This document shows positions 1 to 64,000 of a stretch of 64,000 nucleotides of DNA, piece by piece. Origin of the DNA: a virus. The DNA is taken from IMG/VR virus record IMGVR_UViG_3300037155_000096; one strand, given 5' to 3'. A program made the translations under genes and the position numbers. The notes beneath the pieces are model-generated. The model made no database searches, was not told the DNA's origin, and saw only the letters and a program-made list of their open reading frames with translations. Within the stretch, counting starts at the first letter, position 1, and the number at the start of each line of letters is the position of its first letter.

Positions 1-119
1 GCGAGCCGTTCTTCCAGCCCGCCATCAACAAAGAATCGAACATGTATATATCCCAGCTCTTCCTTCCCGGTCTTGATCTGTTCCCGCAGATTTTCTTCAG
101 AATAAACGTAATTATCCAT
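1..119 (-). CDS. hypothetical protein (partial, runs off window start)
   Basis: ATG at 119 overlaps the upstream TAA (TAATG); open frame MDNYVYSEENLREQIKTG... to window edge. Confidence 0.6.
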   Translation of the reverse strand, partial: MDNYVYSEENLREQIKTGKEELGYIHVRFFVDGGLEERL

Positions 120-676
120 TAAAATAACTTTATCTCTAATTTCTCAGTCTGTTTTACTTCCAACTTATTGTCCCTGCAAAATTCTTCGGTTATGAGTCCC
201 GACTTCATTGCGGTTTTAATTTCATTTTTCTTCGGTTCAATCTTTACCGATATGTAATTCAGATAATATTTCGAATCGTTTTCGAAGAACGCCTTTAGAT
301 TAGCTACCAGCTCATCGATGTCGCCACCGATAACCAATGAACCCGCCTTGGATTTCACAAATTCAAGTGCGCCATTTTCAAGCCTGAGCATATCAGCTCC
401 CCACATTTCGTGGTCACGATTAGCGAAGTCTTCCAAATCCTTATTCAATTTTTTCAATTCCTCTTTGTACTCAATCATCTTCGAGTACTTATCATTCAGT
501 TCCGTTAACTCCTCCTGATATTCTTCACTCTGAAGGGTAATCAGCTTATTCAAAGCCTTCATCCTCTTCATTACATTATCAGCATCATCTGCATTGTCGA
601 TTTTGCTGGTCAGCTTAATCTTATCAAGAGCAATTTCAGCCACATATTCCGGTGGCAAACAACTATCTGGACGCAT
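119..676 (-). CDS. Mu Gam-like host-nuclease inhibitor / DNA end-binding protein
   Basis: N-terminal coiled coil, then FANRDHE..MLRLENGALEFVKS..I..IDELVANLK..YISVKIEPKKNEIK, which follows the Mu Gam C-terminal pattern (ANRDEL..NLVTGDVSWR..FIRTKQEINKEAI). Confidence 0.6.
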   Translation of the reverse strand: MRPDSCLPPEYVAEIALDKIKLTSKIDNADDADNVMKRMKALNKLITLQSEEYQEELTELNDKYSKMIEYKEELKKLNKDLEDFANRDHEMWGADMLRLENGALEFVKSKAGSLVIGGDIDELVANLKAFFENDSKYYLNYISVKIEPKKNEIKTAMKSGLITEEFCRDNKLEVKQTEKLEIKLF

Positions 677-700
677 AAACTCTTTTCCTTATATTTTTTA

Positions 701-1243
701 CTATCCTCTTTCTCTTTGTTCTGGTTTCAGAAATGGCACACATAAAGCCTCGAATATCGATTCTTCCGTTTCACAGGCTATTAACTTATCCTGGAAAAAC
801 AGACCATACTGACTTAACTTATATCCTTTTTTCTTAGCGGCTGCACGCATCATCACGTTGAACATGCCTGAGCCATTGGCGAAGAGACATATTCCCCCGA
901 ATGCATCGTCCTTGCCAACATAAAATTCTACCTTCATGCCGTTTTTCCATCCATGATGGAGTTTGTGCGGGCTTTTCTTGGTACTCTTATTATATTCGAG
1001 CTTATCGCAGATCGGATCTACATCATTCCTGAGCGAGTGCTCAAGGATCAGCTGAATATTCATAAAATCTGTTTCGGTGGTGGCGAAATCTATGTCTCCG
1101 CAATCAGGTCTTCTTCTCGCAATAGAACCACATATCTGCAAATGCAATTCCCTTTCCGGAACTGCCGCCTTGATTCTATCCAGCACTCCGATGGCTATCG
1201 CTGTAGCCTCATTCCACGGGACTCTGTTTTCATTTATTGACAT
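701..1243 (-). CDS. polX: minimal X-family DNA polymerase (palm plus C-terminal domain only, ASFV PolX-like size)
   Basis: CGSIARRRPDCGDIDF nucleotidyltransferase motif; FANGSGMFNVMMRAAAKKKGYKLSQYGLF and EESIFEALCVPFLKPEQR PolX C-terminal motifs; 180 aa. Confidence 0.9.
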   Translation of the reverse strand: MSINENRVPWNEATAIAIGVLDRIKAAVPERELHLQICGSIARRRPDCGDIDFATTETDFMNIQLILEHSLRNDVDPICDKLEYNKSTKKSPHKLHHGWKNGMKVEFYVGKDDAFGGICLFANGSGMFNVMMRAAAKKKGYKLSQYGLFFQDKLIACETEESIFEALCVPFLKPEQRERG

Positions 1244-1945
1244 TTAATTCTCTGTATGACTTTGATTAGCTCTCGGATCGAATGAACCCGGCAACGGAAC
1301 CATAACGAATCCTTTGTCATTACCTTCCGGTTTCATCATACCCTCGACCACGTTACCGCTGAATGACGCAACGTTCATTGAAAGTCCGCCTTCTTTACAT
1401 GCCTCTTCCGCTGCCTGCTGGATGATATCGACATCCGACAGCGACTTCTTGCCATCAGCATCTTTCTTAATTTCAAATCCCAGCAGCTTGGTGTTCTCCG
1501 TCGGCGTGAAGTTCAATGCCTCTGAATAAGCAACAACAGACATCGTGATCGCATCAAATTTGAGGTTCTCCGGAAGGTCGCTCACCGCCATATTGCCAGC
1601 GACTATCTTATCGATGTAGTCTTTCTCTTCCGGACTGGGAGACTTGTATGTCAACTTCGCCATCCAACCTTCTGAGACGAATACCGAAGCCAGCCCATGA
1701 ATCTGTTTGGCTATGCTCCCTATCATTCCAAAATCCTTGGATTGCATTACTTCATTCGGAATCGTTATATAATATTCAACTTCTTTCGTCATTATCAACG
1801 CAAACGGACTAATCGAATGACCTTCCTTGGTAGCCGTCCCTGCAAATTCTCTCGCAGATTTAATCATATTATCCATGCCCGCCCTCTGTTCCTGAAACGT
1901 GTTCATGGGATTCTTATATTTCGCTCCCTTCATCAAAAAATTCAT
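1244..1945 (-). CDS. hypothetical protein
   Basis: 233-codon ORF directly behind motif copy 1; no motif recognised. Confidence 0.75.
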   Translation of the reverse strand: MNFLMKGAKYKNPMNTFQEQRAGMDNMIKSAREFAGTATKEGHSISPFALIMTKEVEYYITIPNEVMQSKDFGMIGSIAKQIHGLASVFVSEGWMAKLTYKSPSPEEKDYIDKIVAGNMAVSDLPENLKFDAITMSVVAYSEALNFTPTENTKLLGFEIKKDADGKKSLSDVDIIQQAAEEACKEGGLSMNVASFSGNVVEGMMKPEGNDKGFVMVPLPGSFDPRANQSHTEN

Positions 1946-1980
1946 CTGTAACGTCCTTACAATGGTTTGTTAAAAGATTG

Positions 1981-2014
1981 GTTATGGTGTATAACTTACA
2001 AGTTCCGTGCTAAG
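1981..2014 (-). promoter_or_regulatory. repeated sigma54-like promoter motif, copy 1
   Basis: CTTAGCACGGAACTTGTAAGTTATACACCATAAC. Confidence 0.75.
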
Positions 2015-2021
2015 ATTTATT

Positions 2022-2888
2022 TTACCATCCTGAGCCTGGCAGTTCTATCTCGGAGTCCACCACGCCGTCCTCCGGTGCCCTTGCTGGCGCATCAGAACGG
2101 AGACTTACAATCATGCTCTTTCCATACGTGACTATCACGCCCACCGTCGGGAAGTCAGCTTCAATTTTCCATTTCACCTTGTAGTAATCCCACTTAGCGA
2201 ATATATCCCCGATTATATTCTTCGCTGTATCGGGGCCGCATAATGCTACGAACTGTTTTATCTGGGACATCTCCTTGCCAGTCAGCCTCATTGTCTTGCC
2301 GACTTTATTCTGAAATACATTCGTATAATGCTTAGCCACCACAAAAGTCTCCGACACGTTACGGTCAACCGGCTTCTTCTCCGGTCTTACGAATGTGCCA
2401 TCGGCAATTTTCTTGCGTAACTCTTCAGTTTTGATTTTCTGACGTGCACGGATCTTTTCACTCGCTGATTGAACGACCTTTGCCGCTTCCTTCAATCGCA
2501 GGCTTTCTTTTTCCGTGTGTTTCTTAATTTCATCTTTACCCACAGCTTCATCTCCATATTTTTCAACAAAATGCGCAGGTATGGTCAGGATATAATAATA
2601 CGTCCTTCCATGCACGCGCGACCAACCGAGAATTCCCAAGTCCTTCCATTTAGTTAGCGCCCGTCGTACGGACCTAACGCTGATACCGACGTCTTTCGCT
2701 ATCGTGGATTGCTTGGGGAAACATTCTCCGCCTCCTCCTCCCTTTTTCTTACGGATTCTATCGAATAAATTCTGTAGCACCCCTTTCTCCGTTCCGTTTA
2801 CCTCGGTCATTCGCCAGATAAATTTAGGAACTTGCAGGAACCGGGATTCCATCCATGCATCTTTCTCTGCTATATTTCCTGAACTCAT
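2022..2888 (-). CDS. winged-helix HTH replication-initiator-like protein (HTH_36-type)
   Basis: FLQVPKFIW..GTEKGVLQNL..CFPKQSTIAKDVGISVRSVRRALTKWKDLGIL..R..GRTYYYIL, typical of phage/plasmid replication HTH N-domains. Confidence 0.7.
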   Translation of the reverse strand: MSSGNIAEKDAWMESRFLQVPKFIWRMTEVNGTEKGVLQNLFDRIRKKKGGGGGECFPKQSTIAKDVGISVRSVRRALTKWKDLGILGWSRVHGRTYYYILTIPAHFVEKYGDEAVGKDEIKKHTEKESLRLKEAAKVVQSASEKIRARQKIKTEELRKKIADGTFVRPEKKPVDRNVSETFVVAKHYTNVFQNKVGKTMRLTGKEMSQIKQFVALCGPDTAKNIIGDIFAKWDYYKVKWKIEADFPTVGVIVTYGKSMIVSLRSDAPARAPEDGVVDSEIELPGSGW

Positions 2889-3007
2889 ACCTATTCCATA
2901 ATCTTCAGCGCCTTATCTTTCGTTATCACAATTCTTTCATAATCCTTCATTTTAGTCTTACAACATCCTGACAAATAGGAAAATCAGCTTTAGGCAATTG
3001 ATTGCCC

Positions 3008-3235
3008 TCAGTCTATCAGCCTAATTTTGTCATCTTTAATCAGTGCGTATATGAATTCACCCAATCCGGGCGCCTCCCCATACTCCATCACGGACATTTT
3101 CAAATTCGTTTTCAACATTCCAACTCCGTCATCGATCATTACGTCGAGCAATAATCTCAGATTATCGTAAGACTCTACGTTGAGAGTCGGCTTTACGTAT
3201 CTTATTCCCACAACACGGACTAATCCCTGGTACAC
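3008..3235 (-). CDS. hypothetical protein
   Basis: ORF in tightly packed minus-strand run. Confidence 0.6.
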   Translation of the reverse strand: MYQGLVRVVGIRYVKPTLNVESYDNLRLLLDVMIDDGVGMLKTNLKMSVMEYGEAPGLGEFIYALIKDDKIRLID

Positions 3236-3448
3236 TTAGCCCGCCTTTTTCCACGGAACATAAATCTTCATTGGAATATCATGGTGCGTGCAACTGACAA
3301 TCGTAAAAGTCCGGACATTATTCTTCCCGAGTATTTTCTCATAATCGGTAATGTTCATGAGCCTCTTAGCCTTTTCGCACTTCTTCTGACATGCCACGAC
3401 CTTCTTATATTCATCTTCCGTCACTTTAATTTTTTCTATGCGGGGCAT
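3236..3448 (-). CDS. hypothetical protein
   Basis: ORF in tightly packed minus-strand run. Confidence 0.6.
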   Translation of the reverse strand: MPRIEKIKVTEDEYKKVVACQKKCEKAKRLMNITDYEKILGKNNVRTFTIVSCTHHDIPMKIYVPWKKAG

Positions 3449-3457
3449 TAATCAGCC

Positions 3458-3913
3458 TTATGTTAATTGCTTAAAATTATTCTCTTTGAGCGCATGATAC
3501 AGCGTCTGCTTCTTTGCGCCATCATATAAGTAAGCCATGAACATCTCCATTGGCTCAGCTTGGTCCACAAGAATCATGGACACCTGAATATCCACTAAAT
3601 CGCTTAGGATTTTCCACGCGGATCTTTGAGCCTGCAATCTTATCGACTCTCTTTGAGCGGTCGTGGGAGTTTGCTTCCTGGCTTTTACCATGTAATCGAA
3701 AACCTTATCCACATTTGCCGGCAACTGGAATACCATCGACTTTTCGTTGTGCATCAATTCGAATTTCATTCCAATAGGGATTTCATTTTCGTCTCCATAC
3801 TCTTTGGAAATATGCTTCGAGCCGACCTGCACGAGTTTTCCCTCGATCTTACTGACAGAGTTAATCACTGGCACTGACGAAGTATAATTCTTCAGATTCG
3901 GTTTTGCTATCAT
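3458..3913 (-). CDS. conserved phage/prophage hypothetical protein
   Basis: LKNYTSSV..SVSKIE..L..GSKHISKEY..FQLPANVDKV..QAQRSAWKIL.D.VDIQ..M pattern, recognised as a common phage family. Confidence 0.7.
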   Translation of the reverse strand: MIAKPNLKNYTSSVPVINSVSKIEGKLVQVGSKHISKEYGDENEIPIGMKFELMHNEKSMVFQLPANVDKVFDYMVKARKQTPTTAQRESIRLQAQRSAWKILSDLVDIQVSMILVDQAEPMEMFMAYLYDGAKKQTLYHALKENNFKQLT

Positions 3914-4323
3914 TTATTTTCCTGTGCCTCCGGTTCATTTTTTCCTTTGCCGTCATCCTCCTTAAAGAGAAATATCACTGCGCTCTGTTTCTGAGCGTAT
4001 CTTATCGCGTTCTGCGTGCTGTCGCTGGACTTCAGTCCCTCGAAAATTATCAACACATCACTTGCATCAATTATTTGGTGGTATCTGTCGTAGATCGGTT
4101 TTGAGTCCGTTATATTCGACAGATCTATCGGCATCATGGCAATCGTTTTGACACCGACCTCGCTGGCATGCTTTAACAAAGGGGCGCAGGGGGAACATGC
4201 ATCAACGAAAAATTTCGTCCAAACACCTTCTTCCTTATATTTCGCCAGCACACCATCAACCATAGCCATACTGCAGAAATCACCGATAACTCCTGTAATT
4301 AAAAAATCTCCTATGGGTTTCAT
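3910..4323 (-). CDS. SLOG/YspA-like (DUF2493-like) nucleotide-binding protein
   Basis: IIDASDVLIIFEGLKSSDSTQNAIRYAQKQ resembles the SLOG C-terminal motif (IVD.SD.LIAFWDG.S.GT..TI.YA). Confidence 0.45.
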   Translation of the reverse strand: MKPIGDFLITGVIGDFCSMAMVDGVLAKYKEEGVWTKFFVDACSPCAPLLKHASEVGVKTIAMMPIDLSNITDSKPIYDRYHQIIDASDVLIIFEGLKSSDSTQNAIRYAQKQSAVIFLFKEDDGKGKNEPEAQENK

Positions 4324-4754
4324 TTGCTTTTACCTTTTATTTTCTTGCCCCATTCAAACACCGCTTCGGTCGGGATCGGATCCTCACTTTCAGCATTTTC
4401 TGCCGCCATATCCTTTTTGATATTGCCTACTAATCTTCCATGAAGTAACTTGGCTTTGTACTCGTCGACTTCTTTTTCATCATTGACGATGTAGTCCTTG
4501 CTAATCATGGAATCGAGCAATTCCGTAAACAGGGTTGCTTCATCAGCGAATGTTACTTTTTCTTCCTCTATTCTGAATTTCTCAGCACCCGTTTTCATGT
4601 TCTGAAAAAACAGTCCGAGATAAACACCGGTTTTTCCATCGGACATTATCCTGGACATACTCATCAGTATGACATAACCATCGCCACTGGCTCCAGTCAG
4701 AACTACCGCAGATTCTAATTCCGGGTAAGTCTCTAATAATTTTTCAGCCTTCAT
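4320..4754 (-). CDS. hypothetical protein, expanded paralogue family member
   Basis: N-terminus EKLLETYPELESAVVLTG. Confidence 0.7.
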   Translation of the reverse strand: MKAEKLLETYPELESAVVLTGASGDGYVILMSMSRIMSDGKTGVYLGLFFQNMKTGAEKFRIEEEKVTFADEATLFTELLDSMISKDYIVNDEKEVDEYKAKLLHGRLVGNIKKDMAAENAESEDPIPTEAVFEWGKKIKGKSK

Positions 4755-4772
4755 TTTATCCTTAATGTTAAA

Positions 4773-5582
4773 CTATTTCTTGAGCGCCCATTTGAATGCC
4801 TCATCAACGCTCGTACCCGATTTGGTGAGCATCGCCGACATTTCAGATACTAATTTTTTAAGCTTTGCTACCTCTGCCGGACTACTCTCGTCCATGCCGT
4901 TTATCAGATCCATGTAATCCACAGTCAGCAATGATTTGCTCGGAGCAAGTTCCTTTGCCACCATCTTCAAAATTTCAGCGTCCATTTCGACCGCTTTTTT
5001 CTTCGCTTCCTTCTCGGAATATTCTTCCATCGCTTTTTCAAAACTTTCCCTCGGGTAAACTCGTCCGTTATTATTCGGTTCGTCCCCGAATTCTACTCTC
5101 TTACACATCAAGCCATCCGATTGGACATAATCCACTATCAGCAGTCCGAGTTCAGCAGGATCGCCCTCTACCATAATCTCCGGAAGAATATCTTCGTGTG
5201 CCAGTCTATATACAACATGTTCCATGAAGTTCGGCAGTTTTTCCAGTAGTTTCACTTTAGGATCACCGCCGAGTGTCTGAAGAAATTCATCGCACCGGTC
5301 ATTCCCGTCCTCAATGGCGAAACATGTTTTCTTTCTTAAAGTCAACGAACCAAATTCTGTCGGAGCTTCATCTATTCTGCACTGATAAATTGCCATGGAG
5401 AACGTCGGATTGGCCGGGAGAAAATCGCCAAATTCATCTACCACAGGATCTTCATCCGATTTAATCAGCATCAGAACCTGATACTGTATTCCGTCTTCTT
5501 CCAGAACCATCTCCCTTCTGAAAACTGTTAGCGTTTCCACGTTCGGATTATCAAACAGCAACTGGTCATAAGTCTTAGACAT
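4773..5582 (-). CDS. hypothetical protein, probable paralogue family member with a T4 gp21-like peptide
   Basis: N-terminus TYDQLLFDNPNVETLTVF; internal EPNNNGRVYPRESFEKAMEEY. Confidence 0.7.
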   Translation of the reverse strand: MSKTYDQLLFDNPNVETLTVFRREMVLEEDGIQYQVLMLIKSDEDPVVDEFGDFLPANPTFSMAIYQCRIDEAPTEFGSLTLRKKTCFAIEDGNDRCDEFLQTLGGDPKVKLLEKLPNFMEHVVYRLAHEDILPEIMVEGDPAELGLLIVDYVQSDGLMCKRVEFGDEPNNNGRVYPRESFEKAMEEYSEKEAKKKAVEMDAEILKMVAKELAPSKSLLTVDYMDLINGMDESSPAEVAKLKKLVSEMSAMLTKSGTSVDEAFKWALKK

Positions 5583-5997
5583 TTATTCGCGCCCTTGCCA
5601 ACGCTTTCGCTAATTTCTGAATCAGCGGGATGGGAATATTGCACTGCTTGTGCATATCAACCAATACTTTGTTTATTAGCTCATATACTCTACTTAAAAA
5701 TTTAATTTCAATATCTTCCGCCAGCTCGAAGCCCATGCTCTGAGCATCCTCAATGGTAGCTCCGTAGTCTTCCACGATATTCATAGCCGCCGTATACTGA
5801 CCTACACCCTTCCATGAAGCTGCCAGCAGATACGTTGCTTCCCCCTCGCCTGCATCCGCTTTAATTTCCACTTCAAGAATTATCATCCGGTCCGCATCGG
5901 CGCCCGGAAAGTCCACCTTTTCCTTTTTGAGAAAGGCAATCGCCGGGACAATCGGTATCGTCCTTATAATATCTTCGTATGTGACTGAATCAGCCAT
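5575..5997 (-). CDS. hypothetical protein, probable divergent paralogue family member
   Basis: N-terminus TYEDIIRTIPIVPAIAFLK. Confidence 0.65.
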   Translation of the reverse strand: MADSVTYEDIIRTIPIVPAIAFLKKEKVDFPGADADRMIILEVEIKADAGEGEATYLLAASWKGVGQYTAAMNIVEDYGATIEDAQSMGFELAEDIEIKFLSRVYELINKVLVDMHKQCNIPIPLIQKLAKALARARINV

Positions 5998-6547
5998 TTG
6001 CCTCAGCTATGCCATGTGTCAATAAGATTGATCTTTTCTTTTCCTGGAATTCTTTCATTCCCTCATCGAACTTTGCTTTCAGCGCCAACAGCCTGTCTTT
6101 TACACTGGGCCGTTCCATAAGCCTGTCTAAAAACGTATCCGATTTAGGAAGCTGGTTCTTATTGACATGCTCTTCCATGTTAAGCGCGGCATCCTTGCCT
6201 GAGTATACCTGCCTGACATATTCTGTCGAACATATTTTTTCGCAGAAGGCTACTCTTGCCCCGAACGTATCAAAATCTATTTTTATTCCGAGCAGATCTG
6301 AGTTATCAGGCTTTAACAGAAGACCGAACTTGTTCGTATTTATCCCGATCATGTCGCACTTGTCTTCGCCGATTACTTCGAACGTCCATTTCCCTTTCAA
6401 CTGAACAGAGTCCAGCAAAGCCTTGTTCGCTGGTAGCCATTCGGCATTTTTCTGATACTCCACACCTTTCTGATATTCCTCATCTTCAAAGAATTTAGTC
6501 GCAGGTGCGAGTTTCTTGGTTCTTTTCTTGGTCTTTACTACTGCCAC
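5990..6547 (-). CDS. hypothetical protein
   Basis: 185-codon ORF overlapping the next gene; no motif recognised. Confidence 0.7.
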   Translation of the reverse strand: MAVVKTKKRTKKLAPATKFFEDEEYQKGVEYQKNAEWLPANKALLDSVQLKGKWTFEVIGEDKCDMIGINTNKFGLLLKPDNSDLLGIKIDFDTFGARVAFCEKICSTEYVRQVYSGKDAALNMEEHVNKNQLPKSDTFLDRLMERPSVKDRLLALKAKFDEGMKEFQEKKRSILLTHGIAEANG

Positions 6548-6564
6548 GAGTTTCTCCTGTTTTA

Positions 6565-7002
6565 TTACTTTTGATTCGTACTTATTACCATTTCAATTTT
6601 GCCGATGATCTCATCCATTTCGCTCATTGCTATGAGTGGAAAGCTGTTCACTGTCGTATAATTCCATTTTTCAAGTATGGCTATCATCCGAGCCACCAGA
6701 TCTTCTTCGGGCACAGTCGGGTTGTAGCCGGATGCCGAGGAGACGGATACTTTCTTATCACTTATTTTTAATACTCCCAACACTCGAAAACATTCCGTAA
6801 CTGAGGCATCCAAAAGCATAACATGATTCTTTTCACCGATCCCCGAGAAGAACAATACGCTCTCAATCGCCTGGCAACGGTCGAGAATATCGTCCGCAAC
6901 CGCAACCAGCTCACTTTCAATCGGAGACTTCTTTTTCACTGCCTCCGCAATCGTAGTTTTTCTGCTGCGTATCGGATCCACGCCAAATCTCTGATAAGCC
7001 AT
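6565..7002 (-). CDS. hypothetical protein
   Basis: 145-codon ORF behind motif copy 2. Confidence 0.7.
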   Translation of the reverse strand: MAYQRFGVDPIRSRKTTIAEAVKKKSPIESELVAVADDILDRCQAIESVLFFSGIGEKNHVMLLDASVTECFRVLGVLKISDKKVSVSSASGYNPTVPEEDLVARMIAILEKWNYTTVNSFPLIAMSEMDEIIGKIEMVISTNQK

Positions 7003-7032
7003 TCGTTACATCAGTATATTGTTGAAAAATAT

Positions 7033-7065
7033 GTTTTAAGTAATACTTACAAGTTCCATGCTAAG
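7033..7065 (-). promoter_or_regulatory. repeated sigma54-like promoter motif, copy 2
   Basis: CTTAGCATGGAACTTGTAAGTATTACTTAAAAC. Confidence 0.75.
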
Positions 7066-7070
7066 AATTT

Positions 7071-7472
7071 TCATAGGGTTCCAGAGTCCAATTCAAGGTT
7101 TCTCTCCCATTCATCCATCCTCTCCTCATTACATTCATTTCTGCAATTACAGATCTGGCTCTTGAGTTCGCCCCATAAAATCGGATTCACCCAGTCCCGA
7201 TATTCGTCCTGTGGGATCGCCTGAAGGAAATCTTCCAACTGCGCCTGGGAAATTCTGCCGAACTCCGCAGAGGTATCACCTTTCGTCATACTGACCGCTA
7301 TGTCGTAATTGTACTCGTCACCGAATGAAATCATAAAGGACATCACTTCCGTGTCGGTTTCTTTCGGCTGATGGACATACTTCAACGTATAGGTGTTCTC
7401 GAAGTAAACCATGCCTCTATATGCAATCAGCATATCAAGATTTTCTTCTTGCATAATTTGTTCAACGGTCAT
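7071..7472 (-). CDS. hypothetical protein, expanded paralogue family member
   Basis: N-terminus TVEQIMQEENLDMLIAYRGMVYF. Confidence 0.7.
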   Translation of the reverse strand: MTVEQIMQEENLDMLIAYRGMVYFENTYTLKYVHQPKETDTEVMSFMISFGDEYNYDIAVSMTKGDTSAEFGRISQAQLEDFLQAIPQDEYRDWVNPILWGELKSQICNCRNECNEERMDEWERNLELDSGTL

Positions 7473-7492
7473 TCGGTTACTGTTATTTTTGT

Positions 7493-7526
7493 GTTAAAGG
7501 TATGAACTTACAAAATGCGTGCTAAG
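7493..7526 (-). promoter_or_regulatory. repeated sigma54-like promoter motif, copy 3
   Basis: CTTAGCACGCATTTTGTAAGTTCATACCTTTAAC. Confidence 0.75.
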
Positions 7527-7544
7527 ATAAAACGGGTATAAACG

Positions 7545-7577
7545 AGGAAACCCAGCGGGTTAGGCTGGGCTTTTCTT
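7545..7577 (-). terminator. probable intrinsic terminator
   Basis: minus strand GCCCAGC-CTAACCC-GCTGGGT followed by TTCC; lies between the stop at 7598 and motif copy 3. Confidence 0.5.
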
Positions 7578-7597
7578 GAGAGGATTCTAAACGACTA

Positions 7598-7948
7598 TTA
7601 AAATTTAATCGGCTTGGGGCTTGGCATTCCGATCTGAACATCGCGAATTATATGCGTGACCACATTTTCAACCAGCGTACCGACCTTTCCGAGGATCTCG
7701 TAATCCCCCTCATCGAGCATATTCATATAATCGACAAGTAAGACTGGCTCCGTTTTACCCTCCCTGGGTTCGGGGAGTCCCTCTTCATCGTAGACAAGAT
7801 AAAGGACTCTCTTAAATCCTTCTTCCTTATCCATTCCGACGTATACTAAAATTTCGTCTGACTCAACACTTAACGCACTGCCTGGTTTCTTCGCGCAGAT
7901 CAGATCCGTAAGGTGCTGATTACTCATTATCTGGTCGTATGTCTTCAT
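7598..7948 (-). CDS. hypothetical protein, probable divergent paralogue family member
   Basis: N-terminus KTYDQIMSNQHLTDLICAK. Confidence 0.65.
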   Translation of the reverse strand: MKTYDQIMSNQHLTDLICAKKPGSALSVESDEILVYVGMDKEEGFKRVLYLVYDEEGLPEPREGKTEPVLLVDYMNMLDEGDYEILGKVGTLVENVVTHIIRDVQIGMPSPKPIKF

Positions 7949-8140
7949 GTTTCAAAAGCTCCAAAAAATTACATAAATAAGTTGTTTTGCTCATACCCAT
8001 CTCGACAGAATTGAGATTTCAATCATAAGTGCTTGTTTTTCAAGAACTTATCGGCTTTTTACTCGAACTTCCTCAATGCCTCTTGTGTCGCTTAACCTGT
8101 CTGGACACTATTGACTTTGTCGTCCGTTAGTTTATGTGCA

Positions 8141-8171
8141 GTAACTTACCTATCGCAATTATCGTGCTAAC
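8141..8171 (-). promoter_or_regulatory. variant motif copy (TTGC at -12)
   Basis: GTTAGCACGATAATTGCGATAGGTAAGTTAC. Confidence 0.5.
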
Positions 8172-8240
8172 ATGAAACCTGCGAAATTGATTGCAGTTTC
8201 CATAATTTTCTATTTGTCAGTAGAACGATCTTGATTGCAA

Positions 8241-9083
8241 TCACCATTTCTTTTTCTTATGGACCGTTCTTCCCATCGTCCGCTCGAATCTCAGCCTATC
8301 CTCTTCTTTCTGCTTCTTCTGATCTTTAATCTCATCATCAAGTTCCTGCTGCCATGCCTTCAACGCTTTAGCTTCTTCCAGTTCTTTCTCGGCTTTTTCC
8401 TTCTGTTTCTTGAGCATCATATCTACCAATGCTTTCTTCGGCGGATCGTCCGCTTCATCAAGGAACCATGTTCCCGCTGGCAGTCCCATTGGTTTCCTAA
8501 GCAATGGATCTCCATATCTTTCGTAAATTCCTTTTGCCGTAGCCAATTCAGATACACTGGCAACCGGTGTGGTCATTAACGGAATATACGGAAATTGCCA
8601 TTCACGCACCTTCGGACTTACCGTCTCCTTCTCCTCGCTCGGCTTAGGAGTCATATCCATCGGCTCGCCTTTCAGGACTTCCTCATATTCATTCAGGCAA
8701 TAAGACATGCAGGTTATCAGGAATTCTTTCGGTATATCAGCAGGAACATAAACATTATAACCCCAAAATCCCTCCGCACTGGTATCCGCCCATTTCGCTA
8801 TTTTACTGTCCGATAACTTAAACTGTCTCCAATAAAATGTTTTGCTCGGTTTATCATACATAATCACCATCGATGGAAAACCATATTTGAACAGGAATAA
8901 CAACCCGCCATTCCATTGGTCTTCACCGAACAAAATATCTTCAAGCTCGCTGTCCTCGATATGAATCTTCTTGAATTCTTCATCCGCCCACGGCAAAGTT
9001 CGCATGAAATGATCGCCGGTCATAAACACCGCGCCATCCAGTTCTGGGTAATCCATATACAAACAATCGTAATTTGACATCAT
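8241..9083 (-). CDS. hypothetical protein, paralogue family N-terminus plus charged coiled-coil tail
   Basis: N-terminus NYDCLYMDYPELDGAVFMTG; K/E-rich C-terminus. Confidence 0.75.
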   Translation of the reverse strand: MMSNYDCLYMDYPELDGAVFMTGDHFMRTLPWADEEFKKIHIEDSELEDILFGEDQWNGGLLFLFKYGFPSMVIMYDKPSKTFYWRQFKLSDSKIAKWADTSAEGFWGYNVYVPADIPKEFLITCMSYCLNEYEEVLKGEPMDMTPKPSEEKETVSPKVREWQFPYIPLMTTPVASVSELATAKGIYERYGDPLLRKPMGLPAGTWFLDEADDPPKKALVDMMLKKQKEKAEKELEEAKALKAWQQELDDEIKDQKKQKEEDRLRFERTMGRTVHKKKKW

Positions 9084-9174
9084 AGAACACGCTTCTTATT
9101 TATTTTCTTTCAGTACCTGTTTATGCTGAGCCACGGCATCCGCCACCTCCACAAAAATGCTTATATTATAATAA

Positions 9175-9207
9175 GTTACAGGCGTTACTTACAATATTCT
9201 TGCGGTA
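9175..9207 (-). promoter_or_regulatory. degenerate motif copy at island edge
   Basis: TACCGCAAGAATATTGTAAGTAACGCCTGTAAC; GCA-N6-TTGTAAGT spacing retained. Confidence 0.4.
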
Positions 9208-9442
9208 ATGACGCCTGAAACACCAAATTTCAGCTAAAAAACCTATTCCAATTCTTTAGTTTTATACCCCTTATAATCGCTTAATTAGGTCCAGGGCACA
9301 TTCCAGTACCTTTTTTATAACCAAGTGTCCTGGAGTTGCGTTTCTGTTGCTCATTTGTGTAAGCTTTTTCTAATCCCCCATAAAGAAATATGCCTAGGAA
9401 ATTTTATTATAAATATTGGATTCTTTAGGCATCAAGTTAATT

Positions 9443-10207
9443 CTAATTAAAAAAGAAATTTTCTAGATGCCGGCATAATGACATCATATCGTTAAAAATT
9501 GAATATTCATTTATTCCTGATAATAATAAAAATTTATTTGCCTCATTTATTAAGTCTTTATGAATCGGAAATTTATAAACACATTTAGGGACAAGTTCGT
9601 CTATACCCTGCTTTAATTTCCCATGTAATGTAAAGAAGCCTCCTTGTGCTATCATACGAGCATTAAATCTGAATGGGTAAAGTGCAATGGGGTAATCGTA
9701 TCTTTTCATTTTTACATCTTGATCAATAATATCAAGGTATCTATAAGGATAAATTTTGGTCAGTTCAGGATTTATTAATTCACCAATATTAAATGATTTT
9801 CTATTTAGCATAAAAGGATTCAAAATTACAATCTCTGGCAAATTTTTAGATTGTGGATTGTAATTCTTAATAGCAAAATATAGAGCAACGCCAAAATTAT
9901 TTGTCCAATCTAATAATCGAGTTGGAAGTCCATAATGCTGCATGAAAAATAAGTTGTGCCAAGTACTATCTTTATTAATTTGGTTCCCGGCGTTAGTAAC
10001 AAAATCAAAATACATATCATATTCCAAATATTTATCGTCATTAAATTTTTTAAGGTATTTACCACGATAGAGTCTTGGAATTAAATGATAAATCCCCTTA
10101 TTGTTGCTTTGACCTCGGAAATAAGGGACGTCGCACTTTAACTTTTTTAACTCGATGATTTGATTATAAACATTTTCTAATAGGTTTTCCCATTTTTTTG
10201 AATACAT
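9443..10207 (-). CDS. FRG domain protein
   Basis: YFRGQSN..LIPRLYR..MQHYGLPTRLLDWTNNFGVALYFA..NARMIAQGGFF; AT-rich codon usage. Confidence 0.92.
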   Translation of the reverse strand: MYSKKWENLLENVYNQIIELKKLKCDVPYFRGQSNNKGIYHLIPRLYRGKYLKKFNDDKYLEYDMYFDFVTNAGNQINKDSTWHNLFFMQHYGLPTRLLDWTNNFGVALYFAIKNYNPQSKNLPEIVILNPFMLNRKSFNIGELINPELTKIYPYRYLDIIDQDVKMKRYDYPIALYPFRFNARMIAQGGFFTLHGKLKQGIDELVPKCVYKFPIHKDLINEANKFLLLSGINEYSIFNDMMSLCRHLENFFFN

Positions 10208-10366
10208 ATTTTAGCCTATAATTATAATAATATTTTTTCGTTAAAGAGAATGTCTGACTTCGTTCTCGTTCTAACAACGATCATTTTAGGAGGGATTTTT
10301 CCATTTTAGAAATTTATATATTATATTGTTTGGCAAGAATCGTCCTAAATTAAAATATCTTTCATG

Positions 10367-10612
10367 TTACGAAAGCCAAAGTATCATAATTAAAAGAATA
10401 ATGAAGTTTATTATTCCAGCTAAGATACCTATTATCATTCTTTTTCGACTAAATAAATTAAACAACTGAGGAAAAGTTAATTCATCTCCATCTAATTTGT
10501 CAAAGAAATATTCACCGATGAATTTTTCTTTATCATATATTTGAAGGAAATAAGTTTTATTATCTTTAGAGAAAAGATGAATAAATTCTGCTTGATAATA
10601 TTTTAATGCCAT
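10367..10612 (-). CDS. small membrane protein
   Basis: C-terminal hydrophobic helix IIGILAGIINFIILLIMILW; AT-rich island. Confidence 0.55.
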   Translation of the reverse strand: MALKYYQAEFIHLFSKDNKTYFLQIYDKEKFIGEYFFDKLDGDELTFPQLFNLFSRKRMIIGILAGIINFIILLIMILWLS

Positions 10613-10695
10613 AAGAAACCTTGTATTATTTTATATAAACTGTTAGAATGTTAGTCAATTTTATATGAAATTTACCCAATAAATAGGAAAATAAT

Positions 10696-11157
10696 ATGAG
10701 TTTTCTTTCAAAATTATTTAAAGGTCAAATTTTAAAAATTAACGAACAAATAGACAATGTCTCTATAATAATTATGATGTCTACGGCCAAACGTTTATTA
10801 GATAAATATAGAAAATATTATGGAGAAGAAATATCCCCACTATTAGCTGCCGCTTTAGTAAATCGCCTATTTAATAAAGAACCAGGAAATGATGTCGGAG
10901 AAAAATTTTCTAAAGAAAATAAAGAATTGATTTTTAATGAATTATCAAAAATTAAAGATGAACCTGATATTTGTTATATGGTTAGTATGACGGCACATAT
11001 GAAAGCTAATATAGCTGGAAATTCTGCGCAATTTACTGAGAGTCTGCTTAGATGGATTTCAGAACTTGATAACCTTAAAATAATTATTCCTATAGAAAAA
11101 ATAAAAATGCCAAAATCTATTGATGAATTTATTGAAATGGCTCGTTCTTTTCATTGA
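10696..11157 (+). CDS. hypothetical protein (AT-rich island)
   Basis: 153-codon ORF in very AT-rich DNA with an AGGA upstream; opposite strand to the backbone. Confidence 0.75.
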   Translation: MSFLSKLFKGQILKINEQIDNVSIIIMMSTAKRLLDKYRKYYGEEISPLLAAALVNRLFNKEPGNDVGEKFSKENKELIFNELSKIKDEPDICYMVSMTAHMKANIAGNSAQFTESLLRWISELDNLKIIIPIEKIKMPKSIDEFIEMARSFH

Positions 11158-11161
11158 TTTA

Positions 11162-11269
11162 TTAATATAATATTCCTAATTGTTTGTCTTCAACGGATCT
11201 TGGGATCAGTTCATCCGCTTCATACTGCGCTAATTTCTCTTTGCTTCTTGGTATCGATACTGCTTTCAT
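11162..11269 (-). pseudogene. short, probably truncated backbone ORF at the island junction
   Basis: ATGA-coupled to the 11266 stop; MKAVSIPRSKEKLAQYEADELIPRSVEDKQLGILY* runs into AT-rich island DNA. Confidence 0.4.
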
Positions 11270-11688
11270 CTTTGTCCTTTGAATTCTTCCTTTCTGTAAT
11301 ACTTGCCCGCTTCATTTTTTCTGTTTCCATAAGTTTTCATAGCGAACATCATTATCGCTGGGATTTTTTCGGCATGTTCGACGACTTCCTGCGTATCCAC
11401 AAAATGAATCAGTGATTTCATCCCGCCCGGAAACGCTGCATGATAAACTCCATCATCGCCCCCCATCGGGTTACATTCGTAGCGGTCTACCCATTCCGAG
11501 TCACGATTTTTCGTAAACACCGTGAATGAGTCCATCTTGTTAGAGCAGCTGACAAACCTAAAGCGAGTCACTCCCCGCCTGGTCTGGGAGGGCATGGCGA
11601 ATACATCTCCCTTGTATGCCAGCAGGACTTCCAGATCCGGAACTCTTGCTAATACCTCATCAATAGATGCCAATCGATACCGTTTCAT
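11266..11688 (-). CDS. hypothetical protein, expanded paralogue family member
   Basis: SIDEVLARVPDLEVLLAYKGDVF. Confidence 0.75.
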   Translation of the reverse strand: MKRYRLASIDEVLARVPDLEVLLAYKGDVFAMPSQTRRGVTRFRFVSCSNKMDSFTVFTKNRDSEWVDRYECNPMGGDDGVYHAAFPGGMKSLIHFVDTQEVVEHAEKIPAIMMFAMKTYGNRKNEAGKYYRKEEFKGQR

Positions 11689-11774
11689 ATTATTTTCCAG
11701 AATAAGCCGATGACCGGCACTATGAATTTCAGATCCGGGTATGTGTCGAGCAAATCCGTTATTGATACTTCCAA
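11685..11774 (-). CDS. 29-aa mini-ORF holding only the shared family N-terminal motif
   Basis: TTG start abutting the upstream TAA; (M)EVSITDLLDTYPDLKFIVPVIGLFWKII*; ATGA-coupled to the next gene; not in the supplied ORF track. Confidence 0.5.
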   Translation of the reverse strand: MEVSITDLLDTYPDLKFIVPVIGLFWKII

Positions 11775-12110
11775 TTATTTTTTCACCAGTTTATCAACGA
11801 TTATCGTTACCAGCAATTCCTGTATGAATCCAACCGTCTCCGCGCCTTCCATAAGCTCAAAAAGTGCTTCCATATCTTCATTGCTGTATCTCGTATAATT
11901 GAAGTCCGCTGATTGCGTGCTTATCGTGTATGTGCATTTGCAGACCATCCCATCCGTGCCCAGATAATACGTGAACATGTTTTCTTTATCTGTAACTTCG
12001 ATTTCATAATCTCCCTCGAAAGTGTCCACCATCATATCCACGCGTCCTCGATATCCCACGATGAATCTCAGATCGGGTACTTGATCGAATACATCCTCCA
12101 TCTGTGGCAT
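11775..12110 (-). CDS. hypothetical protein, expanded paralogue family member
   Basis: QMEDVFDQVPDLRFIVGYRG..FTYYLGTDGMV. Confidence 0.75.
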   Translation of the reverse strand: MPQMEDVFDQVPDLRFIVGYRGRVDMMVDTFEGDYEIEVTDKENMFTYYLGTDGMVCKCTYTISTQSADFNYTRYSNEDMEALFELMEGAETVGFIQELLVTIIVDKLVKK

Positions 12111-12538
12111 TAAACGTCCTTGATATTATAATCGCTGAATTCCTCGGATATCACGCACTTAGTTCTTAATTTCCCGACCAGATACTTCATCATGGGGTAT
12201 GACAACCGTTCCTCGAACATATTTTCTCCCATGGCATTCATGTATCTTTCAAAAACATATTCGGTGCAGTTAAAATCGTTGAACGACCTTCTCTGCCTAT
12301 GAACGCTGTTAGTCGCTCCAAATTTTCTACCGTCCTCAAGGCCTATTATATACGTGACCGCCTTTCCCAGATAATCACACTCAACCGTATAAGAAGCCCC
12401 GTTGTGCCTGAATGTCGCCACACCATCGAAGCCGATGACAAATTTTATGTACGGAAATAGCTTGAATAACGAATGTATGTTATTCGGCAGATCTATAATC
12501 TGATTACCGGTTAATTCATTCATTTGGGAATTCCTCAA
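12110..12538 (-). CDS. hypothetical protein, expanded paralogue family member
   Basis: NIHSLFKLFPYIKFVIGFDG..VTYIIGLEDGRKF. Confidence 0.75.
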   Translation of the reverse strand: MRNSQMNELTGNQIIDLPNNIHSLFKLFPYIKFVIGFDGVATFRHNGASYTVECDYLGKAVTYIIGLEDGRKFGATNSVHRQRRSFNDFNCTEYVFERYMNAMGENMFEERLSYPMMKYLVGKLRTKCVISEEFSDYNIKDV

Positions 12539-12950
12539 ATACTTTCATTGCTTTAAGAATATAATCCATCATTGTGAACGATAACTTATTGGTCAAGCCC
12601 TTATCGGGCAGCAGGTTGATAAAATGGTCCATGTCCTCAAGATCGAAATCAAGCTGCTTCATCGTTTTGCCCTTATACGGATCTGCAACATCATGTACCG
12701 CCCGAAACATAAGCCCATTTTCCATGCCTATTAAATACGTTGTCGAATTATTCTTGTTCTGCAGGTATCTCGTAGTGTAAGTTTCTCCTCTTTCCAGCAT
12801 TATTTCACCCTTGATGCCGATGACAAACAAGATATCGGCGTGGCTGTTCATAAGCTCCTCGATATTTGGCTGCCTGTTAGTCTGCTTCAACATAATTCCT
12901 CTCGTATCCCGCGAGCAATAAATGTTTATACACGTAATCATGAATTCCAT
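12516..12950 (-). CDS. hypothetical protein, expanded paralogue family member (true start probably MLKQ, near 12893)
   Basis: NIEELMNSHADILFVIGIKG..TTYLIGMENGLMF. Confidence 0.75.
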   Translation of the reverse strand: MEFMITCINIYCSRDTRGIMLKQTNRQPNIEELMNSHADILFVIGIKGEIMLERGETYTTRYLQNKNNSTTYLIGMENGLMFRAVHDVADPYKGKTMKQLDFDLEDMDHFINLLPDKGLTNKLSFTMMDYILKAMKVFEEFPNE

Positions 12951-13251
12951 TCGGCATATACAAGGTGCATCTTTCTTCCGATAACAAATTCAGCGAGTAG
13001 CCCATATCGTCCAGATTCCACCCGCCCAGTTCATCAATATTGCGGTAACCGCTGTGAGTATCCTCGTAACACCTGAACACTTTACCGTCTGTCATGCCCG
13101 CGAAATACGTATATGTTCCACCATGCCCATAGAATACTTCGAAGGCGTAATCATTTCCTCTTTTCTTGAATTGCCAGTCTCCCTTTACGCCGAAAATAAA
13201 TTTCATTTGCGGAAAAGTGTCCAGCAAATCGAACATATTATGTTCTTTCAT
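12877..13251 (-). CDS. hypothetical protein, expanded paralogue family member
   Basis: NMFDLLDTFPQMKFIFGVKG..YTYFAGMTDGKVF. Confidence 0.75.
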   Translation of the reverse strand: MKEHNMFDLLDTFPQMKFIFGVKGDWQFKKRGNDYAFEVFYGHGGTYTYFAGMTDGKVFRCYEDTHSGYRNIDELGGWNLDDMGYSLNLLSEERCTLYMPNGIHDYVYKHLLLAGYERNYVEAD

Positions 13252-13844
13252 GCCGGTACGCTGTCTGCCATTATTTTAATCGCTTGCTCTCTCGAACTAA
13301 CCGGATTTATCTTACTGTCCCAAAGTTTCAGCCCTTTTTCAATGACGCTTAATAGCCCGCCATCCACATATTTTATTATCTTCTTCTTGGGTATCAGTTC
13401 CATAAATTTCTGCGGAGAAATTCTTTTCAATTCGTAAGGGACAAAACAGGTGGTTCCACCCTCTGTCGGGAAGTAACCCGCCCTAAAGAATAAACCTTTA
13501 ATCTCAACAACTACGCTCTGACATGCATCATCGAACGTAATCACCCGATGATACTTCTTTGTTCCCCGATATGTGCGCTCCTGTGTCATAAAATTGCACT
13601 TTAATCCGATTGCCATCGTCAGCTCAGGGAATTTGTCCAGAATAGCGTCCACCGGGACTATCGGTCTGACCGATTGGATCTCATCAAGGACCGATTTATA
13701 CACCTTCGTGGATATTTCCGACAGCATCTCTGCACCCACCGCAAAATCTGCTTCGTCATACTTTGCACCGTAATATTCTCTTGGATCCATTATTTCCCTT
13801 ATAATTTTAACGTTAAATAGCTTAATATACTTCTGTTTCTGCAT
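13248..13844 (-). CDS. hypothetical protein, family domain with an N-terminal extension
   Basis: internal PVDAILDKFPELTMAIGLK. Confidence 0.7.
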   Translation of the reverse strand: MQKQKYIKLFNVKIIREIMDPREYYGAKYDEADFAVGAEMLSEISTKVYKSVLDEIQSVRPIVPVDAILDKFPELTMAIGLKCNFMTQERTYRGTKKYHRVITFDDACQSVVVEIKGLFFRAGYFPTEGGTTCFVPYELKRISPQKFMELIPKKKIIKYVDGGLLSVIEKGLKLWDSKINPVSSREQAIKIMADSVPA

Positions 13845-14208
13845 TTATCCTTGTCATGGCTATATCGTAATATGCCTTATATGCCGATTCCGCCATCGCT
13901 TTCGAGCCTTTCAATACTGTCCCTGCTGGCACCGTGCAACGGGAAATGCTGGAATCCCCAGTGTAAATGTTCACCATAACGAGTTCTGCAACGCCCCGTT
14001 TTACCCGAATCATCCTGCAAGCCACGCCCTGAGTCTCCCATAACAGGTATCCAGTCTTTTGAGCCAGCTTTATCAGATCATTCGTGGCTTCTTCTTCCCG
14101 GATGTAACTGAGCTGCATCGACAACTTTTCGATTTCTTTCTGGTTTTTCTCGATTGCCTTAGCAATTCCAATACTTAAACGTTTTTTCTTGAGTGCATCT
14201 GATTTCAT
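13822..14208 (-). CDS. hypothetical protein (possible paralogue of 14208-14591)
   Basis: N-terminal coiled coil then CRMIRV..ELVMVNI. Confidence 0.7.
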   Translation of the reverse strand: MKSDALKKKRLSIGIAKAIEKNQKEIEKLSMQLSYIREEEATNDLIKLAQKTGYLLWETQGVACRMIRVKRGVAELVMVNIYTGDSSISRCTVPAGTVLKGSKAMAESAYKAYYDIAMTRINAETEVY

Positions 14209-14591
14209 TAGCCTGTTTTTCCTTTTTGTAAGGTCACGTTAATCTGTTTCAAACCCTGAAAGAGCAGACTGTTAAATTTCTTCTCCGTAATTACCCCGGC
14301 ATCCTGAATGTTAATGCCCATGTCATCGAACGTAGTGAACTTGGATCTCACTACGACCGAACCATTCTTGTCCACCTTGAGCATAACAAAATTCACCTGA
14401 TATCCGTCGATACGAATGATCTTCATCGCCAATGTCTTATCCGAGAACCCGAAGTATTTCGAACTGTGGAACTTCTCAAGCATCTCCGCCCTTTCTATTG
14501 CCGCTAACCCTTTTTCAAGCAGACTCACATCTGCCCTTCTAACCTTGAGTGATTTCTGTAAAGCTATTTTCTCTCGATTACGTTCTTTCAT
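14208..14591 (-). CDS. hypothetical protein (possible paralogue of 13822-14208)
   Basis: N-terminal coiled coil then AMKIIRI..NFVMLKV. Confidence 0.7.
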   Translation of the reverse strand: MKERNREKIALQKSLKVRRADVSLLEKGLAAIERAEMLEKFHSSKYFGFSDKTLAMKIIRIDGYQVNFVMLKVDKNGSVVVRSKFTTFDDMGINIQDAGVITEKKFNSLLFQGLKQINVTLQKGKTG

Positions 14592-14627
14592 TTTTCATAA
14601 TTCCTTCCTTAATTGCAGAATGAGTGT

Positions 14628-14659
14628 GTTTAAGTAATACTTACAAGTTCCATGCTAAG
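14628..14659 (-). promoter_or_regulatory. repeated sigma54-like promoter motif
   Basis: CTTAGCATGGAACTTGTAAGTATTACTTAAAC; first 31 nt identical to the 7033 copy. Confidence 0.75.
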
Positions 14660-14699
14660 AAAAAATATTTTTATTAACTGCCGTAACAGACCATAGGAC

Positions 14700-14768
14700 T
14701 ATCCCTCGGATATGACTTGAATTAGCATGTTATGAGTTCACAGCTCTAACGAATTATGCTACCACTCT
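14700..14768 (-). pseudogene. possible decayed tRNA-Met(CAT) relic
   Basis: D-arm-like TAGCATAATTCGTTAGAGC, anticodon loop CTCATAA (14730-14736), T-loop-like TTCAAGT; stems largely unpaired. Confidence 0.25.
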
Positions 14769-15279
14769 GGCGATTTTCCCCCCACTCTACACAATTTTTC
14801 AGGAACACACCACTCGATTTTTTTTTACATATTCTCGATTACGAAACAGCTATTCTCGGGAAGCACTCCACTCCGGTTACATTAACAGGACAAATAAAAT
14901 TTGTGTGGCTATTGCTCGCAAGTCGCACGTCGAATCATACGTTTCGTAACTGGGATCGGATACCACTCATAGGTGAACACTTATACATCATAGGTCACGG
15001 ATATATCGATTGTAAACGTTATTCACGGCATATACATGTTTTTCACAGATACTGCATGAATTAACGATATACACGATGTCCGCTGGATTAACAGATATGA
15101 CTGATATACGGGATTTACACTGGATACACTGATTACACTGATGCCGCCATTTGCCTCATTGCCCATCTGGACAACAGTTGCATGCGTTGCCTGGTAACAA
15201 ACGTTACTTTGCCTGGTAACAAAGCTGACTTAATACACTTCACTGCATATACACTCACTTATATACGCTTTATATTAGT

Positions 15280-16120
15280 ACGGCGCAAAGGAGTCGAACC
15301 TTCACTGAGACGAATAACTGCATCCACACCACCTAATAAGCCAAAAGCCTCTTGAGACATACTGCCTGCATCAGTTACTGCATTTCCATCAACCCGTCGG
15401 CTGACATACTAATCAGGTATACTTAGCAGCGATGTACTTCTCGGCTGTATCGATCCTATTGGGACTGATGACGCCATGTGTACCTCTTTCAGTATCCATT
15501 TGACCTTGGCAGGATCTGTCGCTATTATCTTCATCTCTATCTGGCTTATGAGGGCCAGCGCGGTTGCCATTTTGCTAACGCCGTATGTTTTAATACGAAA
15601 GCCCAGACAGTATTGCGACCGCTGGGCTTTCTTCCATATAACTTACTTGAGCAAGCGTTCTCGTCGACCAAACGAAATTGCTTGCATTAACTTAAACTTT
15701 CTTTTTGTCAGTGCCAACAGATATGGTCGCATCTGTCGCTTAGCATACATTTACAGGTGCCGTTATTTTCAGACACCGCATGACTCCTCCGTGGCTGCTC
15801 GCCTTTCTCCGGTTGAACATTCAGCTCTTATAAGGCTGACAGTATACTTGAATCGTAACACACCTGCAGTATTGCTACCGGCGGAATCTCTATGACCTAG
15901 CGTAACGCCCAGTCTACGATTAAGAGTAGCGTTTCCCCTTCCCGGCTATCCGCACGGAAACAAGGTTTGCTACAAACTGTGAAGAGCGTTGGGAATCTAT
16001 TCTGAAGTCTATCCGACCTTAGCGTAATTCAACCAACCTACGACATCAGCTCCAACCGCCTCCAACCAGTAAACTCATCAGGCACCGACGAATCGTTCAC
16101 GACAGACATTTTCAAAGCTG
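15280..16120 (-). ncRNA. large (about 800 nt) structured ncRNA, GOLLD-like
   Basis: No credible ORF; many hairpins with GNRA loops and G-U pairs on the minus strand (10-bp stem at 15597-15631; CGGTA-GCAA-TACTG at 15867-15880); recurring YUCAA segments; size and 3' sequence GCAGTTATTCGTCTCAGTG resemble GOLLD as recalled, not searched. Confidence 0.55.
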
Positions 16121-16125
16121 TTTTT

Positions 16126-16377
16126 CTAAAAAATCATTCCTATCACTATACCGATGATAACACCCGTTGCCAATACATACGAAAGTATCGTCATCTTAAT
16201 TTTCTGAGCTTCATACTGAACCGAGACTTGAGTCTGAATATCATTTACCAGACTGACCATTTGGTTCAGCGCTGGGGACTCGGACCTGATTTGCTGCATG
16301 GATCTTGCAACCCGTACTCTTGACTCCTGCATTTGCTGTTCCATCAGCTTCAGCCGTTTGAACATAAAATATCCCAT
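16126..16377 (-). CDS. coiled-coil protein with C-terminal TM helix
   Basis: ILSYVLATGVIIGIVIGMIF C-terminus. Confidence 0.65.
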   Translation of the reverse strand: MGYFMFKRLKLMEQQMQESRVRVARSMQQIRSESPALNQMVSLVNDIQTQVSVQYEAQKIKMTILSYVLATGVIIGIVIGMIF

Positions 16378-16817
16378 GTCGTTTTCAGAATGTTGCCATG
16401 GACAAAATATCCGGTATATAAACAGTAAATCACGACCAGCATTATCGTCGCCACCGCATCTGATGCCATAAGGATCAGGTATCCGGTGAAATTAAACGTG
16501 TCGTTCTTGTGCAGGAAATGTTCAGTTATCGCCACCACAAAAGACAGTATTATCAATGCCGTGCAAAAATCGATTAACGGCGTCCAGAACAAAGCAATCG
16601 TTGCCAAAGCATACAAATGCATGATTACCAAACGGGGCGTTGTCTTCAGTGGAGTACGATCTTTCTTTTCCACCTTCCTGGATTTCTCCAGATCATTCTG
16701 GTACTGATTCTCAAACTTCTCTGGTTCAAACAGCGTACAATAAATCGTATGCAGTTCGATGAATATCACAGCTATCAAAAATAATTCCCAATGTATCATT
16801 CTCATCTCCGGAGGCAT
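16350..16817 (-). CDS. multi-pass membrane protein
   Basis: about 4 hydrophobic segments. Confidence 0.7.
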   Translation of the reverse strand: MPPEMRMIHWELFLIAVIFIELHTIYCTLFEPEKFENQYQNDLEKSRKVEKKDRTPLKTTPRLVIMHLYALATIALFWTPLIDFCTALIILSFVVAITEHFLHKNDTFNFTGYLILMASDAVATIMLVVIYCLYTGYFVHGNILKTTWDILCSNG

Positions 16818-17074
16818 TCATTTATAATCTGAATACCAATTATTAAATTAAATTTTTGAATTCGAAATTCCCACCTTGGGAACTTCAGGAGCCGCTGAGG
16901 ATCTTTCGAGCCTCCATCAGGTGATGTTGGAGTATGGATTACCCGGAATGTGCTTGTAATCGCCGCGGTTCCGGGCTTATTTTTATATCCATCTCTTCGT
17001 GCATCCGATTGCGCAATGGTCAGAAACGTTTTTGTCAATCTCGTGGATACTTCAGGGGACCAAACCTGAAGCAC
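16802..17074 (-). CDS. hypothetical protein (start uncertain)
   Basis: fills the gap in the minus-strand run; GTG start. Confidence 0.4.
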   Translation of the reverse strand: MLQVWSPEVSTRLTKTFLTIAQSDARRDGYKNKPGTAAITSTFRVIHTPTSPDGGSKDPQRLLKFPRWEFRIQKFNLIIGIQIINECLRR

Positions 17075-17095
17075 CCACCCACCGTTAGCAGTAGA

Positions 17096-17464
17096 TCAAT
17101 ATATCTCGATATTCTCATCAAGTGTCTGAGCTATCGTTTCGACATAGCCGCAGCCTTCCAGTCTGTCATAATTTTCAACAGGCTCGTAGCCTTCCTTGAT
17201 TTTCGAATCCAGAATAGCATCGAACTCTCCGCCCTGGATATGCTCGACCTTGGGAGACAAAGCCTTGCCCCATCTGCCCCAAAATCTAGCCATCTGGGCG
17301 CCATCCTCTGACTTTGCCGTCATGATAACATATAGCTTGTCATGATTGTCTGACGTATTCTCGATGACCGCAATGTCTTCGATTCCGAAGTGTTTCATCA
17401 GCTGGTCAACAGTCTGAATGGGAGGTCTTGTATCGACCGGTCTTGCCGTTTTCTTTGTTGCCAT
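17096..17464 (-). CDS. WGR domain protein
   Basis: KLYVI..ARFWGRWG..LDSKIKEGY matches the WGR signature (WGR.G..K..KGY). Confidence 0.75.
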   Translation of the reverse strand: MATKKTARPVDTRPPIQTVDQLMKHFGIEDIAVIENTSDNHDKLYVIMTAKSEDGAQMARFWGRWGKALSPKVEHIQGGEFDAILDSKIKEGYEPVENYDRLEGCGYVETIAQTLDENIEIY

Positions 17465-17472
17465 AAATCTCC

Positions 17473-19563
17473 TTATTGCATTAACTTCGATTCAACCTTG
17501 GACAAGAGTGTCCTCGGAAGTTCGTTGACGTTATTTAATACTACATAGTCATCGTAAAATGAACGCACTGCTGTAGTCTGAATTCCAACTCCGATCAGAA
17601 TAACTCCTTTCTTCTTGAGTTCCTTTACCGTATAAATCAAATGGTTATGCAGCATTGTCGAACCTTTGCTGTCCTCTGGCTGTCCATCAGACATTACGAT
17701 CATAACCTTTTTCTGTTCTTTCCTGCCAAGCAATCTTCTGCCAGCCCATTCGACCGCTTCACCATCTACGTTATGACATGTTCTGCCACCACCCGAAATC
17801 ATGGTTTCAATTCGACCGTTGACTACCCAGTTCATGCGTTCCTGGAAATTCTTAAATACATAATGCCTCAAGGGAATCGTTCTCCGGACTTCCTCTCCAT
17901 CCCGTTTAATGTCGGGACTGTAAAATCCTTCTGTCGAGAATCCTAATACCTCTGTCGGTATTTTCAGTGCATCCAAAACCTTGCCAAAAACGATTGCTGC
18001 CGTCATCGCCATGTATAACTTCGTGCCAGACATGGAACCTGACAAATCTGATATCAGCGTGAAAGCTATGTTAAACGCTTCCTGGCGTTGCTTCCTAATG
18101 AAAATATCCGTGTCACCCGTGAATATCCTCGGGAGTCTCTGAGTATCGATTGCACCCCTGTTCTGGCGTGTTTTCGGTAACGGACGTTCCTGTTTATACA
18201 TACGAATCATCTGACTCATCAGATGTCCCTGCGTTCTCGAACAGTCTCTCAGCAATTCAGTAACCTGCGGTTGTTCAGTTTTTGCAGGCAGTACAATTTC
18301 CAAGTCCTTATCGATGTAGCGCGTGTACGTTGTCGGAGCCACGTAATCTTCTCCCTTGAATTCGTTCTTCACGAAATCAGAGACATCCATTTTTACGTCC
18401 TTAAGCAAACGTTCGAATTCAGCCATGGATATCGGATCCGGCTTACATTCTTTTGAGCCGCCAGAGTGACCTTTTTCTCCCTGATCAGTAATTTCACTTT
18501 CATGCGGTCCGCGCTGTTCAGCTCCATCGCCTTTACCTTCGCCGTCACCGTCTTTCTCTTTATCGTCAGGCTTGCCGCCACCGCCTTTTCCTTCCTGTTC
18601 ATCCTTATCTTCGGGATCGCCGTCTTCACCGCCGCCCTTAGAATCTTCTTTATCTTCTTTATCTTCTTCGTCACCTTCGCCTGAACCTTTACCGCCGCCC
18701 TTGCCCTCGCCCTCTCCTTCGCCCTCAGAATCTCCATCTCCTTTTTCGCCGTTCTCTTCAGAATCCTGCTTTCCGCCTTTGCCTTTGCTTTCGCCGTCGC
18801 CTGGCTTGGAATCTGGATCTGGCTCTCCGTTCGGATCTGGTTCTCCGCCACCGTTTTGTGGAGGAGGCTCTGGCAGGTTCAAATTCTCAACGATCTTACG
18901 AATGTCACCGCACATATTCTTGGCTTCTTTCCGGGTATCGCTGGTTGACGAATATTTACGATTAGCGTACAGATCTACTAAATCCTTGAATACGTTCGTA
19001 TCCGAGATTTCTTTCGGGATGTCGAGTGCGCCGGTTGCATATACCTGTTCAAATAATTCGTATAAATCTTTCAGCTCAGGTTTCATATCCTTGTGCGCTT
19101 CTCTCATCGAGTCCCGTGCAATCATGAACGTCTCACTTAAATTAAGCTGAGAACCGGGGAATTCACTTACGGTTTTCGAATCTACCCGTAAATCTTCTAA
19201 CATCTGAGCCACCGCTGGAAACAAATGATCTCCTGAGGGAGGCTTTACCGTCGAACGTTCAGTGTAACGGACATGACCTAATTCATGGTCAATGAAACCT
19301 CTTGCAAGTTTTACTCTTTCCCAGTTACCATCTGCAATCGTCGGTACCTGAATAATTTTTCTTCGTAGGTCCACATGTGCTGGCGCGTTTGGATCAGGAT
19401 TGATCACCACCGTAAAGCCTTCAGCTCCCAAGCCTGAAGCCAATGCCTGCTGTACTTCAGGAAAATACTTCCTGAGCATCGCTGCATCCTCTTCATTCTT
19501 GATAACCATCGAAGACTGGCTGACCTGTTTGCCGACCTCCTTTAACGAGTCCATAAAACCCAT
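17473..19563 (-). CDS. CobT-like VWA domain protein with N-terminal HExxH region and long acidic linker
   Basis: FIDHELGH, LEDLRVD; G/E/D/K-rich linker; MIDAS DLSGSMSG and MSDGQP; HNVDGEAV..A..RL. Confidence 0.9.
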   Translation of the reverse strand: MGFMDSLKEVGKQVSQSSMVIKNEEDAAMLRKYFPEVQQALASGLGAEGFTVVINPDPNAPAHVDLRRKIIQVPTIADGNWERVKLARGFIDHELGHVRYTERSTVKPPSGDHLFPAVAQMLEDLRVDSKTVSEFPGSQLNLSETFMIARDSMREAHKDMKPELKDLYELFEQVYATGALDIPKEISDTNVFKDLVDLYANRKYSSTSDTRKEAKNMCGDIRKIVENLNLPEPPPQNGGGEPDPNGEPDPDSKPGDGESKGKGGKQDSEENGEKGDGDSEGEGEGEGKGGGKGSGEGDEEDKEDKEDSKGGGEDGDPEDKDEQEGKGGGGKPDDKEKDGDGEGKGDGAEQRGPHESEITDQGEKGHSGGSKECKPDPISMAEFERLLKDVKMDVSDFVKNEFKGEDYVAPTTYTRYIDKDLEIVLPAKTEQPQVTELLRDCSRTQGHLMSQMIRMYKQERPLPKTRQNRGAIDTQRLPRIFTGDTDIFIRKQRQEAFNIAFTLISDLSGSMSGTKLYMAMTAAIVFGKVLDALKIPTEVLGFSTEGFYSPDIKRDGEEVRRTIPLRHYVFKNFQERMNWVVNGRIETMISGGGRTCHNVDGEAVEWAGRRLLGRKEQKKVMIVMSDGQPEDSKGSTMLHNHLIYTVKELKKKGVILIGVGIQTTAVRSFYDDYVVLNNVNELPRTLLSKVESKLMQ

Positions 19564-19573
19564 GAGTTACTCC

Positions 19574-20773
19574 TTAATTGGCTTGCGGATGCACGCCATA
19601 GTTAATAATTCTCTGTGCAGATTCGGAAATCTTTACAGCGTCTTCTTCAGACATACGATCTAAAATCGTTGCTCTGAATGCGAACTTACCGTCAACTCCG
19701 TCCATGACCGCAGAAGCAAAGTTCAGCGATTTTCTAACGGAGAACGTTGAAAATATTGCACCGTCTTTAGCCATTTTTCTGACAGACTCAGCCAGCTTAG
19801 CGATTTGCTTAGCCCATGCGTTGCCGCATCCGGTGACCTGTTGCATGATTTTAGCTTCAACCCCTGGTTTCGGGTAATCCATTCTCAGGATGTAATGAAA
19901 TCTATCCAGCGTTGCTTCGTTCAGCAAACGTGTACCTGCATACAAAGTGGACATATCACCTTTACCTACGGTATTGGCTGTTGCAAGAACTGCAAAGCCT
20001 GCCTTGGCTACGATACGTTTTCCGGTCTTCGTATTCACAAGAGGAGCGCCTTCCAGCACTGCCTGCAATGTGAACAAAACTTCCTGCGGAGCTGCATCCA
20101 ACTCATCGATAATCAGTTTCGAGCCTTTCTCCATACAGACAGGTAAAATGCCGTCGACGAACTTCATTTCAGGTGCACCCTCGGCTGACTGAAGTACCCA
20201 GTCTCCGACAAAATCTGATTTACTGATGTCACCATCCATGTTGATACGTTCGTACTCTTTACCATGTTTTTTACATAAACGTACGAACACCTGAGTTTTT
20301 CCGCATCCGGTCGGACCGCTTAAAAATATATTCTTATCTGCCAACAGAGCTTTTTCAAGTTCTGTGGTCTCATCCGGCCAGGCGAAGTAGTCTTTATCGA
20401 CTTTTACTTCTTCCCGTTTGATTTTCACTGTTACTGCCGCTGCAGCACCCAGTCTGGTCAAATCTGCTACGCCACGGTCATGAGCCTGAACGCAAGTAAC
20501 TCTTAAATCTGCTCCCGCCAAAGTGGCTCTGAAGGACGGATCCCATACACCTGACCAGCGAGCTGCTGCGTATGCCGGGAACTTGGGAACCTCTTCTCCT
20601 ACTTCACCATATATTTTCGTGATTTCAGCGGAGGTTATCTTAACTACTGTGCCTGCCTGAATGCTGGCTATGTCTTTGCCGTCGACCTTTGTCTTTTTCG
20701 AGGCTGCTACCATTGCCTCAACGACTGCTTTACGGATCTGTTTTTGCGTATTGTTCATAATTCGGTTTACCAC
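19574..20773 (-). CDS. CobS/MoxR (CbbQ/NirQ/NorQ)-like AAA+ ATPase
   Basis: Walker A GPTGCGKT, Walker B LIIDELD, ATANTVG, NEATLDRF, FSVRKSL. Confidence 0.92.
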   Translation of the reverse strand: MVNRIMNNTQKQIRKAVVEAMVAASKKTKVDGKDIASIQAGTVVKITSAEITKIYGEVGEEVPKFPAYAAARWSGVWDPSFRATLAGADLRVTCVQAHDRGVADLTRLGAAAAVTVKIKREEVKVDKDYFAWPDETTELEKALLADKNIFLSGPTGCGKTQVFVRLCKKHGKEYERINMDGDISKSDFVGDWVLQSAEGAPEMKFVDGILPVCMEKGSKLIIDELDAAPQEVLFTLQAVLEGAPLVNTKTGKRIVAKAGFAVLATANTVGKGDMSTLYAGTRLLNEATLDRFHYILRMDYPKPGVEAKIMQQVTGCGNAWAKQIAKLAESVRKMAKDGAIFSTFSVRKSLNFASAVMDGVDGKFAFRATILDRMSEEDAVKISESAQRIINYGVHPQAN

Positions 20774-20813
20774 CTAATTTACTGGATAAAAATATGCACG
20801 TACTTGCGTGCTG

Positions 20814-21734
20814 TTAAAATTTCTTTTTGTCAGTGCTGAGCGAACGGTCTAATTTCTTTTCGATCTGAATGGACTTGTTTATCACAGCCAGCTCTTCCGC
20901 TGTTTTGTGACTACGTTCGAAAATGTCCATGTTCTCGGTGAAGTCGGTATTGGCATCCTTGAAATCCTGACTGTATCTTCTTTCACCTTGAATTTTCAGT
21001 CTCCCGGTCGGAGGTCCATCGTAAACTGAACCAGCCCAGCGATCTTCCTGAACTGCATTTAGCGTATTGACGTATCCCTCGAATGTCGGAGTCGGTGCAT
21101 CTTTCTGATAAGGCTGAGCGGTTTTCAAATACCATTTACCTTTTGTATCCTCAGTTTTGCGGTATCTTGCAATGACTCTGAACTTCATGCAGTCTCCTGC
21201 CATCCAGTTTTTATACGGATACACAAGAATCATATACTTGTTCAAACCAATGCGATGAATAAACGGCATTGCCAGTTTCTCTGCTTCTTCTGTCAGTGGC
21301 TTTACCAGCAGTGCAATCGTTGCATCCTGCTTGCCGGTCAGAAATAACTTGAGCATGTGCTTATCTTTGAAATACTTCTCCGCAGTAACTCTCATCCAAA
21401 TGTCATCATCCAGTTTTATCTGGGTGCGGACAAACTTCAAGAACTTATTCGGTTCAGGGGATTTCGGTTTACGTCTTTTGGCTCTCCAAATTGCATTACC
21501 TTTTTCGTCGACAGGATCTGTTTCACTGATTGCGTTGGTATCTCTCCAAGCCATCGTGAAAGCATAAATTTTCTTTTTCGCTAACAACTCCCAGGTTTTC
21601 TCATCCGCCCTGAGTGTCATGTAGCCGGTTGTTCCACCATCATTGCCCAAGAGCTTCTTGGTTTCTACCTTCAGCCCGCTTAGCTTGATTCTTTTAATCA
21701 AACCTGCATTGTACGGTGCCATCTTCTCTATCAT
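20814..21734 (-). CDS. hypothetical basic protein
   Basis: 306-codon ORF with GGAG RBS; no motif recognised. Confidence 0.75.
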   Translation of the reverse strand: MIEKMAPYNAGLIKRIKLSGLKVETKKLLGNDGGTTGYMTLRADEKTWELLAKKKIYAFTMAWRDTNAISETDPVDEKGNAIWRAKRRKPKSPEPNKFLKFVRTQIKLDDDIWMRVTAEKYFKDKHMLKLFLTGKQDATIALLVKPLTEEAEKLAMPFIHRIGLNKYMILVYPYKNWMAGDCMKFRVIARYRKTEDTKGKWYLKTAQPYQKDAPTPTFEGYVNTLNAVQEDRWAGSVYDGPPTGRLKIQGERRYSQDFKDANTDFTENMDIFERSHKTAEELAVINKSIQIEKKLDRSLSTDKKKF

Positions 21735-21891
21735 GCTAACTCCGTGGTTACTTACTACTGTTGTGGTCTTTTGTCCCCGCCAGTGAGCAGGGAATTATTT
21801 GTGTGTGAATTACTAAACTGCAAAATGCCATTCACAGTTGTCAAGCGGTTGACTCCGGTGAAGCAAAATATATTTTCATTTATTTTTTCAG
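21735..21891 (-). promoter_or_regulatory. duplicated promoter/leader block A
   Basis: aligns with 24453-24590 (CCGCTTGACA..GGC(T)ATTTTG..GTTTAGT..CACAC..CCCTGCT..ACCACAA.AGTAG..GGAGT..ATG). Confidence 0.65.
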
Positions 21892-22058
21892 CGGAAAACC
21901 GGGGGAAAATCCTTTTAGTGATATTTCTTAAAATCATATTCTTGCAAAATCATATTCGCTGTAAGCCGTCCTCGGCGAGCAGCATATTATTGGTATTTTA
22001 TATTCGTCTTTTAACCTTAGTATCTTAGGAAGCGAAAAACCGCCCTTAAACCTTTATG

Positions 22059-22183
22059 AAATAAACAGTTACCGAAAATAGTGAGAGGACAAGTTGTCCC
22101 ATGGGGAGCGGCCAAGTTGTCCCATAGGTAGCGGCCAAGTTGTCCCATTGACCGCGGTTAAGTCCTTATAAAATAAACAGTTA
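22059..22183. repeat. three 13-bp repeats at 23-bp period flanked by two 13-bp direct repeats
   Basis: CAAGTTGTCCCAT at 22090, 22113 and 22136; AAATAAACAGTTA at 22059 and 22171. Confidence 0.85.
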
Positions 22184-22714
22184 TTTTTCAGAGGTCGAAA
22201 TCTTGAGCTTCGTTAGCATATCATTTATGTTTGACGTGCTTTTCACCTTCGTACGGTCACCTGAATTCACCTGAATTGAACCTGACAACATGTGCCTGAA
22301 CGTACCTTTCGGTGCGCCTAAATCTTCACCATACTTATTTATCATAATGCCGACAAACGGGTTGTCGCGGTTGGCTGTCGCAAGTGATTCAGTAATTTTA
22401 TTAGGCATTCTCTCCAGCTTCTTTGCCTGGATATCGAGTTCCATCACCTGTCTCAGCAAATCCGGATCCGCCATGATTTCATCCGTGGTCATTGCCTGCA
22501 TAGGTTTCGTTGCATCGCGGAATTCAAGTATTGCCGTCGTACCTTCAGATAGCGTGGCTGCAACTTGCAGACATGCATAAATCTCGGACAGCGTTCCCAA
22601 ATGTTCCCTTGAGCCGAGGACATCATCTTCTTCAAAACTTAATGCGAGGAAATCTCTTATTGCAGAATGGATCTTGGTCGTAGCTTCGCGTACTCTTTCT
22701 GTGGTCGTGGGCAT
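22181..22714 (-). CDS. hypothetical protein
   Basis: 177-codon ORF with AGGAG RBS. Confidence 0.75.
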   Translation of the reverse strand: MPTTTERVREATTKIHSAIRDFLALSFEEDDVLGSREHLGTLSEIYACLQVAATLSEGTTAILEFRDATKPMQAMTTDEIMADPDLLRQVMELDIQAKKLERMPNKITESLATANRDNPFVGIMINKYGEDLGAPKGTFRHMLSGSIQVNSGDRTKVKSTSNINDMLTKLKISTSEK

Positions 22715-22756
22715 GGTCTGTTCTCCTGCTAACGTGAATAATCGGACATTACTTAG

Positions 22757-22843
22757 TTCACCGGGCGGGACTCGAACCCAGGCACCGTCAACCCATTCTA
22801 CCTGAAACGCCGAAGCGTGGAAGGCATTGTGACAGCCCGATGA
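22757..22843 (-). ncRNA. tRNA-like RNA (acceptor stem plus T-arm, D/anticodon arms replaced by one long hairpin)
   Basis: TCATCGGGC pairs with GCCCGGTGA; GGG-TTCGAGT-CCC T-arm; internal ACGC-TTCG-GCGT hairpin. Confidence 0.55.
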
Positions 22844-22875
22844 AATTGTTTTCGTGAACCTTACTTTTCTATTTG

Positions 22876-23160
22876 TCAGGGCTTGGCGGGTAGCGCTGTT
22901 CCCAACAGTAAATTTATTGCTTCAGCCACCGCTGCTGCATGCTGGGCTGGTATCCAGATTCCTTTAGATGTCGGGCTTAATCTCGCTTTGCCCTTATCAA
23001 AATAAAAATGTCTTACGTCGATGTACCGTTTCTTGTTTAACTCTTTTACTTGTACCTGAGCCGCGCCTTCACCGGATGTCGGGATTGTAATCGGAACGCC
23101 GATGTCCTTGATGTTTGCTGCAGTTTTTGATGCGAACTTTTTCTTCAGAACCTCTGCCAT
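22876..23160 (-). CDS. PC4/YdbC-like single-stranded DNA-binding protein
   Basis: VQVKELNKKRYIDVRHFY..LSPTSKGIWIP..A.AVAEAI. Confidence 0.85.
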   Translation of the reverse strand: MAEVLKKKFASKTAANIKDIGVPITIPTSGEGAAQVQVKELNKKRYIDVRHFYFDKGKARLSPTSKGIWIPAQHAAAVAEAINLLLGTALPAKP

Positions 23161-23190
23161 GTTTGTCTCCAGTTTATATTGTTATTACTG

Positions 23191-23550
23191 CTATACGATT
23201 AAATCTTCTATCTGCACCCAGATCGGATAGTCTCCATCCTGGTCTGGTTTGCCGACTTCCAAAACTTCCACGGGGAAACTTCGTAGGTCGATGTTCAGTG
23301 AATGCGTACGTATTACGAATTTGTTCAGATAATCCGCTGGGAGTATCACCGCCTTCACTTCACCTATTGCCTTGATTCCTTCTGCCGTCTTAATGACAAG
23401 ATCGAGCATCCCGTCAGCCAGACATTCAGCTGTTGCTTTGTCCACCTCTCTGAGCAATGGGACATGAATTCCTTTCTCACGTAACTTCGAACCGTATTCC
23501 ATCCAGTATTCTGGACGGACATCTCTCATCTGTGCCGTAGCTATCTGCAT
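23191..23550 (-). CDS. hypothetical protein
   Basis: ORF in minus-strand run. Confidence 0.7.
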   Translation of the reverse strand: MQIATAQMRDVRPEYWMEYGSKLREKGIHVPLLREVDKATAECLADGMLDLVIKTAEGIKAIGEVKAVILPADYLNKFVIRTHSLNIDLRSFPVEVLEVGKPDQDGDYPIWVQIEDLIV

Positions 23551-23656
23551 CGTGTGGTCCTCATATTTGCTTTGGTCGTTTTTTCGGGCTTTTCTCTTAT
23601 TTAATTCGACCGTACTTAGCCCCAGCCCGGATGTTACTCCGAGCTACAATAAGCAT

Positions 23657-23902
23657 TTAACAAATCGATGCGAGTTCCTTCCTGATAAGCTCCTTGCCAG
23701 CTTTCCTCGCCAACTTCTTGATGTACCTGCGGGACTGGGCTTTAGCAATCGGGTTTCTCATGGTCGGAAAGTCACCGGATTTCTTGCAGAAGAATCCTAC
23801 GCTCGGCTTGCGGGCATAGTTCTTCATGTCCATTAAATCAGGAGCCAAGAAATATGATCTCTGGCATCTGGGTAGCTGGTCAAGTCCATAAGGTTTCATC
23901 AT
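23657..23902 (-). CDS. small basic phage-type protein
   Basis: MKPYG N-terminus; SRRYIKKLARKAGKELIRKEL C-terminus. Confidence 0.65.
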   Translation of the reverse strand: MMKPYGLDQLPRCQRSYFLAPDLMDMKNYARKPSVGFFCKKSGDFPTMRNPIAKAQSRRYIKKLARKAGKELIRKELASIC

Positions 23903-24312
23903 GCTGCTTTTCCTGTAAAACTGACTGATTTCTGATTTATCTTTACGTGCAAAAACTTGATGCTTGGCTTATCCAGCATTACTTTTAATCTTGACATTAT
24001 GCGGTCGCTGACAGGAATCACGAAGTCATCACCAGAGACTTTGTCGTACCAATCGACATCGAATTTCGGATGAAATCCTCTAGCGTATTTCACGATTGCC
24101 ATCTCTCCTTTCGGATCTTTCGGATCTGGCTGTTTGTGCACTGCCAGCAGATAAACGCCCTGGTCTTTTACAATAGCCATTCCGCATTTCTTCTGGATGG
24201 CGAATTCGATGATGCTTTTCAAACGGGGATCATTTCCAAACTTGAATTTTCTCATGCGAAGACTCCAAGTAATTTCTGTGCGTACTTCATTTGATTTCTG
24301 AGAACTGGACAT
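23899..24312 (-). CDS. DUF3085-like protein
   Basis: IVKDQGVYLL..YARGFHP..D.DWYD..GDDF. Confidence 0.75.
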   Translation of the reverse strand: MSSSQKSNEVRTEITWSLRMRKFKFGNDPRLKSIIEFAIQKKCGMAIVKDQGVYLLAVHKQPDPKDPKGEMAIVKYARGFHPKFDVDWYDKVSGDDFVIPVSDRIMSRLKVMLDKPSIKFLHVKINQKSVSFTGKAA

Positions 24313-24452
24313 ACAACGCCGGTCATGGTATCAACGATATCGATTAAATCGTTCGTTGAGCCTGGATACGCTTTGTAACCTTTTGGCATGTGAAATCTGA
24401 GTGGCTTGGTCTCGGGCTGTTTGGTCGAATTGGTCTTTTTCGAACGGTTCAT
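24252..24452 (-). CDS. small hypothetical protein (true start probably ATG 24452, not 24881)
   Basis: GGAG RBS before MNRSKKTNSTK; the longer called ORF runs through the regulatory block. Confidence 0.5.
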   Translation of the reverse strand: MNRSKKTNSTKQPETKPLRFHMPKGYKAYPGSTNDLIDIVDTMTGVVCPVLRNQMKYAQKLLGVFA

Positions 24453-24590
24453 ACTGTTACTCCTATCTACTATTGTGGTTTCAGGTTCCTGGGTTAGCAG
24501 GGATTTATTTATTTTGTGTGAGTAACTAAACAACAAAATAGCCATCGCAGGTGTCAAGCGGTTTACAAAAAATATTTTATTTTTTTTCAG
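24453..24590 (-). promoter_or_regulatory. duplicated promoter/leader block B
   Basis: homologous to 21735-21891. Confidence 0.65.
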
Positions 24591-24869
24591 ATTTATTTTG
24601 TGCGAGATGGGAGCTGGATTAACGCTGTTGCGGTTGTATACTATTAACTGTGTTTGAGTATGAATTTCCTGTCCGCCTCTTCCCTCTCGTCTTGCCATGA
24701 GTCGGAGTGAGGTATCAGAATTTTGATCGGGTTTACATGTAATTGGAGTGTGGGTTATTATCTTGTGACTCTCGGAATTCCCTTGGGTACTCTCTTTGTA
24801 CGCCTTGAAATGCCGGGTATGTGGATATGTATGTATGAGCAGATTATAATCGTATGTAGAGCTTAATTT

Positions 24870-25180
24870 TGCTTGAGCCATAAAGGTTAAAATCAGTATC
24901 TGCGAACATGGGCTTTCAATATTGCCGGCATAGGTGCTTGAACACTAAACCGGTACCAATTACTATACTCTTCCCATTTCGCCTACCCCTATTTGATAGG
25001 TATACTGAAGTCTAACCTTTATCTTGACCTTAACATTTCCATTACCAATCTTACATCATAGGATCATTTGCCCAGCCATCAGTGCGACCATAGGTGGTTC
25101 CGACACCGGAGTGACATGCAGGAAGTCGTACCTTCCCGCATTCCTAGACCGAGACAAAATATTAACAAACGAACATGAGC
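24870..25180 (-). ncRNA. candidate structured ncRNA (about 300 nt)
   Basis: 19-bp interrupted helix 24880-24899/25002-25022 enclosing nested helices; 9-bp hairpin 25117-25140; G-U pairs favour the minus strand. Confidence 0.55.
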
Positions 25181-25184
25181 TACA

Positions 25185-25670
25185 TTATTTTGCAGTGCTC
25201 TGCAGAATATATGCAGCTGTAGCTGATACGTCAAAAAATGAGCCAGACGTGTTCTGCGCTACAGCAGGTGTCTTTAATTGTACTATGATAGGTGATTTCT
25301 TCCGGGGCTTCACATCCTCCGCCATTACATTTTCAAGGCCGACGGGCTGGTGAAACTTTACTGTAAACGTATCCTTGGTTTTCGTTAACTCTTTCGAGTC
25401 AAACTGCAATGGTATAAATCCTTTCATCTTCGTGGCATAAAACTTATCCCATATAGGACAGACATACACATCGGCGGCATCAAATGCTACAACTACTCCA
25501 AATGTGCTTCCCGTGATAGGTTCATACGATACGTTGTCTCCGATGGCAAGTCCAAAGGCGGACTTAATCGATGGATCTCCAACGACGGCTAGTTTAACCT
25601 TAAAGTGCGAATCATCCGGAATCACCGTAACCGTATTTTTCTCCTTGCTTACTTGCTTGCTTTCTTTCAT
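25185..25670 (-). CDS. hypothetical protein
   Basis: 161-codon ORF with GAGG RBS. Confidence 0.65.
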   Translation of the reverse strand: MKESKQVSKEKNTVTVIPDDSHFKVKLAVVGDPSIKSAFGLAIGDNVSYEPITGSTFGVVVAFDAADVYVCPIWDKFYATKMKGFIPLQFDSKELTKTKDTFTVKFHQPVGLENVMAEDVKPRKKSPIIVQLKTPAVAQNTSGSFFDVSATAAYILQSTAK

Positions 25671-26021
25671 AATTTTAATTCCTCAAATAAAATGATATAA
25701 AACACATATTTCCACAACTAATTTCCCTATATTCGGGAATTCGCTTCCTTTTCCGCTACATGTTGTCAGATTTTCCCTTACAAAAACGTTTCTGAGCAGA
25801 GTGCGCTTGATTGCGTTGCTGGCATTGCATAGGTGCTTGCATACATAGGTGGCATCCGATAAAAAATTCGCAACCGATAAAAAATGTGAACAGCGATGGT
25901 ATTTTTTAATTCCCTTCGTTCTGTGTTGCATGTTTTTTCGTATTCGTTTTTAATTTCAGTTCTGAGAGCCAAAAATCACCCTTAAATAGGTACATACTTA
26001 CTTATTATGCAAATAGATGCA

Positions 26022-26318
26022 TTAAGACGGTACTGCATCGTTTGGCTTATTTTCTTGTTCGATTCTCTTGAGCAATACCTTATGTAAATCTTCGAGTACT
26101 GTCATAAGTTTTTCTTCTAAGAGTCGAGCTGTTCTTAATAGGTCAATGACTAAATCTTCTGAGGATTCGTTATTCACTGGAGCATTATTTTCTCTATCAT
26201 ATCCTATGGAGTCATCGATTCTTTTCTGATGGTCGATTGCATCCTTAACTATAAACTTCACATGTTCATTATTCTCATCTGTGCTTACTTCTGTTTCTTT
26301 TCCGTTTACGATTGCCAT
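26022..26318 (-). CDS. hypothetical protein
   Basis: ORF with AGGAG RBS. Confidence 0.7.
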   Translation of the reverse strand: MAIVNGKETEVSTDENNEHVKFIVKDAIDHQKRIDDSIGYDRENNAPVNNESSEDLVIDLLRTARLLEEKLMTVLEDLHKVLLKRIEQENKPNDAVPS

Positions 26319-26445
26319 AGGTCTCCTTGTGTGAATTCAATCTTTCTGATCTCATACGTTGTTCTCTTAGAATATCATTTGACATCTCCTTTACTTCCTT
26401 TCTTAGTTCTCTGTCTGTTTCCTGGTATACTTCTAAGTCTATCAT
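26275..26445 (-). CDS. 56-aa hypothetical protein with basic tail
   Basis: AAGGAA RBS; MIDLEVYQETDRELRKEVKEMSND..RKRKRNRSKHR; below the ORF track cutoff. Confidence 0.5.
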   Translation of the reverse strand: MIDLEVYQETDRELRKEVKEMSNDILREQRMRSERLNSHKETYGNRKRKRNRSKHR

Positions 26446-26475
26446 GTAGCTTTCCTTATCATTTAGCCGCCGACA

Positions 26476-26772
26476 TCAGCCGAATGGCGTGGTAACTTCC
26501 TTGTTTCTCAATAGGTTAGAGTTCTCGTCCAAATCCCAATTACTTGAGTCAACTGGAGGACAAATTCCCGCGTTGCCATCAGGCTTCTCTGAATTTAGAT
26601 CTATGCCTTTACATCCGGCGAATCGTATCGGGGATTCATTGTCCACCGTGGACGTCCCAATGGCATATTCTTCCTGGCTGAACAAATCCTTTGCGTGGAT
26701 CTTACATTCCTCTACCGACATCCAATCTGGATAGGTGTACGTTTTCGTGCTGGTTACTGTTACTACTTTCAT
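26476..26772 (-). CDS. hypothetical protein
   Basis: ORF in minus-strand run. Confidence 0.65.
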   Translation of the reverse strand: MKVVTVTSTKTYTYPDWMSVEECKIHAKDLFSQEEYAIGTSTVDNESPIRFAGCKGIDLNSEKPDGNAGICPPVDSSNWDLDENSNLLRNKEVTTPFG

Positions 26773-26963
26773 CGTGGATCTCCTATATACCGTTTTCCCT
26801 TTCTGGCCGTCTTGAAGTGGAACGAGTACGAGAAAACATTCGTTGTTATCTGTCCATGGTTATTCCGGACATGGGTTTCATCAAGCTGGAAATATTTCAT
26901 CAGCCAATATCTGATTATCTGGAACCTGATCTCATTCATAAGTTTTTTCATGACTGCACCCAC
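26769..26963 (-). CDS. hypothetical protein
   Basis: ORF in minus-strand run. Confidence 0.55.
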   Translation of the reverse strand: MGAVMKKLMNEIRFQIIRYWLMKYFQLDETHVRNNHGQITTNVFSYSFHFKTARKGKRYIGDPR

Positions 26964-26988
26964 ATTTCCGGATTCTGATACTTATCAT

Positions 26989-27249
26989 TCATGCTACTTC
27001 CTTTACTTTAGCCGTCCGCACATAGAATCCCATGGCGGACTTGTTTTTGAAATCCCTTACTCTCACCAGATATCGCTGAACGTGATAATCTGACAAGGGT
27101 GTCACCGTTACGGACTTGACATGTTTAGCCAGCTCCTTTGAAGTGCCCCGCATAACAAATGTCATTTCCTTATCAAATAGGTCATATTGTGGGTACACTC
27201 CGCATTTCGGATCATTTACGCCGACCAACATTTTATTCATTTGCCTCAT
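26989..27249 (-). CDS. hypothetical protein
   Basis: ORF in minus-strand run. Confidence 0.65.
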   Translation of the reverse strand: MRQMNKMLVGVNDPKCGVYPQYDLFDKEMTFVMRGTSKELAKHVKSVTVTPLSDYHVQRYLVRVRDFKNKSAMGFYVRTAKVKEVA

Positions 27250-27775
27250 ACAGCTGGAAATACTTCAGCATCCCTTTTACCTGTGCTTTCAAGTCCCGCT
27301 TGGTACCTTCGTTCACGATAGTCATGTCTATCAGCGTACGCGGCAATCCTATTTCAGATAAATGCTTACCAGCCTTACAGCCTGGCCTATCCATCCGGAT
27401 CATCAAGCCGCCCATATCCTTAATAAACTGAGCTTCATTAGGATATCTGACATCATCGATAACTACAAGTTTGCGTGTACCGGTGATTTTACAGGTTCTG
27501 AAATAGTCCAGAATATCCTCTTTTGTCTTGTTTACCCATATATCTGGGCTATACTCCCGTCCGGCTTCAGTACCAAGTACCTGCAGGAGCCGCCTCCCTT
27601 TCTCATCCTTCTTGCCATCCCATTTGAATTCTTCCTTTGCGATTTCCTTGATAGGCGTGGCAAAACTAAACATTCGGACTCCTACGTATTTTGCCGCAGT
27701 AGTCTTTCCTGATTTCATAAATCCCGCAAATCCAATGATTGTCGGTTTCTTGTTTTTCTTAACTTTCCCGCTCAT
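27233..27775 (-). CDS. deoxynucleoside monophosphate kinase (phage dNMP kinase)
   Basis: IIGFAGFMKSGKTTAA P-loop, SFATPIKE, RRLLQVLGTEAGR, VVIDDVRYPNEA, HLSE. Confidence 0.9.
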   Translation of the reverse strand: MSGKVKKNKKPTIIGFAGFMKSGKTTAAKYVGVRMFSFATPIKEIAKEEFKWDGKKDEKGRRLLQVLGTEAGREYSPDIWVNKTKEDILDYFRTCKITGTRKLVVIDDVRYPNEAQFIKDMGGLMIRMDRPGCKAGKHLSEIGLPRTLIDMTIVNEGTKRDLKAQVKGMLKYFQLYEANE

Positions 27776-27887
27776 AACTCATCGTTTCCTTATATTTTTC
27801 AAAATGGACATCCCGCTGATGCCGCTTCGACCACCTTTACCGCTGGCAGTTCGCCCAGCCAATGTTTTCCATCCGGTTCATCGCCCA

Positions 27888-28349
27888 TTAAATCTTGATT
27901 CCGAAGCAAATTCGAATAGCTCTTACCATTCCATAAAAATCTAATTGCGAAGGGTAAACGATGCAGGCTTTCCTTCGCCCATGATTATTCGTTCCTCCGA
28001 TAGCGTATCCTCCCAAGAAGAACGTTGGCATAATAATCAGCTCTGGAAAGTTATTTCTCAAAGCCTGGATTTCTGTCGTTCCTTCTCCTGGTCCGGGTAA
28101 AGACATCGCCCCTGTCGAAGCGCCCATGTTATTCGTTGATTCTGGCAGAACTCTTTTCTTAAATTTCGCCGAGAAATCCATTGGCTGAACCTTGACTTCA
28201 CAATCGAAAATTTCTGAGGCTTGACGCATCATTCGGTCATTAAATTTCTTGCTAAAAGCCTTGGGGAAAACAGAGGGTTTCTGAAAAACTTGAACGGACG
28301 GAGTGCATGCGATTGCGCTAGTCTTATTTTTCTTTTTGTCATCTTTCAT
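27888..28349 (-). CDS. hypothetical protein
   Basis: ORF in minus-strand run. Confidence 0.65.
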   Translation of the reverse strand: MKDDKKKNKTSAIACTPSVQVFQKPSVFPKAFSKKFNDRMMRQASEIFDCEVKVQPMDFSAKFKKRVLPESTNNMGASTGAMSLPGPGEGTTEIQALRNNFPELIIMPTFFLGGYAIGGTNNHGRRKACIVYPSQLDFYGMVRAIRICFGIKI

Positions 28350-28381
28350 GGTGCAAATTCCTATGCAGATAAATGCGTGTG

Positions 28382-28513
28382 CTACTCATCGGACTTCCTT
28401 TTTTTATGCTTAGTTTTCCTGGTATACAGATCCTTCATTTCCACCATAGGCGGTTTCTTCGGGACGGGTATCCTCTTGACAATCTTCTTTATTTTCAGGG
28501 TTTCTTTTTTCAT
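28382..28513 (-). CDS. 43-aa basic microprotein with an ArfA-like YxRKxKH motif
   Basis: MKKETLKIKKIVKRIPVPKKPPMVEMKDLYTRKTKHKKRKSDE*; translated by hand, below the ORF track cutoff. Confidence 0.55.
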   Translation of the reverse strand: MKKETLKIKKIVKRIPVPKKPPMVEMKDLYTRKTKHKKRKSDE

Positions 28514-28514
28514 C

Positions 28515-28799
28515 TTAATTCGTTGAGATCGGAAGCTCTGTTTCAGTCTTCAGCCTGACTAATCTCATCCAAGCCTTATCCGTAAAATGTCCGTCGCGGA
28601 CTCTGCTCATTACTAAATCAAAAATCGCATTGCCCCACGATGCAGGAGAAACGGCAATAAAATGTATCAGGCTGCCAACTACGATATCCATCGTTATCGG
28701 AGCGCCCGGATACATGAGTCTGAATTCTTCCATAACTCCCTCATCGGACATAGGGAGTGTTACTGATTTCGGCTGGTAATTCTTATCCGCCTGATACAT
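28515..28799 (-). CDS. hypothetical protein (paralogue of 28809-29129)
   Basis: C-terminus GHFTDKAWMRLVRLKTETELPISTN. Confidence 0.7.
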   Translation of the reverse strand: MYQADKNYQPKSVTLPMSDEGVMEEFRLMYPGAPITMDIVVGSLIHFIAVSPASWGNAIFDLVMSRVRDGHFTDKAWMRLVRLKTETELPISTN

Positions 28800-28808
28800 C
28801 CTGATTCC

Positions 28809-29129
28809 TTAATTCATTGTTATCGGGCAATCAATCTCTGCGCACATACGGACAACCTTTGTCCATGCCTTGTGCTTAAACTTTCCGGTCTCAATACTTT
28901 TCAAGATGCAGCTGAGCATAACGGCAGCGCTCTCATCTGACTGACATGACAACATGCCGAGCATCCCATCGACCACTTCTTCCATAGTGACATCGCGAAG
29001 ATCTGGACATTGTTCTCTGACTACCTGCATCAGTTCTTCCTCAGTGTACGGAAATTCCTGATTGCTTACAGCCTTACGTTGCATTTCTATCATATCATAC
29101 GTCCAACTTTGGTTCGGGCAGTTTATCAA
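28809..29129 (-). CDS. hypothetical protein (paralogue of 28515-28799)
   Basis: C-terminus GKFKHKAWTKVVRMCAEIDCPITMN. Confidence 0.7.
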   Translation of the reverse strand: MINCPNQSWTYDMIEMQRKAVSNQEFPYTEEELMQVVREQCPDLRDVTMEEVVDGMLGMLSCQSDESAAVMLSCILKSIETGKFKHKAWTKVVRMCAEIDCPITMN

Positions 29130-29388
29130 TAAGTGTTCTTACTGTTTCCAGAACAAGTACGCGTGCCTTCAGTCTATCAACATCGGGCTGAGTCTGCGGA
29201 ACTTTAAGCTGGCTCTCTGATTCAGTAATAATTTCACAGAGCATCTCATCTATCTGAAAATCTCTTGCCGTGATGATATCCGGAATGATCGACTTGACAT
29301 CGCTTTCATTATAAACGAAGGCGTCCTCAGCGGAGTCCGCCGCCAGACGGTTATTCTTTAGCCACCTCTCAATCGTAATTTCTGACAT
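29095..29388 (-). CDS. hypothetical protein (paralogue of 30712-31035)
   Basis: ITIERW..YNESDVKSII..AR..QID. Confidence 0.7.
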   Translation of the reverse strand: MSEITIERWLKNNRLAADSAEDAFVYNESDVKSIIPDIITARDFQIDEMLCEIITESESQLKVPQTQPDVDRLKARVLVLETVRTLIDKLPEPKLDV

Positions 29389-29618
29389 TACTTATTTTCT
29401 CCATTATCCGTTAAACTGTCAAATACCTTACATAATTCATCAATGCACTCTTTGCAAAGGTTTCTCGGATCTCCCGGATCTTGTGGGCGAGTGCAGGGCG
29501 ACCACTTACCGTTAATTTGAATGTTCGACTGACATAAGCCGGTTAACATGAAGGGCTCCTGGTCATGCTCTTTCAGCATATAATGATTGAACCCGCCTGA
29601 GCCAAATTTCCTTTTCAA
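29388..29618 (-). CDS. hypothetical Cys/His-containing protein
   Basis: H..LC..C..LCKEC. Confidence 0.6.
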   Translation of the reverse strand: MKRKFGSGGFNHYMLKEHDQEPFMLTGLCQSNIQINGKWSPCTRPQDPGDPRNLCKECIDELCKVFDSLTDNGENK

Positions 29619-29920
29619 TCTCCTGGATCTCCGCCCTCAGCATAACCCTGCGAGTAATGCAAGTGTGCGATTCTCTTCATAAGAATCAATTCCTCTTCCG
29701 TGCATCCAAGTTCCACAAATCTTTTTTCCAGAGAAAGCTGCAGAATGTCAGCCTGATGCAACAGTGCCTTAAATTCGCTGACATCTCCAAATTTTCCGGT
29801 ATGCCGGACAGTCACATCAAACAGTTCAAGCCCATTATGGTCTTTGCCAAGAGGCTTCTCGATGACATACTCTTTGTTCTTAACTTGTTCGATTTCACTT
29901 TGTACTGCGTGAGTTCCCAT
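29615..29920 (-). CDS. hypothetical protein
   Basis: first ORF after the 29945 motif copy. Confidence 0.65.
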   Translation of the reverse strand: MGTHAVQSEIEQVKNKEYVIEKPLGKDHNGLELFDVTVRHTGKFGDVSEFKALLHQADILQLSLEKRFVELGCTEEELILMKRIAHLHYSQGYAEGGDPGD

Positions 29921-29944
29921 AATTTACATTCTGTTATTTTGTGT

Positions 29945-29978
29945 GTTGTAAAGTATTACTTACAAATTGCATGCTAAG
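29945..29978 (-). promoter_or_regulatory. repeated sigma54-like promoter motif
   Basis: CTTAGCATGCAATTTGTAAGTAATACTTTACAAC. Confidence 0.75.
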
Positions 29979-30312
29979 ATTTGAACAGAGATTCCCTTAA
30001 TAACTCAACATTCGCCGCCACATCAATCTCTTCCTGACTCAACGGCATGGCTACCTTGAGTTCAGCAAGTGCCGCATACATCGGTTGGAATCGGTAATCC
30101 AAAATGATGCTGGAATCCTTTGAGATTACTTTTGCCACAACCGCAGACAGAAAATTCTTTTCGGAGTCATTGAGCGGCTCCTTGGCAATATCCGTTCCCC
30201 ACCAGATCGCCTGGATCTTTTCAAATATCTTCTGAGACAATTCCTCAGCTCTCAGTTTTTCTGATTCATTTAATGCCATAATTTCCTTAGTTAATCTGTT
30301 TACTTCCATCAA
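29974..30312 (-). CDS. hypothetical protein
   Basis: ORF in minus-strand run. Confidence 0.65.
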   Translation of the reverse strand: MMEVNRLTKEIMALNESEKLRAEELSQKIFEKIQAIWWGTDIAKEPLNDSEKNFLSAVVAKVISKDSSIILDYRFQPMYAALAELKVAMPLSQEEIDVAANVELLRESLFKS

Positions 30313-30715
30313 TGGTCTCTGTTGTGCCGCCCCACTGGGCTTTCAAGGCACCGGAAAAATCTCCCTTATCATCCGGAAAAATCATTCTGAGAACAGTCCT
30401 GCCCATTTCCTTAGCATAAGCAAACCGAACGGCATAACCTTTAGCAATCTTATCGTAAGCTACGCCTACGCCAAACCGTTTACCTTTCTGGATCTCCTCG
30501 ACCACATTATGCATTAGCATCGTTGCTGAATTCATGGGTATCGCCAGACAGATCTGTAAATCAAAATGTCCAAAGGATTCGAATACTCCATGCGTATGAA
30601 TGTTAAAGCCGTACGGAACGTCCAGCTCATCGGGAACGTAGTGGGTATAAAAGCCATATTTTTCCATGTACTCCCGAGTCTGTCGTTTCAATGCTTCCAT
30701 CGGATCTTTTTTCAT
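30287..30715 (-). CDS. DUF4262-like protein
   Basis: EKYGFYTHYV..FNIHTHGVFESFGHFDLQI..VLRMIFPDDKG. Confidence 0.7.
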   Translation of the reverse strand: MKKDPMEALKRQTREYMEKYGFYTHYVPDELDVPYGFNIHTHGVFESFGHFDLQICLAIPMNSATMLMHNVVEEIQKGKRFGVGVAYDKIAKGYAVRFAYAKEMGRTVLRMIFPDDKGDFSGALKAQWGGTTETIDGSKQIN

Positions 30716-31035
30716 CCTGTCACCTGTAATTCGGGTGGGGCAAGATATTCGACCACAGTGCTTATTTCGATGATTGCTTTCAATGCCGCGCTTGCAGCTG
30801 CAAAACTTACCTTTGACTTAGCCTCATCGAATGCTGTTTTCGTTGCCAATGCTTTTGCATCCGTGATGGCATCAAACTGTCTGTTCCTTCCTTTCAGGAC
30901 TAATTCAATTAGGTAATCGACATCTGATTCCAGGAAATACGGTTTCTCCACAACACCACATGGCGTATGCTTGCGGACCTTTTCCTTGAACTGGTCTATC
31001 GTAATAGAATTTTTCATGCGTTCTCCTTTTTCCAT
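30712..31035 (-). CDS. hypothetical protein (paralogue of 29095-29388)
   Basis: ITIDQF..FLESDVDYLI..GR..QFD. Confidence 0.7.
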   Translation of the reverse strand: MEKGERMKNSITIDQFKEKVRKHTPCGVVEKPYFLESDVDYLIELVLKGRNRQFDAITDAKALATKTAFDEAKSKVSFAAASAALKAIIEISTVVEYLAPPELQVTG

Positions 31036-31625
31036 AAATCGTCAAGTCTTCTGAGCTCGTCGACCATTTTCTGATATTCTTTTTTCTTCTTGAGCGGATG
31101 CAACATCCATTCGAATGTATATTTCGTTGCCTTGTCAATATCCACCTGACGAGCGTGCATTCCCAAATCGTTACAAATCCTGCCCCATTGCTCATCCGAA
31201 CTGGGAACGAACTTCTGGCGAGTGATAACATCCTCGTCGTCCACCACCAAATCCTGAAGCAAGTAAATCCTTGTTACTCCGTCATAAACGAAATAAGGAT
31301 ATCTCTTCTTGTTTTCTTTCGACTGTCCTTTCGGCAATCCCCTTACTGAACTTTTCAGTCCCATCCATGCTGAAACATCCCATATATACATGTGTTCAAG
31401 GTCGCAAGCATTGTAATTAAATCCGACCATACGTGTTTTGTCATCATCCTTGCCGTGTCCACCATAAGCCATGTCCGTCCATGGAGTTGCATGATACTTA
31501 TTCATTACTTCTTTGTCCTTGTAATCGAGGACATCCCAAATCGTACGAAAATTCTTTTCCATGAAGGATTGCATTTTCTGTGCCTCCTCATGGTCCTTGA
31601 ACATAGCGTAAACTGAATAGCCCAT
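31014..31625 (-). CDS. hypothetical protein
   Basis: 203-codon ORF in run. Confidence 0.75.
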   Translation of the reverse strand: MGYSVYAMFKDHEEAQKMQSFMEKNFRTIWDVLDYKDKEVMNKYHATPWTDMAYGGHGKDDDKTRMVGFNYNACDLEHMYIWDVSAWMGLKSSVRGLPKGQSKENKKRYPYFVYDGVTRIYLLQDLVVDDEDVITRQKFVPSSDEQWGRICNDLGMHARQVDIDKATKYTFEWMLHPLKKKKEYQKMVDELRRLDDLWKKENA

Positions 31626-31981
31626 TATAATTGCGCCTCCACTTCTTTTATTGCCGGCATATCTTCCAGACGTACTTCACTAACATTATCATATTTTTCA
31701 AATAAATCATGGTACATATCGACCTTATAAACTTCGCGAGGAATTACAATGACATTCTCCCCAATATTGCCCTGCCTCTCTGGTCTTTTCCAGTGGCATT
31801 CAAATCCGGTTTCCTTCGTAATCCTTTCAGAAATATTACCAGCGTGGTTCCATATAATCACGGTGACATATTTTTCACCATACTTCTTGCGGTAAACGTC
31901 CTTAGCGGACTGCAATTCGGATTCCATTCTGGAAATCTCCTGATACAATTCTTTCATGGACATGCTATCATAATTTTCCAT
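31625..31981 (-). CDS. hypothetical protein
   Basis: first ORF after the 32013 motif copy. Confidence 0.7.
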   Translation of the reverse strand: MENYDSMSMKELYQEISRMESELQSAKDVYRKKYGEKYVTVIIWNHAGNISERITKETGFECHWKRPERQGNIGENVIVIPREVYKVDMYHDLFEKYDNVSEVRLEDMPAIKEVEAQL

Positions 31982-32012
31982 ATTCGGTCTGCCTATGATT
32001 GTTGAAATTTTT

Positions 32013-32046
32013 GTTATGAGGTATTACTTACAAAAGGCGTGCTAAG
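32013..32046 (-). promoter_or_regulatory. repeated sigma54-like promoter motif
   Basis: CTTAGCACGCCTTTTGTAAGTAATACCTCATAAC. Confidence 0.75.
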
Positions 32047-32096
32047 AATTTGATTAAATTATCGGTGGGATGAACGTATTCTGTCGCAAATGTATG

Positions 32097-32462
32097 CTAA
32101 ATGTGCGACGAACAAGTCCATCGCCCGCCCCTTGCATAGGGCATAACCTGATTTAATAACGCCTGACACCTCCTGCGTTCTACTTCCCCTTTCTTCAGCA
32201 ACTCTGCCTTCAATCCTAAATCATGTTCCATGAGACAAACCAAACACCAGATAGCCAAAGTATCTCCGTTATGATGTATCGTAGACATCAGCATCAGTAT
32301 AAAAAATATCAGAGCAAGCGTATTCCATATACTCCAGAACACCCGTTTCCCGTAATTCTTCCTGATCGTTCTTTGTTCATATTTCAGGTATTCAATCATC
32401 TCAACCGGTGAAGCTGCACCAAACCATGTATCGGGCAATTCTTTCATTTGCTTGTCGGTCAT
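32097..32462 (-). CDS. membrane protein
   Basis: hydrophobic segment VFWSIWNTLALIFFILMLM. Confidence 0.65.
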   Translation of the reverse strand: MTDKQMKELPDTWFGAASPVEMIEYLKYEQRTIRKNYGKRVFWSIWNTLALIFFILMLMSTIHHNGDTLAIWCLVCLMEHDLGLKAELLKKGEVERRRCQALLNQVMPYARGGRWTCSSHI

Positions 32463-32797
32463 AGGAAACTCCTTATGTAATCTGCAATCGGGTTATCTAA
32501 TCTGCGAATTGCATCCGCTATCTCTTCTTCCAGCCCGGCCATTTCCGTGGCTAATCCTCCCTGCCATTGCGAGCCGATATGGCTGAACTTCGGATCTCCG
32601 AAGAAAACATGTCCCTCCGTAACCAGCAGACCGACCGTAGTGAATCCATCCTGAACGCTAAGGCATACCGTATAACAGTAGCCGTCATTCTTGACATGGT
32701 ACAAATAGTTAGTCATCTGATGTTCTTTCGGAGAGGTACAAACCGGTTCGTAAGTAACACCTTCGACGACAATGTTGGTATCTATGCTTACTTTCAT
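32459..32797 (-). CDS. hypothetical protein (paralogue of 32794-33132)
   Basis: YLYHV..YTVCLSV..TVGLLVTEGHV..SH..W..LEEEIADAIRRL. Confidence 0.7.
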   Translation of the reverse strand: MKVSIDTNIVVEGVTYEPVCTSPKEHQMTNYLYHVKNDGYCYTVCLSVQDGFTTVGLLVTEGHVFFGDPKFSHIGSQWQGGLATEMAGLEEEIADAIRRLDNPIADYIRSFL

Positions 32798-33132
32798 AAG
32801 TGTATCGTTAACATTTTACGTTTTTCTAATTTCTTGATCGCATCCTCAACCCAGTCCTCCAGTTCATCATTCTTTATCTTGAAGCCGGATTCCCATTCAG
32901 GCGGATACATCCTGTGACTTAATTTCCAATCTACCTTTACATGCCCTCTGCACATGACTACTCCCAGCGTGGCATTAGTTGCATCATTTGTAACATTAAC
33001 TGCAATGGTATATTTTTCGCCGCTTGCCAAAACATGATAAACGTGGCTAACCAGATACTTCTCCAGTTTGATTCTGGATACAGCCTGATAGCCTTCGCTT
33101 CTAAACATTAACGGGAACTTGGATATCTTCAT
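32794..33132 (-). CDS. hypothetical protein (paralogue of 32459-32797)
   Basis: HVYHV..YTIAVNV..TLGVVMCRGHV..SH..W..LEDWVEDAIKKL. Confidence 0.7.
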   Translation of the reverse strand: MKISKFPLMFRSEGYQAVSRIKLEKYLVSHVYHVLASGEKYTIAVNVTNDATNATLGVVMCRGHVKVDWKLSHRMYPPEWESGFKIKNDELEDWVEDAIKKLEKRKMLTIHL

Positions 33133-33133
33133 G

Positions 33134-33346
33134 TCAGTTAAACGGTATTAAATTCAGTAGTACAACATTCGTGACTTTATTTTCGGTCTGCAGGAAGTTC
33201 ACCAATTTCTCTACATCCTTGTCCTTACGGATCTTCTTCATGCGAACAAATCGTCCGGACGTACATGAAACCGATGGACTCTTCGCGCATTCATACGATA
33301 CATAATATCCTATTTTCCTATTTCGGCTTCTTAATGGTCTAATCAT
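33134..33346 (-). CDS. hypothetical protein
   Basis: ORF in run. Confidence 0.6.
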   Translation of the reverse strand: MIRPLRSRNRKIGYYVSYECAKSPSVSCTSGRFVRMKKIRKDKDVEKLVNFLQTENKVTNVVLLNLIPFN

Positions 33347-33397
33347 CAGGCTATACCCTTACTTTTCTTGAACAATATTCAGGTTATACCCTGATTT

Positions 33398-33850
33398 TCA
33401 TCCTTCACTTAATTTCTTCGCTATTGCCGCCCCGATATCGAATCCAACAAACTCCTGTTCTTTCGGTATGGGTGTGCTTTCAACAATCTGAGCCTCTTCA
33501 ATGCTGCCGTCCCCTCTTTCAAAGAATTCCCGGTTATGTCCATGCCAAAGCGGATACTTCGGCGGATCTAACAAGAACATAATGATTGCAATACCTTCTT
33601 CTCCCCATGTTTTGCGGACCACATCATTCATGGACATACCGAACTCTTCATAATTTCCTAAACGTTCCTTGATAACACTATCGAAGCCAATGATATCGAA
33701 TCCAAGCGGTATCGGTTCTTTAATCAGGAATCTCTCCAGATCGGTGCCGAACACTCTTTTGAAATCCTTGCCCTTGTACCGGCAGTTCTGAAATCTGACC
33801 ATCATATCATAAAATACTGTGCCGGGCTTGAGCATATCTTCTTCAGTCAT
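33398..33850 (-). CDS. hypothetical protein
   Basis: FDIIGFD..MSMNDVV..WGEEG..II pattern seen in phage hypotheticals. Confidence 0.7.
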   Translation of the reverse strand: MTEEDMLKPGTVFYDMMVRFQNCRYKGKDFKRVFGTDLERFLIKEPIPLGFDIIGFDSVIKERLGNYEEFGMSMNDVVRKTWGEEGIAIIMFLLDPPKYPLWHGHNREFFERGDGSIEEAQIVESTPIPKEQEFVGFDIGAAIAKKLSEG

Positions 33851-34091
33851 TGCCTTCCTTTATGAATAACTTTTCATTTAATTTCTTGTCAAGCCATGAA
33901 ATTCTGAAGGCTATGCCTATACAACACAATATCCAGAAGAACGTCAGACCTGATGCTATTGCCATAGCGCTCCACTGCGCTACTCCTGCGATTGCAAAGA
34001 CCGAGATACCTTGCAGTGCGGCTACGACTAACATTACTTTCAGTGTCTTTGCCCAATTCCATTTTTTCAATGCTTCCGGTTCTGTAATCAT
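33843..34091 (-). CDS. small two-TM membrane protein
   Basis: two hydrophobic helices. Confidence 0.7.
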   Translation of the reverse strand: MITEPEALKKWNWAKTLKVMLVVAALQGISVFAIAGVAQWSAMAIASGLTFFWILCCIGIAFRISWLDKKLNEKLFIKEGND

Positions 34092-34205
34092 TTACTTAAT
34101 TCCTCAATGAGTTAAAAAATGCCATGCTACTTTTATTATACACAAAGCTACGATTGCTAAAGCTACTTTCCATAAACATCCTGAACATCCCATAATACGT
34201 TTCCT

Positions 34206-35384
34206 TTATTTTTTCTTTTTACGTTTCGTTAACTGTGCTGCGCCTAATCTCTGATATGCAGATGGCTGTGTCTCGGACACCGGAGACTTTTTTGCTTTTT
34301 TCTTGGTCTTAGACTTAAACTTATTCGTCAAAGCTGCATCAGCATTAGCTCCGAGCTGAGCAATATCAAGTTTAGTAACGTTCATTTCCAGAGCGAGTCC
34401 TTCCCCCTCAATTCGAGCAGCAATCCTGTCAATGGGGATCATACGAGCCGCCAGATAAGCGATTCGCTCTTTAGTCTTATCAACATCGATACAATTAAAC
34501 GTTTTGGTCAGGAATGCTGAACTAGCCTTCTTTGTCGTTAATTGCAAAATGCTCTGGTGATGCAATATATACTCGTTTCCTTTAATCTCCTCCACATTCT
34601 CGGTATTCCCTAAGAACCTAATGATCGACTCTATCGTCTGACCGCCACTATCCCTGCAATATTTTTCTAATATCGCCTTTACATTGTCAACTTTCGGACA
34701 TTTCAATAAGTGTACTTTGCCTGACTCCCTGTCCTGCAGCGTAACATATCCGGATTTCTTTTCCATCGTGCCTGGCTGGGCTGTAAAATGCGTATAAACT
34801 GCAGTCGGAATCATATTCTCATTGCCAAGCTGTCCTATGATATGACCTACATCTTTGCCTTCTTCTGCCAGTTGTCGCGCCCTCACAAGGACTCGATCCT
34901 TCGATTCATGCGGAACGGCTATCGAATATGGTATGCTGTCCTCTCTGTCCCTCATGGTTATGAGGCAGGTTCCGGTATATTTTTTCGAGCCTCCGAAATC
35001 AATCGGAACGTGCGGATTCTTCAAATCCTTTATGCGTGCAATCTGACATATTCCTATCTTGACATATTTCCCCTCGTGAATAGAACCGATTCCTATGTCG
35101 GCTAATATTCTCCCTGGCACAACATCACCATCCTGAAGGGCTGCCAAATCGATGTTTCTACGGATATTTTTCTGAATATGTTCATCAATAATCTCGTCTG
35201 GCGAGAACACCGTTACCTTATCCCCGTCCTGGCGGTTCACCTTAGCTTTCAACTCCACGAGCATATTATCAAATTTCTTCGCAAGCTCGGGCATGCCTTT
35301 GGTTCGGGCATCTTCAGACAGAAATAACAATTCAGCCCAATTAAAGCCATTTACAGTGTATACGTGCTTTTCGGTAACTTCCAT
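34206..35384 (-). CDS. hypothetical protein with about three internal 55-60 aa repeats
   Basis: ITMRDRED..IIGQLG / VTLQDRES..IIRFLG / LQLTTKK..IAARIE. Confidence 0.75.
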   Translation of the reverse strand: MEVTEKHVYTVNGFNWAELLFLSEDARTKGMPELAKKFDNMLVELKAKVNRQDGDKVTVFSPDEIIDEHIQKNIRRNIDLAALQDGDVVPGRILADIGIGSIHEGKYVKIGICQIARIKDLKNPHVPIDFGGSKKYTGTCLITMRDREDSIPYSIAVPHESKDRVLVRARQLAEEGKDVGHIIGQLGNENMIPTAVYTHFTAQPGTMEKKSGYVTLQDRESGKVHLLKCPKVDNVKAILEKYCRDSGGQTIESIIRFLGNTENVEEIKGNEYILHHQSILQLTTKKASSAFLTKTFNCIDVDKTKERIAYLAARMIPIDRIAARIEGEGLALEMNVTKLDIAQLGANADAALTNKFKSKTKKKAKKSPVSETQPSAYQRLGAAQLTKRKKKK

Positions 35385-35420
35385 TTTATCTCCAATAACG
35401 GTTTAATCGTTAATTTTTAT

Positions 35421-35453
35421 GTTTGTAAGATAACTTACAAGAAACGTGCTAAG
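35421..35453 (-). promoter_or_regulatory. repeated sigma54-like promoter motif
   Basis: CTTAGCACGTTTCTTGTAAGTTATCTTACAAAC. Confidence 0.75.
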
Positions 35454-35463
35454 AAAAAAGGTA

Positions 35464-35788
35464 GTCAATACCCGACCTACGTAGCTGGTTCGATAGTGTC
35501 TGACCTATCGGATTGGATCATCGCCACCGACTATCAACAAATGCGAAAGGAACTGTTTCTGAGACGCTCCACCGAGGCATACGTTTTTGCACAAAGTATG
35601 CGTGAGCTTCAGTGCGAACACAGAGGTTTGCGGACTGAGTGTCTTTTCTAAGGACACTATTACCGCTAGACCATTCCTTACTCTCATGCTAGTATGCAAC
35701 CCACATGATCGGTTCTCGCAACTCTTTCAAGGATGCTGGTTATTGCAGCCACCTCCTAAACGAATTCCGGAAACTGCAGGTACTTGAC
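35464..35788 (-). ncRNA. candidate structured ncRNA (325 nt)
   Basis: terminal helix GTCAAGTACC/GGTATTGAC encloses the whole region and is followed by a U-tract; 6-bp hairpins at 35638-35658, 35577-35601 and 35491-35510. Confidence 0.6.
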
Positions 35789-35995
35789 TTAAACTTTCTT
35801 AATTTTAATCTGGCGCGGATCTGCCTCGTACTCAATTTCTTCACCGCCCAGTTCATTTATAATCGCTAATAACAAGGGATCAACTTCATCACTGACTTCG
35901 TGGAAACAGTTACATGGAATCAGAAACGTCATGTCATCATGTTCTCTTTCTCCAGTGCCATGGCATAACGGACAATCGTGGTTCGGTACTCTCAT
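35789..35995 (-). CDS. small zinc-finger-like protein
   Basis: CPLCHGTG..PCNC. Confidence 0.6.
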   Translation of the reverse strand: MRVPNHDCPLCHGTGEREHDDMTFLIPCNCFHEVSDEVDPLLLAIINELGGEEIEYEADPRQIKIKKV

Positions 35996-36026
35996 TAAGA
36001 TAGACTCAATTTGTTACAAAAATAAA

Positions 36027-37031
36027 TTATTCGATGCCAGTTGCCGGCCATTTCGCCGAGATTTCAGATATCTCTTCATCCAAGAATGACATCGCACTTT
36101 TGACATCCACCGGCATTATCTTCTTAATCGGTTTCCTTCTGGGTGCCTTCATCATCTTTTTCGTGGGCCAACCCTTTTCCTCAGCTAACGTTAATTCTCT
36201 GGGTGCTTTGGATACTCCCATTACTTCCATCTTCTCAATTTCTTCCGGAGTGAATGCTGGAGCCAATTTACCGAGCAATTCATCTTCCTTTTTAGACTTT
36301 CCTGTTTTCTTATTATTTTCCTTAATGTATGCCTTAATCAACGCCTCAGCTTCATCCATCTTATCAGAGTCAAAGCCTCCGCAGATCGTCCCAAATCCGT
36401 CAGTCAGCATATCGTAAGCATTAGCTGCCGCCCCGAGGCATCCATCTTCCCGAACCTCCTTCAGCCATTCGGCTTGAACAGCTGCATCAGTAGGAGATAC
36501 AACCGATTCAAAATATATCGCTGCTGGCAAATATCCGTCCAGACCAGCCAGTTCGTCCGCCTCTGATTTCCCGCCCTTAAATCCTATGGACATATCCCAA
36601 AAGAATCCTTCAGCGTCTTTACCGTCAGCACCGATTACCCGGTTCTCCCATAAGTAAACTATCTGCCAGCCATTATTATTGTCTTCCTTATATAAATCCG
36701 AAACTTTCTTATAAGTATCCGTCTCATCTACAAAGTCATTCAGCCCATCGTCCGTAATTGCCGCCACGTAACGATAAGCCTTCTGCCAGTCTCCCCTGAT
36801 GATCATTCCGGACTGAGTCTTGCTCTCGTGCCATTTTGCGAATAGCTTTACGAATGCCATAGCACCATAAGGCTGGGACCGTGGAGAATTCCAGTGTTTA
36901 TAAAACGAGGCGAAATTTACCTCCCCTTCTTTATTCTTGCTGACTACGTACGTCTGATGTCGTTGTCCCATCCTGTATCCTTTTAATAACTTGACTCTTA
37001 AATTGCTTGCTGAACGTAGATTGCTCCACAA
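36027..37031 (-). CDS. hypothetical protein (true start probably MGQRHQ)
   Basis: long ORF; the MGQRHQTYV N-terminus pattern occurs in phage proteins. Confidence 0.75.
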   Translation of the reverse strand: MWSNLRSASNLRVKLLKGYRMGQRHQTYVVSKNKEGEVNFASFYKHWNSPRSQPYGAMAFVKLFAKWHESKTQSGMIIRGDWQKAYRYVAAITDDGLNDFVDETDTYKKVSDLYKEDNNNGWQIVYLWENRVIGADGKDAEGFFWDMSIGFKGGKSEADELAGLDGYLPAAIYFESVVSPTDAAVQAEWLKEVREDGCLGAAANAYDMLTDGFGTICGGFDSDKMDEAEALIKAYIKENNKKTGKSKKEDELLGKLAPAFTPEEIEKMEVMGVSKAPRELTLAEEKGWPTKKMMKAPRRKPIKKIMPVDVKSAMSFLDEEISEISAKWPATGIE

Positions 37032-37116
37032 GCTTTAACTGTTGGTCTTTAACGCTGGTCTGCTCTTTAACAAATCGGGCTACAAATTCAATTTTCTTGA
37101 TTCTGCCTGGTCGCAT
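36931..37116 (-). CDS. small hypothetical protein
   Basis: AGGAG RBS; first ATG after the 37155 motif copy. Confidence 0.45.
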   Translation of the reverse strand: MRPGRIKKIEFVARFVKEQTSVKDQQLKLVEQSTFSKQFKSQVIKRIQDGTTTSDVRSQQE

Positions 37117-37154
37117 ACTTCTCCTATTTCCTGACTTGGGGTGTTATAAAATTT

Positions 37155-37188
37155 GTTATAGGTATGTACTTACAAGTTCCGTGCTAAG
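37155..37188 (-). promoter_or_regulatory. repeated sigma54-like promoter motif
   Basis: CTTAGCACGGAACTTGTAAGTACATACCTATAAC. Confidence 0.75.
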
Positions 37189-37217
37189 AATTTTCGGGAT
37201 TCTCTGATGCGACGGAA

Positions 37218-37784
37218 CTAAGGATCTACGCGGACACTCAGAATATCCGCCATTGTCGTGGGATGTTCGGCTACCACCGATACTGTATAATGAGCCCCTT
37301 TTCTTACTGTCAGCTTAGTCAATCGTCGGCTGGTAAAGGTCTTTGGATCGCCCAACGGAAGAAGTTCTCCATTCACTTCAAGATGCCCCTCTAATACATG
37401 CATCGTGTACGTGCCATGCGACGGATTTTCGTTAATGCCGAGGATTTCAAAATCAGCATGAGCGTGAACCGCATACTGAAAAAACCTCCCCGTGGCCTCC
37501 TCATGCAAAGGTCTTACTATCGAGTGCGGAGTAACTATCGGCGACATCTGAGTTCGTTTGCACACATGAAAGAAATCCCCTGAGCACGCCCCCAAAGCTG
37601 TGGCGATAAGTTTTATCTGGTCATACTTGGGCTGCTGCTCGCCTGAGAGCAATCTGGATATTACTGATTTGGAAAGTCCTGTCTTCTTGCAGAGCCTGAC
37701 TTGACTAAAGTCTCTGTCTGACATCATCTTATTTAATCTTGTAGAAAAAATCTTAACCTCCCCTATCGATAAAATGTGACACAA
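37218..37784 (-). CDS. XRE-family HTH regulator with cupin-like C-domain
   Basis: SQVRLCKKTGLSKSVISRLLSGEQQPKYDQIKLIATALG; HVLEGHLEVNG cupin-like segment. Confidence 0.8.
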   Translation of the reverse strand: MCHILSIGEVKIFSTRLNKMMSDRDFSQVRLCKKTGLSKSVISRLLSGEQQPKYDQIKLIATALGACSGDFFHVCKRTQMSPIVTPHSIVRPLHEEATGRFFQYAVHAHADFEILGINENPSHGTYTMHVLEGHLEVNGELLPLGDPKTFTSRRLTKLTVRKGAHYTVSVVAEHPTTMADILSVRVDP

Positions 37785-37796
37785 AATACGGATAAA

Positions 37797-37876
37797 ATTG
37801 TCAGTTAAACTTGCTCGTCTCCGGGCACGCTCCGGCTGTTGCTACGCCCTATGCCTCGCCAATTGTAAAATATGAA
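37797..37876. repeat. 80-bp direct repeat, copy 1
   Basis: 72/80 identical to 38221-38300. Confidence 0.9.
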
Positions 37877-37902
37877 AAGGAATTTTATTGTTACAACTTA
37901 TT

Positions 37903-38172
37903 TTATGAAGTATATCTCAATAAAACTTTTGCGTTTATTTCCTTTTCTAAATGAGTTACAAATTCAGCAAGGGTTATCTTTAGGTGAGTGCATATTTCCC
38001 GAAGTTCTATTATATCTACTTTCCTTTGACCTGTTTCAATCTTACTAATATAGGATTGAGGAACACCTAGCTTCTTAGCCAAATCAACCTGAAGAAGCCC
38101 AGCTTTTGTCCGGTATTCAGTAAATACCTGGACAAAAAACTTATATTCCTTTTTATAGATACTCTTTTTCAC
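37903..38172 (-). CDS. XRE-family HTH transcriptional regulator
   Basis: RTKAGLLQVDLAKKLGVPQSYISKIETGQRKVDIIEL. Confidence 0.9.
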   Translation of the reverse strand: MKKSIYKKEYKFFVQVFTEYRTKAGLLQVDLAKKLGVPQSYISKIETGQRKVDIIELREICTHLKITLAEFVTHLEKEINAKVLLRYTS

Positions 38173-38197
38173 ACCATAAATTTATATCCTGATATCG

Positions 38198-38218
38198 AAT
38201 ATCCCATTTTGGGATATT
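38198..38218. promoter_or_regulatory. palindromic operator upstream of the XRE gene
   Basis: AATATCCCA-TTT-TGGGATATT, perfect 9-bp inverted repeat. Confidence 0.6.
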
Positions 38219-38220
38219 AT

Positions 38221-38300
38221 ATTGTCAATTAAACTTGCTCGTCTCCGGGCACGCTCCCGTTGTCGCTACGCCCTACACCTCACCATTTGTAAAATATGAA
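38221..38300. repeat. 80-bp direct repeat, copy 2
   Basis: 72/80 identical to 37797-37876. Confidence 0.9.
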
Positions 38301-38464
38301 TAGATATATAATATTGTTTACTTGATAGGAATTGAATATTAAAAGAATATCCATTAACTTTATATAAATTTATATCTGTGTTTGGCTAATGATGAGCGGG
38401 TTAAGATTCCATTAAGAACTAAATGGTAAGAATATAGAATAATTAATAATTATTGAGCTAATTT

Positions 38465-39292
38465 ATGGAGAGAGAAATAGAGTTATTAAAAATATTAAAT
38501 TCATTTATCTTAATAGGAAAAGGTAGCAAATTAACTGCTTCGGACAAAGATAATCGGTTATTAGACGCAGAAGGATTAGGTGTTAAAATATTATACCACG
38601 CTTTAACCATCCTTTATCTATATCGTTCAACAAACATTCCAGATTTAAGTATAACAAATATCAGTTTTTTTGATGCCGCTTCAATTAATGTTCTTGGAAG
38701 AGCTGCTATTGAATCATTTTTAGTCTTTCAATATGTCTTTGTTAATAACAAAGACTATGAGCATGAAGATTATCACTATTTATCTTGGGTTTTGGGAGGA
38801 CTTATTGAAAGACAAAATTTGCCCATTTATTCACCTGAAGGCAAAAAAGTGTTAGAAGACGACCGCAAATTCATTCTAAGCTTAGAACCAAGGTTAAAAA
38901 CTAACAAATATTTTCTTGATCTAACGGATAAACAAAAAACTAATCTATTAACAAAAGGTATTTGGCGGTTAAAATCTTGGAGTGATATTGGATTAGAATC
39001 TGGGTTAAGCGATTCCTATGCAAAAGCATTTTATGGTTATCTCTGTGGTTATGCTCATGCGAGTAATTTAAGTGTTCTTCAATTAAGGCAAGCGGAAACA
39101 GCAACAGCTCAAAAAAAATTATGTGAGGCAACTATTGGTTATCTTTTAATTGCTTTATCAAAATTTATTAAATCCTATACGAAAGTATTTTCGCAAGCAA
39201 AACCAATTTATGATTCGCTAATTGATAGAAATATTATTGAGGTTTGGGACTCAGTTGGGTCTAAATCTTTAAGGGATGTTCAAATTGATTAA
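38465..39292 (+). CDS. DUF5677-like (HEPN-like) protein
   Basis: LGRAAIESFLVFQYV and FYGYLCGYAH motifs; AT-rich island. Confidence 0.65.
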   Translation: MEREIELLKILNSFILIGKGSKLTASDKDNRLLDAEGLGVKILYHALTILYLYRSTNIPDLSITNISFFDAASINVLGRAAIESFLVFQYVFVNNKDYEHEDYHYLSWVLGGLIERQNLPIYSPEGKKVLEDDRKFILSLEPRLKTNKYFLDLTDKQKTNLLTKGIWRLKSWSDIGLESGLSDSYAKAFYGYLCGYAHASNLSVLQLRQAETATAQKKLCEATIGYLLIALSKFIKSYTKVFSQAKPIYDSLIDRNIIEVWDSVGSKSLRDVQID

Positions 39293-39318
39293 ACAGATTC
39301 TAAACTATTGAGATATTT

Positions 39319-40494
39319 ATGTGCATATTAAAACATTTATTCAGAATTGTAATAGTTGTGTTAACAATATTAATATTTGGTTGTAATCCTGCAATAATGA
39401 CAACCTTACCGAAACCATTAGGTAAAATTACAAAGTCTGAAATTATAAATAATTATTTAGATTCGAATTCACTTGATTTTGTGGAAGGTATTTGGTCTTG
39501 GGATGATAACCAATACGAAGTCGCTATCATAAAAAACAAAACTAATACATATTCCCAATATGATTATATTGGAATAATAACCGAAACAAGAAATAAAGGT
39601 TGGGTGGTAGGAGAGATAAAATTACTTTTAAAAAAGACAGTTTCTGAATATGTATATTCTGTTATTTATTATATGGGAGATAAATCAGAAACTGGCTCTA
39701 CTTTGACAATGCCAAATGAAAATATGATTGAAATGATGTTACCAACTGGCGAAAATTATGCAAAAGAGAAAGTTATTCTAATAAAATCATATCCGTCAAA
39801 CAAGAAAGAAATATTTAAAAGTAATGAAAGTATCAATATTAGTGGAACTGGATTTTTTATTTCAAATGATGTAATTGCCACTAATTATCATGTAGTAGCT
39901 GAAGCAAAAGAGATAAAAATTAATCTTAACCAAAACTACTATAATGCAAGATTGTTAATAAAAGATGCAACAAATGATTTAGCCTTATTGCAAATTAGCT
40001 TCAAGGATAGTCCAATAGAAAGGAAAATGTTTTTAGAGCAAGTCAAACCTTTACCTATTGGTAGAGTTAATAATATTAAAGAAGGTGATAAGGTATTTAC
40101 AATTGGATTTCCACTATCGCAAGAATTAGGGAAATCACCAAGAGTAAGTGAAGGAATAATAAATAGCACTTATGGAATGGAAGATGATCCTCGAATGTTT
40201 CAGGTAAGCATTCCTGTCCAACCTGGAAATAGTGGGGGGCCGATGTTTAATCAATTTGGTGAAGTAGTCGGTATAATTACTTCTACTATTAACAATGCAT
40301 ATCTTATTATGAAAAAAGGAACTTTTTCACAAAATGTAAATTTTGCAGTAAAAATAAATTATTTGAACAATCTCCTTGAATTATTACCCGAAAAGATAGA
40401 ACCAACTAAAAGACAAGATATGAATCAAAAAACAATTTCCGAATTTGTTGAATTATATAAAAAATCAGTTGTTCTTATAGAGGTTAAACAATAA
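39319..40494 (+). CDS. lipoprotein with C-terminal trypsin-like (S1C) serine protease
   Basis: lipobox IFGC; SGTGFF, TNYHVV (His), NDLALL (Asp), QPGNSGGP (Ser); no PDZ domain. Confidence 0.9.
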   Translation: MCILKHLFRIVIVVLTILIFGCNPAIMTTLPKPLGKITKSEIINNYLDSNSLDFVEGIWSWDDNQYEVAIIKNKTNTYSQYDYIGIITETRNKGWVVGEIKLLLKKTVSEYVYSVIYYMGDKSETGSTLTMPNENMIEMMLPTGENYAKEKVILIKSYPSNKKEIFKSNESINISGTGFFISNDVIATNYHVVAEAKEIKINLNQNYYNARLLIKDATNDLALLQISFKDSPIERKMFLEQVKPLPIGRVNNIKEGDKVFTIGFPLSQELGKSPRVSEGIINSTYGMEDDPRMFQVSIPVQPGNSGGPMFNQFGEVVGIITSTINNAYLIMKKGTFSQNVNFAVKINYLNNLLELLPEKIEPTKRQDMNQKTISEFVELYKKSVVLIEVKQ

Positions 40495-40581
40495 AATTAA
40501 AAAGGATATCGGTTTAAATTTAGAATATCCCTTTGGATATATTTGCTGATTATATTTTAATTGATACAGACCAAAAAACTA

Positions 40582-40788
40582 TCATGCATGAGCCTCCTTA
40601 TGCTTATTCACCATGCTTAGCATATGTTCTTGGAATTCCAACGCCGTACGGTCTTTCCAATCTAACATGATTGCCGCCCTTCCTTCTTCATCAGCCTGAA
40701 GCCATCTCAGGAACTGAGTCTGATACAATTTTTCAATGTTCAGTAGGTACGTCTCCATATAAAGTTTCCTCTTTTGGCGGATTGGCAA
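40582..40788 (-). CDS. hypothetical protein
   Basis: ORF in run; start uncertain. Confidence 0.5.
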   Translation of the reverse strand: MPIRQKRKLYMETYLLNIEKLYQTQFLRWLQADEEGRAAIMLDWKDRTALEFQEHMLSMVNKHKEAHA

Positions 40789-40966
40789 TCATGTGCTCAG
40801 CCGTTCCCTTGAATAAATTGATCGCGTTGAGGTATCCAGTATTTGCTGACCACTGGACTTCGTCCTTCGAGGGCAGAATGAATGCTATGCCGAGAAACGG
40901 GATCTCCCCATATTCCTTGGTAAACAGATCCACTACATCCCTTGTAATATCTTCTAAACTTCTCAT
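40733..40966 (-). CDS. hypothetical protein
   Basis: ORF in run. Confidence 0.6.
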   Translation of the reverse strand: MRSLEDITRDVVDLFTKEYGEIPFLGIAFILPSKDEVQWSANTGYLNAINLFKGTAEHMIANPPKEETLYGDVPTEH

Positions 40967-41145
40967 ACTGCCTTCCCTAAAAATTCTCTATTATACCATA
41001 CATACGGCGCGTAGCATGAAGTCGACTCCCTGCCCGGCACATTCACCAAGTAGCCGTCACCTTGCTTTCGGATAACATCCGCAATATCACCAGCCTTGAA
41101 GCCAGCATTATCCAGAAGTAACTTTACTTTCTTGGGCGTTTTCAT
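40963..41145 (-). CDS. small SH3-like hypothetical protein
   Basis: KKVKLL..FKAGDIADV..YLVNV. Confidence 0.55.
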   Translation of the reverse strand: MKTPKKVKLLLDNAGFKAGDIADVIRKQGDGYLVNVPGRESTSCYAPYVWYNREFLGKAV

Positions 41146-41561
41146 TTCTTATCCTCAAACAGTCTTTGTTTAGCACCGTGCTTCGTTGCTTCTTCCGGAG
41201 TCTCCACGCTTCTGTCTGACCATCCGAATGGAAATCCTACATTCGTTCTGACTTCCTTCAATACCCATAAATGAAACTGGTTCGATTCATCGATGAGTCT
41301 CGACTCTGCAGGATATAATTCGACTGCCTCGTTCTCGGGACCAACCAGTTCGTTCTTAATCTTCTGAAGCTCCCGCCAGTCGTGGATGCATTCCTTATCA
41401 ATACGTTTAATGCTCAGCCACCACATTGCCGGCCAGTCCTTTGCTTGCATGCCCGATTCAAGAGCATCGCTTTTGATTACCTGATACTTATCGTTCAGAT
41501 AGAACTGTACCTTTCTGTCCGGATATCCTTCCGGAGTTTCAACTGCTTCAAATGGTGTCAT
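41142..41561 (-). CDS. conserved phage/prophage protein
   Basis: WLSIKRIDKECIHDWRELQKIKNELVGPENEAVELYPAESRLID..NQFHLWV family pattern. Confidence 0.85.
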   Translation of the reverse strand: MTPFEAVETPEGYPDRKVQFYLNDKYQVIKSDALESGMQAKDWPAMWWLSIKRIDKECIHDWRELQKIKNELVGPENEAVELYPAESRLIDESNQFHLWVLKEVRTNVGFPFGWSDRSVETPEEATKHGAKQRLFEDKK

Positions 41562-41767
41562 CAGTATTCGCTCCCGCCAGCTTCCAAGCCTCTGCTATAA
41601 GCCTCATCAATCTTATCCTGAATCATTTTCAGCAATGCATCATAGTTCTTGGTCGGGATCACCCGTGCCGTTACTGTGAACATCCTGAAATCAGGTTCAC
41701 CAATCTTGCCAACAGTACCCGTGGTAGGCATATCAATTTCAAATTTCTTTAATTCATCAACTTTCAT
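41561..41767 (-). CDS. hypothetical protein (paralogue of 41757-41999)
   Basis: MKVDELKKFEIDMPT..VIP..Y..LL..I..IDEAYSRG. Confidence 0.65.
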   Translation of the reverse strand: MKVDELKKFEIDMPTTGTVGKIGEPDFRMFTVTARVIPTKNYDALLKMIQDKIDEAYSRGLEAGGSEY

Positions 41768-41999
41768 TTATTTTGACTGCTCCGAAATACTTTGGATTAA
41801 CTTTACTTTCTGCATATATTTTCTTTTTCTCAGGGGACAGATGTTCCATGCGTCCCTTGAAATATGCATCCTCTACTTCTCTGTTGATAAACTCCAGCAA
41901 TTTTTTGTAACTTTCAGGCAGGATAACCGGTCTGGACGTTATGATCGTCGAGTTCGTCGGTATATGAGTCTCAAACGCCTTCAGATCCTTGGCTTTCAT
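41757..41999 (-). CDS. hypothetical protein (paralogue of 41561-41767)
   Basis: MKAKDLKAFETHIPT..VILP..Y..LL..I..VEDAYFKG. Confidence 0.65.
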   Translation of the reverse strand: MKAKDLKAFETHIPTNSTIITSRPVILPESYKKLLEFINREVEDAYFKGRMEHLSPEKKKIYAESKVNPKYFGAVKINES

Positions 42000-42217
42000 A
42001 ATTCGCCAGCCATGGCTTTTACGACCACAGCCTTATAAATAACCTTCCATTTCTTGTGGCATACATAACATCCTGCCTCCTGATGCATACTGCCATTCTC
42101 CCCGACCATAATTTTACCCATCTTGATAAACACGCTGCAACAACATGGACATTTATCTGGATTCGCCAGATGATAACTTATCTGCTGTTCTGTCAACTTC
42201 TCCGTCATAATTCCCAT
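41996..42217 (-). CDS. small zinc-ribbon protein
   Basis: CPCC..CYVC..W. Confidence 0.65.
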   Translation of the reverse strand: MGIMTEKLTEQQISYHLANPDKCPCCCSVFIKMGKIMVGENGSMHQEAGCYVCHKKWKVIYKAVVVKAMAGEL

Positions 42218-42243
42218 CCTTTCTAAACATTGCTAATCGTTAC

Positions 42244-42576
42244 TTATTTTCTAAAAACTAATCTGTGCTTGGGATTCTTGCAATCGCCTTTGTGAGTCCA
42301 AGTCAATCCCTTTAGCGGATTTCCTATCAGTATGTATTCGCAGCCTTCAATAATCGAAAATCCATAAACGTGAACATTGGCATCGACCTTGTAATTACTC
42401 ATCGGCACTACTGCGGAGTCGAGAACCACACCTATGTATTCGCTGGCGCCCTTCGTGGACTTATGCTTATGACCGGCATACCCAAGCGATACCATGACCA
42501 CTATTGCTATAAACGCTACAAACCAATAAACTTTTCCCTCCTGCTTCAACCACCACATTGCTCTTGACCTTTTCAT
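42244..42576 (-). CDS. membrane-anchored conserved phage protein
   Basis: N-terminal TM; EGCEYI..THKGDCKNPKH. Confidence 0.65.
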   Translation of the reverse strand: MKRSRAMWWLKQEGKVYWFVAFIAIVVMVSLGYAGHKHKSTKGASEYIGVVLDSAVVPMSNYKVDANVHVYGFSIIEGCEYILIGNPLKGLTWTHKGDCKNPKHRLVFRK

Positions 42577-42586
42577 ACGTATCTCC

Positions 42587-43198
42587 TTATTTCAAAATCC
42601 TGTTCACAAATTCTTCCCATACTTCTTTAACCGTTACCTTCAGCGCCTCCAGATCGTTACTGTAATACCAGCAGTCACCACCAAAATTATTTCTATCCAG
42701 ACTGACTAACTTGACTCCATATTTGCTGACCAAACTGGGTATAGGTCTATCCGGTAAATTCATTAAAATATGTCCGATCACCTGCTGGGGATCGTCCATC
42801 GTCGTACCACCAATCATCGCTGTACGCATCCACCGACCATATTTATCAGGCTCAACATCACTGTTCGTATAAACATTGATAAACCATACAGGTCTTAATT
42901 TATGCTTGAATTTACTTTTGATTTCCTTTTCTTCCGGAACAATGATGTCATAATCTTCAGCAAGTTCTTTCTGAGTCAGAACCACAATGCGACCATCTGC
43001 CCGCCTTACTATCATCTCACCAATCGCAGCCGCCCTTACCTTCCCCATGCCATCATTCAAGGGAACTAGCAAATGATTACCACCATCGAGTCTGATTTTG
43101 GGGTGCGACCTGATATCGTCCGGCAGCTCTTTACTGTAAAACAGACTACCATCGAATCTCCATGCCTCAATTATTTCCGGTTTTCTCGTGTACTTCAT
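42587..43198 (-). CDS. phage hypothetical protein (KYxRKP..IEA..F..G N-domain fused to an unknown C-domain)
   Basis: MKYTRKPEIIEAWRFDG..A.IGEMIVR..G..L..K....Y. Confidence 0.7.
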   Translation of the reverse strand: MKYTRKPEIIEAWRFDGSLFYSKELPDDIRSHPKIRLDGGNHLLVPLNDGMGKVRAAAIGEMIVRRADGRIVVLTQKELAEDYDIIVPEEKEIKSKFKHKLRPVWFINVYTNSDVEPDKYGRWMRTAMIGGTTMDDPQQVIGHILMNLPDRPIPSLVSKYGVKLVSLDRNNFGGDCWYYSNDLEALKVTVKEVWEEFVNRILK

Positions 43199-43421
43199 CC
43201 TTGTCCTTGACTCCCTTCGCTTTCAATTCGTTCAAAAAATCAGTTATCTCCCGAGTACAGTTTTCGTCCATAGCCAGACCATTTTTCGGGAAGAAACCAT
43301 ACTTCTGCCATTTCACATGCCAGGCAATTATGCCTACGTGGTTACCTAATACCGAGGTAACTGCATATTCCGGTAGACTCTCTGAATCCCATCCGATACT
43401 CGGGAATTCTAAATACTTCAA
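43167..43421 (-). CDS. hypothetical protein
   Basis: ORF in run. Confidence 0.65.
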   Translation of the reverse strand: MKYLEFPSIGWDSESLPEYAVTSVLGNHVGIIAWHVKWQKYGFFPKNGLAMDENCTREITDFLNELKAKGVKDKDEVHEKTGNN

Positions 43422-43433
43422 GCTTCATCCTTC

Positions 43434-43871
43434 TTAAACTGGTACATAAACTTCTTCCTCTGCTTTCGTCTGGACTCGCTTGCCCAAATATTCTTCTACA
43501 TCAGGCATTCCGCTCCACTGTGCTCTTGCCGTTCTCCACGGATGCTCTAAACTTTTTAATTCTTCCTTAATTCTTCTCTTCTCCCCGCAGGACTCACAGC
43601 ATCTGGCTTTTACCCGATTGTGCCTGAAAGTCATCGTTGCCTCTCCGGCGCATCCCTCGAACTGATAAAAACATTCCTTCAAAGAGTCGAGTACCTTAAT
43701 AAATTTTCTTTGCCGCGTATATACGATGTAGCATTTCTTGCATACCTGCCATTCGTGCTTAGCCAACTTCTCAAATTCATCCCATTCAACGGTCTTTACC
43801 TTGGTCGGATCTTTCACCGGTGCCGAGCAGACTATCTTTCCCTTGATTATCAAATGCGTTTTACTAATCAT
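43434..43871 (-). CDS. hypothetical Cys-rich protein
   Basis: CKKC and CCESC motifs. Confidence 0.65.
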   Translation of the reverse strand: MISKTHLIIKGKIVCSAPVKDPTKVKTVEWDEFEKLAKHEWQVCKKCYIVYTRQRKFIKVLDSLKECFYQFEGCAGEATMTFRHNRVKARCCESCGEKRRIKEELKSLEHPWRTARAQWSGMPDVEEYLGKRVQTKAEEEVYVPV

Positions 43872-43872
43872 G

Positions 43873-44259
43873 CTAATTCACGATGTTTTCATTTTCGGGC
43901 AATTTCTTTCTGTAAATCTCCAGTACCTTGATAACCATAGTAATTGCATCTTCGGTGAGGTCGAGTCTGTTTGCCATTTGCATGATGAAGGGAACTACAG
44001 CGGAATCATGTATTTTAATCATGGACGAACCTTCTTCCCCTTGTCTGATCTCATGGAACGGACCGTCATAATAATCAGTGTTCGGCTCAATCTTCACCCA
44101 TGATAAATCTTCCAGCATTTCGTTTAACTCCGCCAGAGTCAAGGATTCCATGTAGTCAAAGATCAACTTCTCGGACTGCTCCGGGGACTCGTGTGTAATA
44201 TCATAATCTTTAAGTCCGAGTTTCTCCCATATCACATACGACCAAATCGTTTTCATCAA
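43873..44259 (-). CDS. hypothetical protein
   Basis: first ORF after the 44277 motif copy. Confidence 0.7.
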   Translation of the reverse strand: MMKTIWSYVIWEKLGLKDYDITHESPEQSEKLIFDYMESLTLAELNEMLEDLSWVKIEPNTDYYDGPFHEIRQGEEGSSMIKIHDSAVVPFIMQMANRLDLTEDAITMVIKVLEIYRKKLPENENIVN

Positions 44260-44276
44260 GTTCCTGTTATTTAACT

Positions 44277-44309
44277 GTTTGAAGATTATCTTACAATAAA
44301 CGTGCTAAA
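44277..44309 (-). promoter_or_regulatory. repeated sigma54-like promoter motif
   Basis: TTTAGCACGTTTATTGTAAGATAATCTTCAAAC. Confidence 0.7.
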
Positions 44310-44310
44310 G

Positions 44311-44331
44311 AAAAACCGGATTTCTCCGGTT
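44311..44331 (-). terminator. intrinsic terminator
   Basis: AACCGGA-GAAA-TCCGGTT followed by TTT on the minus strand, abutting the motif. Confidence 0.75.
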
Positions 44332-44860
44332 GTCAAAGGGCGGGCATAGCGGGACCGTAATTCCCCGCTTCTTTAATACAAACCTCCTATGGTTTCCCAA
44401 GGGTTTCAAGTTCCTCGGTTCCCCATTCTCCACCTTCGCTTGAGACGTCATCAGGCTGGAAATAATTCGTACGCATACTCGGATTTTATACTATACGCCC
44501 ATGTAAAATCAAAAGGCGGACGTAGCGGATTCCTTACCTTCCACAATTTCATACAAGCCTCCTGTCGGTACCTGTAACCCTTCATTGGTGTTCCGTCCCG
44601 TCTCTCCACCTATCCACACGGTAGGTGCCGATGAGCAGCTGTCTCAAACAGCAACTGACATGCGATGGAAATAATCTTGTATGCGTTCGTAGTTCGAACT
44701 GTACGTCCATTAAAATGTTATCCTGGCACCCGATTAAGTGATTACGGGGCTTCTCCTATCCAGCCTCATCTCCGCCTGCTCCAGATCGGGCTGCTCAGCT
44801 GATGTCTCATCCCTCCTTGGAAGGAAATAACTTAGACAGGCACATTCTTGCTATTATGCT
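44331..44860 (-). ncRNA. candidate large structured ncRNA (about 510-530 nt)
   Basis: No long ORF; closing helix TGTCTAAG/CTTTGACA; several hairpins (CACCTA/TAGGTG, GCTGT/ACAGC, GCGGG/CCCGC, GAAA-capped stem); ends at the terminator. Confidence 0.5.
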
Positions 44861-44873
44861 ACAGGACTTAATA

Positions 44874-45113
44874 TCAAAGAGGCAATAGCCTCTGGATCTC
44901 CTCAAAACTATATTTCAATGCGACCTTTTCCAAATGCTCTGCAATCAGAGTATCTTCAAGCGAGACAGGCTTGCGCGCCGGCTCCTTACCGTTCACCGCC
45001 CGCCTTATCATTTCAATTTCTTTCGGATTCGAACTGACCGCGATGTACTCCAATACATCACCAAGTTCTACGTCCACTTCAATCTCTTTACTTATTGTCA
45101 CATTCAGTCCCAT
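44874..45113 (-). CDS. hypothetical protein
   Basis: ORF in run. Confidence 0.65.
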   Translation of the reverse strand: MGLNVTISKEIEVDVELGDVLEYIAVSSNPKEIEMIRRAVNGKEPARKPVSLEDTLIAEHLEKVALKYSFEEIQRLLPL

Positions 45114-45886
45114 TAAACTAAATTTCCTACATTATGTCTTATTAGCTTTTTCATTGCCTCCAGATTCTCTGGCTCAGGCAAAGTGAATTCTCTTATTAAA
45201 TTCGTATGACCATAATCCATGAACTCCTTAAATTCATACGCCCTGACATCCGTGAACATTTTCATTAACGGAAGCATCAGACTGGTAAATTCTTTATCTG
45301 TCCACGGCGGAGTCCATACTCCTGACTTGCATAAAACGATTGCACTCAGTTCAATATTCTCTGGCAGTGAGCCAAGTCCGCAGGTGGTCTTGTATCTTTT
45401 CGGGTTGAGGCTGGCGTAACCAAATTTCGGTTTGCCATCCTGCTTTCTTCTTTCTTCTGACGGATAAATCTGATGGACGTTCTTTACCGATCCCTCGCCC
45501 AATAAATGTCCGAGCCAGTTTTCGCAGGAGATCTCATTAAATCCATTATTGTAAAAAATATCATGGTGCGAATCCATGTTGATCACCAGATCATATTTGC
45601 TTTTCCTCAGAGATTCGTAGCCGAACCGGTGACTATCCATAATGAACAGTTGAGCATTATCAGCAATCGTAATATTTTTCTCTTCGAGGATCTCCAAGAA
45701 CTCCCATGGTTCCGTAGTTACCTTTATCATTTCCTTGAGGTCTTTACCCTGCATCATAGCTCCGGTGGCTCTAACACCCCACATCATGTCACCGAAGGAT
45801 ATACCCGCATCCTCATGGAAGTGCATATCCCAAGCCGATGACACCGGGACAAAATAATCCCAATCTATGCTGAGGGCAATCTTCAT
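45113..45886 (-). CDS. UPF0489/arginase-fold-like putative metallohydrolase
   Basis: LSIDWDYF, DSH, INMDSHHD, CENW, LCKSGVWTP. Confidence 0.65.
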   Translation of the reverse strand: MKIALSIDWDYFVPVSSAWDMHFHEDAGISFGDMMWGVRATGAMMQGKDLKEMIKVTTEPWEFLEILEEKNITIADNAQLFIMDSHRFGYESLRKSKYDLVINMDSHHDIFYNNGFNEISCENWLGHLLGEGSVKNVHQIYPSEERRKQDGKPKFGYASLNPKRYKTTCGLGSLPENIELSAIVLCKSGVWTPPWTDKEFTSLMLPLMKMFTDVRAYEFKEFMDYGHTNLIREFTLPEPENLEAMKKLIRHNVGNLV

Positions 45887-45926
45887 CTATTTCTTTCTCT
45901 TCCTTTGGGTGTTTGTTAAATTTTGT

Positions 45927-45960
45927 GTTAAAGTGTATAACTTACAAATAGCGTGCTAAG
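45927..45960 (-). promoter_or_regulatory. repeated sigma54-like promoter motif
   Basis: CTTAGCACGCTATTTGTAAGTTATACACTTTAAC. Confidence 0.75.
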
Positions 45961-45979
45961 ATTTATAGGTATCTCCAAC

Positions 45980-46065
45980 CGTAGTATATATACTACGCCG
46001 GAGGCATGAAGTGCGTTTTTGATTCGTATTCGATGGGTAAACAGACTGTAGTATATATACTACAG
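45980..46065. repeat. two perfect palindromes sharing the core GTAGTATATATACTAC
   Basis: CGTAGTATATATACTACG (45980-45997) and CTGTAGTATATATACTACAG (46046-46065); cores 67 bp apart. Confidence 0.9.
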
Positions 46066-46090
46066 AGGCGGTTTTCTGCCGCCCCTTTCA

Positions 46091-46372
46091 TTAAAATACT
46101 TCAGTGACATTCTCAAGCGGGCGCAAGCCTTCCATCTTCCGGACGATCTTCCCGAATTCAGTCATCTCAATTTTAATGCATTCCTTGATAACTGCATTCT
46201 GCCCTTTGATGAAATCCTTGAACGAGCCATTCTCTTCATTCCAGTTAAGCTGGAACTCCAGAATCGCATAATGGCTAGTCTGCGTTAAGTTCTCAAGTAC
46301 AGGCTTCAACAGTTCATCCCGCTGTTCTTCGGTGAGGTCATCCAATAACTCCACTACATCTCTGATAATCAT
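46091..46372 (-). CDS. hypothetical protein
   Basis: ORF in run. Confidence 0.65.
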   Translation of the reverse strand: MIIRDVVELLDDLTEEQRDELLKPVLENLTQTSHYAILEFQLNWNEENGSFKDFIKGQNAVIKECIKIEMTEFGKIVRKMEGLRPLENVTEVF

Positions 46373-46552
46373 GACGGCAGTTCCTTATATGGTAAATTCA
46401 GAACGCCGGTCGACTCCTCCATTATCATTTTAGCCCTTCTGGCAGGACTTATTATCTTACTTTATCACGGACATGAAATCTTCCTGGCATCATTTTACTG
46501 CCAACGTGTTGTGCTGGCAGTAAGGTCAGCCGTAAAATAAAACAATTATTTT

Positions 46553-46981
46553 TCAAACATCAAGAGACTCATAAACTTTATTTTCAATACGTAGCTGATG
46601 TTCTGCCCAACTCAGCATGATTGCGAAGATAGCTTCCGTTTCGGTTAAGGCGACATCGCTACCCTTGTCTCCTATTAACTCCTCATTCTCATCAAGGTAT
46701 TCGACGTACACCGGTCTCATCGGTTCATCGCTGTACTCGACATGCTTAACGACAGCACCACTTTCCTTCCTCATCCTGGTTTCAAGATCTCGTAACTGGT
46801 TGGCATCGTTCTCCGGATCAAAGAACATGGGAGATACGGTTACGAACTCAAGTCCCCTTAGTCCATACTTTCTTTCTCCGAAGCCGGTTCCAATCTGATT
46901 TCTCAGGACCAGACCGTCCTCAGTATCGTCCAATATCAGTCCATACCATTTTGCTATTTCTATTTTTTGTTCTTTATTCAT
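46553..46981 (-). CDS. phage ABA-sandwich/NinX-like protein
   Basis: IAKWYG..FDPENDANQLRDLE..TETEAIFAIML; weak resemblance. Confidence 0.45.
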   Translation of the reverse strand: MNKEQKIEIAKWYGLILDDTEDGLVLRNQIGTGFGERKYGLRGLEFVTVSPMFFDPENDANQLRDLETRMRKESGAVVKHVEYSDEPMRPVYVEYLDENEELIGDKGSDVALTETEAIFAIMLSWAEHQLRIENKVYESLDV

Positions 46982-46999
46982 TCGTTTATCCTTTATTCT

Positions 47000-47524
47000 T
47001 CAATGCCTGAATAAATCATCATAATGGTCCTGCTGTCCTGGCGAGTCGTCAAAAAATTCAAGTGAATTAGCGCGAGTATCCAGTTGTATTATTCTATGTA
47101 CCCTTGGGAATTTCCATGAGACAATTCCGTCCTCATACTTGTGTTCCCCAAATTTCTTATCCATATCAGACACCCACCAGCGGAGCCCGTCTGCACCTGG
47201 GAAGTCACCATCACGATCCAATATGACGTGGAATCCCACAATCGCATCTCCGCTTCTGCGTATGTGCACGATATGGACATAATCTGGCAGAACATAACTT
47301 TCGTCTGTCATATAAGTTTTGCTCAGACCGAGTGCTGAGAACTCCTTATCTGTCATGCCAACCCCAATACCCTGGTACTTACAATCTCTTGCGAATTTCT
47401 CGTATTCAGTCAGAACGATTTCATCCTTTACTTTCGGAGCCTTGCCTTTGTGCTTATTCTGAGCCAGAGACATTCCGGTAAATAAAATCATTAGCAGAAC
47501 CATCGAACAGGTAAATTTTTTCAT
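47000..47524 (-). CDS. secreted/periplasmic hypothetical protein
   Basis: signal peptide MKKFTCSMVLLMILFTGMSLA. Confidence 0.7.
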   Translation of the reverse strand: MKKFTCSMVLLMILFTGMSLAQNKHKGKAPKVKDEIVLTEYEKFARDCKYQGIGVGMTDKEFSALGLSKTYMTDESYVLPDYVHIVHIRRSGDAIVGFHVILDRDGDFPGADGLRWWVSDMDKKFGEHKYEDGIVSWKFPRVHRIIQLDTRANSLEFFDDSPGQQDHYDDLFRH

Positions 47525-47606
47525 TACTTTATCCTTGTTTGTTTACTGATATGCTACGACAGGACTAGTCCGCCCTAATGCAACCAATTTCGTTAATACA
47601 ATTTAT

Positions 47607-47837
47607 CTATTTGTCAGGGCTTTTGAAGGGAATTCGTAGAAACGCTTTAATCAGGGAACCGGTAGTTCGCATTGCCACCCGAAATAATTCGGCTGGGAAC
47701 TTATAATAGCGTAACCATTCACGCCAAACGTCCATCCAACTAATCTTCCATAGCCAGAACGTAAGCGATAACCGGGTTTCTTTTGCAAGCTGTGTCTCAA
47801 GTTCCTTTTCAAGCGCATCAAGATCTAAATTATTCAC
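47607..47837 (-). CDS. hypothetical protein
   Basis: ORF in run. Confidence 0.55.
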   Translation of the reverse strand: MNNLDLDALEKELETQLAKETRLSLTFWLWKISWMDVWREWLRYYKFPAELFRVAMRTTGSLIKAFLRIPFKSPDK

Positions 47838-48057
47838 GGTCGCCTATTGCTTCTACCGCAGTTCTAATTCCTTCAATATAATTCAGTCCCTCTATGTTTG
47901 TGCCAGCGCAGGCATGAGCCAATATCAGGGATTCAAGCGCATCGGCAGATTCTTTCGAGATCTCTTTATGCAGTCCAGAAGTAATTGTACCACCCTGACT
48001 GCTTCTGTCGGCGACTTCTACTACAATATCAAAGATAGGCAAGGTGTATCGTGTCAT
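47830..48057 (-). CDS. hypothetical protein
   Basis: ORF in run. Confidence 0.65.
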   Translation of the reverse strand: MTRYTLPIFDIVVEVADRSSQGGTITSGLHKEISKESADALESLILAHACAGTNIEGLNYIEGIRTAVEAIGDRE

Positions 48058-48359
48058 TTTAATTTCTCCAGCTTTAATACTTTATAACGCATTAACTGAA
48101 CATATTCATCAGCATCGAGCTTCTTGAACGTGACCGCCAGAAGTGTAGTCTGATCAATCGTAGCATTAAATTTCGGTTCACTCTCTGAGTAAACGACGAC
48201 CTTGTCACCGACGTCAAACCCATCAACCTTCTCCGCTGCCTTGCCCACCAGAACCGTCATCGATACTATCAATGCTATTGATAATGCCATCAGTCCCAAT
48301 ATCATTTTGTGAGCTTTCAATGTCATGCTGCTAATTATACCCTTCGACAATGTTCCCAT
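48054..48359 (-). CDS. membrane-anchored hypothetical protein
   Basis: TM segment MILGLMALSIALIVSMTVLV. Confidence 0.65.
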   Translation of the reverse strand: MGTLSKGIISSMTLKAHKMILGLMALSIALIVSMTVLVGKAAEKVDGFDVGDKVVVYSESEPKFNATIDQTTLLAVTFKKLDADEYVQLMRYKVLKLEKLK

Positions 48360-48431
48360 TACTTCTCCGTTAATTTAGTTTCTAATTCAATATTTATTTT
48401 TCCACCTACATGCGTGGAGGTTTTCGTTTCA

Positions 48432-48905
48432 TCAGAATTCAAGATCCTCTGTTTCCTGAAGATGGGCATCATGATACCCCTTCCCTATCAGAAACTTTAC
48501 AAAGTCATCTACGTTATATTCCTCTTCATCCGTCTTCACATACTCATCCCGCAGAATCCGCAATTCCCTCAGCCCGCCTGTGACAACCAGAACGCCAAGT
48601 GCGCCATCATTGTCCTGCAGGTTGAGATAATGCGTTTTATCTCTGGGGATCGCAATCGGTTTCGTAACTCCAGCCCTTTGAATGGCTACATTGGCACTTG
48701 CCAGTGCTGGAATCCATTGCTCCAGTGTCATTCTCATTATCGGTTCATCCGGATAGTCCAGATGCATCTGCAAAGTGTGGGCAAGATGGCAAACGCTATC
48801 TCCCCTCATAAAAAATCCGGGCCAGTCCTTACCGAACTGAACAACTCCAGTCTCTACCCGTTCGGTCTCATCAAACGGAATTATTCTTACTGGTACTTCT
48901 TCCAT
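48432..48905 (-). CDS. conserved phage hypothetical protein
   Basis: RVETGVVQFGKDWPGFFMRGD N-domain pattern. Confidence 0.7.
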   Translation of the reverse strand: MEEVPVRIIPFDETERVETGVVQFGKDWPGFFMRGDSVCHLAHTLQMHLDYPDEPIMRMTLEQWIPALASANVAIQRAGVTKPIAIPRDKTHYLNLQDNDGALGVLVVTGGLRELRILRDEYVKTDEEEYNVDDFVKFLIGKGYHDAHLQETEDLEF

Positions 48906-50029
48906 TATGCAGCCTCATCGATGTCTGCTTCAAGGCGTATAGCAAATGCTTCTCCGGGCTTACCGACCGCTATCATCGGAACTCCATCCTCAGACAGATC
49001 GAAATACTTAACCATCAGCAACTTGCCGACATAACTCTCCCCGTGTTCAAACCAGTATGCTTTCTTCGAATAGCTACCGACAGGCACTACCTCGAAAGTT
49101 TTGCCATTGGGCAACCCGCAAGTGAAGGTGACACAGCCTTTGTTTCTACCTACTCCATCCGTAAACCCGACGATGGGAAATTCTTTATCCTTGAAACTTT
49201 TTACCTTCAGTACGTCATAGGTCTCTTTGCCAAGGACATACGGAGCCTTGATATTACGAACCATAGCACCTTCATAGCCCTCCAATACGAATCGTTTCTC
49301 ATAAGCGAGGACTTCAGCTTCATTGTTAGCGATGAACGTTTCTTCCACCACGATACTCGGACTATCGATTTTGCTGAATATGTCATTCAATAATTCCAGT
49401 CTTGCATCCTGTGGCATAGAGAGGTCATCCAGATTCACAAGGTCAAAAGCATTGAAATTCATGGCATCAGACTTTGCTCCACGATATTTCTTTACCCGCC
49501 TATTGCACTCCTGAAGGTTGATGCCATGCAGATATATTTCACCGCATGGAATAATGTTCGCCGGAATCTTCCCCGCCAAGGCTTTATTTATATGCTGTAC
49601 GGTATCATACGATTTATTGCCACGACTCTGCAGTTTGATATCGCTGATATCGCCGACAGCCATCGTATTAAGTCCATTCAGCTTATGCTGAACTATGCAG
49701 GGATATATAATCTTCTTCTTATGGTCATCAAATACATTGGCATGCTGCGGAAGGATCTTCGTAGTCTCCTCTGCGCAATCCGGTGTCAATGAATACTTGA
49801 CATCCAATTTCTTCTGCCACTGACTTTTAATTTCAAGTTCCGCCTGCTGTTCAGGTGTGGTTTCATTGGCTTTACCGATGTTCTTACCGACGCAGGCTAC
49901 AGGTTCTGATTCCCTGAGCTTACCGCCCATCTCACCGAACTCTTTAATAATGTTACATCCTTCCGTGCGGATCGTCCATTGCTGGATCTTGCCCGTCTTG
50001 GCTTTCTGATACAATGTTGCTAATATCAT
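48905..50029 (-). CDS. ATP-dependent DNA ligase with WGR-like N-domain
   Basis: motif I QHKLNG, III CGEIY, IIIa FNAFDL, IV EGYEGAMVR, V VLKVK; OB fold LMVKYFDLSEDGVP. Confidence 0.93.
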   Translation of the reverse strand: MILATLYQKAKTGKIQQWTIRTEGCNIIKEFGEMGGKLRESEPVACVGKNIGKANETTPEQQAELEIKSQWQKKLDVKYSLTPDCAEETTKILPQHANVFDDHKKKIIYPCIVQHKLNGLNTMAVGDISDIKLQSRGNKSYDTVQHINKALAGKIPANIIPCGEIYLHGINLQECNRRVKKYRGAKSDAMNFNAFDLVNLDDLSMPQDARLELLNDIFSKIDSPSIVVEETFIANNEAEVLAYEKRFVLEGYEGAMVRNIKAPYVLGKETYDVLKVKSFKDKEFPIVGFTDGVGRNKGCVTFTCGLPNGKTFEVVPVGSYSKKAYWFEHGESYVGKLLMVKYFDLSEDGVPMIAVGKPGEAFAIRLEADIDEAA

Positions 50030-50059
50030 GGTTTCCTTCTATGATTAAATTTCTAAATT

Positions 50060-50335
50060 CTATCCTCTTCCTGTTATATCTTCTGGGTAATATCTGCCCC
50101 ACACCCTATCAATGCTGACATCCTGAACGTCCTTGATGGTCAATCCTATGAAGACCAAAAACTGAATTATCTTCAGACATCCATTTGGGGAATTCGTAGA
50201 CTCGAACGCCTTAATTAGTTCATCCTCATGCCGCCATGTTATGCCGCTGACATTCTTTCTTTGAAGCAGATGAACGACCTGCCTGGCTGAATCATAAGTG
50301 CAACAATCAGGCTTTAACATCAGGCTCGTCCGCAT
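50060..50335 (-). CDS. hypothetical protein
   Basis: ORF in run. Confidence 0.55.
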   Translation of the reverse strand: MRTSLMLKPDCCTYDSARQVVHLLQRKNVSGITWRHEDELIKAFESTNSPNGCLKIIQFLVFIGLTIKDVQDVSIDRVWGRYYPEDITGRG

Positions 50336-50858
50336 AAAATAAATTTATTGGCTCCCAAACCTGTCCTGCCAAATCGGCATATAAGTCCTTGAACACGCCA
50401 TAGACAGCGAGAGCTTCGTTATGGTCCTCATAATCGTCATGAGTTTTATCGTCCTTGCTGGCAAGCGTATATTCGTTGGTGACATTCCATTCAATTTCAC
50501 CTAGACATTTACCTACACCACCGATTACGGTAGAGAGCAACTCGTCTGATAATTCGTTCCCGCCTTCCCTAAAGGCTTCATAGCCAGTATTGAGTTTTTC
50601 AAATGCTTCGAAGGACATCCGATATTCATCATAACCCGGATTACCTTCGTTCTTCGATTCATTATCAAAATCTTCTTCCAGTGCGCGTTGCATTTCTGGA
50701 AGAGCCAAATTAAAGGCGCTGTTTATCAGTTGGCGCTGAACATCGGTTATTACTTTCATATATTCCTTATGTTTTACTATTATCAATTCCAACAAACGGC
50801 TGCAAACCTTTGCCGCCATTGTACCAGAACAAATTCTTGAACAAAATGTCGTTATCAT
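50307..50858 (-). CDS. hypothetical acidic protein (start probably internal)
   Basis: ORF in run. Confidence 0.65.
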   Translation of the reverse strand: MITTFCSRICSGTMAAKVCSRLLELIIVKHKEYMKVITDVQRQLINSAFNLALPEMQRALEEDFDNESKNEGNPGYDEYRMSFEAFEKLNTGYEAFREGGNELSDELLSTVIGGVGKCLGEIEWNVTNEYTLASKDDKTHDDYEDHNEALAVYGVFKDLYADLAGQVWEPINLFYADEPDVKA

Positions 50859-51471
50859 TCAGGACTTTCACCCGATTCTTGTTGACATACTCCACCAGAT
50901 CCGAGTGACTACCGATTTCTCGGTCATTCGTCATATCACGCCATCCTGGTCCGGATACTTCGATGGTAATTTCTTTTGCATCCTCAATCTTCATGTTTAA
51001 TCTTGCTGCTTCAGCTTTCTTTTCGTTTGCCTCCTGCACCCGCCACATGATTGCGACTGACAAATCCCCTAACTCGCAACACCATTTAGGATGCAATCCT
51101 TCTTCCGGACATCTCCATACAAACGAGACACCCATATCAATTAATTTCAATGTCATGTCAATAAGCCCAAGCATGTGCCTGACACCCATATCTGCTTTTC
51201 TAACGAACTCAACATTACATTTCTCATCCCCGAAGACAGGACTCTTGCTTTCTTTGTCCTTGTAAACCATCTGCATGAATTTCCATGTATCAGCATGGAC
51301 GCCCTTCTGGGATAATCGCGCCTGATGATACAGGCAAACTTCCGTATCCAGAGTAACGCAATTTTCATATTTGATCGGCTCCATATTCTCGGGTGCCGGA
51401 CAAATGATATTAAGCGGTTTCGATTCTACGGTGTGAGATTCACCGTTGCTTATCATCGTGAATTCGGACAT
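50767..51471 (-). CDS. hypothetical protein with a degenerate ABC/AAA_21-like C-lobe
   Basis: ADMGVRHMLGLI and FVWRCPEEGLHPKWCCELGDL resemble signature/Walker B/D-loop; no Walker A. Confidence 0.5.
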   Translation of the reverse strand: MSEFTMISNGESHTVESKPLNIICPAPENMEPIKYENCVTLDTEVCLYHQARLSQKGVHADTWKFMQMVYKDKESKSPVFGDEKCNVEFVRKADMGVRHMLGLIDMTLKLIDMGVSFVWRCPEEGLHPKWCCELGDLSVAIMWRVQEANEKKAEAARLNMKIEDAKEITIEVSGPGWRDMTNDREIGSHSDLVEYVNKNRVKVLNDNDILFKNLFWYNGGKGLQPFVGIDNSKT

Positions 51472-51495
51472 TATCAGGTTACCTGTTTTTGGGTT

Positions 51496-51528
51496 GTTAT
51501 AAGGTATACTTTCAAAGACCGTGCTAAG
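51496..51528 (-). promoter_or_regulatory. repeated sigma54-like promoter motif
   Basis: CTTAGCACGGTCTTTGAAAGTATACCTTATAAC. Confidence 0.7.
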
Positions 51529-51808
51529 AAATAATTGGTTCAGTATCTTCGGTTATTAAAATATCGTACAGTCTCCAGTCCTCTTCATCGAACAAATCAT
51601 AGACATCCGATTCTGGCGTATGGCTGATAATCACTGTATCCTTAACATGATCGAACTCGGTAACCAGCCGTGAAGGTCTAGCGCCATCTAATATGCTTAC
51701 GGCTATCTCTTCGAGCGCATCCATGTCGGATTCAGAATAATCTTTTATTTTCTGCTGGAGAAGTCTGACCAGCTCATCGACCTTTATTTCATATTTCTTG
51801 TTCTTCAT
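51524..51808 (-). CDS. hypothetical protein
   Basis: ORF in run. Confidence 0.65.
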   Translation of the reverse strand: MKNKKYEIKVDELVRLLQQKIKDYSESDMDALEEIAVSILDGARPSRLVTEFDHVKDTVIISHTPESDVYDLFDEEDWRLYDILITEDTEPIIS

Positions 51809-52242
51809 ACTTGAAACTGCTCCTCTTTATCCGTCCACGGATTCGTCGAAATGAAATATCCGATACGGTTTACCACATGGGCGCCGGCTATAACATAAGT
51901 CTTACTATCATCTCCATCTACCAGCGTCCATACCAAACTCGGATCTGTAACCTTAATATGGTCCAACTCGAAGCCATAGGTCTCAAAGAGGAATCCTTCC
52001 CAAGGGGCGTCTTGAATTATATGGTTGGCGACCAGTGGATATTTCGCTATGAAGCCTTCCCAATCATCATCTTCATGTGCTATTTCCATTCCCAAACCTG
52101 TGTAGTCCATGTAATCTTGTATCTTTTCGAACAAGCTTTCCTCGTCTGGAGTCAATACTGGGCGGCCTTTCATGTCCTGCCAGATCGTCGATATGATTTC
52201 ATCCGCCTTGTCCTGTTGCTTGTATTCTTTCTCTTCTGCCAT
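51805..52242 (-). CDS. conserved phage hypothetical protein
   Basis: FETYGFEL..VWTLVDGD..G.HVVNRIGYFIS..PW. Confidence 0.75.
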   Translation of the reverse strand: MAEEKEYKQQDKADEIISTIWQDMKGRPVLTPDEESLFEKIQDYMDYTGLGMEIAHEDDDWEGFIAKYPLVANHIIQDAPWEGFLFETYGFELDHIKVTDPSLVWTLVDGDDSKTYVIAGAHVVNRIGYFISTNPWTDKEEQFQV

Positions 52243-52249
52243 CTTAACC

Positions 52250-52546
52250 TTCCTTTATGTTTCAAAAATGTCTAACGAGTTCATAAATATCCTTGCCAGC
52301 TGCGGACTTACATTAAATCTTTCGCAGTTGAGCGCCACTCCTTCCGGGAAATCAGAGTAACCGGCATGTCTTATGCTTGCCGCCTTCCAATCCCGGTTGT
52401 TCTAATTTCGATGCATCGTGCTTCTCACAACGATGGACTAACGTGTTCGCTAGAATGTCCGCAAATTGCCTAACCAATATGATATGCTTCTGCGTTTCTA
52501 ATTTAGCTTCTTCCAATTCTTCCTTACTCTTCATAATAGCTTCCAT
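52250..52546 (-). pseudogene. truncated DUF5662-like (HD-related) gene relic
   Basis: ETQKHIILVR..LVHRCEKHDASKLE matches the family N-terminus, then the frame stops; DFPEGV continues in another frame. Confidence 0.4.
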
Positions 52547-52922
52547 CCAATTTATGTGGCTGATATTCGTTCAAGTCCCCAGACAATCTTGTTCGAAACT
52601 CAGTAAAATCTTTTGGCGATAGTTCATCCGCCGCTGAGTCAAACAAAGCGTTGAAATGATCGTAGAACGACCTGACCTTCTTTTTCATAGGTCCGGAGTT
52701 TCTGATTTGCCAGATATTCTCCCGTACTTTCTTGTTCGGATACTTATACGGATCAGCTTTCTTAATTAACTTCGCCGTCCGGAAAATCATTTCTCCATTA
52801 TCAAGCAAAATTCTATACGAGGTTCTGGAGCCTGCCTTGATTACTTCCTTGACATCACCAATCATCTGCTGGTCATCTTGCTTCGTTGTGATTCTGTCAT
52901 CGATGCTATACACGGTCTTCAT
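52524..52922 (-). CDS. hypothetical protein
   Basis: ORF in run. Confidence 0.7.
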   Translation of the reverse strand: MKTVYSIDDRITTKQDDQQMIGDVKEVIKAGSRTSYRILLDNGEMIFRTAKLIKKADPYKYPNKKVRENIWQIRNSGPMKKKVRSFYDHFNALFDSAADELSPKDFTEFRTRLSGDLNEYQPHKLDGSYYEE

Positions 52923-52984
52923 TCTTATCCTTTAATTTTCATTCTACCATTCTAAAAAATCTGCGCTTAAAGTCTGTATCTTCA

Positions 52985-53263
52985 TCAGTTATTCTCATTT
53001 TTATTCGTTTTCAAAATCACGTTCACATCCCCCATTAAGCTCTTGCTCTCCTGGTGAAACTCAGCCAGATCATTGACCACATGTTCAAATTGTCTCTCGT
53101 CCAAGCCAAAATATTCGAAGTCGCCCACCCAATCCGAGTTATTCTTGGCATTCACGCTGATTATTAGCCAGCGCTCATGTTTGATTGCAAATACTAATGT
53201 CCTCCACAACCAATATAATTTGTGCGTTCCGGTCTGGAAACCCGTTTTTATCCCAGTGAGCAT
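52985..53263 (-). CDS. hypothetical protein
   Basis: first ORF after the 53285 motif copy. Confidence 0.65.
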   Translation of the reverse strand: MLTGIKTGFQTGTHKLYWLWRTLVFAIKHERWLIISVNAKNNSDWVGDFEYFGLDERQFEHVVNDLAEFHQESKSLMGDVNVILKTNKNENN

Positions 53264-53284
53264 CTTATCCCTGTTATTTTGAGT

Positions 53285-53318
53285 GTTATGAAGTGTAACT
53301 TACAAGAAGTGTGCTAAG
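53285..53318 (-). promoter_or_regulatory. repeated sigma54-like promoter motif
   Basis: CTTAGCACACTTCTTGTAAGTTACACTTCATAAC. Confidence 0.75.
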
Positions 53319-53351
53319 AAATATTTGGTCTTACAAATATGAAAATCAGTG

Positions 53352-53762
53352 CTACGCAGCTGCTTGCATTTTGTTCTTGATTTCTCCAAGAAACGCCAGA
53401 ACCTTCGGGTGCAACCTCGTATTACGTGAACCATAGCGGATACATCTTTCTGCAATCACTTCCGTTATGAAGTCCAGTGGCATTTTCTTGTCCAACTTTA
53501 TGATGGCTTCGGATATATCTTCATAGGCAGTGGTAAAATCATGGTAGCTGGGCGTCATTGGTACACCGCCAGCGAATTCTGCCGAACTGATCGTAAAACA
53601 CTTACGCCCTAATCGGTGAATGGCAGGGTTGTCCTTGGCATTCTTCATTTCTGTTGCGAATATTTTAAGCTGGTTGGCTCTTTTTTGTGCATCCCAAACC
53701 ATCTGGGAGACTTTCGTGATCGTTTGCTCAATCGAGGACTGAAACTCCTTGGACTCCATCAT
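53352..53762 (-). CDS. hypothetical protein
   Basis: single ORF between two motif copies. Confidence 0.7.
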   Translation of the reverse strand: MMESKEFQSSIEQTITKVSQMVWDAQKRANQLKIFATEMKNAKDNPAIHRLGRKCFTISSAEFAGGVPMTPSYHDFTTAYEDISEAIIKLDKKMPLDFITEVIAERCIRYGSRNTRLHPKVLAFLGEIKNKMQAAA

Positions 53763-53787
53763 TATACCTTGAAACTGTTATTTTTGT

Positions 53788-53821
53788 GTTATGAGGTATA
53801 ACGAACAAGTTCCGTGCTAAG
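53788..53821 (-). promoter_or_regulatory. repeated sigma54-like promoter motif
   Basis: CTTAGCACGGAACTTGTTCGTTATACCTCATAAC; begins immediately after the parB stop. Confidence 0.7.
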
Positions 53822-54673
53822 TTATTTTTTAGCTTTCAGAACCCGTAACTTTTCAGTTAACTGTCTAATTAAGTCTTTTTTATCAGTATACTTGAAGGTC
53901 AAACTCAGGACCGTAGACTTGATTGCATGCTTATCCCTGATTTCCCTTGCCATCACCATTGCATCTTCTGCGGGGACGAATTCCTGATAAATTATTTTGT
54001 CGAACAAGGCTTTTTGTTCATCCGGGAAATCCTTAATCAGGTGCAAAGCTTTTGCGTGGCCGATAGACATTGGAGTCTTAGCTTCCTTCTTGAAACTTAC
54101 TATCTCTTTTTGCATTTCTTCAGGCAGATTCAGGATCCTAACATAATTCTTTCTTGTCGATTCTGATATTCCAAGCATTGCCTCCACTTCAGACCAGGGT
54201 GCATTTTCTCCCAGCATGCCCTTGTACTCCAAAAGAGCGTATGCTTTATCCACCACATTCAGATCTTCCCGACATAAATTCTCAATCAACTGCTTAGCAA
54301 AGATGTCCTTGCCATCAGAAGGCTTCAGAATCATGCATGGCAGTTCCGCTATGCCAAGATCTCGTGCCGCCCGATATCTTCTCTCCCCCGTAATCAAAAC
54401 AAACGTACCAGCGTCTTCTGAGCGAACTGTGAGTGGCTGCAATATTCCATGCATCTGTATGGAATTCATCAATTCCTGCATTTTAGCGGGATCAAACTCC
54501 TTTCTGGGCTGGTTTTCGTCCGGATGAACGAGTTCTATTGCGATTATTCGGGCATTAGATAACCTTTTTGACTGACTATACCCGCCATCGGACTGGAATT
54601 TACTGGTCAATTCAATTCCAGGTCTATCGTTCTTTAGGGATTCATTAAGCTGTTTCGTAAAATTTTTCGACAC
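53822..54673 (-). CDS. parB: ParB/Spo0J partition protein
   Basis: PDENQPRKEFD..ELMNSIQMHGILQPLTVR..LITGERRYRAA..ENLCREDL. Confidence 0.95.
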   Translation of the reverse strand: MSKNFTKQLNESLKNDRPGIELTSKFQSDGGYSQSKRLSNARIIAIELVHPDENQPRKEFDPAKMQELMNSIQMHGILQPLTVRSEDAGTFVLITGERRYRAARDLGIAELPCMILKPSDGKDIFAKQLIENLCREDLNVVDKAYALLEYKGMLGENAPWSEVEAMLGISESTRKNYVRILNLPEEMQKEIVSFKKEAKTPMSIGHAKALHLIKDFPDEQKALFDKIIYQEFVPAEDAMVMAREIRDKHAIKSTVLSLTFKYTDKKDLIRQLTEKLRVLKAKK

Positions 54674-55442
54674 GTTCCATCATCTCCTTGAAAAGTGATT
54701 TAATCGTAAGAACTCCATCTTCCTGACTGATGGACTTGTTGGCTATTAACTTATGCGTGGAATTTGCTTCTGCAAAAAGAGGTATATTCCTAACTATGCT
54801 CTTGAAAACCGTGTCTCCGTATAAATTTCTAATCACCTTTACCATGTCCGCTTCATATCTACGTCGTCCCAATAACTTGTTTATTACGATACCAAGTAAA
54901 ACCAAATCCGGGTTACTACGTTTCTTGATAGCATCAACCGTTGCCGTTAACTGATTAGCTCCGCTTGCCGCCCATTCTCCAGCTTCCACCGGAACTACGA
55001 AGAATGAAGCATAGGTTAGAGCCATCCTGGTCGCCCGCAATAAATTCGGAGCGCAATCGAGGATCACATAATCATAATCTCTTTCGACATCCACCAGCGC
55101 CTCCTTCAATCTAAACTGAGCATCATCTGCCATCGCCAGTTTGATATCCACGTCTCCGAATGCCAGATTGCATGGGATAATGTCGATTAACTTCCATTTC
55201 GTCGGCTGGATTATATCTTTCGCTGGTGTATCATTGACAATCAGGTCATTTATGGTAAGCGGTATGGTCTGATATTCCTTATTCAGAAAGAATTTCGACA
55301 TATTGCCCTGCGGATCTGTATCCACAAGCAGTATCCTACTTTTCTTATCCGAAGCTGCCGCTCCAGCTATCTGAATAGTGAGCGTGGTCTTGCCGACTCC
55401 CCCTTTTTGGTTCGCAAATGCAATCCGTACCGGTTCTTTCAT
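54645..55442 (-). CDS. parA: ParA/Soj partition ATPase
   Basis: ANQKGGVGKTT, LLVDTDPQGN, YVILDCAP. Confidence 0.95.
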   Translation of the reverse strand: MKEPVRIAFANQKGGVGKTTLTIQIAGAAASDKKSRILLVDTDPQGNMSKFFLNKEYQTIPLTINDLIVNDTPAKDIIQPTKWKLIDIIPCNLAFGDVDIKLAMADDAQFRLKEALVDVERDYDYVILDCAPNLLRATRMALTYASFFVVPVEAGEWAASGANQLTATVDAIKKRSNPDLVLLGIVINKLLGRRRYEADMVKVIRNLYGDTVFKSIVRNIPLFAEANSTHKLIANKSISQEDGVLTIKSLFKEMMERVEKFYETA

Positions 55443-55444
55443 GC

Positions 55445-56764
55445 CTACTCCTTCTCAGGGGGCACGACGTGCCCCCTCTGTTCAAGAATCTTATTTATGG
55501 TCACCAAAATGGCTCCCCGAATGAAAATCGGGGCATTTTCGTACAATTCCACCGTGAATTCCTTTAAGGGGACACCGTATTTCTTCAATCCGTCCTTATT
55601 GGCATAATCGAATGCCTCTGGATCAGATTTTTCCAGAAGGACAATCGCTTCATCAAATAATTTCTTTTGTCCATCTTTCGTAAGAGCCAGCCATTGTTTC
55701 CTTAATTGCTGGTCCTTCGCCAGTCTTATTTTGTCCCTCCCCTTACCCAACTCCTCCTTTTCGTGACGTTCATTCTTATTCTTCAGGATCTTCATTTGTT
55801 CTTCCCTGAACTTGACATATCCTTTGGGAATTTCATATCCATTTTCAAGAGCCGATATCAGAAAACCGGTTATGTTTTTCTCCGCCTTTGAATATCCGAG
55901 CTTCAAACTTTCAACCCACTGGGCAATTTCTTCTTCATCGAACCGGGTGAGCAATTCCTTAACTCCATCTTCCGTGACTCCCAAATTCTTTAGTTCTACG
56001 GCTAGTCCAGAGGAAAACAAATCAGGGGACTCCGGTGCTGGCAATGACGAGCCTGGTCTTCTTGAAATCTTAAATTTCACAGCGTCGGGCTTTCGGTTCG
56101 GTTTGTATTCAACTTCGATGTTAATCTCAGCATCAGGTATCGAATGGATATCTTCGATGGGCTTGTTTATCAGTTTCTTTTTCAGATCTCGCAGGTCTTG
56201 ATATTCGTGGACTCCGACTCCCATGAGTTTCTTGAATATCGAGATCGGAATCCATGGAGTCTCCCCGTAGGTTCTCTTTACATCATAGTAATCGATGCAG
56301 AGTTCATACATTGCAAGTGAGTATTTTGACATGAAGTTATTTTGCATCCGCAAGTTGATCCTTGCATACATTCTTGGATTATATAACTTCTCTCGCAGTC
56401 CCTTGTAATATCCCCAATAAATCTTGCCTTCCTTAAACGTAGCACCAGCCAAGAAAGTAGTCGTACCCCATTCCGCTACACCATCCTTCCCCAGAATATT
56501 CCATTCGATTTGCGTAGTATTCAAAGCTATGAGTGTGCTTTTCAGATAGTCCCGATTCGAATCTCCATACTCCAACATATCACATAGTTCTATAATGGGC
56601 ATGCTATATTCTTCTTTATTCTGGAGTTCATCATAGGCGTGGGCAAGTAGTACGTTCCAGGCTTTTCGTTGTAGTAAACTTACTACATTATTCACCTGAA
56701 TCGACGCAGAATGCTTAATGACCGACTGCGGTCTAGGCGTATTCGTTGTAATTGTCTTGGTCAA
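55445..56764 (-). CDS. plasmid replication initiator (Rep_3 / RepB family)
   Basis: VIKHSASIQ..SLLQRKAWNVLL..EWNILG..LYNPRMYARINL..SKYSLAMYE..PWIPISIFKKLMG..KKLINKPI. Confidence 0.92.
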   Translation of the reverse strand: MTKTITTNTPRPQSVIKHSASIQVNNVVSLLQRKAWNVLLAHAYDELQNKEEYSMPIIELCDMLEYGDSNRDYLKSTLIALNTTQIEWNILGKDGVAEWGTTTFLAGATFKEGKIYWGYYKGLREKLYNPRMYARINLRMQNNFMSKYSLAMYELCIDYYDVKRTYGETPWIPISIFKKLMGVGVHEYQDLRDLKKKLINKPIEDIHSIPDAEINIEVEYKPNRKPDAVKFKISRRPGSSLPAPESPDLFSSGLAVELKNLGVTEDGVKELLTRFDEEEIAQWVESLKLGYSKAEKNITGFLISALENGYEIPKGYVKFREEQMKILKNKNERHEKEELGKGRDKIRLAKDQQLRKQWLALTKDGQKKLFDEAIVLLEKSDPEAFDYANKDGLKKYGVPLKEFTVELYENAPIFIRGAILVTINKILEQRGHVVPPEKE

Positions 56765-56822
56765 AACGATTGCTCTTGTGTTACGGGAACAAACTTAATA
56801 AAATCATTGGGACAAAAGCAAA

Positions 56823-56838
56823 TATAAACGTCCACATT
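56823..56838. promoter_or_regulatory. single iteron in the rep promoter region (probable autorepression site)
   Basis: TATAAACGTCCACATT, 59 bp upstream of the rep start, next to a minus-strand TTGACA. Confidence 0.7.
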
Positions 56839-56889
56839 TGTCAAGTGTCCGCATTATAACAACATTGCAGTACAATTTTCAGGAATGTT

Positions 56890-57356
56890 ATGAATACTCT
56901 ATACTTTGCTGATTGTTTAGACGTGCTAAAAGATTTGTGCCATCATCACCCAGACCTAAGCTACATAGATCCACCATTTAATTCAAAACGCGATTATAAT
57001 ATCCTTTTCGAGTCCATTGATATCAAGGTTTCGACGGATATTTTACTTTCACCAAATCTGACGAGAAAAGAGGGTTGTCACTGGTAGAGATCAAAAGCGG
57101 GCATGTCAATGTCAAGAACGTCCGGGAATTTATTCAGGTTCTAAAGACCAAGAAGGCTGACCACGGTGTTTTCGTCTGCTTCAAGGACAAAGCCTATCCT
57201 AATCGATACGACAAGGTTCAGATACTAACTGTTGAGGATATTCTGGACGGTATAGGAATTAACCTTCCTTTGGAGCAGGGACTGAAGAAAAGCACGTTCA
57301 AAGCCGCTACTAAGTCTTTAACTCCCATTACGAAGGAAGAATCTTTTTTCGATTAG
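56890..57356 (+). pseudogene. internally deleted DNA methyltransferase / Mrr-type endonuclease fusion gene
   Basis: N-fragment LYFADCLDVL..YIDPPFNSKRDYNILF (MTase motif IV); C-fragment VEIKSGHV..VREF..GVFVCF..QILTVEDIL (Mrr-like); the middle is missing and the frames are broken. Confidence 0.75.
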
Positions 57357-57360
57357 TCGG

Positions 57361-57810
57361 TATAAACGTCCACAATCGACTTAATACTGATATAAACGTC
57401 CACATTCATTTTCGAATGATATAAATGACCACATTGTAAACGTCCCAACTTGGTGCCTCATTCATCCCTTCAGGTAAGTCCAGACACCTATTTTCAGTGT
57501 TTTTAGCCACTTATGGGCATGAATTTGAGGTCAGAAACCGTTATAGACGTCCACAATCAGCCCGGAATATAGACGTCCACATTACATTGATATAAACGAC
57601 CACAGTTCTGATATGAACATCCACAAAACCCATTATAAACAACCCCTTTTCATAATACAAACATCCACAGAAATCGTTATAAACGACCACAATAGTAACC
57701 ATAACGACAAGCCTTATAATGAGTTCCTCGATTACAAAACAATTAAAACTATTAAAATTATAAAACAACGTAGTAGTTTCTTATTCATTATTTATTAATT
57801 TTCAGGAAAC
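57361..57810. repeat. iteron array and AT-rich tract: probable replication origin
   Basis: about 11 copies of TATAAACGTCCACAWT (57361, 57391, 57420, 57436, 57542, 57568, 57591, 57612, 57633, 57656, 57678; some degenerate) then AT-rich 57720-57810. Confidence 0.88.
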
Positions 57811-57938
57811 ATGAACAGAAGGGAAATATTCTGGCGGGGCTTATCAGTTCCCCGCCGAGGCAATTATGTTGATCCGGCAGTTAGGAGGAAAACGGACCAA
57901 CCTTGACGAACACCCACCGTTTATCCGGATATCTTGTT

Positions 57939-58301
57939 TTAGGTGACGATATCAACCCGTTTCTTGCTGTCTTCACTATTAAATCCATCAGGGTACCTGA
58001 GCCTTACCTTATCGGCGTTTGCCTGCATGACTTCATCCAGACTAAGACCTGCTTTCAGGCATAACGCAGTGATATACCATAACACATCACCAAGTTCTTT
58101 CTTGAGTTTCGTAACATCCAGACCATGATTATGGAATATCGCTTTCTTAACCAGATCGGCAACCTCCCCGGCTTCACCAGCCAGTCCGAGTGCATAGAAA
58201 ACAATCATCTGCGAATGATCGCTGATTTCCTTTTCCGGTTTATCGGAACATCGGGACTTCACTACTTCGGTATATTCCAAAGCTGTCATATTAGAGTTCA
58301 T
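57939..58301 (-). CDS. MazG-like nucleotide pyrophosphohydrolase
   Basis: ALGLAGEAGEVADLVKK..KELGDVLWY..N.DKV..RYPDGF. Confidence 0.92.
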   Translation of the reverse strand: MNSNMTALEYTEVVKSRCSDKPEKEISDHSQMIVFYALGLAGEAGEVADLVKKAIFHNHGLDVTKLKKELGDVLWYITALCLKAGLSLDEVMQANADKVRLRYPDGFNSEDSKKRVDIVT

Positions 58302-58789
58302 ATTGATACTCCTTCTAATTTTTTCGCTTGTTCTTTTCTTTTAATTTCCAGCAAGCGGTCAATCTCCGCAGCAATCAGAGCGCCCGCCTTTTCAAGATTC
58401 CTGATTCTATCGGTATCAGAAGCCTTTAACCAACTGATATTCCAATTTATCGGGAACAATCTTTCGGCATCAGTCCTTGACCAGAACCATAATGCGTAAG
58501 AGGCTGCCGCTGCCGCAAGTTCTCCATTATCATGCTGAACATCATGCTCTCTGGTAAAATTCTCGACTATGATTTGTCTGCTTCTTTCTTCCTGGATTAA
58601 CTGAGCGCCCGTTGCCCTCCCTATCCAATGTTCGAGTTCACTTAGTTTCAGCAGTTCACGATGGAGATTATCTTCCTCATCGAACCATGCGCATGTTATT
58701 GCGCCACCCACTGAGAACCCGGCATCGCAAGTCACCCGGCATTTGTGGATCTCCGAGAACAACTCATCACCTATCTTAAAATTTTTCAT
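58298..58789 (-). CDS. fusion: YodC/DUF2158-like N-domain plus conserved phage C-domain
   Basis: FKIGD..ITCAWFDE; IQEERSRQ..HDVQHDNGELAAAA..NLEKAGALIAAEIDRL. Confidence 0.65.
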   Translation of the reverse strand: MKNFKIGDELFSEIHKCRVTCDAGFSVGGAITCAWFDEEDNLHRELLKLSELEHWIGRATGAQLIQEERSRQIIVENFTREHDVQHDNGELAAAAASYALWFWSRTDAERLFPINWNISWLKASDTDRIRNLEKAGALIAAEIDRLLEIKRKEQAKKLEGVSI

Positions 58790-58798
58790 CGTATGTCC

Positions 58799-59191
58799 TT
58801 ATAAAGTTTCGTTACTATTTTGAAATGCCATCATATAATCATTGTATTCGCTTTCAGGTATGTGCGGCAGAAAATCGCCAATGCTAATCTTGAACGAGGG
58901 TTCATACGGAGTGCCTGTAATCAGCGCCATAACTGATGTCAGGAAAATCAGCGTATGATCCATCGGTTGCGCCCACCACTCCATCAGAAAATCACAGAAT
59001 CTGTTTCTTCCATCCATGTGATTATTCTTCAAATTGTAATAACATGGTACGCCCCAGTATCGGGCATAGTTGCTATACTCCTTTACGTTTATTTTCTTTC
59101 GCATATTACCATGCCTCCTTAAAGACAATGTTGCGTGGCTGAATGACTCCATCTCTTTTAATCGGAATGGAATCATAACCGACATGCCCAT
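58799..59191 (-). CDS. hypothetical protein (start probably internal)
   Basis: ORF in run. Confidence 0.55.
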   Translation of the reverse strand: MGMSVMIPFRLKEMESFSHATLSLRRHGNMRKKINVKEYSNYARYWGVPCYYNLKNNHMDGRNRFCDFLMEWWAQPMDHTLIFLTSVMALITGTPYEPSFKISIGDFLPHIPESEYNDYMMAFQNSNETL

Positions 59192-59375
59192 CTTGTCCGC
59201 AGTTAGAACATCTGTAATGATATAACCCCGGACTAGTATACAGTACCGTTCCTGTCAGCTGGAGAGTTTTCTCCTTATCGCATATCGGGCATTTGCTTTG
59301 TTCAAGAAATTGCGTAAACATAACAGGGGAGGGGAGAGGCTGTCCCACCTCCACCTCAATATCTTTTTCTATCAT
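59106..59375 (-). CDS. small zinc-finger protein
   Basis: CPIC..CSNC. Confidence 0.65.
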   Translation of the reverse strand: MIEKDIEVEVGQPLPSPVMFTQFLEQSKCPICDKEKTLQLTGTVLYTSPGLYHYRCSNCGQDGHVGYDSIPIKRDGVIQPRNIVFKEAW

Positions 59376-60616
59376 ACCGGAACCTGATCTACCACCACAT
59401 CCGGAGTAACAAGCACTTCCGCTTCATCCGGGAGTTTTGGTTCTACCGGCGCATATTCTGTTGTAAAACCTAAACGGTTCATAGCGTCCAGAATATGATG
59501 CGAATGTATAAGTTCCATGCAAGGGGACAGACCGCTCAGAATTTTCTTTGACAGCTCACATCCTCCGTTTCCATGAGAGAAACAACTTGCAAATTCACCG
59601 CGAGCAAATTCGCAGTTACTATTGGAATCTATACCAACGGCATTTTTATACGTAGCAATACGTAATGCAGAAGGGAAGGGGCCGTATAATCCGATTAACG
59701 GAGTATCGAGTGCACCTGCTATATGCAGTAGACTGCTATCCGGACCTATCACAAGATCTGCGATACTTAGAAAAGCCGCCATCTGCGTAAGCGTTGGCAT
59801 GGTCTCCGAACCATTGAATATTCTCCCGGCGGCCTGCGGAACATTCTGGATAAGATCGTTAATCATGCCATTCTGATTTTCTGAACCGAAGAACCAGAAT
59901 ACATAATTCTTTGGCAGCGCATTCATGAGGTCGACGTAGACAGGCAACGGGACGCTTCTTTTCGTTACAGATGCCGCTATCTGAATACATACGTGGATAA
60001 TATCCTGGTCAGGCACAAAGTCAACATTCTGCTGATAGAATTCGATTGCTGAAAGTTTCGCAACTTTTGCCCTTTCGAGATCGAAGGTACTGATATTGAC
60101 CGCTGGCTTATAGTCTACCGAGGGATCAAGGTGACATGCTTTAGCAAATAAGTCGTAAGCATTTTCATGCTCAGCCGATGGATTAGATTCGATTAGACTT
60201 TGGAAGTACAGGCAGTAATCAAATTCCTGTACCTTCTCTTCAAGAAGTGGAAACGTACCCATTTCATACGAAGCATCGCATTTCAATAACTTCGCATAAT
60301 AACCGTTGGTTATCAGGGTGATACTGGCATCAGGATATTTCTCTTTTAGTTTTTTCAGGCTTGCCGAAATAAATAACAGATCTCCAATCCCGCCGTTCCG
60401 GAATACTACGAGCTTCTTTCCATTAAGGTCTTCGCCAGCATAAAAATGTGCTGGTTCAAATTCTTCTGCGGACTTTATTTTCGATTCGCCCAGGTCTCTG
60501 ATCATTACGTCCACATACACATCGGCTACGATATAACCGACATCTTTCTTCAATAGCATTTTCTGACCGTACTCATCATTACTCATGATGTCTATTTTCG
60601 ATATTAAACACTTCAT
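59372..60616 (-). CDS. glycosyltransferase family 9 (heptosyltransferase-like)
   Basis: RNGGIGDLL..LKEKYPDASI; ADLVIGPDSSLLHIAGALDTPLIGLYGP. Confidence 0.9.
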   Translation of the reverse strand: MKCLISKIDIMSNDEYGQKMLLKKDVGYIVADVYVDVMIRDLGESKIKSAEEFEPAHFYAGEDLNGKKLVVFRNGGIGDLLFISASLKKLKEKYPDASITLITNGYYAKLLKCDASYEMGTFPLLEEKVQEFDYCLYFQSLIESNPSAEHENAYDLFAKACHLDPSVDYKPAVNISTFDLERAKVAKLSAIEFYQQNVDFVPDQDIIHVCIQIAASVTKRSVPLPVYVDLMNALPKNYVFWFFGSENQNGMINDLIQNVPQAAGRIFNGSETMPTLTQMAAFLSIADLVIGPDSSLLHIAGALDTPLIGLYGPFPSALRIATYKNAVGIDSNSNCEFARGEFASCFSHGNGGCELSKKILSGLSPCMELIHSHHILDAMNRLGFTTEYAPVEPKLPDEAEVLVTPDVVVDQVPV

Positions 60617-60885
60617 GCTGCTTTCTCCACGTTATATTCGTTGATTGAAACTATTCCAGCTAAACTGAAGTTTGTGCTCATGTGAGCATTCAATCCATCG
60701 ACATAACTTGGATCTTTAACAAAGAACTTCGGTAGGAATCCTGTTAGTATCTCCCTTAGATACGCTATTTCTTTCTTCATCTCGTAAACAGTTGCCTGTT
60801 CCTTCAGGAAGCCCATTTTCTTTTCTTCCTTTTTCTTCTGGTTCGGTGCCCAGCCACCTTTTCCGTTCGGCTTCGTCTTTGACAT
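60613..60885 (-). CDS. hypothetical protein
   Basis: ORF coupled to GT9; overlaps the upstream ORF tail by 170 nt. Confidence 0.6.
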   Translation of the reverse strand: MSKTKPNGKGGWAPNQKKKEEKKMGFLKEQATVYEMKKEIAYLREILTGFLPKFFVKDPSYVDGLNAHMSTNFSLAGIVSINEYNVEKAA

Positions 60886-61285
60886 TCGACATACTCCTCA
60901 GATTTTTAGTTATTGGTATCATTTTATTATCACTACTGATCACAGCCCATTTTACTGGTCTGTTTGTCCAGATTACAGCTGGAACAAATTCTCTTTTCTC
61001 ATCGATGCACATGACTAAAACTTCTTCGCCTGATAGCAGGAAGTAATTGCCGTCAAAATCATATATAATCGGTCTGGGCAGGAACTTCTCCAGCTTGAGC
61101 TTCAGCATTTTCTTGTAATGCATATCCTTTCTTCCCTTGACCTGATTAAATGCCGTCAGCGGGATGTCCATATACAACGTGTACTTCCATTCGATAGGGG
61201 AGCCTTTGCCGGATTTCGACAGGACATTATATCTTGCGAGTGCTTCCTCTATGGTCTCCGTCGTTAATCCCTGATAAAATTCCAT
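60716..61285 (-). CDS. possible degenerate ParB/Srx-like domain protein
   Basis: PRPIIYDFDGNYFLLSG..FVPAVI resembles the ParB-N layout but lacks the GxxR motif. Confidence 0.4.
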   Translation of the reverse strand: MEFYQGLTTETIEEALARYNVLSKSGKGSPIEWKYTLYMDIPLTAFNQVKGRKDMHYKKMLKLKLEKFLPRPIIYDFDGNYFLLSGEEVLVMCIDEKREFVPAVIWTNRPVKWAVISSDNKMIPITKNLRSMSNVKDEAERKRWLGTEPEEKGRKENGLPEGTGNCLRDEERNSVSKGDTNRIPTEVLC

Positions 61286-61310
61286 GCTCTTGACATTCCG
61301 TTAAATAATG

Positions 61311-61344
61311 CGTAAAACTTTCATATTTCAAAAACCGTGCTAAG
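61311..61344 (-). promoter_or_regulatory. divergent copy of the repeated motif
   Basis: CTTAGCACGGTTTTTGAAATATGAAAGTTTTACG. Confidence 0.55.
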
Positions 61345-61441
61345 TTTTGTCTCAGATAAGAATGTCGGACTGCTGTTACTCCCTTGATTTTTCAAAACAA
61401 TTTGTCGTACATTTGTGGTACAACATTCTGGAGTATTTACT

Positions 61442-61660
61442 ATGCCCAAGCGTCCGACAACTGACTATGCCGTCTACACTCAACGCCTTGATGTACGACT
61501 TAGACCGTCGACACGGCTTGAATTAGAGGCAGTCGCCCATGCTTCCAAGAAAGCTCTTTCATATATTGCCCGAGACATAATGGAGAAATCCGTTATACGT
61601 CGGTACAAGCGGTTAATCAGAAGACATCCCGAATATGCCATTCAGCCTGAAAATCTCTAA
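61442..61660 (+). CDS. ribbon-helix-helix DNA-binding protein
   Basis: TQRLDVRLRPSTRLELEAVA..ALSYIARDIMEK; ATG at 61442. Confidence 0.7.
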   Translation: MPKRPTTDYAVYTQRLDVRLRPSTRLELEAVAHASKKALSYIARDIMEKSVIRRYKRLIRRHPEYAIQPENL

Positions 61661-61887
61661 GCAGGGGAGTGGTCTATCTGACAGAACTTACGGGGGGGCA
61701 CGTCGTGCCCCTTGCCCTTTTCCAGTTTCTTTTCTTCGTTATCGATGAAAAAACGCTTATTCCAATCCGTGAATGCCATCCTATCTAACCGGACACCCTT
61801 CTTGCATCCTTTTCGTTTCTGAGGTTTTCTGGACTTGTATTTGCCCATCACTCCCGACAGATCTTCATTTGAAAAACATTCTCCCAT
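61657..61887 (-). CDS. small basic hypothetical protein
   Basis: ORF with GGAG RBS. Confidence 0.55.
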   Translation of the reverse strand: MGECFSNEDLSGVMGKYKSRKPQKRKGCKKGVRLDRMAFTDWNKRFFIDNEEKKLEKGKGHDVPPRKFCQIDHSPA

Positions 61888-61896
61888 GAAAACTCC

Positions 61897-62457
61897 TTAA
61901 ACTTGTTCCTGAAGCACCCTTGATATTTCGACGTCTTCTTTGCTATATCGTGCCTCCGCCTGACAAATATTCGGGAAGCACATGTTCTTTCTTACATGAG
62001 CACCAAGCTGAGCATCTGTGGCGTTTTCCACGAACAGTTTATTCAGTTCGATTGTCCCGTCCACCAGATCTAACCCAACTACTCGAATCTCAAGATCGTA
62101 GTATAATCCTTCGGCGCACATGCCAGCACCGAACCCGTCAAAGAATTCACCGTCAAGCTTAAATTCGTCCTTTTCCTCATCATAATTCGGAAGCAGTTTT
62201 GCCAGCTCTAATCCCTCCGGCTCGTCATCGAAATTTTCCGAGAAGAATTCAGCAAATACGTCCAGAGCATTGTTTCCATAGTAAAACAGCTCCAGGTAGT
62301 CCTTGTCATCCTCAAATCTTTTCGTATAGGACACACGGTAGAACGGTTTCGTAATCTTTTCGTCTGATCTCATGCTTCCATCTCCCCGTATATAGTAAGT
62401 ACATGACATTCGTGACCGAAAAATTCCATGTCCTTGTCGTAATAATCCCATTTCCAT
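61897..62457 (-). CDS. hypothetical acidic protein (start probably MRSDEK)
   Basis: ORF in run. Confidence 0.7.
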   Translation of the reverse strand: MEMGLLRQGHGIFRSRMSCTYYIRGDGSMRSDEKITKPFYRVSYTKRFEDDKDYLELFYYGNNALDVFAEFFSENFDDEPEGLELAKLLPNYDEEKDEFKLDGEFFDGFGAGMCAEGLYYDLEIRVVGLDLVDGTIELNKLFVENATDAQLGAHVRKNMCFPNICQAEARYSKEDVEISRVLQEQV

Positions 62458-62771
62458 CGGAAGTCTTCTCCGTTATATTTGAACAATGCGCTATCATGTT
62501 CTCCATAAGGATCATTGTCTTCATTAAAAACATCGAACCCGCCGACCAGACTTAATATTGCCTGCTGGTCTTGCAATGATTTGCTGAAAACACTTTTGCC
62601 GAATATTAACTGAGCCGAACCATTCCAGTTCACTCCTTCCATTACGGTATGCACTGTTTCGCCTGACGAGATCTCATAAGAACATAACTTCCTTCTGAGA
62701 GTATCGTTCAATGTCCTTAGCGCCTCAGTACTTATTTCAATTTCTTTCTTGATATCTAATTCATCCATCAT
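62370..62771 (-). CDS. DUF3768 protein
   Basis: NDTLRR..V..FDVFNEDNDPYGEHD..F..NGE..WKWDYYD..VLTI. Confidence 0.88.
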   Translation of the reverse strand: MMDELDIKKEIEISTEALRTLNDTLRRKLCSYEISSGETVHTVMEGVNWNGSAQLIFGKSVFSKSLQDQQAILSLVGGFDVFNEDNDPYGEHDSALFKYNGEDFRWKWDYYDKDMEFFGHECHVLTIYGEMEA

Positions 62772-62780
62772 AACTCCATT

Positions 62781-63485
62781 TTAGGTTGAGAACCAAATGA
62801 ACATATCATCCGAGTAACTGAACTCGGAATTAATTTTGTAACCGTAGCCAATCAGGATTTCTAACAATCTCTGCTTGGGAATAAACGTGTGGTGATACTT
62901 CCAGTTGAAGTGAGTCCATCTTTCATTTCTTGCCGCCTCAATGTTAGGACCGTAAATCATCACGTCAACTCCTTTCGGAAGTTTCTCCAGCAGTTCCAGA
63001 TGAAACGCCTTCGACTGGTGCTCTAAAAAATGACAGAAGGTGATTAGCGTGTTCCTGGATGAATCTAATTCGAGAAAATTATAAATCTTCGTGGTTTCGA
63101 TGAACGCCTTTGAATAAAGCAACTCACTCTGATAATCGTAAATCTCTCTGAAGGAATCTATGTGCTTACGGTAGACATAATCGATCCCGTCGAACACTAC
63201 GATGCTATTTACATGCGTATACGTTTCAAGTTTAGGGAAACCACCACCAAGAGCGTAGATTTTATCATAAAGCGAAGCTCGAAATTCCTTCAACTCTGCT
63301 TCACGTTCTTTCATCATGCCATTATAATGCACCAGATCGTTTTTCAGTCCCTGAATGGCATAGTCCTCATATCCCTGGATTATGTCGTCTGAGAACTGGT
63401 TCACCGGTTCCTTGAAAATAATTCCACCTTCCACTTGGAACATCGGGTTAATATCGTATTGCTCCACTATGGTTTCTCCGCGCAA
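62781..63485 (-). CDS. hypothetical protein
   Basis: 234-codon ORF in run. Confidence 0.7.
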   Translation of the reverse strand: MRGETIVEQYDINPMFQVEGGIIFKEPVNQFSDDIIQGYEDYAIQGLKNDLVHYNGMMKEREAELKEFRASLYDKIYALGGGFPKLETYTHVNSIVVFDGIDYVYRKHIDSFREIYDYQSELLYSKAFIETTKIYNFLELDSSRNTLITFCHFLEHQSKAFHLELLEKLPKGVDVMIYGPNIEAARNERWTHFNWKYHHTFIPKQRLLEILIGYGYKINSEFSYSDDMFIWFST

Positions 63486-63877
63486 TCAGTTGCACCAGGC
63501 TCTATTTTCGTATTTGTAACAAGTTCCCCGACCTTAATTTCCCGTTTGATTTCAATTTGGAGTTCATACGCTTTGCCGTCAATGATTCTATAACCGGTAT
63601 GTTCTCCATAATCATCTGTCCAGATCCAGTCACCATTCTGAAACATGTGGGCCAGGTCAGGCACCCAATACTGTGCATCACTCCAATTCGTATAAGCATC
63701 AATCACATCGAGGGAATTCTGATCGTCAATCGAGAGGGCTTCCAGATCAAATCCATACTTGTGTATGCCTTGCCCATTCACATTCGTTTTCTTAACTTCT
63801 TCCTGGAGGGCAACAAACTCTGCTGCGAACTCCGGTTTTATCTCGGGGTTTTCTAATAGCGTAGTGTAGTGGCTCAT
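63467..63877 (-). CDS. hypothetical protein
   Basis: ORF in run. Confidence 0.7.
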   Translation of the reverse strand: MSHYTTLLENPEIKPEFAAEFVALQEEVKKTNVNGQGIHKYGFDLEALSIDDQNSLDVIDAYTNWSDAQYWVPDLAHMFQNGDWIWTDDYGEHTGYRIIDGKAYELQIEIKREIKVGELVTNTKIEPGATDCAEKP

Positions 63878-64000
63878 ATAAACGCTCCGGGAAGAATGTC
63901 AATAATCTGATCCGCACTAATGCCGGTCATTGCAGTGATAACTCTCTGCATGTTAGGGTGCAATTCAGACCACCTGATACATTCACGAGAATCGGGATTA
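63874..64000 (-). CDS. hypothetical protein (partial, C-terminus only)
   Basis: open frame NPDSRECIRWSELHPNMQ..PGAFI*, ATGA-coupled to 63877. Confidence 0.55.
   Translation of the reverse strand, partial: NPDSRECIRWSELHPNMQRVITAMTGISADQIIDILPGAFI

Follow-up and report, generated by a model that had tools for sequence, protein, structure and literature searches.

Promoters that pair a box with a -10 element and need a phage activator are exemplified by the MotA/AsiA middle promoters of T4 and the Lpa late promoters of P1. In both of these, a phage-specific box replaces the -35/-33 element, a TAnnnT-like element lies downstream, and the promoter box defines a temporal class. The promoter-terminator cassettes (PeSLs) of T4-type phages are composite units repeated in one orientation among the small ORFs of a plastic early region; their promoters are host sigma70 early promoters, and recombination at the cassettes has been described (PMC2839356, PMC4122927). 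In the Bacteroidota, sigmaA promoters combine a TTTG at -33 with a -7 box, TAnnTTTG, that occupies -12 to -5 (PMC9723704). The -24/-12 promoters of sigma54 (RpoN) read TGGCACG-N4-TTGCW, with GG at -25/-24 and GC at -13/-12 as their hallmarks.

The cassette described here recurs in a circular phage-plasmid of ~185 kb, which joins T4-type head and tail genes (portal, protease, gp23, gp13, gp19 and baseplate) to Rep3/ParAB and whose host is a probable uncultured member of the Bacteroidota. An interpretation of L002 as an integrated prophage was rejected, the TonB-receptor and ArsP genes being cargo within the phage genome. In the window, that is, the whole stretch of 64,000 nucleotides that was analysed, the pattern TTAGCAYG-N4-TTGT is present in 11 exact copies; TTAGCAYGNNNNTTGT is matched exactly 11 times, each time on the minus strand, against 0.00 expected from 100 dinucleotide-preserving shuffles. 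Allowing one or two mismatches adds copies at 51512, 53302, 8155, 61328 and 10333, and a core-only copy is found in addition at 9187-9208, for a total of 13 strong and 3-4 weak or degenerate copies. Every one of them lies on the minus strand in an intergenic gap:

1994..2015, minus strand: strong copy (TCTTAGCACG-GAAC-TTGTAAGT; PWM 48.2), heads the operon with the 233-aa, PolX and Gam genes
7045..7066, minus strand: strong copy
7506..7527, minus strand: strong copy, preceded by a hairpin
8151..8172, minus strand: degenerate copy with TTGC, its GTAAGT block shifted by 6 nt and the next start codon 222 nt away
9187..9208, minus strand: degenerate, core-only copy (cGCAaG-AATA-TTGTAAGT)
10329..10350, minus strand: degenerate copy (TTAGGACG-ATTC-TTGC) inside a low-GC variable island
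14639..14660, minus strand: strong copy
29958..29979, minus strand: strong copy whose TAG doubles as stop codon for the gene upstream
32026..32047, minus strand: strong copy
35433..35454, minus strand: strong copy ahead of a 392-aa gene, where variants L037, L042 and L052 have recombined
37168..37189, minus strand: strong copy directly behind the 188-aa XRE-type regulator gene
44289..44310, minus strand: strong copy immediately behind a terminator hairpin and T-run
45940..45961, minus strand: strong copy
51508..51529, minus strand: strong copy with TTGA, again with a TAG that serves the upstream gene as stop codon
53298..53319, minus strand: strong copy (TTAGCACA)
53801..53822, minus strand: strong copy that begins 1 nt past the parB stop codon
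61324..61345, minus strand: degenerate copy with TTGA and a weak downstream half

These results agree with the first-pass annotation, which had listed 13 near-perfect and 3 degenerate copies at matching coordinates, confined to the minus strand and to gene boundaries, with a fixed distance between GCAN and TTG and the following G retained in 15 of 16. The spacing of GCAYG-N4-TTG is invariant across copies, and the G that follows GCAY is missing only at 53317. Conservation extends well beyond this core, over a cassette of 22-40 nt on a single strand, to the consensus wwwwTCTTAGCAYG-N4-TTGTAAGTwATACnYnATAACA...AAAATAACAG. The two halves of the motif are almost never found separately, and the motif is by far the most frequent intergenic word. 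Outside the window, the same genome holds at least five further copies, which brings the whole element to ~20. A strand-specific, element-wide regulon of promoter-like cassettes is supported. Searches of IMG/VR, GTDB representative genomes and JGI metagenomes returned the motif only from this phage lineage, apart from chance and coding matches, and yielded no diverged relative with a variant motif. It is absent from G471:C1, the closest relative by head gene (38% MCP identity, GC 58%); relatives reached through the CobT-like protein were too distant to inform, and a literature search on the motif words returned nothing relevant.

The position of the cassette is as regular as its sequence. Among the 13 strong copies, 11 have the first T of TTAGCA at a distance of 49-73 nt from the called start codon; in the two exceptions, 29977 (359 nt) and 37187 (156 nt), a short ORF absent from the gene list seems to come next. 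Over ~105 kb, motif copies head operons of the early/middle class, replication operons among them, with accessory and DNA-metabolism genes. None occurs between RecA and the lysis genes, a block of ~76 kb that includes the structural genes. Two late or lysis promoters of this genome read TTGTAAC-N16-TAAYTT. Two further units in the window bear on the scope of the motif:

53822..56833, minus strand: operon of rep (Rep3), parA and parB, which lacks the motif and has a Bacteroidota-type promoter of its own (TTTG-N21-TAAGTTTG)
37218..38172, minus strand: genes for two regulators of the XRE/Cro-CI type (188 aa and 89 aa), not driven by the motif, a candidate lysogeny switch

Since the rep-parAB operon has a full promoter of the Bacteroidota sigmaA type, the element uses host-type promoters too, and the motif constitutes a separate promoter class.

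The cassette is best read as comparable to the PeSLs, with which it shares repetition in one orientation, a composite build, a location among small ORFs of a plastic early region and the company of T4-type morphogenesis genes. It often comes after the terminator or stop codon of the preceding unit, and the order of terminator and then motif is seen at several copies. As with PeSLs, where recombination between copies generates strain differences, hybrid promoter copies in the strain variants record recombination at the cassette, here in one hybrid-copy recombinant. The likeness has limits: only about half of the motif copies have a clear upstream stem-loop, and the motif fits neither the sigma70 nor the Bacteroidota sigmaA consensus. 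Canonical sigma70 sites were not enriched.

We looked for a phage protein that could read the motif. Pfam scans covering ~178 of the 185 kb found no RNA-polymerase domain of the T7, multisubunit or YonO/crAss type, and no ORF has a DxDGD motif. A giant virion polymerase of the crAss-like kind was rejected on the latter ground, the 3617-aa protein being rich in G, T and S, free of domains and fibre-like in composition. With no phage polymerase gene detected, a promoter for such an enzyme (T7-like, N4-like or crAss/YonO-like) finds no counterpart here, and host RNA polymerase must therefore read the cassette. The same holds for specificity factors: phmmer with T4 gp55, a region-2-like sigma regex and ESM Atlas look-ups of the 392-aa and 334-aa proteins were all negative, and about 100 window ORFs gave no Pfam or PHROG match to MotA or AsiA. 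Neither an activator, a MotA/AsiA-like protein or a sigma factor nor a homologue of Lpa was identified in the element, and the earlier observation that the window encodes no sigma factor or enhancer-binding protein holds after Pfam and PHROGs scans of those ORFs. In L032 (GC 57%), a Sigma70_r2 gene adjoins the CobST genes; this phage has no homologue of it.

The explanation we favour, to which we would give an even chance, is that the motif forms the core of an element-specific promoter cassette read by host RNA polymerase together with an unrecognised, phage-directed specificity factor. Such a cassette would consist of an A/T-rich stretch, TCTTAGCAYG, four free bases, TTGTAAGT, an initiation region (ATAC..ATAACA) and a leader of 20-40 nt. 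Candidates for the factor are a cryptic sigma and an activator or sigma-appropriation pair; its binding site would be the TCTTAGCAYG box near -24, and TAAGTw would serve as a weak host-type -10/-7 element, with transcription probably starting near ATAAC. Judged from sequence, TAAGTw retains T-12, A-11 and T-8 of the Bacteroidota sigmaA box, a partial match (TAnnT, without the TTG): the -7 box is without its TTTG, there is no -33 element, and no TTTG was found 19-21 nt upstream of TAnnT(w). The arrangement recalls MotA/AsiA and Lpa promoters, although the box lies 9 nt from TAAGTw rather than the approximately 12 nt of the MotA box, and is centred near -23 rather than at -30 as in T4. Unexpected for a cassette read through a phage factor is how well it matches sigma54 promoters.

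That match is real and statistically unusual. Motif and sigma54 promoter both have two blocks separated by an identical 4-nt gap, invariant among the copies, and in register the motif agrees with the consensus at 10 of 12 positions (T-26, G-24, C, A, Y, G, T-15, T-14, G-13 and W-11), with Y at -27 in addition, for which the chance is ~8e-5. The predicted start also agrees in its distance with sigma54 promoters and lands on the conserved ATAAC. It is conceivable, if rather unlikely, that these are sigma54-type promoters, with TAGCAYG-N4-TTGT bound at -24/-12 by the host's sigma54 holoenzyme even though two hallmark bases have changed; an unrecognisable phage protein might retarget the holoenzyme, or the non-consensus -12 base might make an activator less necessary. 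Each of the four Bacteroidota genomes checked has RpoN, and Pseudomonas phage YuA is reported to have a sigma54-like promoter (10.1101/2023.10.13.562163). A cassette-like site upstream of a glycan operon (L023:18166) even carries the canonical GG-N10-GC; this site is, however, a 9-bp hairpin, and its match to sigma54 may be accidental.

Several observations argue against a role of sigma54. First, neither hallmark dinucleotide is present in the strong copies: wherever the TTAGCA box is intact, within the window or beyond it, position -25 is A instead of G (in the core-only copy, 9187-9208, -25/-24 is CG), and C-12 is replaced by T or A in all strong copies (mostly GT, otherwise GA), GC being confined to the two degenerate copies at 8170 and 10348. 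Second, conservation runs on through -11 to -4, which is unusual among sigma54 promoters. Third, unlike sigma54 systems, the element has no RpoN or enhancer-binding protein of its own: Pfam and motif scans of ~178 of 185 kb found no Sigma54_DBD, Sigma54_activat (PF00158) or Sigma70 domain, RpoN box or GAFTGA. Nor is there a common upstream activator site, in that no word is shared at -250 to -13 among 17 copies, although the activator could be a host protein. Finally, 101 Bacteroidota genomes are enriched for the canonical pattern (89 vs 33 in the control) and not for the recoded one (40 vs 68); the RpoN boxes of the four genomes checked are canonical (ARRTVAKYR), and TSS-mapped sigma54 promoters of Flavobacterium are typical. 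The proposal of the first-pass annotation that the motif has sigma54 geometry thus stands as to spacing and consensus positions, and neither mechanism it offered is supported. An element-encoded RpoN-like factor has no backing in the domain and motif scans of ~178 of 185 kb; a host with an unusual RpoN is made less likely, but no more than that, by the genome comparison and the canonical RpoN boxes. A truly sigma54-derived class with both hallmark dinucleotides recoded would need either a small, familyless phage protein that retargets sigma54 or freedom from a classical activator, and we regard it as unlikely.

The motif could also be an operator, that is, an asymmetric 20-nt site bound by one phage master repressor at every early promoter, with the true promoter elements weaker and overlapping. 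The phage-plasmid P1 has dispersed C1 operators, and the Rep3/ParAB lifestyle of the present element, the asymmetric, dispersed and singly oriented motif and the available regulator genes (two XRE and one HTH_36) would suit such a scheme. We nevertheless consider it quite improbable: the motif keeps a fixed place with respect to the start codon and to a conserved initiation region, as expected of an entire promoter cassette, it is not flanked by host-type -33/-7 elements of a separate promoter, and XRE repressors usually target palindromes.

It is less probable still that the cassette is of the sigma70 type, with TTGTAA as the -35 element, an A/T-rich hexamer 17-18 nt downstream (AAAAAT, CAAAAT) as the -10 and TCTTAGCAYG as an activator or UP-like site. 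A hexamer with A at -11 and T at -7 does lie at the right distance in most copies, and the late/lysis promoters given above have a comparable layout. However, the information content of the hexamer region is low, the leaders at several genes would be only about 4-8 nt, and the conserved ATAC..ATAACA would be left as an unexplained spacer. An RNA-level signal, such as a processing site or shared 5' leader, is very improbable in spite of the conserved, leader-like downstream part near the start codons, given that several copies lie directly behind terminators, that there is no conserved or covarying hairpin (the GTTAT/ATAAC pairing is lost when one side varies) and that conservation is strongest upstream of any plausible RNA start. 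An Rfam search of the window gave no match.

A repeated promoter cassette is in itself unsurprising, as many phages have promoter classes of their own. What is unusual is its occurrence in a large T4-type phage-plasmid of the Bacteroidota, whose phage transcription is almost unstudied, and that it fits neither host sigmaA nor any phage polymerase, comes with no specificity factor recognisable by sequence, and mimics the sigma54 consensus except at the two defining bases. If the recoded-sigma54 reading were true, the motif would provide an orthogonal, leak-free switch for about 20 operons of the phage-plasmid, and its lytic and replication genes would be held tightly off in the plasmid-prophage state. 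The 22-nt cassette would be a candidate orthogonal expression signal for Bacteroidota, and identifying its reader would bring to light a retargeted sigma54 or else a new mechanism by which Bacteroidota RNA polymerase is redirected.

Within the window, TTAGCAYG-N4-TTGT has 11 exact matches, all on the minus strand (0.00 in shuffles), and the addition of sites with 1-2 mismatches, followed by inspection, gives 13 strong copies and 3-4 degenerate ones. The repeat described in the first-pass annotation is thereby borne out in its count, its strand and its intergenic placement.

Copies of the motif in the window (position of the first T of TTAGCA)
2013, 7064, 7525, 14658, 29977, 32045, 35452; minus strand; strong copies
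37187, 44308, 45959, 51527, 53317, 53820; minus strand; strong copies, continued
8170, about 9206, 10348, 61343; minus strand; degenerate copies

When aligned, the copies read as an A/T-rich stretch, TCTTAGCAYG, N4, TTGTAAGT, wATACnYnATAACA and then a looser AAAATAACAG, with information content at its maxima in both motif blocks and approximately zero across the 4-nt gap. Every copy is intergenic, and the first T precedes the called start codon by 49-73 nt in 11 of the 13 strong ones; the exceptions are copies 29977 (359 nt) and 37187 (156 nt), where a short ORF absent from the gene list appears to come next. Several copies adjoin the upstream gene's stop codon, and at 2 of them (window 29974-29976 and 51524-51526) the TAG within TTAGCA is itself that codon, so that the putative promoter overlaps the gene end; further copies are preceded by a hairpin and T-run.

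The genome was followed outward in both directions, using metagenome contigs of identical sequence together with an IMG/VR record, and since both walks meet, it is circular and roughly 185 kb long, consistent with the 42% completeness that CheckV estimated for the 77.8-kb IMG/VR record. The window encodes a Rep3 initiator, ParA, ParB, an ATP-dependent ligase, dNMP kinase, MazG, PolX, Mu-Gam-like proteins, a CobS/CobT-like AAA+/VWA pair, two XRE regulators and many small ORFs annotated without function. Downstream of window position 1 follow ligase, DnaB, primase, ResIII helicase, RecA, GroES, SSB and a glycan-tailoring operon, then an intein-split terminase, T4-type portal, S77 protease, gp23, gp13, gp19 and baseplate, and finally a 3617-aa fibre-like protein (G103:58623-69476, in a sequence outside the window; Gly/Thr/Ser-rich, no Pfam domain), fibres and lysis genes; pAgo-SIR2 and BREX islands lie past the window end. 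The element is a phage-plasmid whose morphogenesis genes are of T4 type, and no INPHARED phage has a major capsid protein more than 31% identical to its own. Several clues point to Bacteroidota as the host group: T9SS sorting domain, PEGA and CarboxypepD_reg proteins, a SusC-type TonB receptor that some variants have as cargo and that shares 66% identity with a Bacteroidota gene, and a Bacteroidota-type promoter, TTTG-N21-TAAGTTTG, ahead of rep.

Further features of the element were observed. Window 8200-12500 is a variable cargo island (compared with contigs L078:9600-15400, L002:1-2200 and L080), carrying an FRG-domain gene and low-GC ORFs here and an ArsP_2 permease, the SusC-type receptor, an ECF-transporter S component and a cupin in other strain variants. 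An element of ~70 nt, CATATTTTACAAwTGGyGAGG...GGAGCGTGCCCGGAGACGAGCAAGTTTAAyTGACAAT, is repeated upstream of each XRE gene (window 37785-37900 and 38173-38290) and could represent an operator region or an RNA. Two other upstream regions, that of the lipoprotein-pAgo-SIR2 operon (contig L022:9230-9360) and that of the DUF5677/trypsin-like protease operon (window 38335-38465, plus strand), are alike in ATCCATTAACTTTAT...GAGCG..TAAGATTCCA, which points to a common promoter or to the boundary of a mobile defence cassette. In a distant phage (L032:13412-14020, GC 57%), a Sigma70_r2 gene directly follows CobT-like and AAA_5 genes, hinting that phage CobST-like pairs are linked to transcription factors; this phage has no homologue of that gene.

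A weight matrix found extra motif copies just beyond the window, on contigs L022 (8530, 4212), L023 (1548 and a weak one at 9926) and L071 (14140), but none across roughly 76 kb from RecA via the structural to the lysis genes; the cassette thus belongs to the part of the genome that holds the early/middle, accessory and DNA-metabolism genes. The rep-parAB operon and defence islands are without it. A second promoter-like class, TTGTAAC-N16-TAAYTT, comprises 2 late promoters (G103:70307 and G103:75401, equal to L071:3448 and L071:8542) with ~25 nt of conserved upstream sequence, preceding the fibre and GAF-lysis blocks. In the collections searched, the motif is confined to this phage.

Because the phage lacks its own polymerase, reading of the cassette must fall to the host core enzyme. 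Of the host sigmaA box (TAnnTTTG, -12 to -5), TAAGTw retains only T-12, A-11 and T-8, and there is no -33 element at the cassette. In T4 MotA/AsiA and P1 Lpa promoters, a phage-specific box near a weak -10-like element sets the temporal class. By analogy, the favoured reading of the weak -10-like element and nearby box seen here is a phage promoter of one temporal class that would depend on a putative activator or on appropriation. The PeSL cassettes of T4-type phages (PMC2839356, PMC4122927) offer a parallel to this layout, in which the cassette follows the stop codon or terminator of the previous unit and stands between small ORFs, and also to the hybrid copies that strain variants L037, L042 and L052 carry. 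In these hybrids, 35452-type upstream sequence is followed by N4 bases from copy 32045 and then by the downstream sequence of copy 29977, which implies that promoter copies recombined with each other with the loss of ~5.5 kb.

Other readings could be considered. First, the copies could form the dispersed operator of a master repressor, P1-like, which is possible and compatible with a promoter. Second, the first-pass annotation proposed an orthogonal sigma54-type programme. The resemblance is real, as T.GCAYG-N4-TTG.A agrees in register with 10 of 12 sigma54 consensus positions, which a random bipartite motif reaches ~8 times in 100,000, but the hallmark bases are missing, and searches turned up neither phage-encoded factors nor shared activator sites. 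G-25 is replaced by A in all copies with an intact TTAGCA box and C-12 by T or A in all strong copies, and the 17 best copies have no common upstream word above chance. The RpoN-like factor supposed to be encoded by the element was not found: domain scans, six-frame searches of the 77.8-kb record and precomputed Pfam lists of contigs gave no Sigma54, Sigma54_activat, Sigma70 or RNA-polymerase domain in any ORF of about 178 of 185 kb, and no ORF searched had an RpoN box, GAFTGA or DxDGD. A host with an unusual RpoN is made less likely: 4 Bacteroidota RpoN proteins have a canonical ARRTVAKYR box, and among 101 Bacteroidota genomes canonical TGGCAYG-N4-TTGCA is enriched (89 vs 33 in the reversed control), whereas recoded TAGCAYG-N4-TTGTA is not (40 vs 68, including 8 copies of one IS element). 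That IS-like element, at 8 sites in Bacteroidota genome G081 (e.g., C1:564785) with TTTAGCATGATTTTTGTATG near its end, is only superficially like the motif. In Flavobacterium psychrophilum, the sigma54 promoters located by TSS mapping have the typical -24/-12 form (PMC9723704). One lead favours a sigma54 link: a cassette-like site upstream of the glycan-tailoring operon, outside the window (L023:18160-18190, equal to G103:10040-10070), reads cGGGCATG-CATT-TTGCATGT...CCATAACAC...TTTAACA with canonical GG and GC; since the same sequence also folds into a hairpin of 9 bp (z = -4), this agreement may be coincidental. The chief weakness of the favoured reading is that no factor reading the cassette was found, and for this reason a reprogrammed sigma54 mechanism keeps a small but appreciable chance. 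Third, a TTGTAA/-10 architecture is unlikely, as the resulting leaders would be implausibly short. Finally, the terminators that immediately precede copies and the absence of covariation contradict an RNA signal.

In summary, judged from its sequence, the motif is real, strongly non-random and lineage-restricted, and it probably forms a promoter regulon built from a phage-specific promoter cassette. Its intriguing feature is that it matches the sigma54 consensus apart from both hallmark bases.

Follow-up and report, generated by a model that had tools for sequence, protein, structure and literature searches.

A 325-nucleotide non-coding stretch between two gene cassettes of an uncultured peat phage, tentatively read as a 3' untranslated tail

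Gene cassettes and putative promoter motifs around the stretch

The sequence analyzed here, called the window throughout, is a 64,000-nucleotide stretch of DNA from the IMG/VR virus record IMGVR_UViG_3300037155_000096. An earlier reading of its letters alone, hereafter the original prediction, had singled out 325 bases of the minus strand, lying between the last gene of one small cassette and the putative promoter of the next, as a strong candidate for a new multi-branched phage RNA. The elements of the locus are given below in the order in which the minus strand is read.

37172-37187, minus strand: copy of the putative promoter motif TTAGCACG-N4-TTGT that heads the cassette (motif scan)
36931-37116: 61-aa ORF, overlapping the start of the 334-aa gene
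36027-37031, minus strand: gene for a protein of 314-334 aa (ORF list)
35789-35995, minus strand: 68-aa Cys-rich ORF (CxxC .. CxC), final gene of the cassette; its TAA at 35789-35791 abuts the 325-nt stretch
35464-35788, minus strand: 325-nt gene-free stretch (RNA position 1 is 35788), with no credible ORF and no Rfam match, covered in RNA libraries
35777-35788, minus strand: 5' strand of the end-to-end helix, GUCAAGUACCUG (minimum free energy (MFE) fold and pair probabilities), invariant in nine haplotypes
35464-35474, minus strand: 3' strand of the end-to-end helix, CGGGUAUUGAC (MFE fold and pair probabilities)
35454-35459, minus strand: T6 run between the stretch and the next putative promoter, kept in all relatives
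35437-35452, minus strand: next copy of TTAGCACG-N4-TTGT, the cassette boundary and apparent recombination point (motif scan; homology switch)
35384: start of a 392-aa ORF, downstream of the motif copy at 35437-35452

The stretch had been described as starting on the base after a stop codon and as being followed by a motif copy, and both placements hold: RNA position 1 directly follows the TAA of the 68-aa ORF, and beyond the far end the minus strand reads UACC, the T6 run and then the motif copy. Most copies of the motif in this genome lie 0-70 nt past the preceding stop codon; the gap here, 336 nt from stop to motif, is one of the few exceptions.

A Pfam search with the 68-aa ORF returned a weak zinc-finger match and nothing else, and its protein cluster has nine members, all of one lineage, that of the window. 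The 334-aa protein has no Pfam match. Homologues with identities of 25-32% were found for it on other large phage contigs, up to 319 kb long; its fold model is poor (pLDDT 54) and matched nothing in the PDB, hence it yields no functional clue. Two invariant motifs, MGQRH..TYV and EDNNNGWQIVY, mark the family, which is uncharacterized. Its members of 207-221 aa reside near polyA-polymerase/HD and DUF4240 genes (loci L010-L013), and the version in the window carries an additional lysine-rich C-terminal extension of 100 aa. At these distant loci there is no gap downstream of the gene, hence they provide no homologue of the RNA. For the 392-aa and 68-aa neighbours, nothing related turned up beyond their own clusters.

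The motif scan found 15 copies of TTAGCACG-N4-TTGT in the window (1998-61343), all on the minus strand, where 1.1 were expected. They stand nearly always directly ahead of a run of genes, and the motif is therefore very probably the element's own promoter. The copies, which can be written more fully as TTAGCACG-N4-TTGT(AAGT), have A/T-rich bases just upstream and share a common leader. The motif resembles the sigma54 -24/-12 layout, with GG replaced by AG and GC by GT.

Alignment of the window with its relatives, 26 contigs described below, shows homology from 38225 to 35409 that resumes at 29979, the switch falling at about 35409-35433. The intervening segment of about 5.4 kb (29980-35408) is present in the window strain and absent from all 24 related contigs that extend past the 325 bases. 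Its content is the 392-aa gene plus about a dozen small ORFs, arranged as two cassettes with a motif copy at the head of each, and its breakpoints sit in motif copies and their leader. Judging from these alignments, the motif copies seem to act as recombination points at which cassettes are gained and lost. The relatives keep the 325 bases beside the 68-aa gene without the downstream 5.4 kb, and the stretch therefore belongs to the upstream unit.

A joint from position 35454 to 37167 in run X3 was considered as a possible deletion of the cassette and was rejected, one of its sides being only 24 letters long and the joint consisting of two promoter-like words. The contig in question, of 16 kb and high depth from a related sample, carries these words in tandem (they match 35429-35454 and 37167-37190) between unrelated flanks, and is probably another locus with twin promoters rather than a cassette deletion.

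Above 38225 the strains differ fully. One related contig (L003, 1-1636) has PNP_UDP_1 and EAD1 genes there; two others (1-1770) have HEPN_AbiU2 (L007) and a trypsin-TPR gene (L005), and the window strain has other genes, on the plus strand. This region looks like a variable defence-like island beside two XRE-type regulators.

Related contigs and RNA libraries

Relatives of the locus were recovered through the neighbouring proteins. Peat, soil and wetland assemblies yielded 26 such contigs, all of a single narrow lineage and 95-98% identical to the window; a scan of JGI metagenomes gave three near-identical contigs and nothing further. No relative was found among INPHARED phages by DNA and protein searches, in IMG/VR using both neighbouring proteins, the family alignment and a core word, or among GTDB genomes using the family alignment and the core word. 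The statement that the stretch belongs to no known family was upheld: Rfam 15 gave no match at gathering threshold on the whole window, and a search of 35250-36050 under permissive filters gave a single row, a chance match at E = 9.5 that lies outside the stretch, leaving none within it at E = 10. A tRNA-like identity was rejected after ARAGORN found none. The 325 bases hold no internal or tandem repeat and no iterons, and have no second copy or paralogue within the window.

All 26 contigs keep the 325 bases directly after the 68-aa gene and without a single indel. Variation is confined to eight sites, of which three are unpaired in the MFE fold, three change a pair to a wobble and two break a pair. 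Two of these changes affect the end helix, namely A324G (U2-A324 becoming a U-G wobble), present in 20 of 25 contigs, and A320U, which breaks a pair without compensation in three contigs. Across nine haplotypes, 100 of the 105 MFE pairs are invariant, three show a one-sided change and two are broken, with no compensatory change among them. The haplotypes diverge too little for a covariation test and no pair changes on both sides, therefore covariation neither supports nor refutes the fold. The proportion of variable sites is 1.5-2.5% in the stretch versus 7-7.7% in the 68-aa gene. We considered purifying selection as the reason for this low value and dropped it, as diversity in this lineage is a mosaic in which coding stretches of 100-300 nt are equally invariant.

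Evidence at the RNA level comes from contigs of two metatranscriptomes, one from soil (X15) and one from a wetland (X16, a related strain); such contigs give neither strand, level nor true ends, and DNA carry-over is possible. Those of X15 cover 35464-35805 and 35984-36234, and those of X16 cover 35433-35601 and 35794-36715. None starts at 35788. The one that crosses the stop codon, in X15, extends 17 nt to its upstream side, to 35805, which is short of the 31 letters demanded by our bridging rule. At the other side, the first X15 record (35464-35675), which matches the window exactly, stops at 35464 and has neither a loose end nor a neighbour that overlaps it. The base of the end helix lies at this position, with the U-run starting 5 nt further on, and a 3' end near 35464 is thus hinted at once, by a single contig of run X15. 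Record 6 of X16, from the related strain, reads across the T-run and the motif into the next cassette; termination is therefore leaky or absent in that strain.

Another X16 contig (35490-35601, depth 12.7) runs into the Illumina adaptor at 35601, and several reads must therefore share an insert end there. This point is RNA position 188, where the GCAUAC hairpin has its foot; it may be a site of processing, or the reads may be PCR copies of one fragment. X15 has no RNA contigs over the 392-aa gene; we regard this as a hole in contig cover and have not taken it as evidence.

Coding potential and predicted fold

Four ORFs of 64-95 codons overlap the stretch, and the number of long open frames is not unusual. 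Their codon scores range from -0.11 to +0.02, compared with 0.15 +/- 0.11 for small genes in this genome and -0.14 for antisense artefacts, and none has a Pfam or PHROG match, in agreement with the original view that they are spurious. The only frame on the same strand is the 70-aa ORF (codon score -0.03), which is closed by a TAG in five of the 26 contigs, the window among them, and open in the other 21 owing to a single A-to-U change that turns the TAG into TTG. No homologue of it was found among 1.84 billion representatives. Open frames of at least 60 codons are common by chance here, and the depletion of stop codons is not significant. A six-frame comparison with the window and related loci gave nothing significant, the best match having E = 0.02 in a tiny database. 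We regard the 325-nt stretch as non-coding.

The original prediction rested largely on pairing, and its description of that pairing is accurate. GUCAAGUACC, at the 5' end of the stretch, pairs with GGUAUUGAC at 35472-35464, and the complete end-to-end helix joins positions 1-12 to 315-325 with one bulge; it is part of the MFE fold, with a probability of 0.94-0.99 for most pairs. The listed hairpins are likewise all present, three of them as exact 6-bp stems, while two (TCAGT/ACTGA and TGCAG/CTGCA) are unused in the MFE fold. It is the comparison with chance that these features do not survive. An end duplex of equal strength forms in 1-15% of shuffles and in 0.5-8% of real windows, the value varying with the number of end bases admitted. 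At least three perfect 6-bp hairpins were counted in 4.5% of shuffles and in 9% of the real windows.

The same applies to stability. The MFE of the stretch is -97.4 kcal/mol (z = -1.46), a value matched by 8 of 100 shuffles, and the opposite strand gives z = -1.0. Among 28 arbitrary 325-nt windows of the minus strand, the mean z is -0.61 (sd 1.8) and 29% lie at -1.46 or lower. When the upstream ORF is attached, the resulting 556-nt fold has z = +0.85. Structured RNAs are generally recognized by a folding energy clearly below that of both shuffled and neighbouring sequence, and that of the 325 bases is not. Nothing supports a fold better than that of ordinary sequence of the same phage; since stability, helix and hairpin count all fall within the genome background and no compensatory change occurs, the rating as a strong candidate for a multi-branched RNA does not stand. 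Some background windows of the minus strand fold far better than the stretch, with z of about -6.1 at 58976-59300, -4.0 at 37976-38300 and -4.0 at 16976-17300 (30 shuffles each).

In the centroid of the 556-nt fold the end helix is retained, and is lengthened by AAGAAAG, from the last codons of the 68-aa gene, which pairs with the U-run. It is the only conserved helix that adjoins this run, from which it is separated by 4 nt, a non-canonical geometry for a terminator. An intrinsic terminator would consist of a compact G+C-rich hairpin followed directly by a U-run, and the scan of 35454-35500 found no such hairpin. A local 5-bp hairpin (51-nt fold, -8.3 kcal/mol) exists only in the window strain and is absent in the relatives. 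Compact hairpin-plus-U terminators do stand directly before the promoter motif in two other cassettes, at 44308 and 7525. Because A/T-rich bases precede most copies of the motif, the T6 run may belong to the promoter; from its position it may be a terminator U-tract or the A/T-rich bases at the upstream side of the promoter, and it may also be both.

Interpretation of the stretch

The reading that we prefer, with a probability of roughly 0.45, is that the 325 bases form an untranslated 3' tail to the cassette of the 61-, 334- and 68-aa genes, and that any function they have lies at the 3' end. The transcription unit would then run from the promoter at 37187 through the three genes and the tail to the T-run, the next promoter being at 35452. 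Scans of the 5' side of the stretch found neither the promoter motif nor a sigma-70-like site, which implies that RNA over the tail starts at the 37187 promoter; the tail would thus be transcribed together with the three genes, or right after them. The first 12 bases past the stop codon are predicted to pair with the last 11 before the U-run, by which the 3' end would be tucked into a helix. Such a helix could block 3' exonucleases, and may also aid release of the polymerase, perhaps as a weak terminator, without a compact terminator hairpin.

Several observations argue for this reading. The stretch fills the space from the stop codon at 35789 to the T-run and the promoter motif, and it travels with the upstream genes in the relatives. 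The end helix is likely in the excised RNA and stays in the 556-nt centroid, and the exact X15 contig ends at its base. The cassette has no conserved compact terminator, unlike those at 44308 and 7525. On the other side, 325 nt is far beyond the length needed for protection of an end, and three of the 26 contigs have an uncompensated break in the end helix. In addition, the dead end at 35464 is a single contig of a single run, and RNA of the relative in X16 reads through.

Long 3' UTRs and operon tails are known from bacterial and phage mRNAs, in which 3' stems block exonucleases, and some of them yield 3'-UTR-derived small RNAs. The stretch is likewise non-coding sequence past the last stop codon, ends at a U-run, has a helix holding its 3' end and appears in RNA libraries; it differs in that the helix is a long-range one (positions 1-12 with 315-325) instead of a compact hairpin, and in that 325 nt is longer than typical. 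As with Rho-independent terminators, a helix followed by a U-run stands at the end of the unit and directly before the next promoter, but here the compact G+C-rich hairpin at the U-run is lacking and RNA of a relative reads through. In the sib/tI retroregulation of phage lambda, a 3'-terminal structure lies downstream of a phage gene, and the full helix requires that transcription proceeds far enough. The arrangement here is similar, the AAGAAAG at the end of the 68-aa gene being able to pair with the U-run, but there is no sequence relation, nor any sign here of RNase III cleavage or of two transcript classes. Within the same genome, the tail at 44311-44870 has the same layout of stop codon, long gene-free stretch, U-run and promoter motif; the two have no sequence similarity, and an internal repeat is absent from 35464-35788.

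It is also conceivable, albeit rather unlikely, that the 325 bases are a spacer devoid of function, either what decay has left of a lost gene or a product of the shuffling of cassettes at promoter-motif copies, and carried along within a conserved block. Neither a structural nor a coding signal rises above background, and cassettes are gained and lost between promoter motifs in this lineage, as exemplified by the 5.4 kb of the window that the relatives do not have. The low variation of the stretch is not exceptional, being equalled by coding segments of 100-300 nt, and a frame open in 21 contigs and closed by a TAG in five would fit a dying ORF. Yet the 70-aa frame has no homologue and its codon usage is unlike that of genes, open frames of this length are common by chance, and the six-frame comparison reveals no paralogue. 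Moreover, most promoter copies lie close behind a stop codon, so that a useless gap of 336 nt would be expected to have been trimmed, and not one indel has accumulated in 26 contigs.

We consider it doubtful that the stretch is released from the 3' end of the cassette transcript as a discrete, specifically folded RNA that measures about 325 nt, has the terminal helix as its closing stem and serves a lineage-specific function. Such an RNA would be restricted to the lineage, with the helix defining a mature 3' end at 35464, and would represent a new class without Rfam relative and one of several operon-tail RNAs. The stretch is ORF-free, present in RNA libraries and kept without indels; its helix joins the first base past the stop codon to the last bases before the U-run, the X15 contig ends exactly at the base of this helix, hairpins are mildly enriched (4.5% of shuffles reach their number), and three of five changes at paired positions preserve pairing as wobbles. 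Against this, a z of -1.46 is ordinary for the genome and becomes +0.85 in the transcript context, and the changes at paired positions include two that break pairs and none that compensates. Rfam yields nothing even at E = 10, the window has no paralogue, and the collections searched gave no copy outside one narrow lineage. No RNA 5' end was seen at 35788, past which one contig extends by 17 nt. The large RNAs GOLLD, ROOL, HEARO and OLE are alike in size (hundreds of nucleotides) and in their phage or mobile-element setting; the stretch has neither an Rfam match nor exceptional fold stability or covariation.

It is very improbable that the stretch hides a small protein gene, whether this be one of the 64-95-aa ORFs or the 70-aa ORF that the majority haplotype has on the same strand. 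The 70-aa ORF is open in most contigs, and an AGGAGG word occurs at RNA positions 32-37. This word is 21 nt from the TTG start, however, and the in-frame AUG has no ribosome-binding site; the TAG interrupts the frame in five contigs, including the window. Gene callers call the 70-aa frame in no contig, the 95-aa ORF on the plus strand loses its start in the relatives, and the codon scores and protein searches described above are those of non-genic sequence.

A DNA-level element, whether a MITE-like non-autonomous insert with 10-bp inverted ends or a site for protein binding or replication, is most improbable. Inverted ends (GTCAAGTACC / GGTATTGAC) do bound the stretch exactly, but it is single-copy in the window, has no target-site duplication and contains no iterons or tandem repeats. 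An empty site was seen in none of the 26 contigs, nor does any read joint skip the stretch. On copy number, target duplication and empty sites alike, a MITE-like insert does not fit.

If the tail only marks and protects the end of a transcript, as in the untranslated-tail reading that we prefer, it would be nothing out of the ordinary, although the uncultured peat phage or phage-plasmid that carries it, of about 185 kb, is unusual. It is still of use for reading this genome, in which the genes stand in cassettes with the same sigma54-like motif at the head of each; cassettes are swapped between motif copies, and a few of the cassettes have long non-coding tails. If a stable folded RNA were found in any one of these tails, this genome would become a source of new phage RNAs; for this particular tail, which is non-coding, conserved in place and found in RNA libraries, there is no computational reason to expect one.

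The junction between the end of the 68-aa gene and the start of the 325 bases, AAGAAAGTTTAAGT, recurs as an exact 14-nt copy at 15690-15703 on the minus strand, in another gene-free block where no ORF ends. About 0.1 chance matches of this kind are expected, and the copy continues with loose similarity for about 30 nt more.
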